Below are positions 1 to 64,000 of a stretch of 64,000 nucleotides of DNA, one piece after another. The DNA comes from Moniliella sp. 'wahieum' (lineage: Eukaryota). The notes below the pieces were generated by a model. It ran no database searches and had not been told where the DNA came from. It saw only the letters and a program-made list of their open reading frames with translations. Where the stretch lies: the NCBI GenBank assembly GCA_003971905.1, contig RSEE01000004.1:496001-560000 (forward strand). Direction: 5' to 3'. The position numbers were made by a program, and so were the translations under genes. The first letter of the stretch is position 1, and each line of letters opens with the position of its first letter.

Positions 1-2458
1 CCGTGCTCCGGCACCATGCCAGCAGCATTTTGCAAGTCCACATCCACATATCCCACAGCCGATTCAAAGACCATAATTTTCTCAATGAACGCTTGCAACG
101 CCTCGGCATGGGCCGAAGAGGCGCCGCGCTGAGAATAGGCCGGGTCCAAGGAACCATTCTGAGCAGCGGCAAGGATGGCAGCCTCCTGTTCTGCCATCTC
201 GTCGCCCCAAATTTGCGCCATCTTTTCCAGTCTGCCAGAGGCGAGGTAGCAGACCGTAGCATTCTTACGGGCGTCCGGGGCTTGACCAGAATAGTAAAGG
301 TCCTCTAACCGTTGGCCCAGCGCCTCAGCGAGCACGCCAAAGTCCTCCGATTTGGCGTAAGTGCACAGCACAACAAAGGTCTCTTGCCAGTCGGCCAAGT
401 CGGCATAGGCCACCACGTCCCCAAGGTCTTCGGAGACGATGGACTGGTACACGCGCAAGAAGGGGCTTGTGCCACTGTTCTTGGCGAAGTAAACCGACTG
501 AGTTCTGGCCAACAGTTCATCCCCACCACGGACGGCAAGGAGGATAGCGTCTGCATACCGCTCCACTGATAGACACAGAGATACCGCGCTCTCAAAGTCA
601 CCCAAGATCAAAGCACGCGTAATATCCTGGTCCACGGAACTCTCATGGGCAGGGTAGATGGAGAAGGGTCCTTTCTCGGCCACTGTCGAGGACACATCCT
701 TCGTAACAGGAGCAGCAGGAGCAGAAACTTGGGGGGCAGCACCCAAGTTGTCGAAAAAGTCTTCGCCGCCATTTGCATCACGATCGGAGAAAGGATCAGG
801 TTGGGGTGGAGGTGCAACAATTCGTCTTGAACCGCGGCTCCGCACTTGGACCCAACAGGTCGCCCATGGTCGCTCTAGCTTGTCCAGGGCAGGGACAATC
901 TTTTGTTCCAGGTCTTGCTTGGTCACACCAAGAAGAGTGATGAGTTCGTCTCGTGCACCCGAATTGAAGAGAGTTTGGAGGGCGGCCCAGTTCGACACCT
1001 CCTCGGGGTTGGAGCCATCGGTCTCGGCAGTTGGCCTTGCTCAAGCAAACTCGGCCAGGGTGCCGCTTGCTACGGCTTGCTGCAGTCTTTCGGCCCGTTC
1101 CACAATCCCAGGCTCAGTGACGACTTGACGGATGTGCACACCAGAACGATTGGGGTGTACTGAAACGAGCTGCCCACCAAAGAGAAGGCGGCCGCGATCG
1201 GACGCTTGAGCCATTTGGGAGGCTGAACCAATGACACACCGGCAATGTCGGAGCGGTGACGCTTGGGAGGTTATTGAAAAAGTCGTTGTCGTCCACAGCA
1301 GCAGCTTGCTCGTGCTCCCGGCGGCAGCCGCGGCAGTTTCGTCATTCTCGATTGAGTGGAGAGAGTGCACGCCAATCTGGCCGTCAAAGCTGGCTTTGCG
1401 ATCAGGTTAGGATCGCGTGGGCACCATTGGGCTTCAAAGGTCCAGTTGGTACTGGGCGAGAGCTCGCCCACATTTTGACCGGTTTGGGGGTTCCAGAGCA
1501 AAGTACGGTTGTCCTTGCCGCACGATACAAGCAGATCCTCATCTGCCATGCACCACCCAACAGACAAAATTCCCCTCGTGTGGCCCTGGAGAATCACTTC
1601 AGGAGCGTGAGCATTGCGCAGATTCCAGACCGAAATGACGGGGTTGGCATCATCTTCACTAGCGGTAACGAGACGAGTGGCAGTGCGCGGGTCCCAGGCG
1701 ACAGAACTAGTACCAGCCGAACGTGCGCCAGGCGCGCTAAAGGCGCTACCAGCTGGGCCAGCACCGCCATAGGTCAGGCAAGATACCTCGGATTTGTTAC
1801 GCAGGTCCCATACCACCGTATTACCACTGTTGGAAGCCGAAGCAAGAATAGGAGGAACTTTATTGTTCCAGGCGAGAGCGGTGATGTCGCCGAGCTTGGC
1901 TGAACGCTCTCCTGGAGAGTAGGCCTGGCGCGGGTCATGCAAATCCCAAATGTAGATCTCACCGTTGATGCCACCCGAACCGAGAAGATTGGGAGAAAGC
2001 TTGTTGAAATCGACGCCGCGCACCGGGCCACGGTGGCGGTTATTGCGGAAAATCTGGGCGTCGTCAATCGAGCCAGCGAGCAGCTTGGAAGCATCCCAAG
2101 CTGTAAATTCGCCGTTGTCGAGACCAGCAGCAAGCACGCCGCTAGGGTGAGCCGGAGCCACATATCCCCACTTGAGACGATGGAAGCTGGACGCGGGACG
2201 GGTTAGCAATGCAAGCTGGGCACGGCGTCAAGAGAGAGTGCGGGGCACATACCGCGAGCCTGCTGAGAGGGAGGCCAGTGGCTTGACATCGTCGCGGCGG
2301 CCGGCATAGTCGGGCTGCCAGAGCTCGAGAATCGAGTCGGACGAGAAGGAGTCGTCGAGGGCGCCCGACACGGTGCCGGTGGCGAGAATGGGGGTGCCGG
2401 TGTCAAAGCCCTCAGGCGACCAGGCCACGGTGGCCGTGCGGGGCAAGACGGCCTTCAT
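1..2458 (-). CDS. SEC31: COPII coat protein Sec31 (WD40 N-terminus; 3' part runs off the window; frameshifted)
   Basis: MKAVLPRTATVAWSP...LATGTVSGALDDSFSSDSILELW; 66-nt intron 2187-2252 (GTATGT...GCTAAC...CAG); then RFHRLKW...GPVRGVDFN...IYIWDL...VVWDLRNK...ISVWNLRNAHAP...GHTRGILSVGWC...LLVSCGKDNRTLLWNP, typical of Sec31. Confidence 0.93.
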
Positions 2459-3593
2459 GCTCGGGGGGGCGGGACGGGCTGGTCGGAGGTGGAGGCGAAG
2501 GAGAAGCGGCGCGGCTGGGCCGTGGGCCGTGGGCTTGAGGTGGTGCCGTGGCCGGTGGGCCGAGGGGGCTGCCGTGGCAGCAGCGACCGCAACGCATGGC
2601 ACGGCGCAAGTGTAACGTGGTCCGCCCTGGAACCCTATCCGTCGGCCAGGGTGTGGAACGCAGCTTGCCCAAACGTTCAATGTTGAAGGAATGCTGACGC
2701 CGTCAGTATAGGCCAGCTCCACTCCCACTCTCCACACACGCGGACTCTGTTTTACAGGAGTCTACTCCGAAACGCATGCAAGCATACGTCAGTAGCGCGT
2801 GCGCCTCCCACCCTCGGATACGCCCAAGCGACGCCGACGTGGGCCACCCCTGAGCCCCAGACTGGAGTGTAGTTTGATGGGGGCAAGTACGATCGGGTGG
2901 TGTATGCCATCTTCTACTTGGTTAGGCCATATGTGCGTGCGTAGCTGCTTCTCTGACACTCCGACGCGTGCCGGCGTGAGATTTGCTTGGCCACAGCTCT
3001 TTTCGATCTGTGCTTCGCTCGACTTTGATGCCATGGTCGGGGGTCTTTTTGGTGGTAGTCTACTGCGTCCTGACGCGCATCCTGCTCTCCCAATTTTCCT
3101 TCTGTTGGCCTTGCGCAGCACGTCGCTGGCCGGCGGCAAAAAAGGCCGCAGTGCGTCCTGGCTGCTCGCCGCATTTATGCTCGGCATGAACGCGGTCGTC
3201 GTCGAACGGCATGGGGCTACCTGCAAGACCATGAAAAGGGAATGGCATGCACTTGCCCCGCTGGTGTGGTCTTAGCAGAGATGGGCGGCATGACTAGCTA
3301 GCTCATGACTAGGACTGCTCAAGCGACCGTGGGTAGCGGCGGTGGCTGCTGGTGGGGCATATACAAGGGTAGGCTTAAGAGCAACTTGGGGCGGAATGAT
3401 TAATGAGGCCGGGGCGGAAGGGGAGGCGTGAACCATCCCCGGACCAGTGATATATGATGCACGATGGATGACGTCGATGGCCCAGCACCTTCGGCGGCGT
3501 CGAGAGCGGCGTCGGACCAGCTGGACCCGCCGCACTACCCCAGACAGGAGCGCATGCATGATGGTGATGCATGATGCTGCTTGCGCCGGGACG

Positions 3594-3812
3594 TTTCCAG
3601 AACATTTCACGCCCGCAGGCGGCCTCAACGTCAACAACTACTTCGAATAAATACATACTGGCCCCGTGCGGGCGCCCTGCGGTGGAACACCTTCGCCAGG
3701 TTCCACTGCGGGGGCACAACGCCGCCGCTGCCCCCGTGCCCAAACTTCCCGCACCCAGCAGCGGCCCGGCCGGGGTGCGCACGCACACCGGCCTCCTGCG
3801 CAGCGTATAAAA
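3594..3812 (+). promoter_or_regulatory. HSP90 promoter: HSE-like TTC/GAA units and TATA box
   Basis: TTTCCAGAACATTTC at 3594-3608 and GGAACACCTTCG near 3684 are imperfect heat-shock elements; TATAAAA at 3806-3812 lies about 70 nt upstream of the ATG. Confidence 0.6.
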
Positions 3813-3878
3813 CCAGCACGGGCTCCACCGCTGGCCTCCTCTTCCCCCATCATTTCCTCCCTTTCCCCGTCGTCTCCC

Positions 3879-5961
3879 ATGTCGTCGCCCAACTCGGAAA
3901 CCTTTGGCTTTGCCGCCGACATCAGCCAGCTGCTGGACCTGATCATCAACACCTTCTACTCCAACAAGGAGATCTTCCTCCGTGAGCTCATCTCGAACGC
4001 CTCGGATGCGCTTGACAAGATCCGCTACGCCGCCCTCACCGACCCCACTGCTCTCGATGAGGAGAAGGAGCTGTACATCCGCATTACTCCCGACAAGGAG
4101 AACAAGATCCTGTCCATCCGTGACACGGGTATCGGCATGACCAAGACCGACCTGATCAACAGCATTGGTACCATTGCTCGTTCGGGCACCAAGGCATTCA
4201 TGGAGGCACTTTCCTCTGGTGCCGACATCTCTATGATTGGCCAGTTCGGTGTGGGCTTCTACTCGGCCTACCTCGTTGCCGACAAGGTGCAGATCATCAC
4301 CAAGAACAACGACGACGAGCAGTACATCTGGGAGTCGGCTGCTGGTGGCACCTTCACCATCACGCAGGACACTGTCAACCCTTCGATTGGCCGCGGGACG
4401 GAGCTGCGTCTGCACATGAAGGATGACCAGCTTGAGTACCTTGAGGAGAAGCGGATCAAGGAAATCGTCAAGAAGCACTCTGAGTTCATCTCGTACCCCA
4501 TCCAGCTCGTCGTCACCAAGGAGGTCGAGAAGGAGGTCGAGGTTGAGGAGGAGGCTGCCGACGATGACAAGAAGCCTAAGATTGAGGAGGTTGAGGATGA
4601 GGACAACAAGAAGGAGAAGAAGAAGGTCAAGGAGATTGTCAAGGAGGAGGAGGAGCTCAACAAGACGAAGCCTCTCTGGACCCGGGATCCCAAGTCGATT
4701 GAGCCGGAAGAGTACAACTCCTTCTACAAGTCTCTGACCAACGACTGGGAGGACCCTCTGGCTGTCAAGCACTTCTCGGTTGAGGGCCAGCTTGAGTTCA
4801 AGGCTCTGCTCTACATTCCCAAGCGTGCTCCCTTCGATCTCTTTGAGAACAAGAAGAAGCGCAACAACATTAAGCTCTACGTGCGCCGTGTGTTCATCAT
4901 GGACGACTGTGAGGACCTCATCCCGAATGGCTCTCGTTTGTCAAGGGTGTTGTCGACTCGGAGGACCTGCCACTCAACATCTCGCGTGAGACCCTGCAGC
5001 AGAACAAGATTCTGAAGGTGATCCGCAAGAACATTGTCAAGAAGGTCCTCGAGTGCATCTCGGAGATTGAGGAGGACGAGGAGAACTACAAGAAGTTCTA
5101 CGAGGCGTTCGGCAAGAACATCAAGCTTGGTATCCACGAGGACTCGACCAACCGCAACAAGCTTGCCGAGTTCCTTCGCTTCCACTCGACCAAGTCGGGT
5201 GACGAGCTCACCTCATTAAGGACTATGTGACGCGCATGCCCGAGGTGCAAAAGAACATCTACTACCTCACCGGCGAGTCGCTTCAGTCGATCAACGACTC
5301 TCCCTTCTTGGAGGCGCTCAAGAAGAAGGGCTTTGAGGTTCTCCTCATGGTGGACCCCATTGACGAGTACGCCGTTACCCAGCTGCGTGAGTTTGACGGC
5401 AAGAAGCTGGTTTCGGTCTCCAAGGAGGGCCTCGAGCTTGAGGAGACGCCCGAGGAGATTGCCGCGCGTGAGGAGGAGGCGAAGAAGTTCGAGGGCCTGC
5501 TCAAGGCTATCAAGGACATCCTCGGCGACAAGGTTGAGAAGGTGGTTCTTTCGAACCGCCTTGTCGGCTCGCCCGTTGCTCTTGTCACTGGTCAGTTTGG
5601 CTGGTCGGCCAACATGGAGCGGATCATGAAGGCTCAGGCGCTGCGGGACACTAGCATGAGCTCTTACATGTCCTCTAAGAAGACGCTCGAGGTGAACCCC
5701 AAGAACCCCATCATTAAGGAGCTGCAGGCCAAGGCCGATGCTGACGCGGCCGACTCGACGGTGCGGGACTTGACTTGGTTGCTGTACGAGACGGCCCTGC
5801 TCACCTCGGGCTTTAGCCTGGACCAACCTCAAGACTTTGCCAACCGACTGTTCAAGCTTATCTCGCTCGGTCTCTCGATTGACGAGACGGAGGAGGAGGC
5901 TGAGGAGGAGAAGGAGGCTGAGCAGCCCGAGGGCGAGAGCACCATGGAGACGGTCGACTAA
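3879..5961 (+). CDS. HSP90: Cytosolic heat-shock protein 90 (no intron seen; apparent indels near 4930 and 5220)
   Basis: [91 protein letters not shown]; ends GESTMETVD. Confidence 0.98.
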
Positions 5962-6557
5962 AAAGCAACTCCATTTCCCTACCCTTTCAGTGGTAGCTCA
6001 GATCCCCCCTTGCGTCCCCCTTTACCATCTATGTCCTTGTACCGTACCCCGCAACCCCCCCTCCCCCTAAAATCCCTATAGGCTCCGCACCTTGATCAAT
6101 ACACTGTCTTGTCCAAACAGATATCTAGAACAGGACCTAACGGCAGACTTGGTTGTAGTATGAGTTTGGAGACAGGAAGAAAGTGAAGGAACATGGTGAT
6201 CCTGATTGATGAAATGCAGAGATGATGATTCTGGCACGGGCTCGCGCCGCGTTTAGGGTGTATTGATACGTATCGAGCGGCAACATTGCACGCCTCACTC
6301 GTAGTGCAAGCGAGGTCCGCCCCGTACGAATCGGATTCAGACGAAGCAGAGGCCAGTTTAATAACCACATGCTGACAGGCAGGATTAATGTGGGACAGGG
6401 CATGTGGCGTGTGGCACACCGTTGTGGGCACATGGCCTGGTACACACACAATTGGTTATTTTTTTCCCCGAATCACCTTGTCGTTTGCCACGCCCGCCAT
6501 GGTTCCCACTCATCCGCCTCTGTTGGGGGTCGCAAGCTGGACAAAGCTGAGGGAGCG

Positions 6558-9500
6558 CTAGTGATGGTATTGGTGGGGCGGGGTGGTGAGGGGAAGAGTT
6601 CTTCTCCGCCGGGTCCAGGACGAGTCGGGGGAGGGATTCGGGCGTGAACGTTGGCAAAACGGCGCACGCCAGCTGGATGAGGTGGGCCGAGGGTGGGTGG
6701 GGGAGGACAGCGGCCCGGAGGGGGGTTGATAGATCAGGGAAGAACGGCGGGAGGAATAAGGAGCAATGCCTTCTTCTTCATGGTCTCCTTCCCCCTCTTC
6801 CTCCGTATATGCCGTATTGCCCGGGTTTGCCTGTAGTGTGAACGACATGGAACGCGGACCGTTGATGGACCTCGCTCCATCCCCCGCCGGTTGTACCGCG
6901 CCAGAAGAGAGGAAGTGCACGGCAGAAAACCAAGCTTGGTGAGCTTCGGCCGAAGGGGCGGTCAAGTACAGATCGTGCCCTTCGGGCGAAGTAAGGACCA
7001 AGGATTCGTGGTGCAAACTAAAGCTGTCGTTCCCACCAGGGAACTTGGGTGATCCATACAGCTTTCCGTCCAGATCAAAGTTCTGCTCCGACCTGATGCG
7101 CACAACGGGCATGCACTTGCTCACGCGTCCGTCGGCTGAAGCCTGGCTGGGGGATACAGTGGGCCGGGTCGGAGACCAATAGAGGTATACCCCCTGATGG
7201 GTCCCGCTGGCATGGATCCAGCAAAAGCGAACATGTCTGCGCTCCCACAGTCGTTTGCGTCGACGAGCTGCCACGGACAGAGTCTCGTCTCCTTTCCCTT
7301 TCCCCTCTGCATTGAGCATGCTACCCGCGGGCTTGTTGTTAGAGGAGAGGGAGACGAGCGCTTTGTTCCAGGGTGTACGAGTGTACTTGATCATGAACAT
7401 CCCCGACCGAAGCTGCGCGACAGCATTGGCGATGGAACCCACCCCACCCTGGGAGCCTTTGCTCGTCACCCCTACAGGTTCAAGCGGCTGACTCGGGGGA
7501 CCCCGCGCCGAGCGCATAGTCACTGCCGCCGAATGGGACTGGTGACCCTTCTTGCCAAAGTAGGACCCCAACGTGCTGTACCGACGGGGAACGAGAGGAT
7601 CAAAAGGTTCAGCCGGAGGGTTTGATTGTAAATTGGTAGAGCTCCTGCTCCTAGGCACTGCCGGGTTGCCCAGGCGAGGGACAGAACGGTCGATCAGAAT
7701 GCTCTGTAGTGTCAAGTGGTCCGTACGGGGGAGATGAGGGCGGGTATCATCGAAAATGGGCTCGGTACAGGAAGATCTCACAGCAGACTGGCCGGCGATA
7801 CTGACCGCCTGTGTTGGGTTGTTACCACCCACTTGGGTATGTTTGTCCGGGAGCTGCTCACTTGGACTGAGGGAGGGTTTCCGAGTCTGTACGTTGCAAT
7901 TCATGCTCACCACTGGCAGGGCCCATTTCCTTGTCTGTGCGCCCGGAAGGGTGTGATGAAGATGGTGAGGAAGTTCCTTCGTTTGCTTCATCAGGGTAGG
8001 AAGCGGGGCGTGGATTAGCTGAGGTAGATGCATAATCCTGCTGGCGTGTAGAAGGCTGGGGAGATGGGAGACAACAAGCCTCTGTTAGGAGTTAGAACGG
8101 AGGGGGGACTGAAGCAGTAGGTAAAGTCAACTCAAAACAGACGAGCGCCTCATGCCTCCTTCGCTCGAGACAATTCTAGGCTGCAGGGTTGTGGGCCTGT
8201 TCTCGGCTCCAACCCCTAGTGAACCCACCGGGCGTTGAGCCAAAGTCGCGTAGCCCCTCACTTGTGAAAGATCCTTTGATGGTTGAGCTGGTGTGATAGA
8301 CCGTGTCCCACTCCATGTTGGTTGCTCCTCAGCAACCACGGCCGAAGGCTCAGGGTCAATGCCAACATCTTTTTGTTTCTTCTTCCGCCCTTTCTAAATG
8401 ATGCGACAAGGAAACATGGGAGGATTCAAGTCGGTTTGAAGTGTCACTTGGACTCTTCGGTCACCATAAGCGTGGTGTTGAATGCCCTCCACCTCCATCA
8501 GCTGTGGTGCACAATGCGTCAAGTCAGCGCCAGGAGATGGGACAGGATCGACTGTGGTCGCAGGGGTGTTATTGACGCGGTTGTGTAGTATCAATGAGTT
8601 GTAGCGGGGGGTCAGGAGTGAATGACCAAAACCAAGATCGGATCGCATGCTACTGCTTTCAGACGCGTCTGAAACCTATCTTCATCATCCTCGCCATCTG
8701 TTGCCTCCATCTCCTCCTCGCGAGTCGCCGTCCGATACCTTTCACTCGGGTTGGAGAGGAGCAAGACTTCATTTGCGGATCTGGCGTCCATATTCAGATC
8801 AGCCGCATGGATAGTGGACCCGTTGTCAGAAGTGTGAATGCCGTTCATCAACGGGATTTCCATGGAGGTATTAATACGATCGTCGCCATCAAGTACACAC
8901 GAAGACGCTTCATTTTGATGACGTGTGGGGGGTTGGCAATGCCATTTCGGGTGCCTCTACTTGTTCCTGTTCTTTCAGAGGTATGAACAGGGTGACCTGC
9001 TCCTGTTCTTCTTGACATCGATGAAGAGGTGCAACGAAGCTGCTCCATGCTGCTCGCAATTGATTTAAGATGTGCAAGCAGCGAGTCGTTTTGGTGGCAC
9101 TCACAGGCATAGTATCCACCATAACTCGGTCCTGGGGTCCTTTTGCCTGGGATATTGCTGATGTAGGCATTCTAGCGGGTGGGCGGTAAAGAGAGGCAGA
9201 CTGACCCTTCTCCGGATTAGAAAACGTCTGGTCACGAGAACCCGCAGGATGCCATTTGGCCGCTCGACACTCCTAAGCTGCTGCACTGATGGTTCCAATA
9301 AACAATTTGGTGATGTCTGGTGCGACGACAGAAAGACTTCGTTTGGGGCCGTATCAACACCATGTGAATCAGCGCCGTCCCGATTTTCGATGTGCTCATT
9401 CGTGCTGGCCGGCGAGAGAAAGCGGGAGGGATTTTGATCGTGTAGCACCTTTGACTCGGGGCCTTGCACACAGCCCCGTTCGTATGCGATAGAGCCAATA

Positions 9501-10749
9501 GGTGTATGAAGAGTGCGTTGGAAGCCTTTTTCTTGTCGGATTGGGTTGGTTTCCCCTTTAGAAAAGCCAACTGTAGACGAAGTGCTTCAACCTCTTCATT
9601 GTGCTTGGCAAGCATCTCATCCTGGGTTTCTCTGGAAGATACCAATTGGGCTTGCAGCTCCACAGCTGACGCCTCAGCCTGAGAGCATTTGATCTGGAGT
9701 TCGATCATCTCCCCTTGGGCCACTTCATGAGCTAGGTGTAGATCGCAAAGCTCGGCAGACATCATATCTGCCAAACACAAAGGGCCACAGGCTATTATTA
9801 GTGTCCGTGATCTTTTTTGTTCTGGAACTTTTGGTCATGCACTCTGTTGCGCACTTGTACAGAAGAGGGATATGGTGTGGTAAAACAAAGGAGACGTACC
9901 GTTGGCATGTTGAACCATGTTCAGTTGGGTCAGGTAACCCTCATTCCTTTCGTGTAACCTATCAACAAGGGTATCGCGCTGGGTCTGCCTGGTTTTCAGC
10001 AGCGCTGATTCCACCCGGCCTAGGGTCTCGTTGTGTTCCGTCCGCATCAAGGAAAGGGACGTGGTGAGAGAAGCATTGTCAGTTTGGAGCCGACGCAGTT
10101 GGATCAGGAGCTTTTCTTGCATGTTCCGCGTAAACACACCGTCCAGGTCGATTGACGCCGATGTCCCGCTTTCGCCTTGAGAATCGTCAAGTGCAGGGCG
10201 GTTGCAGGGATCGTCTTCATTCCGGGCTCGCCGAGTGGCTTGCGTTTTGGCCCGCTCCCGCAACAAAGCCATGGCGGGGGAAGAGGTTCGATCTGCACCA
10301 TTCGCTTTTGATGTAGCTGACACAGCAGGAGGTAAAAAGGGGTTAGATGATGAATGCGCGACGACAAGCTGCACCAGATGGTCAAGCCGGCGCTGCCGCT
10401 CTTTGGTGAAGCGGGTCTGAGCTGAAGTGATGTGGGAGCGGAGCTGCTGAATCCGGAGGAGAACGTCGTCAGTGCCAGAGGCTGGGTCATGAAGGGCCAG
10501 CCTAGGCTGCTTGCTGGGTACTGGAGGAGATGGCAGAGTGGTCATCCAACTAGACCAATGCTCGGTAGACTGGGCATCGTGTTCGGTGAGCTCGGCTTGG
10601 TGGAGCTGCTTTGGGGCGTTAGTGAGGACAGCAAGCCATGCGTGTGCGGTGGCCTCGTGGTGCTCGAGAGTATTGGTGAGGGCCGCGGCAGCCTGGACTT
10701 GAGCGGCGAGAGTGGCACAGTGGCGCTCAAGGTGAGCGCGACATTCCAC
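6558..10749 (-). CDS. Num1/Mcp5/ApsA-like cortical anchor: N-terminal coiled coil, disordered middle, C-terminal Mcp5-type PH domain (frameshifted; start uncertain)
   Basis: PH-like block IANAVAQLRSGMFMIKYTR...RRHVRFCWIH...LYWS...LHHESLVLTSPEGHDLYLTAPSAEAHQAWFSAVHFL at about 6915-7435; coiled-coil ORFs 9232-9765 and 9835-10749 join in frame through a putative intron 9768-9899 (GTACGT...ACTAAT...CAG). Confidence 0.62.
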
Positions 10750-11550
10750 TTCCTCTTCGCGGACAATGGAAGGGCGGTCGAGGGGGGGACGAGGGCTGCG
10801 TCGTGGATCCCGAAAGGGGGGATGCTGCGGGCGTCATGGCCGGAGAGATGGTCCTACCCGCACAATGGAGGGATGGGTGAGATGTAGTGGTGCTCTGGGA
10901 GACAGCACGCTCGATGGACGAAGGAGAGAGAAGCGGTGGTGGTGTGGTTAGCAGCGTGCTCTTGCTGACGGTGCCCGTGGGTCCGTGGGACGCCGGCCTT
11001 CCCGCTGCACGGGGGGCTGCAAGGGGCTCAGCAGCAGGGGCCAAATGGTGCGTCTGCCGATATACCACCCGTCTGATCCACTCAGACGAGCAGCAGCCGA
11101 AAGCACGCTGCTGGCGAGAAGAGTATATATACGCCACATCCCCTCCCCGTTGCATATGGGATTCCCTGTGGTTAAGCGGTGCAGGCGGTCCCACCCCCCA
11201 GGGCCTTGGGTATGTTTGCTCTCTCCCTCGCTCCCTCCTGCATTACTAGCATCCCTATCCACAGAGCCACCAACGGAGGGGCCCTGCAGCATGAATCAGC
11301 TCACAACATGCAACATCTCTTCAGATCTAACGCTCCCGCCTTCCAACACGCCATATCCAACACGCCCCACGCCCCTCGCCCAACGGTGCTCTGTATGTAT
11401 ATGCACCAAAGCTCCCGGCCGCACGTGCAGGCCCATCCGTCCTGTATGTAACAGATCAGGTGGCACCAAAAAACCATGCCAGTACCCCCCCACATAGCAC
11501 ATCCACACTCCCCTTCGTCGCCATGCCATCATGCATCAAGCTCCATCAGA

Positions 11551-13776
11551 TTAGAACAAGCCGAGCAAGTCCTCCTCGGGCTTGGGCGCCTCGGATGCAC
11601 CCCCCACTCTGGGGGGTGCCGATCCCAATGAGGACGTCTGCGAGGCTCCCAACCCAGTCTGCCCCTCCGAGCTTGGTGCCGCGTCAAACAGGCCTAGCAA
11701 ATCGTCCAGCTGCGACGGCGCCGACACACCAGCCCCGCCCGCCCCACTCGACCCATTCAGCGTGGGTTGCAGCGAAAGGGACGCCATTCCGGACACGGGA
11801 GGTGGATCGTCCTGCAGGCTCAGTAAATCCTCCAATCCACCCAGTCCAGTTGCTGCAGACGGGACCGATCCGCCAGGACTGGCTGGCGTGTCATCATCGT
11901 CAAACCCAATCAGGATCTCCGAGGTGGTACCCTGGACAACCGTCTGGAGTGCCTTTTCTCGAGAGATGTTGTGCTGCCCGCACGGCCACGCGCCACATCA
12001 TCTGCGCCCATTCTCCCCTTGCCCACAAACGTAGATTCGGGCTTGTGGTAGGCGGCTGCAAGGCTTCCCAGCTCTGCCAACAGTTCATCTAACAGAGCCG
12101 GTGATAAGGTGGAGAGGGGGATGGAAATGGGAGGGTGCGACGCCAAAATCACTGCTTTGCTCACTTCTTGGTCTGGGCTGGAGAGGAGGCGCCAGTAAAT
12201 GAATGCCCGGTCCCGCAGGTCAGGCAATTCGACCTCCTTGGTAGCCAGCTCGAGTACGCGTTGAACCAACTCGCGTCCCGCATCGGGTTTCTTGAGGAAA
12301 AGCTTGACGACCGCGGTCAACGTCTGAAACTGAACACTGTGTTGTTCCTCGACAAACGTGTCGAGAAAAAGGCAAGCAAATCCTCGCTGTTGGTAATCTT
12401 CTCGGCATACTCGCCCACAATCCAAATGAGAGATGCCTTGGCCTCTGGTTCGTCCAGGTCTTCCAAGTTGGAGCACAAGGTGGGAATAATACCCTCGTAG
12501 TTGCTCGGGTACTTGCGGAAGATGTCTTTGATCACGACGATCGCCTCTTGCACCACGTAACTCACTCGCGTTCCAATCAGATCCAGCAACACGTGCACAC
12601 ACCGTTCCGCCGCCTCATCAATCTTGATCGCGCACTGTCCAATAGCACGGATGGAACGACGAACAAAGTCCACGTCCACCTCTGCCGCATACTCCTTCAG
12701 TTCGCTCAACAGCATGTCCACGTTGCGCACATTGGCCAGCTTGACCATAATCTCCAACTTCTCCACCTTGACGTAGGAAGGATCGTTGTACTTGCAGAAA
12801 AAGATGCGCAGCTCATTGTTCAGCAATTCGGGGTACTTTTGCAAAATGAGGTTCACATTGCGCAGGGCCACCCTGCACCTCGGGCTGAAGAGATGAGGGT
12901 GACGAGAGGGGGAGCCATTTTGCGGATGAGTTGTTTCCTAAAATCCTCCTTCTTCACTGTGTCCATGTGGATCAAAATCACTTTGACCGCACCCAACACC
13001 ACTGACCCATTGGCATGCTGAAACTGGGGCATAGCTCGCTCGCAAATGTGCTCGGCCTCTTGCTCGTCGCTGGTCTTGTAGGCGGCAAGGGCGTTGAGGA
13101 TGGCGATGCGGCCCCATTCGGTGCACTCGTTGAGCGCAATCAGCAGCTTTTGAAGAGTGCGTGCGTCGATGACAAAAACATCGGAATTGGCATCCGACTC
13201 TTGCGCCATCTCGTGAATGTCGGTCAAGGCTGTGACCGCATTAGCCACGACCATAGGGTTCGAGTCTCCCACCATCTCTTGGAGACGAGTCAGGAAGCCG
13301 CCCTCAATGGCAAGCTCCGGCTTGAGATCATACAGCTTCGCAACGCAGATCGCAGCCGTCTTGCGCACGTATGGGTTTTCGTCGCGCAGGCCTTTGGCAA
13401 GAGGGTCGGCAAGGTAGTCGATGATCTTCTCGGCGCGCAGACAGCCCATGGTGCGCAGGGCGAGGGCGCGGATGAGCGGGTTGATGTCCTCCGAGTCCTT
13501 GACAAATGTGTTGACGGCAAGAATGACGAGTTCTGGCTGCGTTTTGGCATAGTTCATAAGGTAGAGGTAGACTAGCTTCTTTTGCTCCACGTCGTCCGTC
13601 TGGCCGTTCTTGAGGACCGAAGCAAACAGCCCTGACACATCCTTCCCGATGGTCATGTTGGCAATGACTCGCTTGATGGCATCCTTGCGGCGGTCGCGAT
13701 ACTCGGAGTTGAGGTCGGCCAGCAGCTCGAAGTTCTCGCCCTTGCGCGGGGCTGAAAAGAAGCGTGGCCTGCTCAT
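11551..13776 (-). CDS. APL2: AP-1 (AP-1/2-type) adaptor complex beta subunit, frameshifted
   Basis: [18 protein letters not shown]...[21 protein letters not shown]...[14 protein letters not shown]...[14 protein letters not shown]...[19 protein letters not shown]...[16 protein letters not shown]; tail with DLL clathrin-binding-type motifs ending EEDLLGLF. Confidence 0.93.
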
Positions 13777-15491
13777 GGGCGCAGAGCGGGCGGGCGGGTC
13801 GTCGTGGCAGCACGAGTCGAATGCAAGCCGCCTTCCTCGCCTGCGCCACGAGCGATGCTGAGCCTCCGGCGGCTGATGACGCTGGCCACCTGGCGGCGCC
13901 ACCCAGCTGACGTAACCGACACCTAGTGTCCGGTGGCCATGGCACGTGACCCGAAGTATGCCAGGACCCAAGATGCATGCATCATGCATGATGCATGATG
14001 GTTAAACGTTAAGGCCGTCATTTCTGTTACGACGAGTGCTGTATATGCACCACTGTCTTTGTTTGGCCCCACCTCACCATTGGCAGCCAGCCCGAGCAGC
14101 CCAACCAACGTGAGTCGGACCACGCATTCACCGGCCTCACCAACCTCTTGGATCCCCCGTGCCCATGGCCTGAGTCCTGCTTCCCACGCATTCCGTGTGC
14201 CGCATTCTTGGGGAATTGTGTGGGGCGTCTTCCAAGAAAACAGCTACCTGAGAGATATATGCTGGCGCCGATACACACATGAGAAGTGTTGTGCATTGAC
14301 TAAACTCTGCCCCCTCCTTCTATCTCACCCCCAAAGTATCTCCCAGAGAGTGGTTACGTCCCTATAACAATGCGCGAGCAAAATTATTGGAAGCGCTCTT
14401 CCATCAGCAGCCTTTTCCCCTCCCCCTCCCCCTCCATACACCACATGCCCAAAATGTTGTGAGTGGCACTACCCTATAGTTAGAGGTTTGGTTGCGCCGC
14501 GCTCCCATATCGCGCCTCTACTTTCTTCCAATTGTAAGCCGCATGTGTAGTAGACACCACTGGGGCATTCCTCTGTTCTTCCTTACCACCACCCCTTCGC
14601 TCAACTCGTTACTTCGTTCTTGCTCATCTGCTTCTGGTATTGTTTTCTGTCTGCCGTGCAGTACCTCGCTACACGATCATATGGATCAGGAATGAGCATA
14701 AAAGGAAACAACCCATCATTAACCTGGTGTTGGTGGTCGTATGTAGGATCAAAGAAGAGAAGCTTGAAGTAGCAACTTACAGCTGTTACATGGATATGAC
14801 TGTGCATGTGTGGTGTGGGTTGTTTTGTCACATCTCTGTTGTCAGTGTCATCAGGCCTGAGGACCCCTTCAGTGTGTCGTCGGGATGACACAAAAGAGTA
14901 TGGTCCGGTATGGATTATTGTGGACGAGACGCGGGTTATGTGCGACCAAGACTGGCAACACGGTGTGTCGAGCATTGGAAAAGGAACGTATACTCAAGAG
15001 TCTCTGGCATAGGAGAGATCGTTCATCGCGACTGATCAATCTCGATCATCGCTCTCACACTCATGTCCATGTATAGTATGAATACCACGTTCATTCGTAT
15101 CCGCTCGCGCGACATGCGGTTTGGAAAGGTGGAAGAGGGTCATACGAGTACACCCACGTTGGCTTTGTCATTGCGCTGGCTCGAACTGACAGCAAGCACA
15201 CCGCATGTCGATGATGAGCCAGCCTGCGGTATTACAAGCGCAGCACATCTTTGTCCCCTTCTGACGGTGTGCAATGCCACATGGAGACCGGCGGCGTGAT
15301 GATACAGAGGCAACATGTGATGTCCTGATCATCATCAGTGCATCAGTACTCAGTACGTTCAGTACATATCAGCACTCGTCTCAGATCTTGGGATGCCAGA
15401 ATCTCAGATCTCAGGCACTCCGACGCAGGCACAGACGGGCACTGGCCCAGCCCGTCGCAGCGCCAGGCACACACCTGCACACACCCGTGCG

Positions 15492-15520
15492 TGATGCATG
15501 ATGCATGATGCATGATGCAT
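15492..15520. repeat. Heptamer array (TGATGCA)4
   Basis: TGA at 15492, 15499, 15506 and 15513. Confidence 0.9.
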
Positions 15521-16019
15521 TGGATGATGCCGCGTGAGCGTGATGCGATTCGTGGTGGCACGGCTGGGGCCGCACTGGGGCAGCAGGGGCGGGTGGGGCG
15601 CATGTGCCGTGCATATTGCATGTGCACTGGGGCACAGTGTGGTTTAGCACTCTCCTGAGCATCTCCTGGGCAGCGCCTGGCAGGCTGGGCGCGCTGGGCA
15701 CTGGCTGGGTGCTGACGCTCTGAGTCTGAAGGCTGTCAGAGCATCGAGTGGTGGCCGCATGCGTGCAGCCTGCGTGCAGCAGGCGCTCTGCGCCTGTGTC
15801 TGCTGGCTAGCCGCTGCCAGGGGCTGCCTCCGCGCTTGGTACGTGGATATACGCTGGCTGCGTCGAGCAGCCGTTGATTAATGATTGCAGCTTGCTTTGC
15901 CTTGGCCAAAGCGCCAAGCGCTAACCGCTCCCATCACCCCATCACAAAACGCCCTCCCCGCGCTCCTCTCCACCACCTCCACCACCTCCACCACCTCCAC
16001 CATTCCTCGGCTGCGCCCC

Positions 16020-19000
16020 ATGGCCGTCCCCCACCCCCCGCCGCCCCCCGGCCGTAGTAACCCTGTCCCCAACACTGCTATGCCTATGCCCCTGACGTCT
16101 GTTGTCTCGGCTCACCCCCAAGTCACACATCCACATACCTCGCCCCTGTTGCCCTCCGCTCCGCCCGCTTTTGCAACACGTGTCCATCGTCCCACCGGCC
16201 CAGCCTCCATCGCTCCCCTGCCCCTGCCTGAAATGGTGGGATCCAATCACGTCGCACCCTGGGGCACCATCCTCGTTCTTCTCCCTGTCGAGATGCAACA
16301 CCCCTTCTCCTCTGCCAATTCGTCCTCCCAGACACCTGCTTTGCTTTCAGTGGTGGACCAGGTCATTGCGCCGTTTGTCAACATGGTCCGCGATCGCCTT
16401 GTTATTGCTGCCAAGCTGCACACCCTCCTCCTAAGTCGCAACGCTACCTTGGACGTCACTTCCGTTCCTGCAGCTCCCATTGAACCAAAACTGGACGTGG
16501 GCACCGTCTTCTATGGTACACGCTCGAGCGATGCATGCCCCATGCCTTCCGGATTCGGTTCATCTACGGATTCTTCAATATACTCCATTCCGTCCGTACA
16601 GTCTATACCCCTCCAATCTGCCCCGCAAGCCTGGAGTCACTGCGTCAAAGGGCGTTTCCTTCTGCCTCCACCCCTAAACTGTCTGAACCCGATTGGCTCC
16701 GTACGGACGCCCTTGATGCATTCTGTGACCAAGCCGCATTGGACTCGACAGGCACACCGCTTGGCCTTGTTGTATTCCGGCATACCGTCACCGGAGGAGG
16801 AAGGATCGAGTGCTGCCTGGCATGAACTATGGTCACTTGGGCGGGCTGAAGTTCCGTCTGTTTCAGAAGAGAGGAAGGGTATTCTCCTGGCCGAAGCACT
16901 TGTGGCTGCCCTTGAACTTCTTCCTTCTCTTCAAACAGAGCCTACCTCTACCTTGCTTCATCCTTCCCATGCGCCCCTCTCTCCGGCCCCCTCACCAAGC
17001 CCATCTTCTGCTGTAGGTGGATCGGAATCGCGCAAACGCAAACGGGATGCTCCGGCAGCGTCAAACTTTCCCAGTACACCCACGTGCGTTTACATCTTAT
17101 CTTTCCTCCAACCCGTAGCCGGGACAACGGATTCAGCATTCTCTTCTCTTCCATGTCTTTCCAACAAACGGAGCGTGAACGACAACCTGTGTTGGACTCA
17201 GGCCGCCGAACTGTTAGCAGGGCAGACTGTCTTCCCTTGTACGGTTGTCCTTCGCAACGAAAAGGACAAAACCCATGGGGTCCATGGCTTGGATCCTGCC
17301 TCTTCTGCCGGACGATTGCATAATCTTCTCTGCGGCAGTTCGGAGGCCAGTTCACGCATCCATTCGGATCCCATTCGCCTTTTCCCCACGGTTTCTCAAG
17401 TCGGTAGAGTCGCCTTGACGGGCCTCACAACCCGCAGCAAGACGATGGGCCCAGGGTGGGGGAAGAACTTGCCACCTTTGCCGGCATCCCATTTGCTTTG
17501 GCCCAAGCACCCGCCCAAGTCCAAGGAAGATACACCTTTTTCCTCCCCTTCATTGGGGCATCGAGAAGGTGCGCTTTTTGCCCTACGCAGAATGCAGGAG
17601 TGGCAAGCGGGCCGTGTGCTGGTTTCGTTCCAGCTGCGGGATGCGTATCAGCAAGTGCCCTCCTACTTGGAGCACAATCAAAAGCTGGCAGCTCGCTCCG
17701 CGTCTTCCCATCATCCACCGAGCCGCACTTTTCCTACACGCGATCCCGCCCCGGTTGCAGTGGCCACATCTTCCAAACAGACCAATGCTCCTGCGAAAAC
17801 GGTGCCTGTCGGTCCCAGCAACATTCGAGCGCAACCCGATCTACCGGACCCCAAGTTGGTCATTCTCGCGTTGCGACAATCAATGACCAATGGCATGGCG
17901 GGCGTGACCGGGGATACGGTGCAGGGGTTCCACAATCTGTTGCGGCAGCTCGTTACCCTGCAACGCGCTGCGTTGGCGCTGCACCAAGCCCAAAAGCTGT
18001 CAAAGCAGAAAAATGTACCCCCGGCCAGCAACTTATCGAGCCGGAAGCAACCAACTTTGCGGCTATCGATACGGCCCAGGCCGCCCTGCTCACATTGCAG
18101 AAGAAGGTATATGGCACAGTGGGGGCGCTGGCGGAGGGACGGGTAGCCAAGGACGCCGAAGACAACCCGCAAGGTCCGACAGCAGAAATGCGGACGAAAC
18201 GGTTGCTTGTCGAGCTGAATAAGGAGCTTATCGCCATTGACAGGGCCGTAAGCGCTGCGGGGGTGAAGCTGACACATCGTCCCCCAACAATCCCCCGGTG
18301 AACGCGCCCCCTGCCCCGACCAGAACCGATCCTACTCCGGCCCAACCTGCTATTATTTCCCTCGCACCCCCCGCGCCTGATGGTAAGAGCGAGGCCTCGG
18401 AAAAGGTCTCGGTGCGCGAAGTCGTGTACCGTGGTAACATCACCTGGTCGACTCCCGACCCCAAGGCCAAAGACAAGGGTGTGCGCAAAGACGTTGGGAC
18501 ACATATTACTGCCACAGTAGCGCGGGAGGCGAACCGAGCTGATGTGTACGTGCTTCTTCTCATCGTTTATTGGGCTCCAGGCCACTAACAACAATTATTT
18601 CTTCAGCTTGCTACCCTGGCCACGATCGTTGGCCATCAGCTCCATCGACCCGGTCAATGTACCGGCAGTGCAGCAGTATGCCCAGGCTCATTCCATCCCC
18701 GTTCTTGTCGTCACACCTACCCAGCCAGCTGGGTTAGGGGAGAAAGAGCTGAGCCTAGAGCAGAAGGACCGCCTGCGTGCCAACGTCGAGGTGTACCACT
18801 CCTTGGCCCGCGGTCTGGCCTCCAAGCAGGCTTCTGCCTTCATTCGCCATGGCTCCCACCACCGCTCGGGCATCCTGCTTGTTTCTGTCTCTCCTCCCAC
18901 TGCAGCGCAGTTGCCTGCCACTACGGCCTCTTCGCTGCGCCTGCTCGCGTTTGTCTTCAACGAGGGAGTGCCCGCCTGTGTCACAGTGTCCCGCTCAACG

Positions 19001-20569
19001 TCGCTTTCGGCAGGGGCAGCTACCAACGGCCCAGCCACCGCCTCAGGGGAGAGTGGCAAGCTTGCCGTCCCGACAGCTCCTACCCCCTCTGCTCCCACTA
19101 GCACCCCCCCCCTTCAACGTGGCCAGCAAGCACCTTTTCTCCTTCCCTTCGCCTCCCTGCCCCACAAATCCAATCCACCCGTTCTCCTGCCCTCCCTACG
19201 GTACCCGTTGCTACCACTGCAGTTTCGACTGCGGCGCCTGTTGCAGCTGCTGCATCCAGTGGCCACTCTGATCTTCCCGCCGCCTTCCCACCTGCCCCCC
19301 AAGCGTCCCTAACTCCATCCTGGCCCCCGCTGTACCTGCGGGTTTGCCTGTACCGTACACTAGTCCCTCGGCACCGGCAGCGTCAAGTGCAGGCCCGAGC
19401 GCAAGCCCAAGCACCATCCCAAACCTAACCACTCGCCTGCTCGCCCAACAACAAGTAGTGTACGACATCTTGCGATCTGCCAACCTGGACCCAGCGCCTC
19501 TTGTCCAAAGTGGCACGCTATTGCAGCACCTGGCCCACCTCGACCAGGCTACTCGTACTCGGTTACTAGAGGCTTTAAAGACGTTGCGCCAACTTACGAC
19601 GGACGCCCAGGCGCAGCAGCAGGCCGGGCAAGCGCGCATGCCCACCCAAGCTGGTCAAAATCATCTCCATACGCCTCCCCAGCTTGTCCAACCGCCAACG
19701 CAAGCCCACCCCCATCCCCAGACTTACACTGATCAACCGCACTCGAACGGTCACGGTACGCCAGCGCAAGCCAAGACTGAGGCTGAGATGCGAGCAGCTC
19801 AAGCTCAGGCTCAAGCACAGGCATGGGATCGGGATCGGGCACAAGCTCAGGCGCAAGCTCAGGCTCAGGCACAGGCGCAAGCACATGCACAAGCACAGGC
19901 ACAAGCACAGGAACAGGCACAAGCTCAAGCCCAGTTTCCTTGGCAGGCTCAGCCAGCCCAACCGGACTCCCATCCACAACCCGTCCCTGCAAGACAGAAC
20001 GCTGGGACGTTAACGATGCTGCAGCAGAGTACCTTCTCAACTTCCAACAACAGCAACAACAACAACAACAGCCTCAATCTCAACCTCAACCTCAGCCTCA
20101 GCCTCAGCTTCAGCCTCAGCCTCAGCCTCAACCTCAATCTCAACCTCAGCCTCAACCTCAATTGCTACCTCAACTGTTCTTGCGCGCAGCAGCAACACCA
20201 ACCCCTGCAACCACAACCACCCCCGCTGCCACAGCACGACTTGAGTGGGCTAAGCCTCCAACCCGGCGCTCTCACGCCGGCGCAAATGCAAGCCCTGCAG
20301 TGGCATCTTCTCCAGCAAGGACAGGGGGGCTCACTTCAAGCGCTGCAGGCTCAGCTGCTGCAACGTCTGTCTGCCCCGGGGGGTTGGGCGTGTCAACGTC
20401 CGTTTTGACCGGGGGTCCTGTACCAGCGCCAGCGCCTGTGCCAGCGCCGAGGCGTCTGGGGCCAGGCCAAGAGGCAGGCCAAGAACAAGGGCAAAACCAG
20501 GGCCAGGCGGGGGAGCCGGATCCGCTGGCGCAACTCTACTCCCAGTTCCCCCTTCCATACCGCCCCTGA
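16020..20569 (+). CDS. Probable Mediator subunit 25-like protein (VWA-like domain, ACID/PTOV-like domain, Q-rich tail), frameshifted
   Basis: VWA-like TILVLLPVE...VIAPFV...VGTVFYGT...LLAEALVAALELL...CVYILS; ACID-like VVYRGNITW...LLPWPRSLAI...YHSLARGLASKQASAFI...GILLVSV...LRLLAFVF, spliced across intron 18546-18606 (GTACGT...ACTAAC...TTCAG); QA and QP repeats. Confidence 0.55.
19795..20165 (+). repeat. Coding hexanucleotide repeats giving (QA)n and (QP)n/poly-Q
   Basis: CARGCN repeats at 19795-19930; CAA/CAG and CARCCT repeats at 20045-20165. Confidence 0.85.
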
Positions 20570-20757
20570 CCAAAACAACGAAGCGCCAAGGCGCCACAGC
20601 GCCACAGCGGCAAGCACTATGGGGAGGTCCTGCGAGTCTGTTTTGCCACCATCTGCATATTCAACTCCAAGTTCAAGGTTGCTTTGGTTGGCTCCTTTAT
20701 CTATGATCCGTTTGCGTACCGGACGGGTGGACATTGTGCCTGGTCCATCCGTGAAAT

Positions 20758-22172
20758 TTATTTGTACCCTAGTTCTGGGCTGACGAGGTTGATGAGGCCG
20801 AGGTGGCAGTAGTAGGGTGTGGAGGAGGATTGTCGACTGGTGCCGAGAGGTCTTTGGAGGGAGGCGGAGTAGAGTAGAAGCAGTGGCGGGGGTGGCAGAG
20901 GGGACTGCGGGGGATGGGTCCTTGGAGGGGATGGTGTCCTTGGAGGGAGATGTATCAATGGAGGTAGACGGAGTGGTAGTGGTCGAGGTGGGAGAGGGGA
21001 GGGAGAGTCCTTGTGTTCGATAGGACGAGAGCTGACGTCGTACGGCTCAAATGGGAAGAAGAGGCGATTCTTCGGCCAGCGCGGGGTGTCGGGGTCGGTG
21101 GCGACTGCACATGTACCGCCGCGCGAGGCAAAGCGGACCAAGCGCTGGTCCGGATCGAACGCGCGCGCGAGCGGGTACTCATACACCCAGTACGGCGTCG
21201 AGTCATGCTCATGCTTGACCAGCAAACTGACGCGCACCGCGGGGAACGAAGGCATGCCCATCCCACCCCCCACAACGTCCAAGTCCGAGAGCTGACGTGG
21301 GGCGAGGATAGGGCCGAGTGTGTTGGTCATCAGCGCTTGCGTGCTAAAATTCTTGGTTACGGCACCAACGGTAAGATGAGGCATGTAGATGTCCTTGGGT
21401 ACCGGTGCTGGTATGGCACCCATATCGACCAGCAAAGTTTGGATGCGATGCTGCTGAAGCAGTAAGAGGCGCCGAGTACCTTCCTCGCCTTGGACAAGTC
21501 GGTAATCTGGCACATTCGGAGGAAGAGGAGAATGAGGAAGAAGGCTATCCTCTGCCAAGCCAGGTGGTGGGGTGAACTTTCCCGTCCGTTTTAATTCCTC
21601 CTCCGCTGTCCGGATGGCTTGGCGGTGTCGGGCCTTGTCCCGCCCGACGATGCGGGTTAGGTCCCAGAGCTTCCGCTCAGGAACGGAGTAGGTCGGAGGT
21701 AAAAGAGGAGCTTGTTGGGCGTGACGAAAAAGTCGGAAACAGGAAAGTTGAGACTGAACGCACCACCGGGGAAGGTGTGGGTCAACTTGCGCAGGGCGGA
21801 CGAAATGTGCTTGACATAGTTGATGAGAGGAGGAACGTAGTCTTGGGGGCCGCGGAGGAAAAAGTGGTCGGTTTCGGGGATGGTGTCGGCGCTTTCGAGT
21901 GCAAAAGGTGGTGCATTGATCATCCGTCCTTTTCGACGGTACCTGGCCTTAACCTTCCCTTCGTTGTCCCACTGCATGCCATGATCACGCGGGATGGGGC
22001 TCTTGAGCATAAACGGCGATATGAGCGGGATGTGTGGAAGAAGCGTGTCGTGGTGAGGATCATGCAGGCGGCGGACCCGCTGCAGTTGCTTGTACATAGC
22101 ATGAGAAGCGGGACTGTGGGGCTCGATCATGAGCGCCACCATGGCTTTCAGTCTTCCCCTGAGAGCAGACAT
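20758..22172 (-). CDS. 2H phosphoesterase / 2'-5' RNA ligase-like protein (frameshift or intron near 21660)
   Basis: LQRVRRLHDPHHDTLLPHIPLISPF resembles the first fungal 2H motif region (PHITLLYPF type); YMPHLTVG is a second HxT motif, followed by FPAVRVSLLVK. Confidence 0.6.
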
Positions 22173-22639
22173 TGTGGTGGTGGCGAGGTTTGAAAGATGG
22201 AGGATTAATGACGAGAAGAAGTCGGAAGCATGCAGGAGATTGTTGTCTTTTTTTGCTTTCTCGCACCAAAACCACTTTTTCCAATTTCTTATTTGCAACG
22301 TTCAAAATTCTTTTAAACTTGCAGCTCGAAGCTTCATTGAAGCTCTTGAAGCTGCAAAGGCAAGCTCAGGGATAATCTCCTTGACGTAGTAATGCCAAAC
22401 CTGCCATTCCTCTAGTTGACAGTAAGCGACTACATTTCCCTCGTTTCTGACCTCCCACCACAGCCTCCCAGTCACCAAGTTTGGTCGAATGCACACCATC
22501 CATCCAAACATAAGATGGGAAACACTCATACATGAGCACATTACAGCTGCAGTCCCAGGAGGATTTGCTCCACTGCATAGAAGATCGGTTAGTGCCTGTC
22601 CATCGGTCGCGTCTGATGAGGGGGCGGAACGTACAGGTC

Positions 22640-23241
22640 TTTGAACCAAACTGAATGACACGAGGGGCGGAGCCATCAGAAAACTCAATTTGGATACTGG
22701 GCGAAGTGATATGGCCTTGGCCAGCAGCTCCGTTTCTTCGGCAGAGGGCTTCTTGGAATAATGGGCAATCGGCTTGGGCGGTTTTTTGATCACCACTTCC
22801 TCATCGTCCGCTGCAGCGGGCGTAGTGGCAGACGATTCTTGTTCCTTGGCGAGGGCGCGCTGCTTCTCAGCAACCTCGTGGGAGACAAGTTCTTCGCGAC
22901 CGTCTAGATAGCGGAGGACGTGGTCGTGGGTCGGGGGCAAGTAGGCCACGGACCAAGTCAGAGACGGGTTCTGGAACGCGAGACGGGGAAGAGCTTGCTT
23001 GACAAATTGGTACTGGCCGCTGGTGCGTTCAAAAGGCTGCTGCAGCGCAACGATGACCTGGGAGGCAGTGCGGGGCAGACGGAAGCCGCCGGGAGCATCG
23101 GTCTGGGACAGGGCGGTAATTAGATTGGCGGGGGTGGGCGTGTCCATGCCCAGGCGGCCTAAGTGGGTGCGGTGTGGGGCGGGGCGCTCCCTCCAGGGAA
23201 GCGGCGAAGTAGGAGGCCAGCAGACGACCGGTAGCGCGCAT
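22640..23241 (-). CDS. Mitochondrial ribosomal protein, MRP49/mL61-like (L51/S25/CI-B8 fold); 3' end uncertain
   Basis: Presequence-like MRATGRLLASYFAA; PGGFRLPRTASQVIVAL...GQYQFVKQALPRLAFQNPSL resembles the family's LPRLKYHNP motif. Confidence 0.55.
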
Positions 23242-23334
23242 GGCGAGGGGGGGTGATGGCGGTGGTGTCGGGCCCAGGGCGGCTCAGAAGGTCGGGAGAC
23301 CGAGCGGAAGAAAGGCGGAGGTGAAATGGAACAT

Positions 23335-23526
23335 TGAAAGTTGAACGTTGAAGGTTGAACGTTCAACGGTTGAACATATATTTGAACACGTTGAACATTG
23401 AATATTGAATGTTCAAGTTGAACGCAGCGGTTAATTTCATATTTCAACAACTCAGACCTCCAATGTGACATGTGACATGCGATCATCGATCTGCTCGATC
23501 ACTAGTCACCGGTCACCGCTCATCGA
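23335..23526. repeat. Compound heptamer arrays: (TGAACGT)-like, (TGACATG)2 and TCA-CTAG-TCA-CCGG-TCA
   Basis: TGA at 23335/42/49/56, 23392/99/406 and 23466/73; TCA at 23499/506/513/520. Confidence 0.85.
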
Positions 23527-24114
23527 CATCGTCCATCTACATCAGCACCAAGCGCAAGTCTCACCGACTGGATTGACAGAATTTGGGATGCGAAGGGACT
23601 GTCGGGCGAGCAGATCGATCAGACATTGCTGCGCCACTGCGCGCAGCCCACCGCGAGGGGAGGCGCCTTTCAGGGCCGGTTATATTTATAGCGCCTGTCA
23701 GCTGTACACTGCAGACATGCCTAGTAGTATAGGGCCCCTCTCATAAAAAAGGCCTAAGGCCCACGGCTCACAAAAGGGCCCAACAGGCAAGCACGCTTCC
23801 TCTCGATCATCCATCATCCATCCTCGATCCCCACCCGGTCCTCTCCGCCCCGGGTAGCCAGGAGGCAGAAGAGAAGAATGGAAACATGAGGCTGCGACCA
23901 GGTTGTTCTGCGCACTCGGGTACTCTGACATTCTGGACTCGGCCCATTTCTTCACTATTAGTTAGTTACTCGTTATTAGTGACTATAGTTTAGTTGCTAC
24001 GGTTGTTCTACTGTTGACACTCTCGTCCCTCTCCTGTCACCCAGACCGAGCCCTCTGAGGCCGAGGCCGAGGCCTCTGAGGGCCACCTCAGCCCACAACG
24101 GCTCCTGGCTCAAC

Positions 24115-26228
24115 ATGTTCGCATCGCATGCTGGCCAGCAGCACCAGCCTCTCCAACTTCAGCCCCGCCTATATCCCTCTTCCAGCAGCGGCCTCTCCTT
24201 CGCCATCTTCACCCTCTCATCCGTGGGAGCCTCCATGCCCGCACCGGCCGCCGCCAACATCCCCGCTCCATCCTCGGCTGCCCCATCCTCCGCTCCCCTC
24301 CGCGACTCCCAGCGCACTCACAGCAAGAGCACCCTCCGTCGTGCTCTCGCCCTTGCTCAGGCCGCCATCCAGTATGACAATGATGGCGACTACGCCCAGG
24401 CCGTGGATGCCTACCGTTCTGCCATCGTCCTCCTGGACACTGTTCTTACACACACCTCCCTCACGCACCAGCCTGAGCGCCGTCGTCTTTCAGAAATCCG
24501 CACGGCTTATTCCGACCGCATCATTCGCCTTTCCCGCCATATCCGCCCTCACACCCATCACCAGCCCCAGCCTCAACCCCGACCCGCATCCCCCCCTCCC
24601 GTCTTGCCCAGAGTCGCGGCACCGATTCCGATTCCGCTCCCAGCCCTCGCTTCGTCTGCGCCACTCCCGCCGCATTGCCGAACGGAGTGGGAGGGCGCGC
24701 CGCCCTCCCTCCGTCACGCCTCCTAGAGCCTCACGTCGCCGCTCCACTTCGGCCCCTGTGCTCGCCAGCATGCCGGACGGTACCACATTGGCCAGCCACA
24801 ACGATTCTCCCTCTCGCCCCAGCAATCGACCCGTAGAGCGTTTCCCATCTCAGCAGGTGCCCACGGTGCCTCTATCCACATCGCCCCTGCCCTCGCTTCC
24901 CTCTGCCCCTGCTTCCCTCTCCTCCCCGTTCGGCCATGCACGCATACGCCGGGATGCCCTCACCCACCCACACCCTCTGTCCCCTCCTCGGCTCAGTCTC
25001 ACCACCCCATACATACCGCGTCGCTCCCCCACGCCCCTCGGCAAAGTGAGACCGCGTGACGTCTCGCCGCCGCGCGGGAAAAATGCGCTCCCACGCAGCA
25101 CCCCATCGTCACGGCGACCTACACCTCCCAGTTCGCCTACTGGCCTCCCTGCGTTCCCGACCGAGCGGCCTTCTAATCAAGAACAAGTACCGCTCATATC
25201 CTCGCCCCCTAGCTTCATCCAGGAGGAGGAGAAACCTAATCGGGCGCGCAACCAAACCAAGCCCTTATCTGACTATCATCGACCTCGCCCTCCCCTGCCC
25301 AGCCAAACCCAAGCTGCTATCCGCATCCTGACAACCGACCTTCCTACCTGGACCCCCTGTACGCTCGCCATCCCTCGCGCCCAACCTCGCCTGAAGCGCA
25401 CGGACCCTACGTTGGTGGTTGCCCGGCGACTGGCCGCGTCCTTACCCGGATGTGCTTGGTCTGGGACCGAAGGAAACAATCGATTTCTTCTTCCCGCCAA
25501 AGCATGGCGCTTGCCCCAGTCGCAGACCCGTGGCCCCCAAAGCACCGCTCCAAGTGTTGGAACAAGTTGGCTCGGACTTGGCCTCGGCCTTGCAGCTGGG
25601 CACGGCCTGGCTCCATCCTCCCCCCACTTTCATTGAAGGCGGGGCCGAGAGATTGTCCCCATCTGGGTCGACACCCGTATCGGTACTAACCCCAGCAGCC
25701 CAGTTTATGCTGCTCTGGACGATATGATGGAGGAAATGATAGGTGCAAGTCCATCAGTGCGCAAGCACCAATCCCGACAGAGCCTGGGACGGAACAAGCA
25801 TCGTTTGAGCATGTCACAAGCGCTCGACGAACTGACACTCACCTCGGGCCCGGCCGAAAGGACGCGCACCCCATCCCCCATCCGCCTTCGTCCGGGGGGG
25901 GTTGGTGAGCCGTGTGAGCGGGTTTCGAGCGAGCTGGAGTGCGATTGCGCGGGGCAAGGCGCGTGAACCAGCTCGAGGAGCTAGTCAATGGCCTGGAGCT
26001 GCGTATGCATTGGCGCTAGCCCGAGTGTTGGGGGGATTGGCGGCGTTGGAGCGGCTGTTGGATCGTTTAGACGAAAGCTGCTCGTCTCGGTCAGCCAGTG
26101 AGCAAAGTCTGGTTCGGAGGAAAGTGGCCTCCACCACCGCCTTAATTGGCACCGTGGTACTTGCTCCTGCCCTAGCTGATGTGACGGCAGTGTGGGAAAA
26201 CTATTTAACGCGTAGCGCGTTGAACTGA
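24115..26228 (+). CDS. MIT-domain protein with Pro/Ser-rich linker and helical C-terminus (frameshifted)
   Basis: SKSTLRRALALAQAAIQYDNDGDYAQAVDAYRSAIVLLDTVL...ERRRLSEIRTAYSDRI is a typical fungal MIT domain. Confidence 0.75.
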
Positions 26229-26370
26229 AGTAACGGAGGGGGGCTTGGATCCTCATTACCTCCATTTTCCCCACCTTCTCCACCACCAACCCTCACTGCG
26301 GCTTATAAATTAGTTGTACCAGTCATTCTTATTCTGCTTGTATCACATCATTTAGGCGATGGGATAGGGG

Positions 26371-29300
26371 TTAAGTCGTCGTGTCGGACATAGGAGACGG
26401 AGAGAACCGATCGCCATGCTCCAAGGGGAGAGAGGAAATCGGAGACGACGGACGCATACGTGAGGGGCGCCTATGCGCGGGAGCGGGCGGGAGGAAGCCG
26501 TCCAGGGGATCCAGGGGCTCGACTTCGCCATTAAACGGACTGGGGACCGAGGTGAGCACGCTCACGGGTGAAGACGCATCCGACACCTGACCAATGGACG
26601 ACGAAATGAGATCCTGAATTCCCTCGTCCTCGTCTAACTTGTCCTCAACGGCCGCGGAGACTGTCCACGTCATATCCCCGGTGGCGAAGAGAGATCGGAG
26701 GAGGAGACGGGGGGGGGCGCAGGGGTGAGAGCCTCTTCCCCAGGTTGTTCCAGATCGGAGAGGGAAGACGTGTCGCTGAACGTGTCGATGATTGCAGCAA
26801 GGGACGTATCCACCGTTGTACTGGGGTGGTCCCCACCAATGGACTCTTTCCCGTCCACCTCCCCAACTGCTTTCATTCCAAGAGGACCATCTTCAAGGGA
26901 CCCAGCTCTCACAAGGGGTTCATCCTCAAGAGGCTCGTCCACACTCGCTTCCCTCCCCGAAGGTCTCCCTCAAGTGACTCCTCCACAACGGATTCCTCTT
27001 CAAGAGGCTCCTCCACAAGGCAGTCCTCTTCAAGATGATGGTCCTCGTGGAACTCCTCTTCGTAAGGGGTTTCTTCAGGAGGCATCTCCTGAGCAGGCAC
27101 CTCCTGAGCAGGTACCTCTTGAGCAGGCACCTCCTGAGCAGGCACATCTTGAGCAGGCACCTCCTGAGCAGGCACTTCCTGAGAAGGCACCTGAGCTGGA
27201 ATCTCCTGAGCAGGAATCTCCTGAGCAGGAATCTCCTGAGCAGGAATCTCCTGAACAAGAATCTCCTGAACAAGAATCTCCTGAACAAGAATCTCCTCAG
27301 CAGGAATCTCCTCGGCCGGCTCCTCAATAAGCGTCTCCTCAATATTCCCCTCCTGAGAAGGCTCCTCATTTGCAGACACATCCATAGTAGGCTCTTCCGT
27401 AGCAAGCTTTTGCATACGAATCTCCTCACTAGGCACATCTTGGGCAGGTGGATCATCTTCGAGGGACCCATCTTGCACAAGAGATTCAGCACCTAGACGT
27501 TCCTCCACTCTGGCTTCCTCTGCGAGAAGGTCCCCCTCAAGTGGCTCTTCCACAAGGAATTCTTCCTCGAGAAGGTCATCCTCGTGGAACTCTTCTTCGC
27601 AAGGGGTTTCGTCAAGAGGCACATCCGTAGCGGGCACCTCCTTAGCAGGCACCTCCTTAGCAGGCACCTCCTTAGCAGGCACCTCCTTAGCAGACACCTC
27701 CTGAACAGGCACGCCCTGAGCAGGGAACTCCTCAAGAGGCCCCTTATCAGCCGGCTCCTCAATAAGCGACTCCTCAAGAGACCCTTGCTGAGTGAGCTCT
27801 TCAATAAGCGTCACATTAATACGCTTATCCGGAGCAGGCTCCTCCACAGGCTTCTCCTCAAGAGGCCCCTCCCGAGCAGGCTCCTTCATAGGAAGCTCAT
27901 CCTGAGAAGGCACCTCCTTAGCAGGCACCTTCTCAGCAGACACCTTCTCAGCAGACACCTCTACAACAGGCTGTGCCTTAGCGGGCTCCTGTTCTAGAGG
28001 CTCAGCACGAGGCTCTTGCCCAAGGGGATCCTCTCGCGTTTCCCCCTGACCAGGATCACTCAAACGGGATTGATCTAGAGGTACTGCGGAATAGGCGCCG
28101 CCTCACCCGGCTCACTTGGCGAGACTCCACCTGCCGTAAAATCTCCGCAGGAGGCTCCGACTTGCGATGCTCTCCTCCTCTCGACACCCTTCAACATGAG
28201 CCTCCTCAGCATGAATGCCCCGATGAAGATGCTCTTCCTCCAGGTGGCGTACCTACGCGCGGCTCACCCACATGTGGGCTTTCCTCCAGCGCTTGATTCA
28301 CGGGTGACTTTGCCTCCATTGGGACGGTTGCGCCCGAACCTTCGGCTAATGGGTCCGTCAAAGTCAACGAGGCCGAGGAGACGAAGGACGCCGCACCCTG
28401 TGGGGTTGGCACCTCCTCGGTAGCAGAGAGTTCCTCGCCTTGGTAGTGGGAGGCAGGCACTGCAAGCATGGCAGTGGTTTGCCCCGCCTCAGATGAGACA
28501 GCGTCTTTCATCGGCTCCATAGGAGGGTGGGAGGGAGAGGCGGCTGGGGGTTCCAATGACGGTACGACGCAGTCCTCCTTCTCAACTGAAGGATCCACAG
28601 TGGCCGGCGTGGTTGTTGGCAGGATTAGCTCCCCGTCCGCTTTTTCCACTTCCTCCATCTGGCTGGCAGATGGTTCGGGCCCAGAGGCGGGTTTGGGTGC
28701 AAATGGTGCAAGGGGCGATGATCCCCCTCATGTTGGCAGGTGCGTCCCCTGAGGAAGTGGGGACCATAGGCAGAGGAAATGGACCTGCCATTTCGGTGCT
28801 CACCCCTGGGACTACGGGGGAAGCAGGGGTAACCGTCACGTCCATCAACTCACTGGAGGGATGACCTGGCTCGGCGATAGGGAGAGTTGTAACCAGCTGA
28901 GAGGAAGGGTCGGTATTTAATTCAGCGGCAACGGAGACGGGCGCATCCTCCGTTCCTTCCATGGCAGAGACGGTGCGGGGCTGTTCAGGGAGGCACATAT
29001 TCAGTTGTGAATGCGTATGTGCCTCTCCCACTACGTTGACCTCGAGTGCGGGGGGTGCTGGTCGTGCTTCAGCACTCCCCTGGTCGGTGGACGGTATCCT
29101 GAGCACCGGTGATTCCGTTTTGGCGGCGGCAGGGATCGTCCTCGTGGTACCATGGGGGGCTGAGTAGTGGTAGTACTACACCCGGTATGACGTTGGGAAG
29201 CATCGTCTTCAGCCACGCTGGCCACCGGCATCACACTTTCATGGTCCTTGGGCGCCAGAACATGTTGGCTTTTGTTCTTTCCGTTCAACTCGTGAGGTCT

Positions 29301-30970
29301 GGACCCGAGGCCATCCATGTCAGGGGTGGGCCACACCCAGATGTTGGATCTGAAAGAAGGGGGGTTAGTGGATTCTCGGACTTCCGGAAGGCACCTTATA
29401 CGTACGAGCCATCCAGTAGCCTAGGCTCCGTCAATGTGACCGGCTTCGTAGATGGTGGGACATGGGGTAAGTCCCAGCCGAGTCGCTGGGCAAGGTAGCT
29501 AACGATGTATCAGGGTCACCGAGAAGCTGACATCCGACTGAAAGTGGGGCACATGTGTCTGATGATCATAATAACCGGGGACCGATGCGGCATGAGTGCG
29601 ACCAAGTCGGCAGCGAGCGTCGAGGCGTTCAGTGGAGAGCCTACAATAATAATCAGATCTGCGTAGTGGACGGTCCACCTCGAGAAGTCTTGCAGTTGGC
29701 TCGACACGCTCTCTCCGACAAATGCAATGTCAGGCTGACAAAGTCAGAAAAGTTCCAAAAAAGAAGAGGAAAGCAGACGTACCTTGAGTACCCCCAAGCC
29801 AGGCTGGGCATCATTTTCTTGCGCAAAGACCCAGTGCACCTCACCATTGGGTCCCGCACGTTTTTTGCGTCGTTGATTGACAGCGCGTTCCTCGCAGGTA
29901 GGGCATTGGGGTACTTCCCTGGCCATAATGGCTGCTTGTATCTGCGCCTTCTCGACCCGCGTTTTACATGTTGGATCGGTACAGGTGGCCGTAGCGATGC
30001 TGCCGTGACATTGGAATAAGCGCGTGATGCCTGCCGATTGTCCGAGCATGTCGATGTTCTCAGTGTAATTGCGCAACAGCCGGTCCCGGTCTTGTAGAAG
30101 CTTGACAAACTGATACGAGACCGAAGGTTGAGCAGTCGAAGAAAAAATTGTATGTCTACACCAAGTCAGTATTCTCCTGTATGTGAATGTCACCAATCGA
30201 CAGGGGTGTGCACGTACGCAGCATTGTAGAAAATGCTCGGGTTGGCAAAAAGCGGCTGATGTCAAACATGTCATCCGGGATTTGGACATCAGAGGTTCCC
30301 TCGAATGAATATAAATACCGTTTTGGGAGCGAACGTCGAGGTTCCCGCCAGGCGCACTGATTTCCGCTCCGGTCAAGACAAGGATGTTGTGGGCCGCAAG
30401 GATCAAGTTGACCGCATCATCAGGGTGCTGTATTGGTCCAAACGGGGACGTTGTTGCAATGCTCGATCAGCTTTATTTAACGGCACATCAGCTTGTCTCA
30501 TGCGCTCTGCGAGAATGCTCACTAATTGGTCTCTGGGTAGGTCACGATTCACAAAGTATTCAGCCTGGGGAAAGTGTCAGTTTAATGCGCTTGTGCTTTA
30601 CACAAACTACAAGAGCATCACATACCTTTTCAAGCCCTTTGGCGGCGAGAAACAAGGGAATCTAGGGAACAAAATCGAGTGTCAGCTATCTGACGCCCCT
30701 GCACCTCGTTGCCACAGGCACCAACGAACATCCAAATCGTTTGCATAACGATTTAACCAACGCTCCAGGCCGTAGTTTTGTAGATCCGTATGGAGTTGCT
30801 CAAGACGATCAGGGGGAAACGCCTGGTGAGCTAGCACAGCATTTAGGGGGTTAAGAACGCGTTCCATTCCATCTCCCAGCGCGGGGTGTCAGGGGGTCAA
30901 GTGGTAACGAACCGGCCTGCTTGAGCTGCTCAGCCCGCATGTCGGACTCTAACGCCGGAAGACTGGACAT
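26371..30970 (-). CDS. Divergent Sir2-family NAD-dependent deacylase, multi-intron, probably continuing into a long acidic repeat tail
   Basis: NILVLTGAEIS...DVRSQNGIY; LLRNYTENID...QCHGSIATATC...C...VPQCPTC; GVLK/PDIAFVGE across intron 29735-29782; ADLIIIVGSPL. Linkage to the 26371-29400 acidic ORFs is inferred from strand and adjacency. Confidence 0.78.
26880..27990 (-). repeat. 15-bp coding tandem repeats (A-Q/K-E-V/I-P) nested in a duplicated module of about 550 bp
   Basis: Plus-strand (TCTCCTGAGCAGGAA / CCTCCTGAGCAGGCA)n at 27085-27310 and (CCTCCTTAGCAGGCA)n at 27635-27720; peptide block ETP[YC]EEEFHED...LVEEPLE occurs twice. Confidence 0.9.
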
Positions 30971-31180
30971 GTCGGAAACGAAGGGGAGACGCGTGCTCCA
31001 GAGTTCGACACTGCAAGCGCAGAGGGAAAAGGAGACAACGGCGATGGTGGTGGCGATGGAGTTGAAGAGTAGTCCGCCGTGCCCCGCCGCTAGCGCTAGC
31101 AGACGCAGCGGCGACAACTCTGGCACACTAGTCATAACCCTACCCTACCCTCTGTCGTGTCTGCTATGCCACGTCGCCTG

Positions 31181-31228
31181 TGACATGTGACATGTGGCAC
31201 GTGACGCGTGAAGCTTGAAGATGCATGA
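31181..31228. repeat. Mixed-spacer heptamer array
   Basis: TGA CATG TGA CATG TGG CACG TGA CGCG TGA AGCT TGA. Confidence 0.85.
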
Positions 31229-31937
31229 GCCTGAGGTCGGGGGTTTATCCTTAGTAGCCAGGCTAGCAACACTTCCCCCCAACTCCGGCAATTTCCCCAC
31301 CACATCATATTTTCTTCAGCCACACAAACTCCATCCCTGTTCTCCGCTCGGGGCCCCACCTTTTATGAGGATGGCCCAGTCATGAGGCCAAGACGGCAGG
31401 TGTGAGGCGATACGACAAGCGAGAGATTTCCGCGGTGAGACTGCCCTCGATGTGCAAACAAATGCCGGTGTATACACGCGTAGGCTTCTCGGAAGTCAAA
31501 GAGGGACAGCAAACCAGACCAGCCGTATAGCATCGTAACGCGCGAGTAATGCGAAACGCGCAACGCGCCAACGTGGGTGGGCCAAAAAATAAATGACGGC
31601 GGGAGAGGTAGGACAGGTGACCCGGATGGGCGCGCGATCGGGACAAAGGCCAGGATTGCGATTTCACTAATTTCACTTCCACACCGGGGCCAGCCGGCCG
31701 TTTGGAAGGCGGGGCCAGTAGGGTTGGAGGCAAGCAAGCGCCCTGCTGGAATTTCTAAGCGGGGCCCGGGCACGGGGCGGTGCTCACCTATATGCCTGAC
31801 AGCGCACGGCCAAAGCCGGCACCGGCACAGGACGAGTGTCCTGCCCGGACGGCCCCGTGGCCGCTTCTTCAGGCTGGGGCTGGAGGCGCTTGGGCTGGCG
31901 GTGCTTTGCGAGGCTTTGCCCGACACCCTCCACCGCC

Positions 31938-33151
31938 ATGTTCGCTCGTGTTGCTGCTGCCCGTGCCCTGCAGGCTACCTCGGCCGCCCCTGCGGTGCGT
32001 GGCTTCCACGCCTCCGCTGCCCAGGCTGCCACCCTGCGTGAGCTGGAGCAGCGGATCAAGTCTGTCGGCAACATTGAGAAGATCACCAATCGATGAAGAT
32101 GATTGCCTCGACCCAGCTCAACAAGGCCCAGCGCGGCATGGCTGCTAAGGCATACGGCAATGCCAACCAGGGTGAGTGCCTGTTCTGTGATTCTGATTGG
32201 TCCCAAGCCGATGGCGCGTTGGTAGTTTTTCAGGGTGGTCTGCATGAGGCTTCTTTGGAAACACCATCTTGCTTGCCGCCGTGCCCAATCCCTTCCACAA
32301 ACAGTGGAACTGTGGCCCTACTCTTGTCCCCACTTCAGACTTGTGGGCGCGTTGGCCCGAGCGGACAATGGGGACGCGTCCAGGAGGTGATGGGACCAGG
32401 AGGCGGGACACGGTTGGGACTTGCTCCGCTCCCGGCTAAATGGACCACCCATCCTTCTTATCCCGATTTGTGCTGACCCTTTACACCAGAGATCTTCAAG
32501 CAGACTGGTGCCAAGGCCCCGGAGGGTGGCAAGCAGCTGATTGTCGTCGTGTCGTCGGACAAGGGTCTCTGCGGTGGTATTCACTCTGCGGTTACGAAGA
32601 AGACGCGGCAAGTACTCTAACGCGCCCGAGGGTGACAAGCCCCAGATCATTGTGGTCGGTGACAAGTCCAAGGCGCAGCTGCACCGTGCTCTTCCAGAGG
32701 CTCTGGTGCTCTCTTTCAGCGGCTTTGGTAAGGAGAACGCCACGTTCGCCGACGCTGCCGCTATCACCGACCTGATCTTTGCTCAAGGTCTTGAGTTTGA
32801 CTCGATCAAGATTGTGTACAACAAGTACATGTCTGCCATCTCGTTCGAGTCGGTTGCAGACACTGTGTACGCCGGAAGGTCCTTGCTGAGGCCCCTGAGT
32901 TCAACGTGTACGAGGCCGAGGAGGGATATGTCTCGGATCTTGCCCAGTTCTCCATTTGCAACGCCATCTTCGCTGCGCTGGCTGAGGGCCACGCATCAGA
33001 GATCAACTCCAAGCGGAACGCTATGGACAACGCCTCCAAGAACGCCGGCGAAATGATCACCAGCCTCAACATGGCATACAACCGTGGTCGCCAGGCTGCC
33101 ATTACCAACGAGCTTGTCGAGATTATCACGGGTGCATCGGCAATGGAGTAA
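31938..33151 (+). CDS. ATP3: Mitochondrial F1-ATP synthase gamma subunit (intron 32172-32489; indels)
   Basis: Presequence, then ATLRELEQRIKSVGNIEKIT...MKMIAST; SSDKGLCGGIHS; EGHASEINSKRNAMDNASKNAGEMI...YNRGRQAAITNELVEIITGASAM. Confidence 0.97.
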
Positions 33152-33968
33152 GACGCATGAACGTTTAATCCGGGTGCCACGACGCCAACCAAGAAAGTTA
33201 TTCCATCCATCCCTTGGGCCTGTTATGTTGGGTCGCTCGACATCGATATAGTCGAGGTCGCAGGTTGTACTCGGTGTGGTTCGATGCTGTGGTTCGATGC
33301 TGAGCCCATCGCTGTTGACTAAGAAAGTTCGCCTGAACAAGCAGTGGACGTTGGGCTATCATGTATCATTTTGGTTGCGCCTGCACCCTATGTAGGTCTG
33401 CAATACAGTTGAGAGCCGCCAGACTGGGCCACGTTTGTGTCTTGAGACGTTCCGCCGCTTGATAGTCTGAGGCCTCAGTCTGAGGAGAGTCTTAGTGGCC
33501 CCGTCTTCAGGCTGTTATAACTATCGACGTCGCAAGTCTCTTCCTCATCAACCTCATAGGCCTCATCGACTTCATCGACCACCTGATGGCGTTGTTGATG
33601 TCTGTCTTCTTCCTTGGGTGTCATGATCCAGGATGGGGTGCCAATGGGGGAACGGGTGGGCAGAGCAGGAGCTTGCTGTTCTCCACCTCCGCTCTATATT
33701 CCTCCTATCCTCATTCTCTCGCCGCAGACGCCCAACCGATGGGGAATCTAAACTATGAGGAGACAGCAAGGCACGTGCATAGATTGTTAGCACAGCCCAA
33801 GCAGGCAGACAGGTGGGGCCAACACAATGCCCGTATGCGGGTCATACAAAAGCAACATAATCGCTGGCTCATTAGTATCTGATCAATTAGCCCTTGGCAG
33901 CGGAGCGACGCGACGTGGATCCCGACGGGTCGGGCGGGGGGAGGGCTTGAGAGAAGGTGAGTCTTCTA

Positions 33969-35990
33969 CTAGCTCGGCTTGGGTAGGAATGTTGCGGGGG
34001 CGGGGGCGAGAGATTGGGCGGGCAGATTGTGGGGTCTGCGGCGCGTGACTGTGGTCTGGGTTCGAAGGGTGCCGTTGGGCATGGCCCAGGCAAGCACGAG
34101 TGCCGGAAGGAGCACGGCAGTGGCGAGGATGCAGGTGAGGTACATGACCCGTACCCAGGCCTGGATGATCCCCGTCCGCTCGGGTGAGCCAAGCGGATAG
34201 GAAAGCGCGGTGGAGAGGGAGCCGTAGATTTTGCGGCGCTGCTCAGCATCAAGCTGAGGAAGCAGTTCGGCCAGGTGCCGGGGCAGACGGTCGGACACAA
34301 TCAACCCTGCCAGCGCCGAGCCCAACGCCGCCCCCACCTCAGTCACCAGCAGTTGGAACGCCGTCACCGTTGCCACATCCCGAGGAGCAGCATAGACTTG
34401 CGCCGCGACCTGCATCGTGATGGCCACCGCGCCGCCTCCGACGCCTTGCAGCAGTTGGCACAAGACCAGGAGGGGAGTTGGTCTTCATTATTACGGAAGC
34501 GTACCATCAAGCTTACCCCCACAATCCGCACCACCACGCCGAGGATCATGAGCGTTCGAAAACGTCGGGTGGTCGACATGACCCATCCGACCATCAGACC
34601 AACAAGAGTGGAGGTGATGTTCTGGGTGGTGGAAAGTAGGCAGTGCGGGTCTGATTCCATCCCTTGACAACCTGAATAAAGGCCGATAGGTAGGTGAAGG
34701 TGAGGGTGAACGAGGCAAAGTCAACCAGTCCGAGGAGGCAAACATAGATAGTTTGGCGGAGTGCATGGATGGGCACGATGGGAGTCTGGGTGCGGGTCTG
34801 CCAGTAGAGACACAGCGCAAGGAGTGTTCCCCCAGCCAGCGCGTACTGGGCATTGTCCTTGGACGAAAGTGGTCCCGAAGTGTCAAAGGTAATAGCAATA
34901 GGAGCCAGCCAACGGCAAACAGGCACAAACCGAAAAAGTCCAGCGAAGCACCAAGACGTCTCACTTTCTTCCCCCATGTCAAAGAATGAGGAAGATGGAG
35001 GCGGATGTGCCGACCTTGATCCCGTGGGCGTGAACTGAGATGAAGCGCGGGGCGCATGAGAGGCGTGGTAGGAGAGAAAGGAGACGGAGGTTGGGCGGAT
35101 GAAGCTGGGTCATCCGGGGACAGGCACCCGGCCCGGATTTGCCTGGTCAATAGAGAGGGTGATGAGCAGCGGCAAGGCGGCCAGGGGTACAAGCACTGCG
35201 TACGCGCCAATCCCCACTCGCCAACTGGCATTTCTAACGACCAGGTCAGCGAGTGGGCCAGCAAGAGCAAAGTTGATCAGGTATGGCAGATTGATTGCCC
35301 CCAGCACCAGGCCGCGATATTGAGGCGAAGTCGTGTCTGCAATGATGATGCTTTGAAGAATTGTATTCCCGTCGTTCCGGCAGACTGGATGACGACGCCC
35401 AGCAAGAAGCTCCGAAATGTACCTGCTGTGGCGACAAGGCTGTATCCTCCCGAGTAGAACGCGAGTGCGAGTGCCAAGGCCTCGGCTCGACCAAACACAT
35501 CACTCACCACGGCAATGGGGGGCTTGGCCACAGCATAGACCATCTGCTGGGCAATGCTGACAGTGGAAAAGGAGGCGAGCGCACCAAAATCCGAGAGACC
35601 CCAGTTGTAGTACAGATAGGCTGTATTGGACTCGAGCGAAGTGAAAAAACAAACGCAGAAGATGGCGCCGTACATGACGGCGAGGCGGCGGCGGCGGGCC
35701 CGCGCTGCGCGCATCGCCGCTCCACAACAGGGCTCGGGCGCGGACCAGACGCTGGAGGTACGGGCAAGATAACCTGAGGAGGGCGGATGATAGGTGGCGT
35801 TGTATTGGCGGGTGGAGGCGTGTTGGCTAGGCAGTAAAGGTTCTTGCTCTGTCCCAGATCCTGTTCCGTTAAGCCTCCCGTTGTCAGAGCAAGGGCCCGA
35901 TACAGCAAGGGGCAACGTGAGATGAGTAGGCGATGGAAGGGGTGGGTGAGCGATGGGGCAGGGACTGTGCTCTAACGCGGGATGGGACAA
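33969..35990 (-). CDS. MFS siderophore-iron transporter (ARN/Sit1/MirB family), frameshifted; start uncertain
   Basis: FSTVSIAQQMVYAVAKPPIAVVSDVFGRAEA...GYSLVATA; SWRVGIG; KIYGSLSTALSYPLGSPERTGIIQAW. Confidence 0.85.
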
Positions 35991-36733
35991 GTGGACGGGG
36001 GAGTGCAGGGGCGAACGTGGGGGAGGAAAAAGAGTGTTGGCGGTGGTGTCGAACGGTCAACCGACACGTCCGCCCAGGTGGCATGCAGAGCAGCAGGAGA
36101 AGATGGTTGAGGTGCATCTTCCTCCTGCTCCTCATCCTCTTCTTCTCCTTCCTCTTCTTCCTCTTCTTCTCGTCGTCATCGTCCTCGCCTTCTTCGCCGG
36201 CCGCTGTGTCGTGAATGCGCGGGGAGGGGGGTGGACGAAAGAGAAAACTAGCCTCCAGCGCGGCCACCTCGGCCCCGGCCAGTTGGTTGGGCCCCAGGAG
36301 AAGGGAGATGGCGCGGGGAGCGATGGGGAGGAAGCGGCCGGGTCGGACGGGGAGGCGGTGGACGCCGACGAGGCCGACAGGGCTGGCGACGCGGGCGGGC
36401 CAGCACCTTGGGCAGGCGGGGCCAGGGCAGACATGGGACACAGGCCGAACCCAGGCAGCCAGCAGTCGCACCTGGCCTAGCTGATCAGCTCCAGCGGTGT
36501 GGAGGCCGGCGGGATCGGGGTAGTTGCGGTGTGTGTGGGTGGTGGGTGGTGGTGGCAGCCCTCCAGCCGCCCGCTGGCCCAGACGGCGTAGGCCGAGCTG
36601 GCATATTTGGTAACCGGCACACTGCCCCTGCGCCGCCTGGAACAGCACGTGGCTACTGTCCATTTCACATTTTTTGTCCCGCCTTCCACCACCTCCACGA
36701 GTCGGGAGATCGAATTGGTCATCTTCATCGGCC

Positions 36734-37079
36734 ATGCCGCGCATTGACTTTCGTGGTATGTCCTCCGCCTGCCTGTGCTGCGTGCCTGTGCAGGCGCGAC
36801 TGACCCCCGCCAGTGACCGGCAAAGTGCAGGGCGTCTTTTTCCGTCGCCACACCATCACCACCGCCCAGCAACTCGGCCTGCGCGGCTGGGTGCGCAACG
36901 ATCCCGATGGCGCGGTCGTTGGCGAGGCGAGCGGGACGCAGGCCACGATGGACGCCTTCGTATCCTTCTTGCACCAGGGCCCGCCAGCAGCCGTGGTGGA
37001 CAAGGTCACCATTGTCCCGTCCCAGCTAGCCGACGAGGCGCTGCCGCTGCCCTTTGCGCTCCGCAAGCACCTCGCCTAA
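36734..37079 (+). CDS. Acylphosphatase
   Basis: MPRIDFR/VTGKVQGVFFR...LGLRGWVRNDPDGAVVGEA...GPPAAVVDKV; intron 36756-36813 (GTATGT...CTGAC...CAG). Confidence 0.93.
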
Positions 37080-38350
37080 CCACGCAAATCTACGTGGAAC
37101 TACTGGACAACATAGCAGATCTAGATAGCTTCGTGCCTTCGCCACTGTTGCTCCCAGACATGCATCATGCATGCGCAGTGTTCCTGCAAGTAGGGTACAG
37201 TCATTCCGCCAGTGTTGGGTACAGGCCGATGAGCAACTCACTGTACAGTTCCTCCGCGCAACACCCGACTCCATCGTCCCGGTATTCACCAGAGGAGGAG
37301 GCTGGTTCCCTGGCGCTAGGCTCAGAGGGGATTTTTGCATCTCAGTCTGTCCAGGCTCATGCGGCGCCCACAGAGGGCGTCGTCGGTTGGTGCTTTGAGG
37401 CAGATGGTTGTGCAGGGCTGGGCCTCTCCTTGATAAGGGCGAAGATGGAGTGCTGCTGTTGAGTGAGGTAGGTGCGTACATCTCGGCGATCGTGGCAATG
37501 TCCTCAAACCTGGTGAGTTGGCAGCAAATTGGAAAGCAATAGTGAGCGTCATGGCATCATAGCAAGTAGTTGTCAATCAATCAGACGCTCTCGTGCAGGC
37601 GGCGTATCGCGCAGCCGCTCAGCTATGGAGCAACTAGAGCGACCCTCGCACCGCCTGACACTTTTTGCCCGAGACTAGCCAGATCCCCCCTGTGGGGACT
37701 GAAGGCATCATTTCTGCGCAAGCGCGATGGCCCTGTAAAGGCTTCGCCTGATCCTCCACGAAGTCTTGCAGTGCTGCGCCGAGCAGAGCTGTGCATGCCT
37801 TGGAATTCGCCCTGCAAATCCGCGTTGGCCTGGCGAGCCAATCATGTGGAGGGCCGAGACAGCCGGGTTGAGATCCTCTCGGGCCACCGGCACCTACTCT
37901 ATCCGCACGTTACGCAACACAGCATTGAGCTATTCAAGAGTTCTGTGGTCGTGTGCCCGGCCTTCTTAGCCGCTCGCTCGTACGCCGCCAGTAGGCGTCC
38001 GTGCAGCACTTGCCCAATATCCATTTGGCCCGACGAGCCAGGACCCTCACGCCTTGTTCCAGCACGTCGAATTCAATTCACCTAGTGCTTTCACCCTGCC
38101 AACTGGAGTGCAGCAACAGCATCTCGCGATTCTTCAGGGGCACCACCCAGGTGGCTGGGCAGACTTCCCAGCGGAGCCACGGCAGAATCGACGGGACGCA
38201 TGCGCTCAGAAGTGCGGCCATCGTGATGCACGAGAGGGAGAAGGATGATGGCGATTGACGGCGATCATGTTCACGGTAGCTGCACATTTACGCTTGGGCC
38301 GCGTCATGGCCGTAGACTTGGTTGTTACGGCTGGTAGGCCGCGTCGTACA

Positions 38351-38745
38351 TCACGTGACGCGTGACGGGGCATGGCGATGCAGGAATGCATGGGGTGATG
38401 CATGATGCATGATGCATGGACCTCCTGGTCCTGCCTCGAGGCTTGGCGCTTGAACGTTGCAAATCGGAGAAGCACATGCCACATGCCACATGCCACCGGC
38501 CGCATGCCGCGTGTCCCAGAGCCGTCGGCGCATGCAACTTTCAACCAAGCGCACCCTCCGGGCTGCCGGGGTCCGTGCGCAGCGGGGGCGCAGCACGGGG
38601 CCAGCGTCCCTGGGCATCGCACCGCCCGGCTGTAGCCGACAGCGCTGCTATATGCTAGCCCATCATGCATGGCGCATGACGGTGACCGGTGAGTGTCCTG
38701 TCAGAGTGGCCGTGACGCGTGACGATGCGATCGATGACTAGTGAC
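38351..38745. repeat. Heptamer arrays upstream of SPE3-LYS9
   Basis: TGA CGCG TGA (38356), (TGATGCA)3 (38396), CCA CATG CCA CATG CCA CCGG (about 38479), TGA CGCG TGA and TGA CTAG TGA (38713-38745). Confidence 0.85.
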
Positions 38746-38911
38746 TACTCGCAGCCAACGGAGAAAAGCTGATACGAAGACTGGACAGACCGGCACGGCG
38801 CCGCAGTCGCAGCACTCCAGCCAGCCTCCCTACCACTCGGCATCGCCAGCGGTGGCTTTTTTCTTCTTCTTCTTCTGCCTTGCTGCTCTGCCCCACCACC
38901 TCCCTTGCGCC

Positions 38912-41221
38912 ATGGCCCAATTCTCCCACCCCCTTATCCGTGACGGCTGGTTCCACGAGATCAACTCCCAGTGGCCTGGCGAGGCCATGGGCCTCCAGGT
39001 CGTCCGCATCCTCCACCACGAGCAGAGCAAGTTCCAGGATGTGCTCGTCTTCGAGAGCACCACCTTTGGCAACGTCCTCGTCCTTGACGGTGTCATCCAA
39101 GCCACCGAGCGCGACGAGTTTTCGTACCAGGAGATGATCGCCCACCTCCCCCTGGCCAGCCACCCCAACCCCGAGCGCGTGCTGGTCATTGGCGGTGGCG
39201 ATGGCGTGCTGCGCGAGGTGGTCAAGCATGACTCGGTCAAGGAGGCCGTCCTGTGCGACATTGACGAGGCTGTGCCTCGTGTCAGCAAGCTGTACCTGCC
39301 CCACATGGCTCAGGGCCTGACGCACCCCAAGAGCACGGTGCACATTGGCGATGGCTTTGCCTTCCTCAAGCAGCCCGAGAACAAGGGGGCGTTTGACGTG
39401 ATCATCACGGATTCCTCCGACCCTGTGGGCCCAGCTCAGGCGCTGTTTGAAAAGCCGTACTTCCAACTGCTCAAGGAGGCGCTCAAGCCCCGGCGGACAC
39501 ATCTATACCCAGGCCGAATCGCTCTGGTTGCACCTTCCCCTGATCCGCGAACTGCGTCAGAGCACCAAGGAAATCTTCTCGGTGGCCGACTATGCCTTTA
39601 CCACCATCCCCACCTACCCCTCGGGCCAAATTGGCTTTGTCATCTGCTCCACCGAGCCGACGCGCAACGTGCGTGTGCCCGTGCGTGAGGTTCTGGGTTG
39701 CAAGTACTACAATGCCGATGTCCACAAGGCGGCCTTTGTCCTCCCCGAGTTTGCTCGCGCGGTCATTGAGGAGGGGCGGCGGCGCCGGGCCCTGTCGTGG
39801 CCTCGGGTGATGGGGGCCCCGCGTCCCGTGACGCTAAGAAGATTCTTCTGCTGGGCTCGGGCTACGTTGCCCGTCCCTTCGCCGAGTACGTTCTGCGTTA
39901 CCCCGAGTACAGCTTGACGGTCGCATCGTCGCGGTTGGCCAATGCCCAGCGCCTGGCTGAGGGTCTGGCGCGTACGACGGCCACTTCGGTTGATGTGAAC
40001 AACCATGCTCTGGCCGAGCTGGTCGGGCAGCACGACATTGTCATCTCGCTCATCCCCTACATTTACCACGCCAAGGTGATCGCGGCGGCGATCGAGAAGA
40101 AGGTTGATGTGGTTACCACTTCCTACGTCAGCCCTGCCATCCGCGAGCTGGCGCCCAAGATTAAGGCCGCAGGCATTACGGTGATGAACGAGATTGGTCT
40201 CGACCCTGGTATTGACCACCTCTACGCCGTCAAGGCCATTGCCGACATCCACGCTCAGGGAAAGAAGGTGAAGGAGTTCTATTCGTACTGCGGTGGCCTT
40301 CCTGCCCCCGAGGCGGCGGACAACCCGCTGGGATACAAGTTCTCGTGGTCCTCGGTGGCGTCCTGCTTGCCCTTCGCAACACGGCCAAGTTCTGGCAGAA
40401 AGGAAGCAAGGAGCCGGTTACCATTCCTGGCCCCGAGCTGATGAAGTCGGCCAAGCCTTACTACATTAGCCCCGCCTTTGCCTTTGTCGCGTACCCCAAC
40501 CGTGACAGCACGCAGTACCGCGAATGGTACAACATCCCCGAGGCTGAGACGGTGGTGCGTGGCACGATGCGCTACCAGGGCTTCCCCGAGTTTGTCGAGC
40601 ACTTGTCAAGCTCGGCTTCCTCGACGACTTTGCCAAGCCTTACCTCACCCTGCCCAACATCAAGTCCTGGGCTGACATTTTGGCGGCCGTGACCGGCTCG
40701 CAGAGCACGGACCCAGCTTCGCTCGCGGCCGCGGTGCGCAAGATTGTGGAGTTCAAGACGGAGGAGGAGGCGGACATGGTACTCCGTGGTCTGCGCTGGC
40801 TTGACCTCTTTAGCTCAGATGTGACCGCCACTGTTCGTGGCACGGCGGAGCAGGAAAAGGAGCACCAGGCAACCTTCTCGACTCGCTCTGCGCTACGCTC
40901 GAGCTCAAGTGCCAGTACGGCCCCGAGGAGCGCGACATGGTCATGCTCCAGCACAAGTTCGTCACCGAGGACAAGGATGGTAACGAGGCGACCCTCACCT
41001 CTACCTTGCTCGACTTTGGCGTGCCCAACGGCTTCTCTTCGATGGCCAAGACGGTGGGTGTGCCGTGCGCGATCGCCACCAAGCTCATCCTGGAGGGCAA
41101 CCCCGGACTCAAGAAGCCTGGCGAGATTGTCGCCCCGTACTCCCTCGACGTTACGGAACCCATCCGTCTCGAACTCGAGAAGGAGGGCATTCCTCGAGGA
41201 GCGCTGGATCTAAGTGGATGA
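38912..41221 (+). CDS. SPE3-LYS9: Spermidine synthase - saccharopine dehydrogenase (reductase) fusion protein; several indels
   Basis: [21 protein letters not shown]...VLVIGGGDG...[15 protein letters not shown], followed without intergenic space by [12 protein letters not shown]...[14 protein letters not shown]...[23 protein letters not shown]...[13 protein letters not shown]. Confidence 0.95.
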
Positions 41222-42998
41222 CTAAAGGCGAGACTCGTCCCATCTTCCCCCCTCGGAACGCTTGTTTGTGTGTTGTGGAGCGATGCCGTTGGCTCCAGTA
41301 TGAATGGATGGCATAGGCATCAGTATGGTTCTATCTGTAGCATCCAATCGTGCACCACACTGCTAAAGCAAAGATGCTATCAGTAAAGCCAGTATTGCGT
41401 TGGTCTTCGATCGAGCTTCAACCAACGTCCATTCCTGCAGCCCGTCCGTCGGTGCGAACTGCTACTGCTATAGTAGCAATAGTGTAATCCTGGCGACCGG
41501 CCGAACCTGATCGATATCAGGGATCACTAGCACTCGATCACATGATAATCGTCGATCGCATTATCGTGCCAGGATGCTCATGCGCTCATAACTGACTGAA
41601 AGCTGCCCAAGTCAGATGCGCATGTCAATCACGAGATAGATGATGATACGATGCACGATGCATCTGATCTTCTGATCTCTGAGGATCTCTCGATCCTTGA
41701 AGTCAGCTTGAAGGTTGAAGACGTTGAAGCTTGATGCCTACACGTGACGTCGCATTAAGCATTGGGATGCAACACCGTTCGCACGAAGTAGAATCATCAG
41801 GCTGCGGCCCAGGAGGGGGTGTGGATCTCTCCGCAAAGAGATCCTGACTTGCGAGATCAGCGCCAGCTCCATCAGCGCCAACGCCGACTGCTGAGCGCGC
41901 TCCTGGCTCAGGCTGAGCCCTCAGGCTGAGCGCGCTCAGACTGAGCAGCTTAGCATTCTTGGCCTCATTCGGGCAGATAGCTTGAGTAGTCTGAACAGGA
42001 GCTTGGCACCGCCGTCTCAGATCTCACATCTCACACTACTGCCCCCCTGTCCCTCGCAACATTCCCCGCGCGGTGGGGGCGAAGATCGGGCGACATCTGA
42101 CGCACTCAACGACTGGTGGCGCGTGGCGCGCCAGAAAAATAAAAATTGCAAAACGGCGACGGCGTCCCCTGCTCTGGTCCAGGTAGACACACAAGTGGAC
42201 GGGTCGTACGATTGCTGCCCTGGCCCCCACCACCCATTGCCGACAGTCGACAAACGTGTCTCTTGCCTGCTGCCCCCGTCTCGCCACTTCACTGTGCTGG
42301 TCACGCGCTCTTTTACCCACCGGTCAGGCTGAGCCGTACACTGCATGTGCAGTGAGAGTACTGAGTGTGGCTCATGAACCCATCCTGTCCCCAGACGCAC
42401 GCAGAGTCTGCCTCCGTTTTCCTTTTGCCCCTTCGTTATTGACAGGAGCGCGGTGGATACGAGGGGACCAATCTGACCATCGGTAACTAGTAAGCAAGCA
42501 ATCCCCACAACTGTTGCATGCTTGAATACCTGCTAACCAGACTGTCCCCTATATTGAACCGCCATTCTTCCTGCCCCCACCACGTTCAGTCGTTCGCCCG
42601 GCGGCAGGGAAAACAAAAGGTGTGTCGTGATCCTGAGCCTGTGGGACCAAACTACGAGGAGACCGGACCGCGCATGCGCTCAACGGAGAACATGGCCGAC
42701 GCCCTCAAGCCCCTCGCTCCTCGAGCTCAAATCATTTTTCTTTATGGCGCTGTCCGTATTACTTGAAGATGAGGCTCTTAATAGCGTCAAGGGGCCTCAC
42801 CGGCCCCGTCCTCATGGCCCATATGAGGTTATCATGTCATTTTCCTCAACTCCATCACTAACGTTTGCTTAAACTAGGCGCGATCCTACTTAACGTTTTC
42901 ACCTTCATCTTCCACCCTCCAAGCGCTTGCACCACGGCACCCATTGTTGTCCTCCTCCTTATTTTCATCCTGCTCATCCCGGACGACAATTGCTCAAC

Positions 42999-43810
42999 AT
43001 GGAAAATGACATCGCATCCCTTGAAAAGGAATCCCATCGTCCCCATCCGCGTCGGCAGTGGCGAAAGGAGCAAATTGATGCTGGTCTAATCGACCCTTTG
43101 ACAGGCGATTTTGTTCCCCGCCCGCCCAGGGCGCTCCTTTGCTTCTTCAAATCCTTACTGGGCCTATGTGCGGCCGCCATTTTCCTCGTCTTACTTACAG
43201 GAGAGGCCGTGAAGGGCGATCCGCTTTGGGGCTGTCGCACAAATTGGCTGTCCCGACACAGCTGGCGTGCTGTATGTCATTCTCGTTGCCCAAACTCAAT
43301 GCTGGTGTGGCTTCTGTTCTGACCCTTCCCTATTCAAATATGTAAGGAACGACCACGAGGCATGACCATGTCAGAGCTTTCGCACTTTGATGGCCGTTCC
43401 CCCGATCAACTCATCTATTTGGCCATTAAGGGGGACGTGTACGATGTAAGCCACAAACGTTACCTGTACGGACCTGGAGGAGGATACGCCTTCTTTGCCG
43501 GCCGTGACGCCAGTCGTGCCTTTGTCACGGGCTGTTTCCAGGACCACTTGACCCATGACATCCGCGGTCTTACTGCCGCCGAATTGGAGGTGCGTCCACA
43601 GTTTCCACTCCCCTCCCCCCCCCTCTCCGAGATGTATATGCCCCGAGCAGTGTGCTAATGACCCACGGAGGACAGACTCTGGACCGCTGGCACACATTTT
43701 TTGAAAAGAACGATAACTATCGACGCGTCGGCTACTTGATTGACCTCCCACCCATTGACCCAGCGTCTCCTGTGCCGACGGGGTTCTGCATGCACCAGCC
43801 CTCTCGTTGA
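42999..43810 (+). CDS. Cytochrome b5-like heme/steroid-binding (MAPR-type) membrane protein, with introns; ends approximate
   Basis: Hydrophobic segment LLGLCAAAIFLVLLTG, then ELSHFDGRSPDQLIYLAIKGDVYDVS...YGPGGGYAFFAGRDASRAFVTGCF. Confidence 0.85.
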
Positions 43811-44599
43811 ATCCGCCTTGTCTATACTTTCGCACACTCTTTGTCCGTTATTCTTGGGTTTCCTGCACTTCATATTGTCACCTTGACTTTCCCTGTTGTA
43901 TGGCGTGTGAGATCGTCAGCAGTTCAGTGCCATGTCTTAATAGCCTGTCTCTATTGGGCTTTTTGATGCCCTACGAGAGACCTGAGAAGGATAGATGGAT
44001 GCCGCGTCCCCGGTTTCATGCCTGTGCCCTCATCTTCCCATTTTGCTTTTCCCCCTCTCTCTTACAGGCTTCCTCTGTCGTCTGCGTATCCTCATTTTCT
44101 GGCCACCACAGCGGTTGGGGGTGGTAGCGTGCCCCCTATCTGATGATAAATGATGGCATACTCACTCCACCAACACTGGGTCTGTCATACTTGTAGCTCA
44201 GTGGCTGGCGCTGATCCGTCCCGCTTCCGTTTCCGGTTTCTTTGTCTCGAACGTCTGGCTATTTCCCTGTTCTTCTGCTTCGCTCCATATCCCCTGTTCT
44301 TGCTTCTTCCCCCCGAACGATTGCTACACTCCCCGACCGTGTCTCGACTCTGGTCTCCCTCGCCAGGCCCCGACTGTGACAATGTCGATCAAGTTTTTGC
44401 GGGAAAAAAGGAAAAAAAAAGGCCGAGGTGTTTGAAACAATGAAACAATAGCATTGCCTTTGAGGATCTGAGACGATATCGAAAAGCTTCAGCCTCCACT
44501 GCTTGCATTCGTCGGTCGGGTGCGGCAGCCACCCAGACATCCTAGATCACTGCGACCATCTGCATTTTTCTCACCATGGTGTCTGGGGATCCGCCCAAG

Positions 44600-46049
44600 A
44601 TGCCTCTTCCGCGCCTCGGGACGCTTGGCATGTTCATTCTGGACAAGTTCCACTACCTGCAGCCCGACGGCCCCCGAATCCCCATCCGACCGCGGCTTCC
44701 CCCCCAAGTGGGCGGCGGGGGCACGTACGTGTGTGTAGGTGCGTCAGACCTCCGTCTCAACCTTGGTGCCCGGCTGACCTTCCCGTTGCCTCTCTTTAAC
44801 TCGAACCAGCGGCGAGCATGTGGTACGTTTTTTCTGGCTCCATCTGGCTCCCATGCTTCCCCTCGCCGCGTGCCGGGATTGCTAACGCGAAATTCTGAGC
44901 AGGCTGGCCCCCAACCGAGTGTGCATGGTGGTCGATCGGGGCACTGACTGGGACAGCGACTGGCAGCGGCAACTGGACCAGTACGTTGATACGTCCTCCT
45001 TGCAAGAAGGAGAGGTGGGCATCTGGCACTTCCGCCCCCGGGAGGGTAAGACGACGCTCGCTCTCAACGTCTTCCGCGGAGATACGCGAGAGTATGAGTA
45101 TCCGGCTGGCCGGGTGCGCATCTACCCCCAGGACCTGTTGATGAAGGATGTTCATACGGGCAAGATTGGTATACCGGAAGTTCTGCATCTCGTGTGCTCC
45201 CCCGAGCGAGCGAAATCGATTGCGGAAGTTACAAGTGTTTATGCCTCGGAAGGACGGGGCGCCTTTCGCAATGCTGACCCGGACCCAGCACCCATGCTGA
45301 TCTGGGAGCCCATGCCAACGGATGCAGTGCCAAAGAACTTGGACGCATGCCTGGCACTCTTTGAGAAGGTGCACTTATTTAGTCCGAATCATGAGGAGGC
45401 CGCTTGCCTCCTCTCGGTTACCCTGCCCCCCCAAGAAGACGAGGAAGGTATGGTGGCTGCTGTCGAGCAGATGGTCTCCAAGTTGCTCGCTTTGGCCGGG
45501 GAAATGGGACTGCCGCGAACCCCAGTGATTGGCCTGAGGTCGGGCAAGTTGGGCACCTATCTTGAGCCAGCCCATCTCTCCCCCTCACGTACAGAGAGCC
45601 GGAGAGGCTTCTGGGTCGCAGCCTACCACGACCGTTCTATGGCGCACCGTGTGGTCGATGTCACGGGCGGAGGAAATGGATGGCTCGGTGGGTACGCATC
45701 CGCCATGGCCGATGCGGTTGCAACTCAGCCCAAAATCAAGGTCATGATGGACAAGGACACTTTGTTACGAGCTGGTGTGCGTGGCAGCGTTTCGGCCTGT
45801 AAGTTGTCTTCTCCGCACGTATTTGCGCTAGATCCTGACCGGTCCATCCAGCCTACATGATTGAGCAGTTCTCTCTTCCGCCGGCTTCCAACTTCCTTCC
45901 TGGTGCAACAGCTGTTGGCAGCGAGGAAGGGGTTGATGAAGGAGCCCAAGCCCGCTTCGATCGGCTCTACAAACGGGTCACTGCAGGATAATAGTGTATC
46001 AATGTGCCGGCTCAACCATCCACATGCTGGTCAACAGAGGTACCAGTAG
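44600..46049 (+). CDS. PfkB/ribokinase-family protein, Mak32-like, with introns
   Basis: LGTLGMFILDKF...QVGGGGT; MVVDRGTDW; LIWEPMP; FSPNHEEA; VVDVTGGGNGWLGG. Confidence 0.8.
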
Positions 46050-46127
46050 AATATTATTTATCGAGAAAACAGTAATTGGGCGAAAGAGAAAGCGAAAAAA
46101 GAGAGAGAGAGAGTGTCCTTAATGACC

Positions 46128-49100
46128 TTAATGGCGCTGGTGGGAGCTGGGCCCAGTGCCGCTGGCCCCGACAAACCCGCTCTGGATGCCCATCCGACGA
46201 TTGTACCGTTCAATCTCCCATTGCTTGAGACCGTCGTCGCCGGCCCAGTTGGCCGACGAAGACCGTGGACGCCGACGAACATTGTTGCTCTTTGGGAACA
46301 TCTCCTCGATCGGTACGTTGCCCACCGGTACCCCAAACAGTGCATCCGTATCAATGTCCATCTGCGCCTCGAGCGTGTCCTGCAGCGTCTGTCCCTTGCA
46401 CCAATCGGGCGCAAGCTTGCGCCGACGAATCGTCTCCTCGTCATCCGACATGGAGTACTCGGATCGTACCTCGGGCAACTCGATGTCCTCGTCGCGCGTG
46501 CTGTCGGGGCTTCCCGCCTCTCCAGGATGGAACCCGCCTGGAACTTGTTGGGAGACATTGGAAGGTTGCACAACAGGAGGTTTTGCGACAGGTCTTTGCT
46601 GGAACGGGTTATGCTGGGAAAAGTTGGCCGAAGCCGCGGCAGAAGGAGCCACAGGAGGAGGCACCGGAACTATAGAAGCCGATGGGGTAACGCGAGCGGT
46701 TTGTGGCTTGATCAGCAGAGACGGTTTCTTGGTCAAATGTCCAGCTGGGCCACTTGAACCCACCCCTGTATTAGCAATGCGACCGTTGCCCTGTGGACGG
46801 AAGGCTGCCCCGGCACTCTTTGGGTTGGGGGGAAGCGGCTTGGCCATGACCATCGTCTTGGGAGGGGGCCGAGGGGCGGGAGCTGCCTTGGCTGGGACCG
46901 GCTTTGACAGCTGCTGGTAGGCGCCGGCTTGGTGGCCGATGCGAGTGTAGGCTTGGCTGGTGGCGCCGGTCCCTTGGTCGCAGGCGGCCGGGCAGCCGCT
47001 TTGGCCCGAGTCGTGGCTGGGGGGGGTGAGCCGGCTTCTTGCCAACTGCAGACGAGGGGGCACGGAGGCCTGTAGCCGAAGGTGCCCGCTCGGTGGGCTT
47101 GGGAGTCTGAGCGGCCTTACGTCGCTCCTCCCGCTCAAGCTGTTTTCCGTTCCTCTTCAGCTTCGGTGGCTTTGCGCGCCGTTCTGCACGAACGACACTG
47201 GCCAAACGGGTGGAATGAGCCGGGGTGCTGTGGGCACCAGGGCGGGAAAGAGCCTCTTGGCTTTGCATTTTAGGCGAGTGGGCCTGGACAGCAGCTTGGC
47301 CGTGGCCCGCAAATGAGAAGAGGCCCTTGAGTTTGGACCCAATGCTCCAGGTGGGAGAACCCTGGGGTACCCTGTTGCGATTCTGCGCGCGTAGGCGTGG
47401 CAGGACGAAGCTTGGGCGAGCCAGTGGCCAAGGGGACGGCTGAAGGGAATGCGCTTGGGGGACGTTTGCGGTGTAGTGGACGCTGTCTGAGTCGGGGCAG
47501 CTTTGCTGCGCAGGTTCCTGTTGGAAGGAGTCGGAAGCAAGGTCGACATCTTGGACCTCGGTTGTCCTGCTCCGGCGGGCTTGTGCGAATGGGACATGAA
47601 GGATCGAATCGAAGATGTTGGCTCCCGACGCTAGCCTTCGGGTGTCGACTTTGCCACGGGAATGGGTGCTTGGGGAGCAGCGGCCAAAACTGGGGAGGCA
47701 GGCACGGCTCGGGGCACGGGCTGAACCGTGACGGACTCACTCAGCATGATGGGCGACGGAGGTGGTAGGTTGGACTCGGTCCGAACAGACGCAGGGGAGG
47801 CTGTGGCGATACGGTTGAACAGGAGAGATTGAGGAGCAGGAGAGGGGGAGATGAGGTGAGGGTGCCCGTTCGAACTCGGCGGGATGGGCAATGGCATGAC
47901 CAACCCGGGCCCCAGTGGCGCCGAGGCGGGATCGCAAAGCAGCGACGGCGCTGGTAGGATGCTGAGCTGCCAGTCCAAGACCAACCGTGGCCTGTGCAAC
48001 GTGGCTTTGGCTTTGGTCCACAACCACCTTCTTTGTTGGACGACTTGTTTGAGCGGAATCCGTGAGGGCATCCTCCTCCGTATCCATCTCGTCGCTTGCG
48101 CTTCTTGCCCCCAGGATGAGAAGGTGAAGTAGCCGGCTCATTGTTGGCTTCCTCGGGCTCATCATTCGAGGCGGCTGAGAGCAAGAGCTGGTAAAACGAC
48201 TTGGACGGGTTGCGTAGCATCGTGTTGTCCTGGGTTGCAGCCTCAGGTTCGGGAGCAGAACCCTTACTAGAGGCAAACAAGCTCCGTTTGGGTGGGGGCA
48301 CATCCTCCGTTTCGACATCAGGATGAGAGGAAAATTAGACAGATCGCTGGACTCGTCACTCGCGTCGGTTGCATCCTGATTGGGCTCGGCCTTATCCGTC
48401 CCATTATCCCGCGTCTTGGCGGATCCTTCCTCCTCCTCCAATTCATCGCGCTCCTCCGACATACGAGGGCGCTGAACCTCTCCCGACTCGGAGCCTGTGT
48501 AACAAAGCTCTTGTGGGCCGATGAACTGGATCCAGCGCGGGTCGTACGTGCATCTTGCGTAAGTGTCCTGGACGTGCGCGGCGGAGCAAGAATCTCAACT
48601 GAGTTGTCCTCCATCGACTGGTCCACGTCAGCTGCGGGCGACATGGGAATGGTTTTGATAGGTGCAGCAAATGCGCCCTTAGTATCGGCCACAGGCGGTA
48701 CGGGACGGGGCTCAGGCGCATGCTGCTCCAAAAGTGCGCCCTGCTCCTGATGGTTGGGGTCGGTATGCAACGGCTCCTCCGGAACGTGTCGATCCTCATC
48801 ACGCAGCTTCTCGATGGGAGCGGGTGAAGTTTGAGGAGATGGGGTGGGGGTAGAGGACATTATCTTCGCGTTCTCCACAGGGGGCGAGGCAACTTGGGGT
48901 GTTTCCTCAGTCACTGATATATCCTCCTCAGGCTTGGATTGGGCTTCGGCTTCGGGCGCAGACTTATTCTCGTGCTCAGACTCCTGTCGAGACTCAGGCT
49001 CAGGTTCAGGTTCAAGCTCCTTCCGTGGTTGAGGCTCCACATCTGGCTCCTGCACTTGTTGAGACTCGGACATTTGGTGTTGAGGCACCGATTGCGGTTG

Positions 49101-49725
49101 CGATTCCGTGGCAACCGCCGCCTTTTTCGCCGCCTCGAAGCTGAGCGAGTAATTTTCCTGGTCGGCATCTTTTTCACCACCGGGCTGGCTTGGTCTTAGC
49201 CTTGGAGGCAGGCACAGGTTTCTTGGATTCCGACGCAATGACGGGTTGCTCGACGAGGCTGTTCAAGCTGCGGGTTTGCAAGGCAGAGTTGCCTCCCATG
49301 GCTCTGAGGGGTGGAGGGAGGCAGGGCCCGGGGGGGGTAGGAGAGATAATTCCGTTTTCCTTGTTGCTCAAGCGAGGGGCTGCGAAGAGGGCAGGCTCAA
49401 AAGAATCGAGGGCCGGCTTGGCCCGCACCTTGCGCTGCGGAGACTTGACAAGATCAACGAGCCGGCGGCTGCGCTCGTCCTCACGCCACCACCTGCTGGA
49501 GACGTCAAGTAGAATTTGGGAGTCAGCTGTTTGCTCCCAAGACCAAGAAGGGCGGGGGAGAGACGTACACATAGTGCTGCCGGAGAGTGGCGCCGTCGGA
49601 GATCATCTGGAGTGCCCAGTCCATGTCGAGGTGAACCTCAACATCGAGGGAGCAGAGGGCATCCAAGCTGGAGAGGAGGCTGCCCAGCGTGGTGGGCGCC
49701 CGGGAGCGCGTGTGGTAGTGGCCAT
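46128..49725 (-). CDS. Inner centromere protein INCENP (Pic1/Sli15-like), frameshifted; start approximate
   Basis: C-terminal IN-box IELPEVRSEYSMSDDE...PDWCKG...LEAQMDIDTDALFG...IEEMF...RPRSSSANWAGDDGL...EIERY; long low-complexity and charged upstream ORFs. Confidence 0.85.
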
Positions 49726-52330
49726 GCTGGGGATGCTGAGCGGATCCAGGCGGATGTCGAGGCCGGGGTTGATGGCGATGGAGTTGGAGTTGGGGATGGT
49801 GGGGAGCGCCAGGGGGTGGTTGGACCCAACCCTGCGGCCTAAGGCCTGTCCAGCCGAAGCACCTCACCGGTGACGGTCACCCCGGCAAGAGTGAGAGGAT
49901 GGAGTCTAGAACGTTCAGGCTGCACGCTCAGCGCGCCCCACGGCGCCAGTGTTGCCGCGTCGTCCGAATATCAACACCCACCCGGTGTTGCAATCTTTCA
50001 GTCGGCGGCTCCTCCAGCTCAGCCCAACCAGATCAACGCATTAGGCGTGTTGAAACCGCCATGTCACCCCCCCACGCGCCCACTGGCAAGACCCAACAGC
50101 ACCAAGCCATCGCGGCTGAACGGTGTAATGCATGGGAAGCGTGCATATCGACTTCACTAGGAGACGGCCGTCGGACCCGCTTTACACTTGCCGTTTGTAC
50201 GTTATCCGATGAACAAGATGCGGGTTCCTCCTGCCGAGAGACCATCGAGGAAGGAACTGAATCTCCGCACCCAGTGGTCGGAATGGAGGCAGCAGGCAGC
50301 GCGAGAAGAAGAACCAAGCGAAAGTAAGAGAGTGAATGAGACCCAAACAGCTGAAACGTAACTGGTTTTGGGTACAACAACCCTTGTACCTTTCCCTGTT
50401 TATCCAAGCCAATGTCATACTAACCGCCGGGCGTGTCAAAAGACCCAGAGAAAATGCCAGTAGGAAGCGAACCGCCGATCCTTGTCGGCGTAGGGTCATC
50501 GCTCGAGCCCCAGCTGGGTCTTGTTCATGCATAGCTGTACGACAGCCAGAAAAACGGATATAGTATTAGTGTAGTTGTAGAGCTCTGCGTCGCGGTTGAC
50601 ATCGATCGGACCGTCAAGCTATTTCTTTAACTTCAGGGGATAGTTTTCCTGGGGAATTCGTCCACGCTAGCACTCCTCGTCTTACTGCAAACGGTTCTCA
50701 TTGGTGGCCCTCCTCGGGCACTATAAACATCACATGATGCGTAATAGAGAGGGGTATGGGCAGCTTCCGGAAAAAACAGACAGCGAACGTCGTCCATACT
50801 GCGCAAATAATGTAGATGCACCTCGGGAGTTGTAAGCCCACACATGCAGGACACTGGCGAAAGTCTTTTATGTCCTTTTTATAGCCAGCAGGAGCTGGGT
50901 TCGTTATGAGTACGACCCGATTCCCGCTTTTCAGTCCCAGGTATAAAAACCGACTTTAACATATGACACAGTCGGGGGCTGAGATCCGGGAACATTGGAG
51001 AGGAAAACCAGAGCAAAGACGATGTCGAGAACTGCAGCAAACAGAAGTGTGTTGCGACGGTGACCAGTTTCACCGATGGCGGCCACTTCTGACCTAACTA
51101 GCTCTCACTAGTCCGAGGCTCCGCGGGCTACTGAAGAGGCTGATTGATGCGCGCACCAGCGTAAGCTAAGGCCGTAGCCTTCTCCTGTAGCCCACGTCCG
51201 TCTTCCTGTCACCAACGCCTATCTCTCACCCGCAATCGATGGCCTACGCTACTGTCCTAAACGCTTCAGTATCCATTGCAGTCTCCATAGCCGGGTGGAC
51301 CAGGACATCGCTGCAAGTGGACCTATCAAGCAAGGGAACAATCTGAACAAGGGGAGGAGTGAGATGCGCATGAGACAGAGAAATTGGAAATGTTGGGAGC
51401 GAAAGATCAGCCAGCCGATGATACCAAACCGTGTCTGTGGTGCCCTTGTTTCGCTTGATTTGCCGCCTTTTCTTGTAGGCTGTGTGGGCTGGTTCGATTG
51501 TCGGTTACCAGTTACTAGCCCTCATCTGGGCAAAAACCGTGTGTTTTTTATATGGATCCGTCATCGATTGGACATGAGTCCAGCAGCATAAGCGAAAAGG
51601 TCGCGCGGCCGATGATGCACGGAGGAACAACTCTCAACATCTCGCCGTCTGGGGCCAGTGATAGCCCCGAGAGTTTTCTATGTTAGTACTTATTAACAGA
51701 AGAGGGAAATGGAGGAAAGGATGAGCATTCATATTCATCGAGGGGAAGGAGGCGAGGTATATGTACCTCGGAGAGAAGAGAACGTGCGAGCTGAGTCACA
51801 CGGAGGAAGAAAAGGGAGCATAATATAAAAAGGGAAAACAGGGTCTAGAACAGATCAGGGTCCAGCTACCCTATACTGTGGTGACTATAGTATGTGTGAC
51901 CACAGGTGGGTCTGATGCCTCCAGTAGTTATGATCAGATCCCTGTGTTGACCGTGTAGTTGCTTAAACCTCCCGCCCCTAAGGATGATGTACGGCCGCCG
52001 AACCAGGGGGGTAGCCCTGTCCTCTGCTCCATTTGTCCCCCGCATATTGGCGGCGTATATGGTGGCGAGCCGTGCTCGCACAGTTCCTTGTTTCTCTCTG
52101 TGGGGGGCGACGGATATTTTGACACCGTCACTGCCCTCTTAGATCTTAGAACGGACCCCGTGCCCAGCGAGGCATTCTTCGGGTGGACACTCTAAGTAAC
52201 CACAGCTGGAACGCGGGGGGTCAGTACTCAGTCAGCTAGTCGGGTCTCCCCATCGCCCCTGCACAAGGACTTTTTTTGACCATATGTCCATCCGGATCCA
52301 GTGACTACGGAGGGGAAAGGTGTTGAACGT

Positions 52331-52485
52331 TGAGTGTTGAGTACGTTGAGTATACTGAGTACGTCGAACCCCTGATGGGTCACACACATAATATATCCAC
52401 ACACTGGATGTGCCTACTCTACTATGATTATGACCCCCGGTTCTGGATCTTCCTTGAAGCTTGAAGCTTGACCGGTGACGGTGAC
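52331..52485. repeat. Heptamer arrays
   Basis: TGAGTAC-type units at 52331-52362; TGA AGCT TGA AGCT TGA CCGG TGA at 52455-52478. Confidence 0.85.
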
Positions 52486-55361
52486 CCCTTTATGTGTCTC
52501 TTTCCCTTCCTCTCGTATATACGGCACCACACTCTGGCATGCCGGCCTGAATGAACGCCATCTCTTCGGCAACCAAAGCATCACACTCCCAGTTGATGCA
52601 TGATGCCCAGTGTAATAGGGGGGAGGACAGAGCTCAAAAGTACAGCTTCAAAAGCAGCTGTGCCGCGTGGCCTTCATTGTTTTGGGAAAGCCGGAAGAGA
52701 GGGCAGCATGGGTGGGCTCCATTGCACGTGTCCCCTTGCGTGTCTCAAGACAGACGGAGACCTGGGTGGCTGGTTCAACCATAGGACCGTCCAGCCGTTC
52801 ACGCTGCGCTCATATTCACCAGCCGCTTCTCAGGGGGTGCGCCATGGGGGCGGCTGTTCCTCCGCTGTTGAAACGCCTCCTGTGTCGTTTTTCGTTCATC
52901 CTCGCGCACCAAGGCGCCACTGGCATAGCTGAGAACTGCAGAATCGCAGCGTCGATTTTGGCCTGGTCCAATGGGCCGCAGAGAGAGGCCAGCAAAACAA
53001 TATAGGGGGAGGGTCAGTTGCCGCAGGTACCCGCCGACTCAATGAAACTCATTAGCCCATCTGGACAGCGACTGTCACGCGCGCAAAGAGGAGAGGGGAT
53101 GGTGCACGGCATACGCTTATGGGTGAGGCTGAGGAATGGGAAAGATTCGACGCCATGCATGACATGGATGAAAAGCAACAAGCCACAGAGGGGCGCCGTA
53201 ACGCGGAACGCGTACTACCGCGCAAGACAGATGCGCCCATCCATCCAACGTTGAATGTTGAGCGTACCAGGGTGTGGGGCTCCGCCTGAGCAGTCAGCGG
53301 CTGACTAGTGACTGCCAAAGCGCCAACCACCAAAAAGCGGGGAAGAGCAGCCAAGGGCGGAGTGTGAACTCGACGTCCCCGGTGGCGGTGGAGACAGTGT
53401 GCGGTCCGAGTCACTAGTCAGCGCCACCAAACGTTCAATGTTCACTGCTCCTGCTAGCTTACTCAGTACTGCGTACCATTAATCATCGAGTTCACTATCA
53501 ATCCCAGCTGGTTCCTCCCCGATTCTGCAACGCGCCATGAAATTTAAAATGGAAACGCTGCTCAGCTCCATCGGTGGATGCGTGTGGAGTGTGAAATGGT
53601 GTGAAAACCTTCTGCGGCGCCAGACACGCAAAAAGTTTGATTTGACTCCAGGAACCGTGTGGGGCGCTGCGCGCTGGCTGGCGCTGGCGGCGGGGCAAGG
53701 CGGAGCCCCACAGCTTGGTCACCAACGCCCCCAGCGCACCCAGCACAGCCAGCACACCTTGGTTTAACGTTTGCCGGTTGCCGGTTACCGGTATCGACCA
53801 GTGGCTAGTGGTGCCCGGTGCCCGGTGCCCGGCGCCCCTCTCCAGATGGAGAGAGCGGAGGAGAGCGGTGTTGGTGCGCGGGGCTTGCCTGGCCTTCAAT
53901 GGCCCATGGCGGAGATTGCGGCAATGATCGAGTCGGGAGAGGGGCTGGCGGTGTGTGTGGCACTGTGGGGCACGTTGCAGCATGGCCCGTTCTTGATCTG
54001 GCATCTTTGAATCAGCCCGAAAGCTTAAATCTAATCAGCGCCCAATGGCCGCGGAGGATCGATGATGCATGTTGCGTGATGCATGATGCGTGCCATGGGA
54101 GCCTAGCATGCATGATACGCATCGGTGGCCAGGCCAGACAGCGCCCCAGCCTGGATCGGCCCGTCGCACGGAGCTCCTTGCAGTCGACGTGGTATCGGTG
54201 TGGTCGGTGCGTTCACGCGTTCACGCGTTCACGCCATCCCCAATCGCGACGCCAATCGCAATCGGCGGGTGCTGTGGGCGGTGGAGACGCCCGTCTCAAG
54301 TGCCTGGCCCCTGGCGCTGCCGCCAGAGAGCGCCGTGCCGCAGTAGGCAGCAATGCACCGGCGACAGTCCGCAGTCCCCACCGCACCCTATTGCTGCCCC
54401 CTCGTCCCCTGTGGATGGTACATCGGTGACCCCTCGGTGACCATCATCGATCGTCATCGATCATCGATCAGGGCCCAGCGCCAGGCGAGTCATCAGCGAT
54501 CATCCATCGTTCGTTGGCGTTGCTCTTGCTTGCTTTGCGATTCACATCCTCCAGCGCTGGAGCGCAATCAATTTACCAGGATCAATATTCAATCTGCGGG
54601 GGAAGCGGGGAAAACAAGGGGGTTCGCTGGTGTCGTTGGAAATTGGAGCGTGCCAGGCGCAGGCCGGAACACAAGAGCGTGAATGTGGGCATTGGGATGA
54701 ACGATGAGATTGAACATGCTGAGAGAATTACGACGGTAGGATCGAGGGGCGGGGGAATATTGGGGCCAGTTGCCGCCTCGATTCTTGGCACAAGGCCTGC
54801 TCGTGAGGAGGGCGGCCTGCGTTGCGGCAACCAGGCGGTTGGGGCCGGGGGCTGGTGCTGGGACCGTGGGGGAAGATGCCGAGCACCAGCCATGCGCCCC
54901 GGGGGATGTGACACACCGGCGGCCATTTGGGGGCGGCAGGGGGGCGCAGGCGGGCTGGCGGGCAGGGGGGCAGGGGGAAGCCCGTGGTGGGTGGACGTGG
55001 GGCAGCACAGGGGCAGTGCCTCTCCGCATTCTTCTCCTGCCGCCCCGTGCCCGGGCGTGCGCTGGCTGCCGCATGCGCAGTCCCAGCCGACACTGGCGGG
55101 GTGCGCAGCAGCACGCAGCAGCAGCACGCCCGCTCTCCGCCAGCCAGCCCGACGGCGCTGCGCTGCAGGGCGCTGCTCTGCGCGGCGACTGGCTGCCCAC
55201 CCCCCCGCCTCCATCTCGGCGCCGCACACCCCACCAGCCGTCCCTCCGCCTCACCTGCAGCCCCACCACCACCGCCTCCCCCTGCTGCCCGCCCTTGCCG
55301 CCCGCCGCCCTCGCCCTCCGCGTCCTCGGCCCGCCCCCTGCCACCCAACGCTCCTCTGCTC

Positions 55362-57358
55362 ATGCCCACCTCCGATGCTGCTGCCAGCGGCGGTGCCCCC
55401 GACCGCAGCAAGATCCCACGCCCCTACCAGTGTCCGCTCTGTCCCCGCGCTTTTATCGACTGGAGCACCAGGTGCGTCCTCCCCGCCCCCTGCCCTCGTC
55501 CCATCCTAACCCCCCCTTCCTCCCCAGACACGCCACATCCGCACCCACACCGGCGAGAAGCCCCATGCATGCCAGCACGCTGGCTGTGGCAAACGCTTCT
55601 CTCGCTCCGATGAGCTGACCCCACATGCGCATCCACGCCAATCCCAAGCGCACCCGCATCATCCAGCCTCCGCCCCCTTGGCTCGCCCCCGCCCCACGGG
55701 GCAGGCCAAGTCGCCCGACCTATCTGCGTCCGATGCGAATCCCGTCCCCCTCGTGCCGGCCACATCCGTACCAATGGCAATGCCCATTCCCGTACCCCCC
55801 AGGCTGCGCCCCGCCCTGCGATGGAAGGCAGCTACCCCATGTCGTGGGAGGAGTACCATGCTGGTGCCCCTGCCCTACCTATCGGTAACCATCCGCTTCG
55901 TCCTCAGGCAGGGCCGTTCCTGTTCGTAAAGGATGCCGATGTTAGCATGGACCCCGAGCTAGAGCGCGACGCCGCTTACTCGCAGTCCCATCCGCCGGTA
56001 AGAGGCGGGAACAATATGAATGCGTTGGCGATGTTGGCTGCAGAGGAACTGCAGGAGCTGAACCAAGCCACTTCCCCCACCGGCGCCGTCACTTCGCCCG
56101 GCTCGGCCCCGACCCGGCCGGCGTGCGAGCACGAGGGGTGCATGGACTCGTACCATGAACAAATCGCCTCGGCCGTGCGTAGTAACTTTCCTGTCCCTGC
56201 CTCGGCTCATGACAGACGAAGTCCCCACTATGCCCACTCGGCACACCAGCCCGTGTCGGGACCGCGCTCCTTCTCGGGTCCTTCTTATCGGACGATGCGC
56301 CCCCCACCCGAGTCGGTGGTGAGTTCGACGGCGCCTTCGCCCAGGATGAGTGCGCTGGACCGCCCGGGCTTTGGGGACGACCCCGAGTCGGATGGAGAGC
56401 TGCCGCCGCCGCAGGCATACAAATATGGTTCGTCGGTTCCCTCGTCCCACCGTGTCACGGGCAGTCGCGGGCCCGGCACATTTTTCACCCCTTCTGGTTC
56501 CCCCGTACTTGGTCCGCTGCGCAACATGAGTCTTCGCTCGGCGCGGACCATGCCAAATACCCCGCACACTTCCCGCCCCAGTTCGCCCGTGCACCTGCAC
56601 CACGCGCGCCAGCCCAATCTCGCTTCTCTCTCCCCCACCCTCGCCCCGGCCGGGTCGGCGCAAGGTTTGGGCGTGTTAGTATCGGATTCTGGACCGATGC
56701 ATACGCCCAGTACCGGTCACCATCCCGTTCACCGTCACCGTCCATCCCACCCTTACAGTCCAGGCTCGACCTCGGTCAGCTCGGAGGCAGCACGCGCGCG
56801 GGCTGGGGTGGCGCGCTCTCTCCAATTGACTGCGCTCCCGGTCGGGGGCGAGGAGGGCGAGGTAGGCGCGCGTCCTTTGGCCCGCTCTCGCTCCTTTGGT
56901 GCCCATCGGCGCGAAGACGAATTTACTTCGATGTCCACTGCGCCGAAGCGGCGAAAACGCATTTCGGACTTACTGTCGGCCGCGCCAGGGCCGCAGCCCT
57001 CGGGGCCACCCACCCTGCGCACCGCTCGCTCTGCCCCCGGAAGTCCACGTATGACTCGTGGCGTGACCCCGTCCTGCGCGGCTCGGCCGAATCGTCGCCG
57101 GCTTCGGAACCGCGCGAGTTGCCCGGGTTGACCTACACCAAGTCTGCTGCCTCCTCCATCTCGCACATTCCGCCCGCCACATGCACCAACTCGCCCACCG
57201 AGACAAGGGCCGTATCACCATCTTCCTCCTCGGCCTTTTCCTTGGCCAAGTATAAGTTGCCCCCCTTGAGCGCCATGACGCCGATCGTGCCGACGGAGCA
57301 AGCTGCGTCGCCGGGCCCGGCCGCGTTGCCGACGCTGCGGACGCTGTTGAGCGAATAG
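55362..57358 (+). CDS. creA: C2H2 carbon catabolite repressor CreA/Mig1 (intron about 55472-55527; indels)
   Basis: [36 protein letters not shown]...[12 protein letters not shown]...HMRIH; FTPSGSP; C-terminal LPTLRTLL effector-like motif. Confidence 0.9.
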
Positions 57359-57703
57359 TTTCCTTCTTGCACCTATGTACCTTGTAGGGTTTGCCCTGGC
57401 CGCGTCTCCCCTCTTCTTGGTTCTCCCTGAGTACCTTAGTACTCTTGCCACTCCAGGCGAAAATGTGGAGGGGTGGCCTGCGCAGGGATTCTTGTCGGCT
57501 ATCCTGTTCAGATCTCTTACGTGTGACGCGTGTTCCAATGTATCATGATGCGCATCGCTCTGCGCCCTTGGGGCGCTTCCCAATCGCAGGGAGGGGAAGG
57601 GGTTCGAATGTGCCCCCTCCCTTCGGAAGCCAGGAAAAATGATTTAGGAGGTGGCAAGCATCTGTAAAAAATTCAAGGAAAAAAAGAGGACGCCCTGTCG
57701 GGT

Positions 57704-57784
57704 CGAACGACGCAGGGGTCGAACCTGCAGCCTCCTGATTACAACCTGTCGTAGTCAGACGCGCTACCATTGCGCCAGCCGTCC
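57704..57784 (-). tRNA. tRNA-Arg(ACG) with a 9-nt intron (57740-57748)
   Basis: GGACGGC TGGCGCAATGGTAGCGCG TCTGA CT-ACG-A [CAGGTTGTA] A TCAGG AGGCT GCAGG TTCGACC CCTGC GTCGTTC G folds as a cloverleaf with A and B boxes; T-run terminator at 57679-57686. Confidence 0.93.
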
Positions 57785-58192
57785 TTACTTGGTCAGGGGA
57801 GCATACTGTCCAATTGTCCTGCTTCTGCGTTTCTCGTATCGAAACTCCGCACGACGAAAAATACTGGGAAGAGATGGGCGAGAAGAGCGCAACAGGCCTA
57901 AGATGGCAAATGTAGGCAGTCCTTACCACATGAGAGGCACAGGCGCAGTGCTGGATGCATTATGTACCGTCTGGTCCCGCTTGCCCACCGTTGGAACCCC
58001 CAAAGTCTATAGGAACAGTACTCGTGTGTTTCCTACAGCGCTCGCTGAAGACTTACGTGCCACCCTTAAACCTCCATTTTCATGCATTATGGGCGTTCAC
58101 GACTGGTGGGGCAGGAGGTGCGCAGGTGCTAGTGTACAAGAGGGACATTGAGTCGGCCTGGTGGCGCTGCTTTTACCATCCGCCGCACACAT

Positions 58193-59184
58193 CTAAGCAT
58201 GCCGCTGGTGTACTGCGCCACAAGCATAGCATGGTCACGCTCATACGGCTCCAGCGTCAGTTGCTCCCGTGGCCGGAACATCTCCCCTTGCAGCTTCTTG
58301 ACCTCCGAAGCAAACACCGCCTCGGCGGGGGCAGTCGAGTCGATACACGACGCCTTGATGGAAATGACAACGTGCCCCCCGTCCTTGAGGAAGTAGTGCG
58401 CGTTGAGCGCTACAATACGGGCCTGGTCTGGCTGGGCCACATCGGCAAAGATCACGTCCACCGTGTCCACCAGCATGCGGTACTTCTGGGGATGACGCGC
58501 GTCCTCGATGATGGGAATCACGTTGGTGCGCTTCTTGGCCATGTTGATCAAATCCCGCCCACTGCGGTGGGAGAACTCAACAGCGTATACTACACCCGTC
58601 GGCCCCACCACGTCGGCAACGTGCGATACGGACGTTCCGGAAGCAGCACCAAGGTAAAGCACCTTGGCACCCGGCTGGATATGGATGTGATCCAGACCAC
58701 CGAGGATACCAGCAGCCAACTTGGAACGGAACGGATTCCACACACGGTACTCAACCTTGGCGCCGGGAACACCGTCATCCTGGACCACGTCGACTGAAAT
58801 ACGCTTCTCGCCGTAGACCGAATCACCAGGAGCCAAGTTCTTGGTCACGAGCAAGTGCTCTTTGCCCTCGGCAATGAACACGCCAGCGTGACGGTGAGGC
58901 TTGACAATTACTTTGCTGCCTCCACGGGCACCACCACGGGGCGCACCACGTCCACGAGGGGCCCCACGGCCACCGCCACGAGGGCCACGCGTCCGCCACC
59001 ACGGGCGCCTAACCACAAGGAACGTCAGTCGTCTGGACAATGATCCCGCGCAGATACCAATTAACGTACCACGGCCGCCAGGAGCGCCACGGGCGCCGCC
59101 GCGGCCCCCACGTCCAGGGGGGCCGCCACGTCCACCACGGAATCCTCCGCGTCCACCACCACGTCCACGGTCACCAAAGGCCAT
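58193..59184 (-). CDS. NOP1: Fibrillarin, rRNA 2'-O-methyltransferase
   Basis: RGG-rich N-terminus with intron 59009-59069; [19 protein letters not shown]...[17 protein letters not shown]...[13 protein letters not shown]...[16 protein letters not shown]...LEPYERDHA. Confidence 0.97.
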
Positions 59185-59600
59185 TTTGTCAGTCAAAGCA
59201 AAAAAAGTGTGGAGGCTGGTTGTGGTTGAGTCGGCCTGCCCTGCTTGGACTTTGCTTCGAATGGCCAAGTCAAACGGCAAAAATTTAATGCTTACGTATG
59301 GACTCTGTTCCGCCAGCGGGGGCAGCGGAAACGAGCCAGCAAGTACTTTTTGAAATGTAAAGCCATCTTTTGATCTTGCGCGTTCAACTTCAGCCGAAGG
59401 CCAAAAGGGCGACGGAAGGACGTTTGATTGCACTGAACTTATCCCACTACCACCGTTGTTTATACAAGTTTCGCGTAGCTTCCCTTGCCTTTGAGCTTGA
59501 CTAGCTTAACTGGACGCTTCAAAACAACGTTCGGACTCAGTCGCTCAAATGGCAGCCCAAATACCAGGCTTGGCCAGCGTCCGATATGTTGGGACCTGCG

Positions 59601-59835
59601 GTCCCGTACATAGGCCAAGGCGCCTTAGGCCTTATCACCCTTCGCCCCTCATTGGCCTCATTAATCATTTGACCTCCGAAGCCTCCACGTGTATACTCAG
59701 GCTTTTGTTTGAACCCTTGTCTCATCTAGGTGTGGCATAAGGCTTAGAGCTTAGACCCAACCACCACCACCGCGATTGCACTGCTCTACATTTCCAGAGG
59801 TTCATCGCCCAACCCCCTGGGTTCCTCCGGCCTTA
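59601..59835 (+). repeat. LTR-like direct repeat, copy 1
   Basis: Aligns by eye with 62637-62846 from GTCCCGTACATAGGCCAAGGCGCCTTA to GGGTTCCTCCGG. Confidence 0.9.
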
Positions 59836-62636
59836 CAGAGTTACAATCTTCTTGACGCTCATTCCTGAGTCCTCCCCATTCACCCCACTCCTCCATCTAA
59901 CCCATTCACTTCCACTCCACCCAAGTCCTGGCTCAATTCCTCGATGCCACCTCGTGCTGCTCCCGCCGCCGAGGACACATCTCGTGTTACTCCCGTGCCC
60001 GAGGCCATCCCCACTCCTACCCCCGACGATACTGCACCCATATCGTCATCGCAGACGAACGGCATCCAGGCTAATATCTCCAACATTGTCGACGTTCTCC
60101 GCCCCGTATTTGCCTTTTTCAACGCTGGGAAGATCACCTTCGAGGAGTTCCAACAGGCGGGTACTTCACACGGGTTTTCGCTCGAATCGACGATGCAAGC
60201 CTTCACACGGATTGCCGGGGAAACATCGGTTTTCGCATCGAAGCCGAGCCACGATAAGAACCCTTGGGCGCTACCCCCCCACAAACTTTTGCGTGAAGCT
60301 ATCCGCACCGATGTGCCGTACAACGAACGCCTACACATGAACGGCTTTTTGGCTATGGGCCGAACACTTCTTGCCTAGTCTCCACATCATCCCACAAGGC
60401 CGCGAACACCTGGAACAAGGCTCATCTCTGAGTGGGTACAATGAGACCCTTGATGCCCTTTTAGTCAAAGTGCTACTCCCATGGCTGGATACCGACGTTG
60501 CCCAGAGTCTTACCCTGACGGGCACTCCAGCCCTCGGCTCTGCATACTTTCAGACCCTGCGTAGTGTGTACGGCTTTGTGTCCGACGCTCAGTTGACACA
60601 CCTGTACGCCAAGATTGCAACGATTAAGATGGGTTCCAAATCCGGCCGCCAATACCTCAACGAGTTCCAAATGGCCGTTCGCGAATACGAGCTGAGCGCG
60701 AAGACTGAGTTGGGTGAGCGGACTCTGGCACACATACTGCGGGCAGGTGTGCCGGATAGGATGTGGCTGAAGATGCATCGCAACAGCAGTTACGCCGAGG
60801 TATGCACAGCGGTGAATGAACTCGACGCCTTTGTTGATGAGCAGGTCCTGGTGCAAGCCATACCAACCCCAACCTCCTCGCGCGCTCTACACCCAGCAAC
60901 ACTGTCAGCACTGGTACCAGTTGCGGAAGAGGCCACGGCAGCGGCGGCAGTTATCGAGGAGGATACCACGGCGGTCACTGTGGTGATAGCCGGGTACGGT
61001 CCTCCCCGACAGGCGAGTCAATCTCGACTGCCCACGCACGATTCCCGATGCTTCCCTCCACAACGCCTGAGACGCCCGCTGCGCCTGAGCCGGAATCGAT
61101 CGTGTCCACAACCCTCCTCACCCTTACAGGGCCAGCGCGGGAGGCCCTACGCCAGCCAACCTCCCTGCACAACACGATTCGAGTGCGAGACCATCCGTAT
61201 TTAATAAACGAAGCGCGTTTATCAATCTTCGCCCACACCGCGAGCCCATAGCGGTGGCAAACGGGCCGATCGCATACACTAAAGGCATTGGCACCATTTC
61301 TATGTACATCCAAACCCAGAACGGAGCTCCTATCCGCATCCACCTTCCTGGCAGTTTGTACTGCCCTACCTTCCCGACCAACCTCCTAAGCGCTTATCAT
61401 CTCTCTGTCGCAGGCATTGGCAGCCGGATCCCTCCAGGTGGCCATGGCCTCTACCTTGGTCGACACGGCGAACCCCTCGCCGCCGCCGATTCAAGCTATT
61501 CCCTCACTCTTGCGTCTAATACGTCAGCCACAGCCAACAGCGCCACTTCGCCACTCAACCTTGAAGCAACCCTGGTCAAGGTGAAAAACGCCCACATCCG
61601 ATGGAACCATGCACCACTAGATCAACTTTCAACTCTCACGTCGGACGACCAGCATTCGAACGGGTCAGGAGTGGCGACATCGTTTTAGTCCGGTCCTCGT
61701 GGCACTGTCCCCATGCGCACTAAGCAGAGCCACTGCCCCACCCCACGCTACGACTGGACGCCCAATCCGAACCATTCGCCCTTTCTCTCTCCTTCACCTC
61801 GATGTCCTCGACATATCCCGCCAAAACGGTGGGGGTCATACGTACGCCCTTATCATTGTCGACGATTTTACGCGGTATACCTGGACGCTACCCTTGGTGT
61901 CCAAGAGTGATGCCACAGCCCAACTTCAGACCTTTATCCGGCGAGAGCATCGCCAACATCCCGACCGCCCCCTTCAGACTGTCCGCTCTGACAATGCGCC
62001 CTGAACTTACCACCGCAATGGACGACTTTTACTGCGAACTAGGCGTAGTGAGGGAGCGCACCAATCCTGGCGAAAGTGCGTCCAATGGGGTCGCCGAACG
62101 CGCCATAAGATCGATTACGGATCGCGCTCGACTCATGGTAGTCGCCAACCGATTGGTTCCCGACGAGTGGTGGGAACACAGCTTGTTGGCAGCCACATAC
62201 GCACACAACCAGTCGCCGCCGATGGCACTGGGTGGTGACAGCCGATTTGTCCGATACATGGCTTCAAACCTTCCCTTCGCATGCGCGGTTTTGGCACCCT
62301 TGCTTACCTGCACCTATTGCCCAACCAACGCGAGGGCGGCATACTTGGTCCGCGGGCCGTCCCAGCTATGTTGGTGGGTTACGGGCACGGTCACGGTTCG
62401 AAAGGGTGGCTCTTTGCCATCCACCAGGATGACGGCCAGGTTGGATTCCGCTGGAAAAAGCCGTCCACCTGGACACATGTTCCGTACACCACCGAATATC
62501 CCACGCACTTTCATCTGTCCCCCCTTGTTCCTCCTGTGATGGAGAGGTGAGGGGGGGCGGAGGGATGGGTGCTGTGGGGCAGTCAGACAGCTCTCCACCC
62601 CGTCGGCGTGTGCGTTTTGCGATCGATGAATCGCAG

Positions 62637-62846
62637 TCCCGTACATAGGCCAAGGCGCCTTATCACCCTTCGCCCCCAGGCCTCATTTGACCTCCGAAGT
62701 CTCCACGCGTGTATACTCAGGCTTGTTCGAACCCTGTCTCCTCTAGGTGGGCATAGGCTTACTAGACTCAACCACCACCACCGCAATGCATTGCTTTACA
62801 TTTCCAGAGGCTCATCGCCCAACCCCTTGGGTTCCTCCGGTCTTCA
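62637..62846 (+). repeat. LTR-like direct repeat, copy 2
   Basis: Aligns by eye with 59601-59835, with substitutions and indels. Confidence 0.9.
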
Positions 62847-64000
62847 CGATATACTATGTGCTAGTTCTACCTGCGCCTTCCGTGCCGGCTCACCGTTCGC
62901 GGTCGAAAGGCTGCCATCCGTCCGTCTCCGTCATCGATTCCACCTCTCCATCTCTTTCCCCCTACTATATACGCACGAACGAATGACAACCATTGTGCAA
63001 GATAAAATGCTCTTAAATGATGGTGAGAGGTTCCATGTCGGGATGGGTCGCATAGTCGAAGTGCAAGATGCAAAGTGGTAAAATGCAGGGAGCAATCTCA
63101 CCTAGTGAGTCCAAGTTGGGTGGAGAGGGACGGTCATTCCGGTCCCAGCAATGCAGCAGCAGAGCCGTTGGAGATTTCGTGCTCGACCGATGGGGTTTGA
63201 AAGGCCAAATGTCAAAGACGCGAGCCAACGCGACAAGCTGGGTGGTAGACAGATCGCATACCTCGCCCTAGGATCCACCACTTCCTCGGGTGAGTGGGCA
63301 AAGTCCGTGTTGTCCTTAGCGAGACGATGAACAATTTCCTCCGCACCAGGTGCAACATGGCGCGGGAATCGAGGATGGAATGGCTGCGCAAAACAAGGAC
63401 GTTTTCATCAACCAGTCAAACGTTGGGTAGAGGTCCACCGGCACCAGAGGATCCTGCGCGGAGTGATTGTAACGAACGCAAGACGCTGTCGGTTCAACCC
63501 CGACGCCGCATTGTCGCTTTCAGGCCCGCCATTGGTCTTGACCAAACGAGAGTAAGCCGATTTGCCCACAATCATTTGTTCACTGCCATAAACGTGATCA
63601 TAAAGCGGCAGGAACTCGTCCCCGCGCATGTGGTATCCACATGCGCAAGGGCGTCCGTCAGCACGTTCATTGGACCGAGGTGATCCCCGGCGTGATCACC
63701 AATCGGTCGGCCAAGCTTTCGGTGATGATCAGGTGCATTTTGACCCTGCCATAACGAAAAAGCCATGCGCGAGAGAGCCAATAGCCGAAATCATTTGGAC
63801 GACGAGTTGCTCCCCCAAAACGCTGTTCGGGATCGTCATAAACACTTCCAAGGGAGACGCCACTTTCCAATCCGGAGTGTCGAACGAAAGGCTGTCGCTA
63901 GGTTCACCTGGGAAGGACAATGCCAGTATCACGCAACGGGTAATCAAAAGCGCCACCCTTTTCCAAGTCGGTGTTGTAGTGGCCCACTCCCAAGCCGAAT

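Follow-up and report, generated by a model that had tools for sequence, protein, structure and literature searches.

Hairpins in flanking DNA, opened by host enzymes, are described for hAT, Transib, MULE and RAG in passages of PMC5499845, which also name V(D)J/RAG and Transib as relatives. The joints left by the hAT element Ac/Ds in plants, S. cerevisiae and Candida albicans keep the target duplication together with short P-nucleotide palindromes and small losses, and are credited to hairpin-capped flanks, opening by host nucleases and end joining (passages of PMC5873905 and PMC5499845). For the fungus C. albicans, the relevant part of PMC5873905 reports that a few products dominate among these P-nucleotide palindromes, that ligase IV is able to join ends without microhomology, and that the duplication is of 8 bp, with a palindrome centred on the complement of the element-adjacent base (an odd centre). 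The junctions analysed here, in a window that is the whole 64-kb stretch of DNA under study, from a smut-like fungus, differ from these joints in their 7-bp duplication, their even-centred xy|rc(xy) palindrome (rc, reverse complement) and their single dominant outcome, and also in being natural, dense and iterated into arrays.

In V(D)J coding joints and Transib, hairpins close precisely where the flank begins and are opened by a nick about 2 nt short of the tip, which yields 4-nt self-complementary overhangs and even-centred palindromes, like those of the window. RAG and Transib insertions make 5-bp duplications, and V(D)J joints differ from those of the window, which are without untemplated addition and show little trimming; no RAG- or Transib-like gene and no heptamer-type end was found in the 64-kb window. 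P-element excision leaves element-end nucleotides, not flank-derived palindromes, and Galileo/P-superfamily elements are known from animals, not fungi. Galileo, from Drosophila, shares with the window a 7-bp duplication and an odd-palindromic target consensus (GTAGTAC), the central A-G-T of which differs from the T-S-A seen here (consensus as given in a section of PMC2775673). Cut-and-paste transposons with 7-bp duplications, hAT7 and Kyakuja, do occur in Basidiomycota; the parts of PMC12730594 that deal with them describe them from Pucciniomycotina and Agaricomycotina, make no mention of Ustilaginomycotina (0 occurrences) and give neither target consensus nor footprints. No hAT7/Kyakuja-like element or transposase was found in the 64-kb window. 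To our knowledge, a 7-bp duplication and an even-centred footprint do not occur together in any hairpin-forming family characterised so far. In rice, DNA-transposon excision scars are recognisable genome-wide and, as an extract of PMC4423477 sets out, were identified through comparison of two genomes whose elements were known, whereas the putative scars of the window stand in tandem arrays and are read from their internal structure alone.

A 7-nt pattern with flank-derived junctions

The preliminary description of the window reported arrays in which a trinucleotide, mostly TGA or TCA, alternates with a variable and usually self-complementary 4-nt spacer, and every array that it cited as an example was found where it had been placed. 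The 7-nt pattern is real and far beyond chance. Two T(G/C)A cores (hereafter TSA) with the same middle base, or same-centre cores, are separated by four nucleotides 70 times in the 64-kb window, and these four are palindromic in 40 cases, where about two are expected. Set against 50 shuffles, TGA-N4-TGA occurs 44 times instead of 14.5 (palindromic N4, 28 vs 0.8) and TCA-N4-TCA 26 times instead of 17.4 (12 vs 1.06), while all 64 trinucleotides pooled give 139 palindromic N4 vs 65.1 (sd 7.8). Exact tandem duplications (at least two copies) of period 7 number 32 vs 3.3 in 20 dinucleotide shuffles, compared with 71 vs 55 for period 5 and 8 vs 0.9 for period 8, which makes period 7 conspicuous once multiples of 3 are set aside. 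In 17 of these 32 duplications the unit reads as a perfect odd palindrome, a-b-T-[S]-A-b'-a'; T..A surrounds the centre in all 17, with G or C as the middle base in 16. The earlier statements that the spacer changes while staying palindromic and that inverted forms exist are borne out as well. Of 45 TSA-pal4-TSA sites, 40 are direct (same centre base) and five inverted (centre-flipped), and between them they use 14 of the 16 palindromes that 4 nt allow.

A grammar of trinucleotide plus palindrome is correct as far as it goes, but incomplete; a fuller description of the unit is a 7-bp duplication that has T-S-A in the middle and whose junction has been remodelled. The canonical event is a net gain of 7 nt at an n1n2-T(G/C)A-xy site, after which the 4 nt between the cores are either xy+rc(xy) (right-type) or rc(n1n2)+n1n2 (left-type), i.e. 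one flank dinucleotide and its own reverse complement. This flank rule is obeyed by 36 of the 70 same-centre pairs at spacing 7 (right-type 15, left-type 11, both 10), against a mean of 0.285 and a maximum of 4 in 200 shuffles; the near equality of the right and left types is what a strand-symmetric process predicts. In 330 kb of unrelated eukaryotic metagenome contigs, taken as negative control, 143 TSA-N4-TSA pairs included nine palindromic ones, which is the expected share of 1/16, and one that obeyed the rule (window counterparts 70, 40 and 36). Judged from its letters, the flank-derived spacer is a P-nucleotide signature. Rarer junctions leave both 7-mers intact, separated by 0, 1 or 2 palindromic (P-type) nucleotides: unmodified duplications at spacing 7 (2 vs 0.165), one P-type nucleotide at spacing 8 (3 among 32 pairs, vs 0.035) and two at spacing 9 (4 among 60 pairs, vs 0.025; 200 shuffles in each case). 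These intact classes indicate a duplication length of 7 with TSA at its centre, hence a symmetric target. The surroundings of TSA-pal4-TSA are periodic over only 10 nt in none of 35 loci; the commonest periodic length is 12 nt (12 loci), with the form [TSAxy][rc(xy)][TSAxy]. P-like filler is in excess only where unit and filler add up to 7 (unit 5 + filler 2, 90 vs 10.4), other fillers being flat (5 + 3, 5 vs 3.0; 5 + 4, 2 vs 0.6). The effect depends on the core: TGA and TCA account for 36 of 81 rule-obeying junctions, and the remainder are mostly rotations of the same arrays (ATG, CAT, TGC).

Loci, arrays and their position relative to genes

At least 35 loci, with about 45 model-fitting junctions, are present in the 64 kb. 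Right-type footprints include TGATT-AA-TGATT (15875..15886), TGACT-AG-TGACT-A (38735..38747), TCAGT-AC-TCAGT (52221..52232) and TGATG-CA-TGATG-C, the latter at 52594..52606 and, within an ATGCATG-rich stretch upstream of the Hsp90 gene, at 3554..3577. Left-type footprints are AA-TGA-TTAA-TGA (solo, also upstream of Hsp90, 3395..3406), CA-TCA-TGCA-TCA (11527..11538) and GG-TGA-CCGG-TGA (38680..38692). The 11-nt periodic stretch TGA-TATA-TGA-T (3448..3458) is an imperfect footprint, TCAAT-AT-TCAAT lies at 54582..54593, and TGACT-AG-TGACT at 53302..53313 is repeated on the other strand at 53409..53420. Such recurrence of identical 12-mers at separate loci is expected by chance, there being just 32 possible canonical 12-mers. 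The form TGATG-CA-TGATG is over-represented (about seven loci), for which the excision model developed below has no explanation. Centre-flipped junctions are found in TCA-GGCC-TGA-GG (14851..14862), which obeys the right-flank rule, and once (TCA-TGCA-TGA) in a CATGATG/CATCATG array at the 5' end of the adaptin gene (13976..14000).

Further tandem stretches are (TGATGCA) x4 (15492..15520), (TGATGCA) x3.3 upstream of a spermidine synthase-saccharopine dehydrogenase gene (38396..38418), a TGATGCA-type stretch including TGATG-CA-TGATG-C (54062..54092), (TGTGACA) x2.4 (23463..23479), (CGTGACG) x2 at 38354..38367 and, as an identical 14-mer, at 38711..38724, TCA-TCGA-TCA-TCGA-TCA (54444..54470), and two with a T-T-A core, the odd palindrome (TCTTAGA) x2 (52137..52150) and (GCTTAGA) x2, an unmodified 7-bp duplication (59742..59755). 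Intact 7-mers with P nucleotides are seen in TTTCACT-AA-TTTCACT (two P, AA being the reverse complement of TT; 31662..31677) and in (GTTCACG-C) x3, where period 8 is an intact 7-mer plus one P (54209..54234). The cluster at 15333..15414 joins CATCAGT-G-CATCAGT (intact 7-mers plus one P) and TCAGT-AC-TCAGT to a following TC-TCA-GATC-TCA, while the complex at 41663..41734 runs from TCTGATC-T-TCTGATC to CTTGAAG-TCAG-CTTGAAG-GTTGAAG-AC-GTTGAAG-CT-TGA and has one junction with both 7-mers intact and two P nucleotides.

Mixed arrays agree with the excision model flank by flank. At 52453..52485 (CT-TGA-AGCT-TGA-AGCT-TGA-CCGG-TGA-CGG-TGA-CC), flank CT supplies the left block and flank CC the right block; at 31179..31220 (TG-TGA-CATG-TGA-CATG-TGG-CACG-TGA-CGCG-TGA-AGCT-TGA-AG), the left block fits the left flank TG and the right block the right flank AG, with a CGCG in the middle and CpG decay. 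TC-TCA-GATC-TCA-CATC-TCA-CA (42015..42035) is a left-type junction adjoining an unmodified 7-bp duplication (TCTCACA x2); left-type, unmodified and intact-plus-two-P junctions adjoin one another in GT-TGA-AC|GT-TGA-GT|GT-TGA-GT-AC-GT-TGA-GT-ATAC-TGA-GT (52320..52364); and CCTCATT-GG-CCTCATT-AA-TCATT (59647..59669) is an intact-plus-two-P junction followed by a right-type one. Three spacers also alternate with TCA in TCA-CTAG-TCA-CCGG-TCA-CCGC-TCA (23499..23525). Part of the variation within arrays is ordinary CpG decay, as in the old (TTGAACG)n-type array at 23322..23420, with about 12 units, two of them TCA-centred (flipped), where CA, TG, TA, AG or GG now stands in place of the central CG (ACGT to ACAT, ATGT and ATAT at 23335-23410). 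Cores one change away are found in a TG-CCA-CA type array with CATG and CCGG spacers (38473..38508; CCA is one transition from TCA) and in GG-TTG/TTA-CC x3 plus GG-TGC-CC x3.3 arrays with CCGG spacers (53771..53837; one change from T-N-A).

Coding sequence is depleted of loci, in keeping with the preliminary description: Pfam-matched stretches (13.5% of the window) hold none of the 35, and six-frame ORFs of at least 200 codons (61%) hold 12. Several loci precede genes with Pfam support by 0 to about 800 bp (the gene starts are approximate only); these genes encode Hsp90, adaptin, spermidine synthase, fibrillarin (the locus at 59647..59669 being about 150-240 bp upstream) and an MIT-domain protein. 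Coding sequence does not tolerate +7 nt, so that avoidance of genes requires no promoter function. Loci also extend beyond the range first noted (3395-3577, 11527, 59647-59669), and they cluster, some intergenic regions being dense (52.1-54.6 kb, 38.35-38.75 kb) and others without loci.

Origin of the arrays

We favour, with a probability of roughly 0.55, the reading in which the arrays are a build-up of scars left on excision by a cut-and-paste DNA transposon, or by some transposase-derived activity. What is observed is a set of sequence rules with their statistics; from these we infer a transposon, hairpins in its flanks, the place where they are nicked and the way in which the ends are joined. 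An element would insert at NN-T(G/C)A-NN, duplicating those 7 bp, and upon its excision both flanks would be sealed into hairpins precisely where the duplication ends. Host nucleases would then open both hairpins by a nick 2 nt away from the tip (at 3 nt the product would be identical because T pairs with A). The resulting 3' overhangs would be 4 nt long and self-complementary, reading xy+rc(xy) on one strand and rc(n1n2)+n1n2 on its partner. The strands might be ligated untrimmed, the 4-nt mismatch being resolved by replication, or one overhang might be retained and the other lost; either route would give n1n2-TSA-xy.rc(xy)-TSA-xy or n1n2-TSA-rc(n1n2).n1n2-TSA-xy, a net gain of exactly 7 nt with a palindromic spacer. 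Each scar would supply a new TSA target flanked by a perfect odd palindrome, and further cycles, together with later slippage, would lengthen the array by exactly 7 nt at a time. If an end flank acquired a point mutation, the next event would copy it symmetrically, so that spacers vary and yet remain palindromic, and a deeper nick (4 nt) would predict the rare centre-flipped form. The agent is inferred because the 64-kb window contains no element with inverted ends flanked by a TSA-centred 7-bp duplication and no DNA-transposase domain was detected among its 307 ORF translations scanned against Pfam. The high density, which implies either very many insertion-excision cycles or a large share of slippage, counts against excision scars. 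So does the near-uniform outcome (two P nucleotides on one side, two nucleotides lost on the other), since the Ac/Ds footprints shown in a portion of PMC5873905 are less regular, and so does the growth of arrays whose cores, TGC, TTG and CCA, depart from T-N-A.

The dichotomy first offered, between footprints of break or hairpin repair and a selected multimeric promoter element, is only half sustained, the flank rule speaking for the former. For the latter to be true, which seems very improbable, a factor would have to read TGA/TCA every 7 bp, or dimers would have to read 6-nt A-N4-T palindromes. Loci are intergenic and often upstream of genes, identical 12-mers are found at different ones, and some spacers resemble what we take to be motifs from other fungi (ACGCGT, ATGCAT, TGACG). 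However, the use of nearly all palindromic tetramers means that the constraint is symmetry itself rather than a recognisable site, and symmetry independent of sequence is unreadable by a protein; moreover, the neighbouring flank dinucleotide predicts the spacer in 36 cases, and what defines the minimal unit, a 12-mer, is its own flank. An assembly or sequencing artefact is hardly credible given sequence-specific structure, flank-dependent rules, CpG-type decay in older arrays and avoidance of coding sequence, and we know of no error mode that generates such structure.

Explanations closer to excision scars fare somewhat better. The most plausible of them, albeit an unlikely one, is a transposon-independent process in which a nuclease of the host, perhaps a domesticated transposase, breaks open promoter DNA at T-S-A with a 7-nt stagger, the ends being filled in or hairpinned and then rejoined with the same scars. 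It would suit a 64-kb window without a visible transposon and loci concentrated in certain intergenic regions and missing from others, and P-type junctions need hairpins or fold-back copying, not necessarily a mobile element. Yet insertion followed by excision is known to leave just this combination, a staggered-cut duplication plus nucleotides derived from hairpins; cut-and-paste elements are often rare compared with their scars; and no nuclease is known to us that produces 7-nt overhangs fit for fill-in and also seals ends into hairpins. Scars of a transposon with a 5-bp duplication (TSAxy; Transib or hAT5) and two P nucleotides on one side only are improbable. The most frequent structure is indeed a 5-mer, the reverse complement of its last 2 nt and the 5-mer again, and Transib/RAG hairpins close exactly at the boundary, but the duplication would then carry TSA at one end and receive P nucleotides at the opposite end only, an asymmetry odd for a dimeric enzyme, while junctions with intact 7-mers are present and other P lengths are not enriched. 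We give as little credence to ordinary replication slippage as the process by which such minisatellites arise and grow, with a bias towards self-complementary heptamers because these form nascent-strand hairpins. Arrays of odd-palindromic units are 6/7 self-complementary along their whole length, and cores other than T-N-A (TGC, TTG, CCA) and non-palindromic 7-mers are likewise in excess (within the overall 32 vs 3.3). Slippage needs a prior repeat, though, and copies it unchanged; as the preliminary description argued, it is inadequate alone, for it cannot make solo 12-mers carrying the reverse complement of the adjacent dinucleotide and leaves unexplained the T-S-A core, the two-block arrays matching their own flanks, and the period-8 and period-9 junctions with P-type fillers. 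Existing arrays have nevertheless probably been extended by it.

Period-7 arrays and their palindromic spacers

About 25 of the 136 Tandem Repeats Finder rows for the window have a period of 7, and exact tandem duplications of this period (at least two copies) number 32 versus 3.3 in 20 dinucleotide shuffles, the corresponding figures being 71 versus 55 for period 5 and 8 versus 0.9 for period 8. Seventeen of the 32 period-7 units, in some rotation, are a perfect odd palindrome of the form a-b-T-[S]-A-b'-a' (S, a central G or C), a criterion that by our arithmetic a random 7-mer would be expected to pass in about 7/64 cases. T and A adjoin the centre in 17/17 of these units, and the centre is G or C in 16/17. 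The preliminary description had claimed that many promoter regions carry period-7 arrays in which TGA or TCA (hereafter TSA) alternates with a usually self-complementary tetranucleotide, and the excess of palindromic spacers over shuffled sequence is indeed strongly positive in the window: TGA-N4-TGA with a palindromic N4 occurs 28 times versus 0.8, and the TCA form 12 times versus 1.06, the counts with any spacer being 44 versus 14.5 and 26 versus 17.4, respectively. Summed across all 64 trinucleotides, palindromic N4 spacers number 139 versus 65.1 (sd 7.8), while there is no comparable excess of palindromes among 2-nt spacers and a small one among 6-nt spacers (33 versus 17.4). The centre base is the same in 40 of the 45 sites with a palindromic spacer between TSA cores and flipped in five, and 14 of the 16 palindromic tetramers are in use as spacers, TGCA being the commonest (11). 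As a negative control we used 330 kb of unrelated eukaryotic metagenome contigs, found via the C-terminal exon of Hsp90 (80 loci, all at most 74% identical), in which only nine of 143 TSA-N4-TSA are palindromic, which is chance level, versus 40 of 70 in the window. The excess over both shuffles and control contigs establishes that the arrays are real.

None of 35 such loci overlaps the Pfam-matched stretches, which make up 13.5% of the window, and 12 fall inside any six-frame ORF of at least 200 codons (61% of the window), many of these ORFs being spurious because the DNA is G+C-rich. Loci are found roughly 0-800 bp upstream of the Hsp90, adaptin, spermidine synthase, fibrillarin and MIT-domain genes, with start codons estimated by us from the beginning of the Pfam domains. 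As a coding sequence would lose its reading frame through an insertion of 7 nt, nothing further is required to explain why genes lack the loci.

A 7-bp duplication with a remodelled junction

When the extent of exact period-7 identity was measured around each of the 35 loci, none was found to end at the 10-nt core, as 56% would be expected to do by our arithmetic were the 10-mer the unit. Identity spans 11 nt at four loci, 12 nt at 12, 13 nt at six, 14 nt at six and more at seven. The minimal object is thus the 12-mer [T-S-A-x-y][y'x'][T-S-A-x-y], on either strand, in which a pair of bases, the reverse complement (rc) of the two before it, parts two 5-nt direct repeats. Fillers resembling P-type bases, i.e. 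the palindromic nucleotides expected from hairpin opening, are enriched only if unit and filler add up to 7 (5+2, 90 versus 10.4; 4+3, 64 versus 9.2; 6+1, 92 versus 8.4), but not for other sums (5+3, 5 versus 3.0; 5+4, 2 versus 0.6).

The length of the duplication emerges from a census of junctions between neighbouring TSA cores with the same centre, in which n1n2 are the bases to the left of the first core, xy those to the right of the second, and the baseline is the mean of 200 shuffles. Among 70 pairs at spacing 7, the spacer is xy+rc(xy) (right-type) in 15, rc(n1n2)+n1n2 (left-type) in 11 and both in 10, a total of 36 versus 0.285 in shuffles (maximum 4), and it is an unmodified xy+n1n2 in two (TCTCACA twice at 42022 and GTTGAGT twice at 52329) versus 0.165. 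Both 7-mers are intact and parted by two P-type bases in four of 60 pairs at spacing 9 (31662, 41714, 52336 and 59647; 0.025 in shuffles), and by one P-type base in three of 32 pairs at spacing 8 (15333, 54211 and 54219; 0.035 in shuffles). The control contigs, with five times more sequence than the window, contain 1, 0, 2 and 4 junctions of these four classes, in the same order. The classes with intact 7-mers show the duplicated segment to be n1n2-TSA-xy, a 7-bp stretch centred on T-S-A. The common 12-mer is this duplication with a remodelled junction, one copy yielding two P bases and the other losing two, and n1n2-TSA-xy-rc(xy)-TSA-xy is the signature by which the same process can be searched for in other genomes.

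An array grown from a single n1n2-TSA-xy site would have rc(n1n2)+n1n2 as spacer in its left block and xy+rc(xy) in its right block, and re-use of internal sites would generate perfect units. Several arrays can be parsed in this way: CT-TGA-AGCT-TGA-AGCT-TGA-CCGG-TGA-C(-)GG-TGA-CC at 52453, TC-TCA-GATC-TCA-CATC-TCA-CA at 42015, GT-TGA-ACGT-TGA-GTGT-TGA-GT-AC-GT-TGA-GT at 52320 and CCTCATT-GG-CCTCATT-AA-TCATT at 59647. In the array at 31179, the CATG of the left block fits the flank TG and the AGCT of the right block fits the flank AG, while CGCG/CACG in the middle is the product expected from a CG flank prior to its CpG-to-TpG change, implying that a mutation in the flank was turned symmetric by the next event. 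In the long array at 23322-23420, T-TGA-A is constant and the central CG has become CA, TG, TA, AG or GG, which is ordinary decay. There are also misfits, namely 23499 (TCA-CTAG-TCA-CCGG), which is without the predicted left flank, 41696, where the 4-nt filler TCAG is not P-like, and two 10-nt palindromes without flank support (33468 and 49864). Other arrays have TGC, TTG/TTA or CCA cores (53771-53837 and 38473) and there are T-T-A duplications at 52137 and 59742, which means that the preference for this core is not strict, or else that units are amplified by slippage as well. TGATG-CA-TGATG accounts for about seven of some 30 independent loci (3565, 11527, 13984, 15492, 38396, 52594 and 54077) and is far commoner than the form with any other flank dinucleotide; the target preference may extend to CATGATG, such arrays may grow more easily, or selection may be at work.

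Some scars are found a second time nearby in identical form: the 14-mer CGTGACGCGTGACG, found at 38354 and again 357 bp away at 38711, and the 12-mer TGACTAGTGACT, found on opposite strands at 53302 and 53409 (107 bp apart) with GC preceding both copies. A 22-nt inverted repeat (53266-53287 and 53698-53719) with 91% complementary arms separated by 410 nt lies in the scar-rich intergenic region.

Possible origins of the arrays

Transposon insertion is marked by duplication of whatever lies between the staggered cuts, and hairpin-capped flanks by reverse-complement bases where the ends are rejoined. The arrays may well be the accumulated excision scars of a cut-and-paste transposon, a reading to which we assign a probability of roughly 0.55. 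Under the Artemis rule, a hairpin is nicked 2 nt from its tip, and nicking both hairpins in this way would leave a 4-nt self-complementary 3' overhang on each flank. As the overhangs would span the same 4-nt gap, each strand could be ligated with neither trimming nor filling, and replication would then separate right-type from left-type products, each exactly 7 nt longer than the original site. This model predicts near-equality of the two types, and 15 and 11 were observed. A nick at 3 nt would give the same product as one at 2 nt because T pairs with A, while a nick at 4 nt would flip the centre base and produce the rare inverted form (5/45), an example of which, at 14851, also fits its own flank. 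The TG/CA steps within the central T-G/C-A are flexible, and steps of this type are often favoured by DDE enzymes in the middle of a bent target. Hairpins on flanking DNA, opened by host enzymes, are described for hAT, Transib, MULE and RAG (PMC5499845). Ac/Ds footprints show P-nucleotide palindromes in Candida albicans, S. cerevisiae and plants, with two dominant products in C. albicans (35/128 and 18/128), and ligase IV is able to join ends without microhomology (PMC5873905).

The high density of the scars, the over-representation of TGATG-CA-TGATG and the absence from the window of any element, inverted ends or DNA transposase speak against a transposon. An endogenous break/hairpin process operating without any mobile element is unlikely but deserves mention. 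No resident element was found in the window by inverted-repeat searches, by a scan for inverted ends with a direct repeat of 3-9 bp or by a scan of 1326 pairs of TSA-centred 7-mers, all of which gave only chance-level or array-internal matches. Among 307 ORF translations scanned with Pfam, the matches were to host genes and to a degenerate copia-like retroelement, and none was to a DNA transposase. Were the duplication 5 bp long with P bases added on one side only, the 12-mers would be accounted for, but not the intact 7-mers or the symmetry, and this reading is improbable. The same low credence is given to a micro- or minisatellite born by slippage. Slippage explains growth, and may still extend arrays, but not their birth, core specificity or flank rule, and the unchanged, flank-independent copies that it predicts are not what is seen, since solo 12-mers carry the reverse complement of the adjacent dinucleotide and the end blocks of arrays fit their own flanks. 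The preliminary description had left a choice between footprints of hairpin repair and a selected promoter element; the former is favoured by the 36 junctions obeying the flank rule, while the latter is difficult to reconcile with the use of 14/16 tetramers. A selected array of binding sites should have a conserved recognition sequence, but only T-S-A is common and the remaining constraint is pure symmetry, which selection leaves unexplained, so that this possibility seems very improbable. Heat-shock and bZIP sites were also considered and do not account for the symmetry rule. An artefact is hardly credible.

No characterised transposon family is known to fit. The hAT target consensus is nTnnnnAn, whereas here a G/C centre is flanked by T at position 3 and A at position 5 of the 7. 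Transib/RAG duplications are 5 bp long, in contrast to the intact-7-mer junctions and to the lack of enrichment at 5-mers of fillers other than 2 nt, although the even-centred P nucleotides expected from an exact-boundary hairpin are seen here as a sequence signature. P-type elements leave element ends upon excision. Galileo, of the P superfamily, has the 7-bp odd-palindromic target GTAGTAC (PMC2775673), so such a target is not unprecedented; length and symmetry agree with those of the target deduced from the scars, but the consensus differs (GTAGTAC versus NNTSANN). The duplication of hAT elements is 8 bp, with 5, 6 and 7 bp in hAT5, hAT6 and hAT7 (PMC12730594), so that the hAT7 subgroup alone would fit in length. 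However, hAT footprints are odd-centred in the Ac/Ds account (PMC5873905), whereas those described here are even-centred, xy being followed by rc(xy) with no changed base, and neither a hAT transposase nor hAT-type inverted ends were found within the window. Kyakuja and hAT7 make 7-bp duplications in Basidiomycota (PMC12730594); the pertinent passages give no target or footprint data, and Ustilaginomycotina are not mentioned in the paper. Kyakuja (KDZ) is recognized by this duplication, CA..TG termini without inverted repeats and a KDZ transposase, and the likeness of both groups to the scars lies in the 7-bp length. Three other schemes were rejected: Tc1/mariner-like scars, in which T-S-A would be left over from an element end and lie between 4-bp duplications, because solos are TSA-N4-TSA rather than N4-TSA-N4; a 3-bp TSA duplication with 2+2 nt of element tips, because this calls for 14 different tip pairs and the supposed 'tip' is in every case identical to the flank; and an LTR integrase with a 5-bp duplication, because the filler changes with the flank.

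More tentatively, and with odds clearly below even, the agent could be an undescribed, highly active cut-and-paste lineage, or a host-domesticated transposase, combining a 7-bp T-S-A-centred target with exact, RAG/Transib-like flank hairpins. Such an agent would have visited most promoters repeatedly, and new promoter sequence and heptamer minisatellites would come mainly from its scars and not from slippage or selection. Thousands of instances of hairpin opening and end joining would then be recorded in the genome, in a natural and legible form. P-nucleotide footprints of transposon excision are of an already known kind; what appears new, as far as could be seen, is the 7-bp T-S-A target, a joint that is even-centred and near-invariant, the building of arrays by iteration, and the density. 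Literature searches returned no description of heptamer arrays of this grammar, nor any account in which promoter repeats arise from iterated excision scars, and a literal search with six 10-mers returned only primers and unrelated sequences. If the scar reading is true, a single mutational process has left scar clusters at a density of about one per 2 kb of this genome, most densely near gene starts, and tandem repeats can be founded and enlarged by transposon excision alone, which can also go on supplying promoters with new symmetric sequence. The arrays would also show, in large numbers and from nature, how a basidiomycete opens hairpins and joins ends, the nick offset being almost always 2 nt, with hardly any trimming. 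The transposon that left them would be of a type, with a 7-bp T-S-A target and even-centred footprints, that no characterised family is known to match. For annotation, the warning is that promoter 'motifs' of such a kind need not be regulatory.

Genomic setting and other features of the window

The window is eukaryotic, with a G+C content of about 58% and intron-split genes. Pfam identifies genes for Hsp90, a WD40 protein, a Mcp5/Num1-type PH protein, adaptin, a MIT-domain protein, Sir2, ATP synthase gamma, an MFS transporter, a spermidine synthase-saccharopine dehydrogenase, cytochrome b5, INCENP and fibrillarin. The closest named relatives of Hsp90 are from Malassezia nana (86%), Tilletiaria anomala (85%) and Thecaphora, with one other protein at 95%, affinities that point to an Ustilaginomycotina-like basidiomycete. 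Attempts at mapping genes in the window were less informative, codon-usage self-training having settled on highly expressed genes only and GC by codon position not being decisive.

The copia-like element is a degenerate Ty1/copia-like LTR retroelement that extends from 59741 to the end of the window at 64000. Its Pol beta-barrel (61089-61685), integrase core (61621-62001) and retroviral SH3-like (62239-62547) domains occupy different frames, indicating that it is frameshifted, and a duplication of GCTTAGA (59742) lies at its apparent left edge. Spermidine synthase and then saccharopine dehydrogenase domains are encoded on the same strand at 38738-41218 (+), in several ORF pieces, resembling the fused SPE3-LYS9-type gene of basidiomycetes. 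A long ORF at 26912-28102 (-), rich in 15-nt and 30-nt tandem repeats (27080-27312, 27617-27732 and 27839-27961) and with a weak extensin-like match, probably encodes a repetitive, proline-rich secreted or wall protein. Within the 19272-20405 ORF, the in-frame 6-, 12- and 24-nt repeat blocks at 19796-20172 (GGCACA and CCTCAA) are coding low-complexity repeats to which the heptamers are unrelated.

Follow-up and report, generated by a model that had tools for sequence, protein, structure and literature searches.

Palindromic heptamers anchored at T-N-A in a basidiomycete, and a possible origin in hairpin-type break repair

Two copies of an LTR-like repeat in the same orientation, the first of them upstream of a fibrillarin gene, show two 7-nt indels, each of which pairs a duplicated 5-mer with two inverted nucleotides. 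The locus raises the question of how such heptamer units arise, and whether the heptamer arrays in nearby promoters were made in the same way. The window, by which we mean the whole stretch of 64,000 nt that was analysed, is nuclear and GC-rich (58%) and comes from a basidiomycete of the Ustilaginomycotina. Among its genes is a spermidine synthase-saccharopine dehydrogenase fusion, a chimera typical for basidiomycetes, whose best named relatives are in Tilletiaria, Tilletia, and Violaceomyces (88% identity over the matched part).

The LTR-like repeats and their heptamer differences

The genes and repeats that frame the problem are as follows.

31452..31500, minus strand: third, older fragment of the LTR-like repeat (82% identity over 49 nt), which served as outgroup
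38738-41210: chimeric spermidine synthase/saccharopine dehydrogenase gene, with at least six TNA-palindrome sites in the 400 nt upstream
58132..59505, minus strand: fibrillarin gene (PF01269, E 2e-105), with repeat copy 1 in its upstream region
59598..59834, plus strand: LTR-like repeat copy 1 (long form), starting ~165 nt upstream of the fibrillarin ORF start
59944..62550, plus strand: degenerate Ty1/copia-like interior, with Pol_BBD, rve, and SH3_retrovirus matches in several frames
62633..62844, plus strand: LTR-like repeat copy 2 (short form), delimited by local alignment to copy 1

The two direct repeats, in the same orientation, flank a gag-pol interior with all three of these domains between them. 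It is reasonable to regard them as putative LTR copies; that they are the ends of one insertion is a reading only. A domain search of ORF translations found no reverse transcriptase or RNase H in the interior, which ends after the integrase SH3 domain and is therefore a deletion derivative or remnant. The flanks outside the two repeats (GGACC and CGATA) share no 5-bp target duplication, a weak failure given that the repeat boundaries are uncertain. A purine run precedes copy 2, ~60 nt from the start of homology. The fragment at 31452-31500 brings the repeat family to at least three copies in 64 kb; it shares its intergenic zone with heptamer sites at 31179-31220.

In the local alignment of copy 1 to copy 2 (59598-59834 vs 62633-62844), 199 of 210 ungapped columns are identical, and the same alignment contains 11 substitutions and 12 indel events. 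The indels are one-sided, with copy 1 the longer in 11 of 12 (binomial p 0.006). The indel:substitution ratio of ~1:1 is far above that usual for repeat decay, and at 12 indels to 11 substitutions such LTR comparisons are too indel-rich here for dating by standard clocks. The stretches of copy 1 that bear on the heptamers, with their counterparts in copy 2, are as follows.

59623..59634, plus strand: CCTTA-GG-CCTTA (TTA-GGCC-TTA), with the 5-mer at 59623-27 and 59630-34 and GG at 59628-29; copy 2 has a single CCTTA, GCGCCTTATCAC
59647..59662, plus strand: CCTCATT-GG-CCTCATT, in which a 2-nt inverted spacer parts two direct copies of 7 nt; copy 2 reads CCCCCAGGCCTCATT
59658..59669, plus strand: TCATT-AA-TCATT (TCA-TTAA-TCA), with the 5-mer at 59658-62 and 59665-69 and AA at 59663-64; copy 2 has a single TCATT, CCTCATTTGAC
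59742..59755, plus strand: exact doubling GCTTAGA GCTTAGA (TAG-AGCT-TAG; GCTTAGAGCTTAGA); copy 2 reads GGCTTACTAGAC

An earlier note on this DNA had reported an extra GGCCTTA at 59628-59634 and an extra AATCATT at 59663-59669 in copy 1. Reading the sequence and aligning the copies placed both exactly there, with every quoted letter correct, and at both sites the indel is, as that note described it, a 5-nt duplication whose 2-nt spacer reverse-complements the end of the 5-mer next to it. The direct repeat at the first site can also be read as 6 nt, GCCTTA-G-GCCTTA. The AATCATT indel is part of a compound net 10-nt difference, copy 1 having CCCC-TCATT-GGCC and copy 2 CCCC-CA-GGCC just upstream. 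The GCTTAGA doubling is a third heptamer doubling in copy 1, absent from the earlier note.

A 188-nt contig from one public sequencing run is identical to 59645-59832, so that the long form over this interval, including AATCATT and the GCTTAGA doubling, is real sequence and not an assembly artefact. This was the single contig at ≥99% identity when the run was compared with 51000-64000, the remainder of these 13 kb being without cover at ≥95%; a proposal drawn from contig cover, that the LTR is multi-copy with the long form as the family norm, was dropped because missing cover is unusable as evidence. An exact-pattern scan of metagenome contigs with a 25-mer of the repeat gave no matches.

The third fragment allows some inference of polarity. 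Its alignment to copy 2 runs through CCTC-TTTGAC and its alignment to copy 1 stops at TTTGAC, indicating that the fragment is without AATCATT. With two of three copies lacking the unit, AATCATT is more likely to be a gain in the lineage of copy 1; the evidence consists of four bases that match in a single fragment of 82% identity, and loss by slippage can easily recur. Of the differences between the copies that fall within the fragment, it has the copy 1 state at three (a TT indel and two substitutions) and the copy 2 state at the other, a CG indel, and both indels that it polarizes are deletions (TT lost in copy 2, CG in copy 1), so deletion is common in this repeat. The reservation that polarity was unproven is thereby eased for the AATCATT site, which is weakly resolved toward insertion, and stands for the GGCCTTA site, where nothing polarizes the change.

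Palindromic heptamers across the window and in other fungi

Both LTR forms, TTA-GGCC-TTA and TCA-TTAA-TCA, belong to a class in which a TNA is followed by a 4-nt palindrome and the same TNA, and of which the window holds 45 matches against 2.4 expected. Counting any four nucleotides between two TNAs with the same N gave 83 sites (36 expected); the non-palindromic ones were at background (38 vs 33.5 expected), so that the entire excess is palindromic. No enrichment was seen for other lengths of palindromic spacer between TNAs (2 nt, 7 vs 8.1; 6 nt, 2 vs 0.4; 8 nt, 0 vs 0.2). The centre base is kept, TGA..TGA or TCA..TCA occurring 40 times (2.0 expected) and mixed TGA..TCA 5 times (2.6 expected). 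A tally of the 45 matches showed 14 of the 16 possible 4-nt palindromes in use, with TGCA units at eight loci.

The more general pattern of a 5-nt direct repeat plus two inverted nucleotides (5+2) was found 24 times, compared with 5.0 expected from 30 dinucleotide shuffles. TNA stands at the end of the 5-mer distal to the inverted pair in 13 of the 23 listed 5+2 sites, the other 10 being near chance, and the minimal form, TNAyz followed by the reverse complement of yz and a second TNAyz, occurs 13 times against ~0.3 expected. In all 13 it is the yz side, never the TNA side, that supplies the inverted nucleotides. When direct-repeat length was set against number of inverted nucleotides in a grid, the sole outlier was the combination of five and two (50 vs 0.3, both strands); forms with 0, 1, 3, or 4 inverted nucleotides were essentially absent, the one exception being a period-8 array.

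The extent of the period-7 repeat beyond the core proved informative. Among two-core sites it was (0,2) in six cases, (2,0) in six, and (1,1) in none, a restriction to (0,2) and (2,0) that has p = 0.008 under random erosion of longer arrays, and none of 31 two-core sites had zero extension beyond the TNA-palindrome-TNA core. In every case, then, one half of the palindrome is a copy of the flank, which excludes constant transposon termini as the source of the filler, and since the flank always templates the flipped dinucleotide, a hairpin or P-nucleotide-type origin is the most natural reading.

Exact 7-nt tandem doublings numbered 32 (3.3 expected), 17 of them containing an A-NNNN-T 6-nt palindrome (16 of 32 by a separate script), and Tandem Repeats Finder identified many period-7 arrays in the window. 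These 32 head-to-tail doublings are what a heptamer microsatellite would give, yet there are 12 minimal one-sided 5+2 forms and no symmetric ones; neither the one-sided forms nor the short forms of the LTR are what whole-unit change in an existing palindromic unit would yield. Single odd palindromes were barely enriched (NN-TGA-NN, 106 vs 70; NN-TCA-NN, 76 vs 69). Taken with the grid, the counts against expectation bear out the proposal that the LTR heptamers share their form with the promoter arrays: the 5+2 rule describes a real window-wide class that includes those arrays.

From 80 metagenome loci encoding relatives of the fusion gene, the 31 that reach 4 kb (together 380 kb) served as a control of other fungal DNA. 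The ratio of palindromic to non-palindromic TNA-N4-TNA was 20:242 in the control and 45:38 in the window (p 2e-18). Exact 7-nt doublings occurred at 0.105 per kb in the control and 0.5 per kb in the window, and the fraction of doublings with a 6-nt palindrome was 5/40 vs 16/32 (p 0.0007 for that fraction). Among 5+2 sites, 22 of 284 were inverted in the control and 23 of 74 in the window (p 9e-7), and 2 of 284 vs 13 of 74 carried TNA (p 4e-8). The nearest relative, whose SPE3 match has 81% amino-acid identity in its best segment, had no signature sites in 13.5 kb. The signature is thus at background in other fungal loci and specific to this lineage, and the heptamer class is a lineage-specific, TNA-anchored signature at ~20-fold over expectation. 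A literature search across main texts found no description of fungal TNA-palindrome heptamers.

The 45 motifs make up 33 loci in the 64 kb, all of them between recognizable genes or at their edges, with clusters upstream of or between HSP90, adaptin, an MIT-domain gene, ATP synthase gamma, the fusion gene, and fibrillarin. Fifteen of these loci fall within the 16% of the window that no ORF of at least 130 aa covers; as such ORFs, many of them spurious, take up 84% of this GC-rich DNA, they are a poor proxy for coding sequence. No motif occurs in copy 2 or in the element's dead interior of 2.66 kb, and two occur in the promoter-proximal copy 1. This distribution hints, in small numbers, at a promoter-linked process.

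Possible origin of the heptamer unit

Beside T-N-A, the added 7-nt block consists of a direct copy of the TNA and two flanking bases, plus the reverse complement of those two bases. A loopless perfect inverted copy beside a direct duplication is characteristic of the off-centre opening of hairpin-capped ends, which leaves P nucleotides. We therefore favor a hairpin-type break-repair origin for the 5+2 signature, at a probability of roughly 0.45. A transposase-like enzyme, belonging to a mobile element or domesticated, would cut with a stagger centred on TNA and a 7-bp footprint, nn-TNA-nn, and the staggered break would leave both flanks hairpin-capped. Each hairpin would then be opened 2 nt off its tip, which is where Artemis-type opening falls, giving 4-nt palindromic overhangs. 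End joining would retain one overhang and trim the other, a step that we infer, for a net gain of 7 + 2 - 2 = 7 nt. Were the left overhang kept, GGCC-TCA-TT (CC-TCA-TT) would become CC-TCATT-AA-TCATT; were the right one kept, CC-TTA-TC would become CCTTA-GG-CCTTA-TC. Once two units were present, they could expand or contract by slippage as arrays fold into TNA-looped hairpins (arrays of at least three units do fold with TGA triloops, z -2.4 to -3.0), and the arrays would afterwards decay by CpG transitions.

This scheme derives both LTR long forms letter for letter from the short forms. The choice of overhang would produce two mirror forms, which are seen 6:6, and a break centred on nn-TNA-nn would set T and A symmetrically around a free centre base. 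The two 7-nt LTR differences would accordingly represent the 'with' and 'without' states of a lineage-specific mutational signature, an interpretation that we hold at a little under even odds.

Several observations count against the hairpin scheme. It predicts that both overhangs should sometimes be kept, and TNA-palindrome-palindrome-TNA was not found in the window; it also predicts plain non-palindromic 7-bp doublings, of which there was no excess; and the +3 class, TNATNA, was no more enriched than elsewhere (51 vs 38 in the window, 512 vs 389 in other fungi). Moreover, at the density of the window, 33 loci in 64 kb, the genome would have undergone thousands of such events, and no element is in sight. 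The earlier remark that no responsible transposase is visible in the window holds: a domain search of 130 ORF translations, out of ~181 ORFs of at least 130 aa, together with the ORFs of the element, gave no DNA transposase, and no element with terminal inverted repeats (TIRs) was flanked by an nnTNAnn duplication, the one candidate, with 9 of 12 TIR matches, spanning known genes. Arrays of up to ~12 units also call for a second process, slippage, beyond break repair. The earlier view of the arrays as accumulated footprints is hence upheld in that they belong to the same 5+2 class, and falls short in that footprints by themselves do not account for 3 to 12 units. The fullest version of the hairpin scheme, in which an undescribed transposase-like nuclease or a highly active cut-and-paste element breaks promoter DNA at T-N-A, writes the 7-nt unit via hairpins, and so seeds a palindromic heptamer satellite that reshapes thousands of promoters, seems to us rather doubtful.

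Other schemes for writing the unit were tried and rejected. Duplication of TNA with 2+2 nt of element ends fits TTA-GG|CC-TTA alone, as the filler always copies the flank. Were TNA the loop of a fold-back whose stem varies in length, palindromic spacers of 2 nt and 6 nt should also be in excess, and they are not; 5'-flap fold-back ligation fails likewise on variable length. A simple inverted copy predicts TGA..TCA, found only 5 times vs 2.6 expected. A generic rule of four direct plus three inverted nucleotides with no T/A requirement showed no enrichment (5 vs 6.2), and the +3 class was set aside as being the same as in other fungi.

Among the alternatives, the strongest is a structure-driven microsatellite, in which a 6-nt palindrome plus one base slips via hairpins, the 12-nt forms are eroded arrays, and the LTR differences reflect slippage or microhomology deletions between 5- to 6-nt repeats in copy 2. 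The hairpin folding of the arrays, the presence of long decayed arrays, the shorter state of copy 2 in 11 of 12 indels, and the outgroup fragment, which assigns to copy 2 three of four polarized derived changes, including a 2-nt deletion, all suit it. It does not explain the birth of palindromic units with a fixed TNA, however, and erosion should yield (1,1) as often as (0,2) or (2,0), where 0 vs 12 were seen. Single NN-TGA-NN and NN-TCA-NN odd palindromes would be its raw material and are barely enriched; the two-unit LTR forms fold no better than shuffles (z -0.35); the third fragment is without AATCATT; and the same physics operates in other fungi, where the signature is missing. We consider this explanation unlikely. 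Selection could instead have multiplied TNA-N4-TNA in promoters as predicted binding sites of a lineage-specific factor, in keeping with the position of all 33 loci between or at the edges of genes, the 15 of 33 in the 16% of the window outside ORFs of at least 130 aa, the TGCA units tallied at eight loci, and the two motifs in copy 1 near a promoter against none in the 2.66-kb interior and copy 2. The constant part is just T-N-A, however, and the use of 14 of 16 palindromes implies that there is no single recognition sequence; a spacer that may have any sequence so long as it is self-complementary bears the mark of the process that made the DNA, not of a factor that reads it. Because the signature is also missing from the orthologous region of the 81%-identical relative, and old arrays decay freely at CpG, cis-regulatory selection appears improbable. 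Chance or assembly artefact, conceivable when the finding comprised just two sites, is effectively refuted by the counts (45 vs 2.4; 50 vs 0.3; p 2e-18 against real fungal DNA) and by the independent contig identical over 59645-59832.

The remaining alternative is the one that prompted the earlier note: excision footprints, with P nucleotides, of a Transib/RAG-like element or a hAT element. What survives of it is a flank-templated, hairpin-like 5+2 event, the products having a 5-nt direct repeat and a 2-nt palindromic addition; the named families fit poorly. Transib elements make 5-bp duplications and hairpin the flanking DNA, according to two papers (PMC1131882, PMC5499845), and a 5-bp direct duplication is indeed retained here at the empty site. 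Transib targets are described as GC-rich and symmetric over 5 bp, for example cCASTGg (PMC1131882); the sites here are asymmetric, TNAyz with yz free. The same paper gives 8-bp duplications for hAT and reports Transib from just one fungus, a rust, as of 2005 (PMC1131882); here the period is 7 and the direct repeat 5 nt, with one period-8 array only. The exclusive yz-side origin of the inverted nucleotides (13/13, the TN side never), the near absence of inverted lengths of 0, 1, 3, and 4 outside that single period-8 array, and the lack of any such transposase or TIR, CAC...GTG-type termini included, in the window speak against either family, and we think this account has little chance of being right. 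The 5-bp Transib reading gives the right product and leaves two things unexplained, the location of T-N-A at the far edge and the 0 of 13 TNA-side inversions; a symmetric 7-bp version centred on TNA would remove both problems.

The hairpin reading can also be set beside systems that produce comparable sequences. As in P-nucleotide junctions, namely V(D)J coding joints and the footprints of hAT, Transib, and MULE elements, for all three of which flank hairpins are established (PMC5499845), a loopless short inverted copy of the flank lies between two direct copies. Unlike them, the present sites show a near-invariant 5+2 form with period 7, a T-N-A anchor, no element, and units that grow into arrays; known excision footprints are heterogeneous, with duplications of 8 bp (hAT), 5 symmetric GC-rich bp (Transib), or 8 to 9 bp (MULE). 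PIF/Harbinger-type (PHIS) elements, with TWA or C|TNA|G targets, likewise cut and duplicate T-N-A; TNA cut sites are described for those of basidiomycetes, and the NuwaII group is reported in two basidiomycetes (PMC4482050). Their duplication is 3 bp, however, and their element-end filler would be constant, whereas the filler here varies and copies the flank, with 14 of 16 palindromes used and half of each equal to flank. The small inverted triplications of FEN1/rad27 defects share the direct-inverted-direct order and later removal by slippage over a hairpin (PMC13334657); they span ~150 bp with 30-bp spacers and no reported sequence anchor, compared with 5+2 nt here. Bacterial heptanucleotide repeats of the Xanthomonas/Nostoc type resemble the present units in forming 7-nt intergenic tandem arrays (PMC4692102), but are G-rich, non-palindromic, and prokaryotic, and do not follow the rule of TNA plus palindrome.

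A mutational origin would make the signature an uncommonly clean footprint, with one geometry, one 3-nt anchor, and absence from related fungi. The signature would then reveal a DNA-breaking activity at work in promoters, together with the opening and joining of hairpin ends in a basidiomycete, and would display the birth of short palindromic satellites in addition to their expansion. Gains of 7 nt at TNA would offer mutation studies a directly countable read-out, and for annotation the signature accounts for the heptamer arrays that fill promoters of this genome.

Individual arrays and variants

Individual arrays illustrate the range of the class.

15492..15520, plus strand: (TGATGCA) x4.1 array of the TNA plus 4-nt palindrome class
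23336..23412, plus strand: old (GTTGAAC)n array of ~12 units, with spacers decaying from ACGT to ATGT, ACAT, and ATAT
31200..31220, plus strand: CGTGA-CG-CGTGA-AG-CT-TGAAG, two events of opposite handedness on one CGTGAAG
52453..52471, plus strand: CTTGA-AG-CTTGA-AG-CTTGA, 19 nt made up as 5 + 7 + 7
54209..54234, plus strand: period-8 array TCACG-CGT-TCACG, GCGTTCAC x3.2, with five direct and three inverted nucleotides

The spacer variants at 23336-23412 are the pattern expected of CpG-to-TpG decay, and two inverted TCA units lie inside this array. The sequence at 31200-31220 is exactly reproduced by two 5+2 events, one of each handedness, starting from a single CGTGAAG.

The period-8 array at 54209-54234 is the only clear variant of the 5+2 rule. 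At 52320-52375, copies of GTTGA are separated by AC, GT, GTAC, and GTATAC; these palindromic spacers lengthen as though one site had received inverted dinucleotides again and again. Heptamer arrays with non-TNA cores, TTGCCGG/TTACCGG and TGCCCGG x3, occupy 53771-53832 and have a CCGG palindrome in common; T-T-G and T-G-C may also be accepted as anchors, or the cores may derive from TNA by mutation. Tandem repetition of another kind is seen at 26964-28031, where arrays of a 15-nt repeat (up to 15.7 copies) lie inside a 397-aa minus-strand ORF that, from a weak extensin-like match, probably encodes a 5-residue repeat protein.
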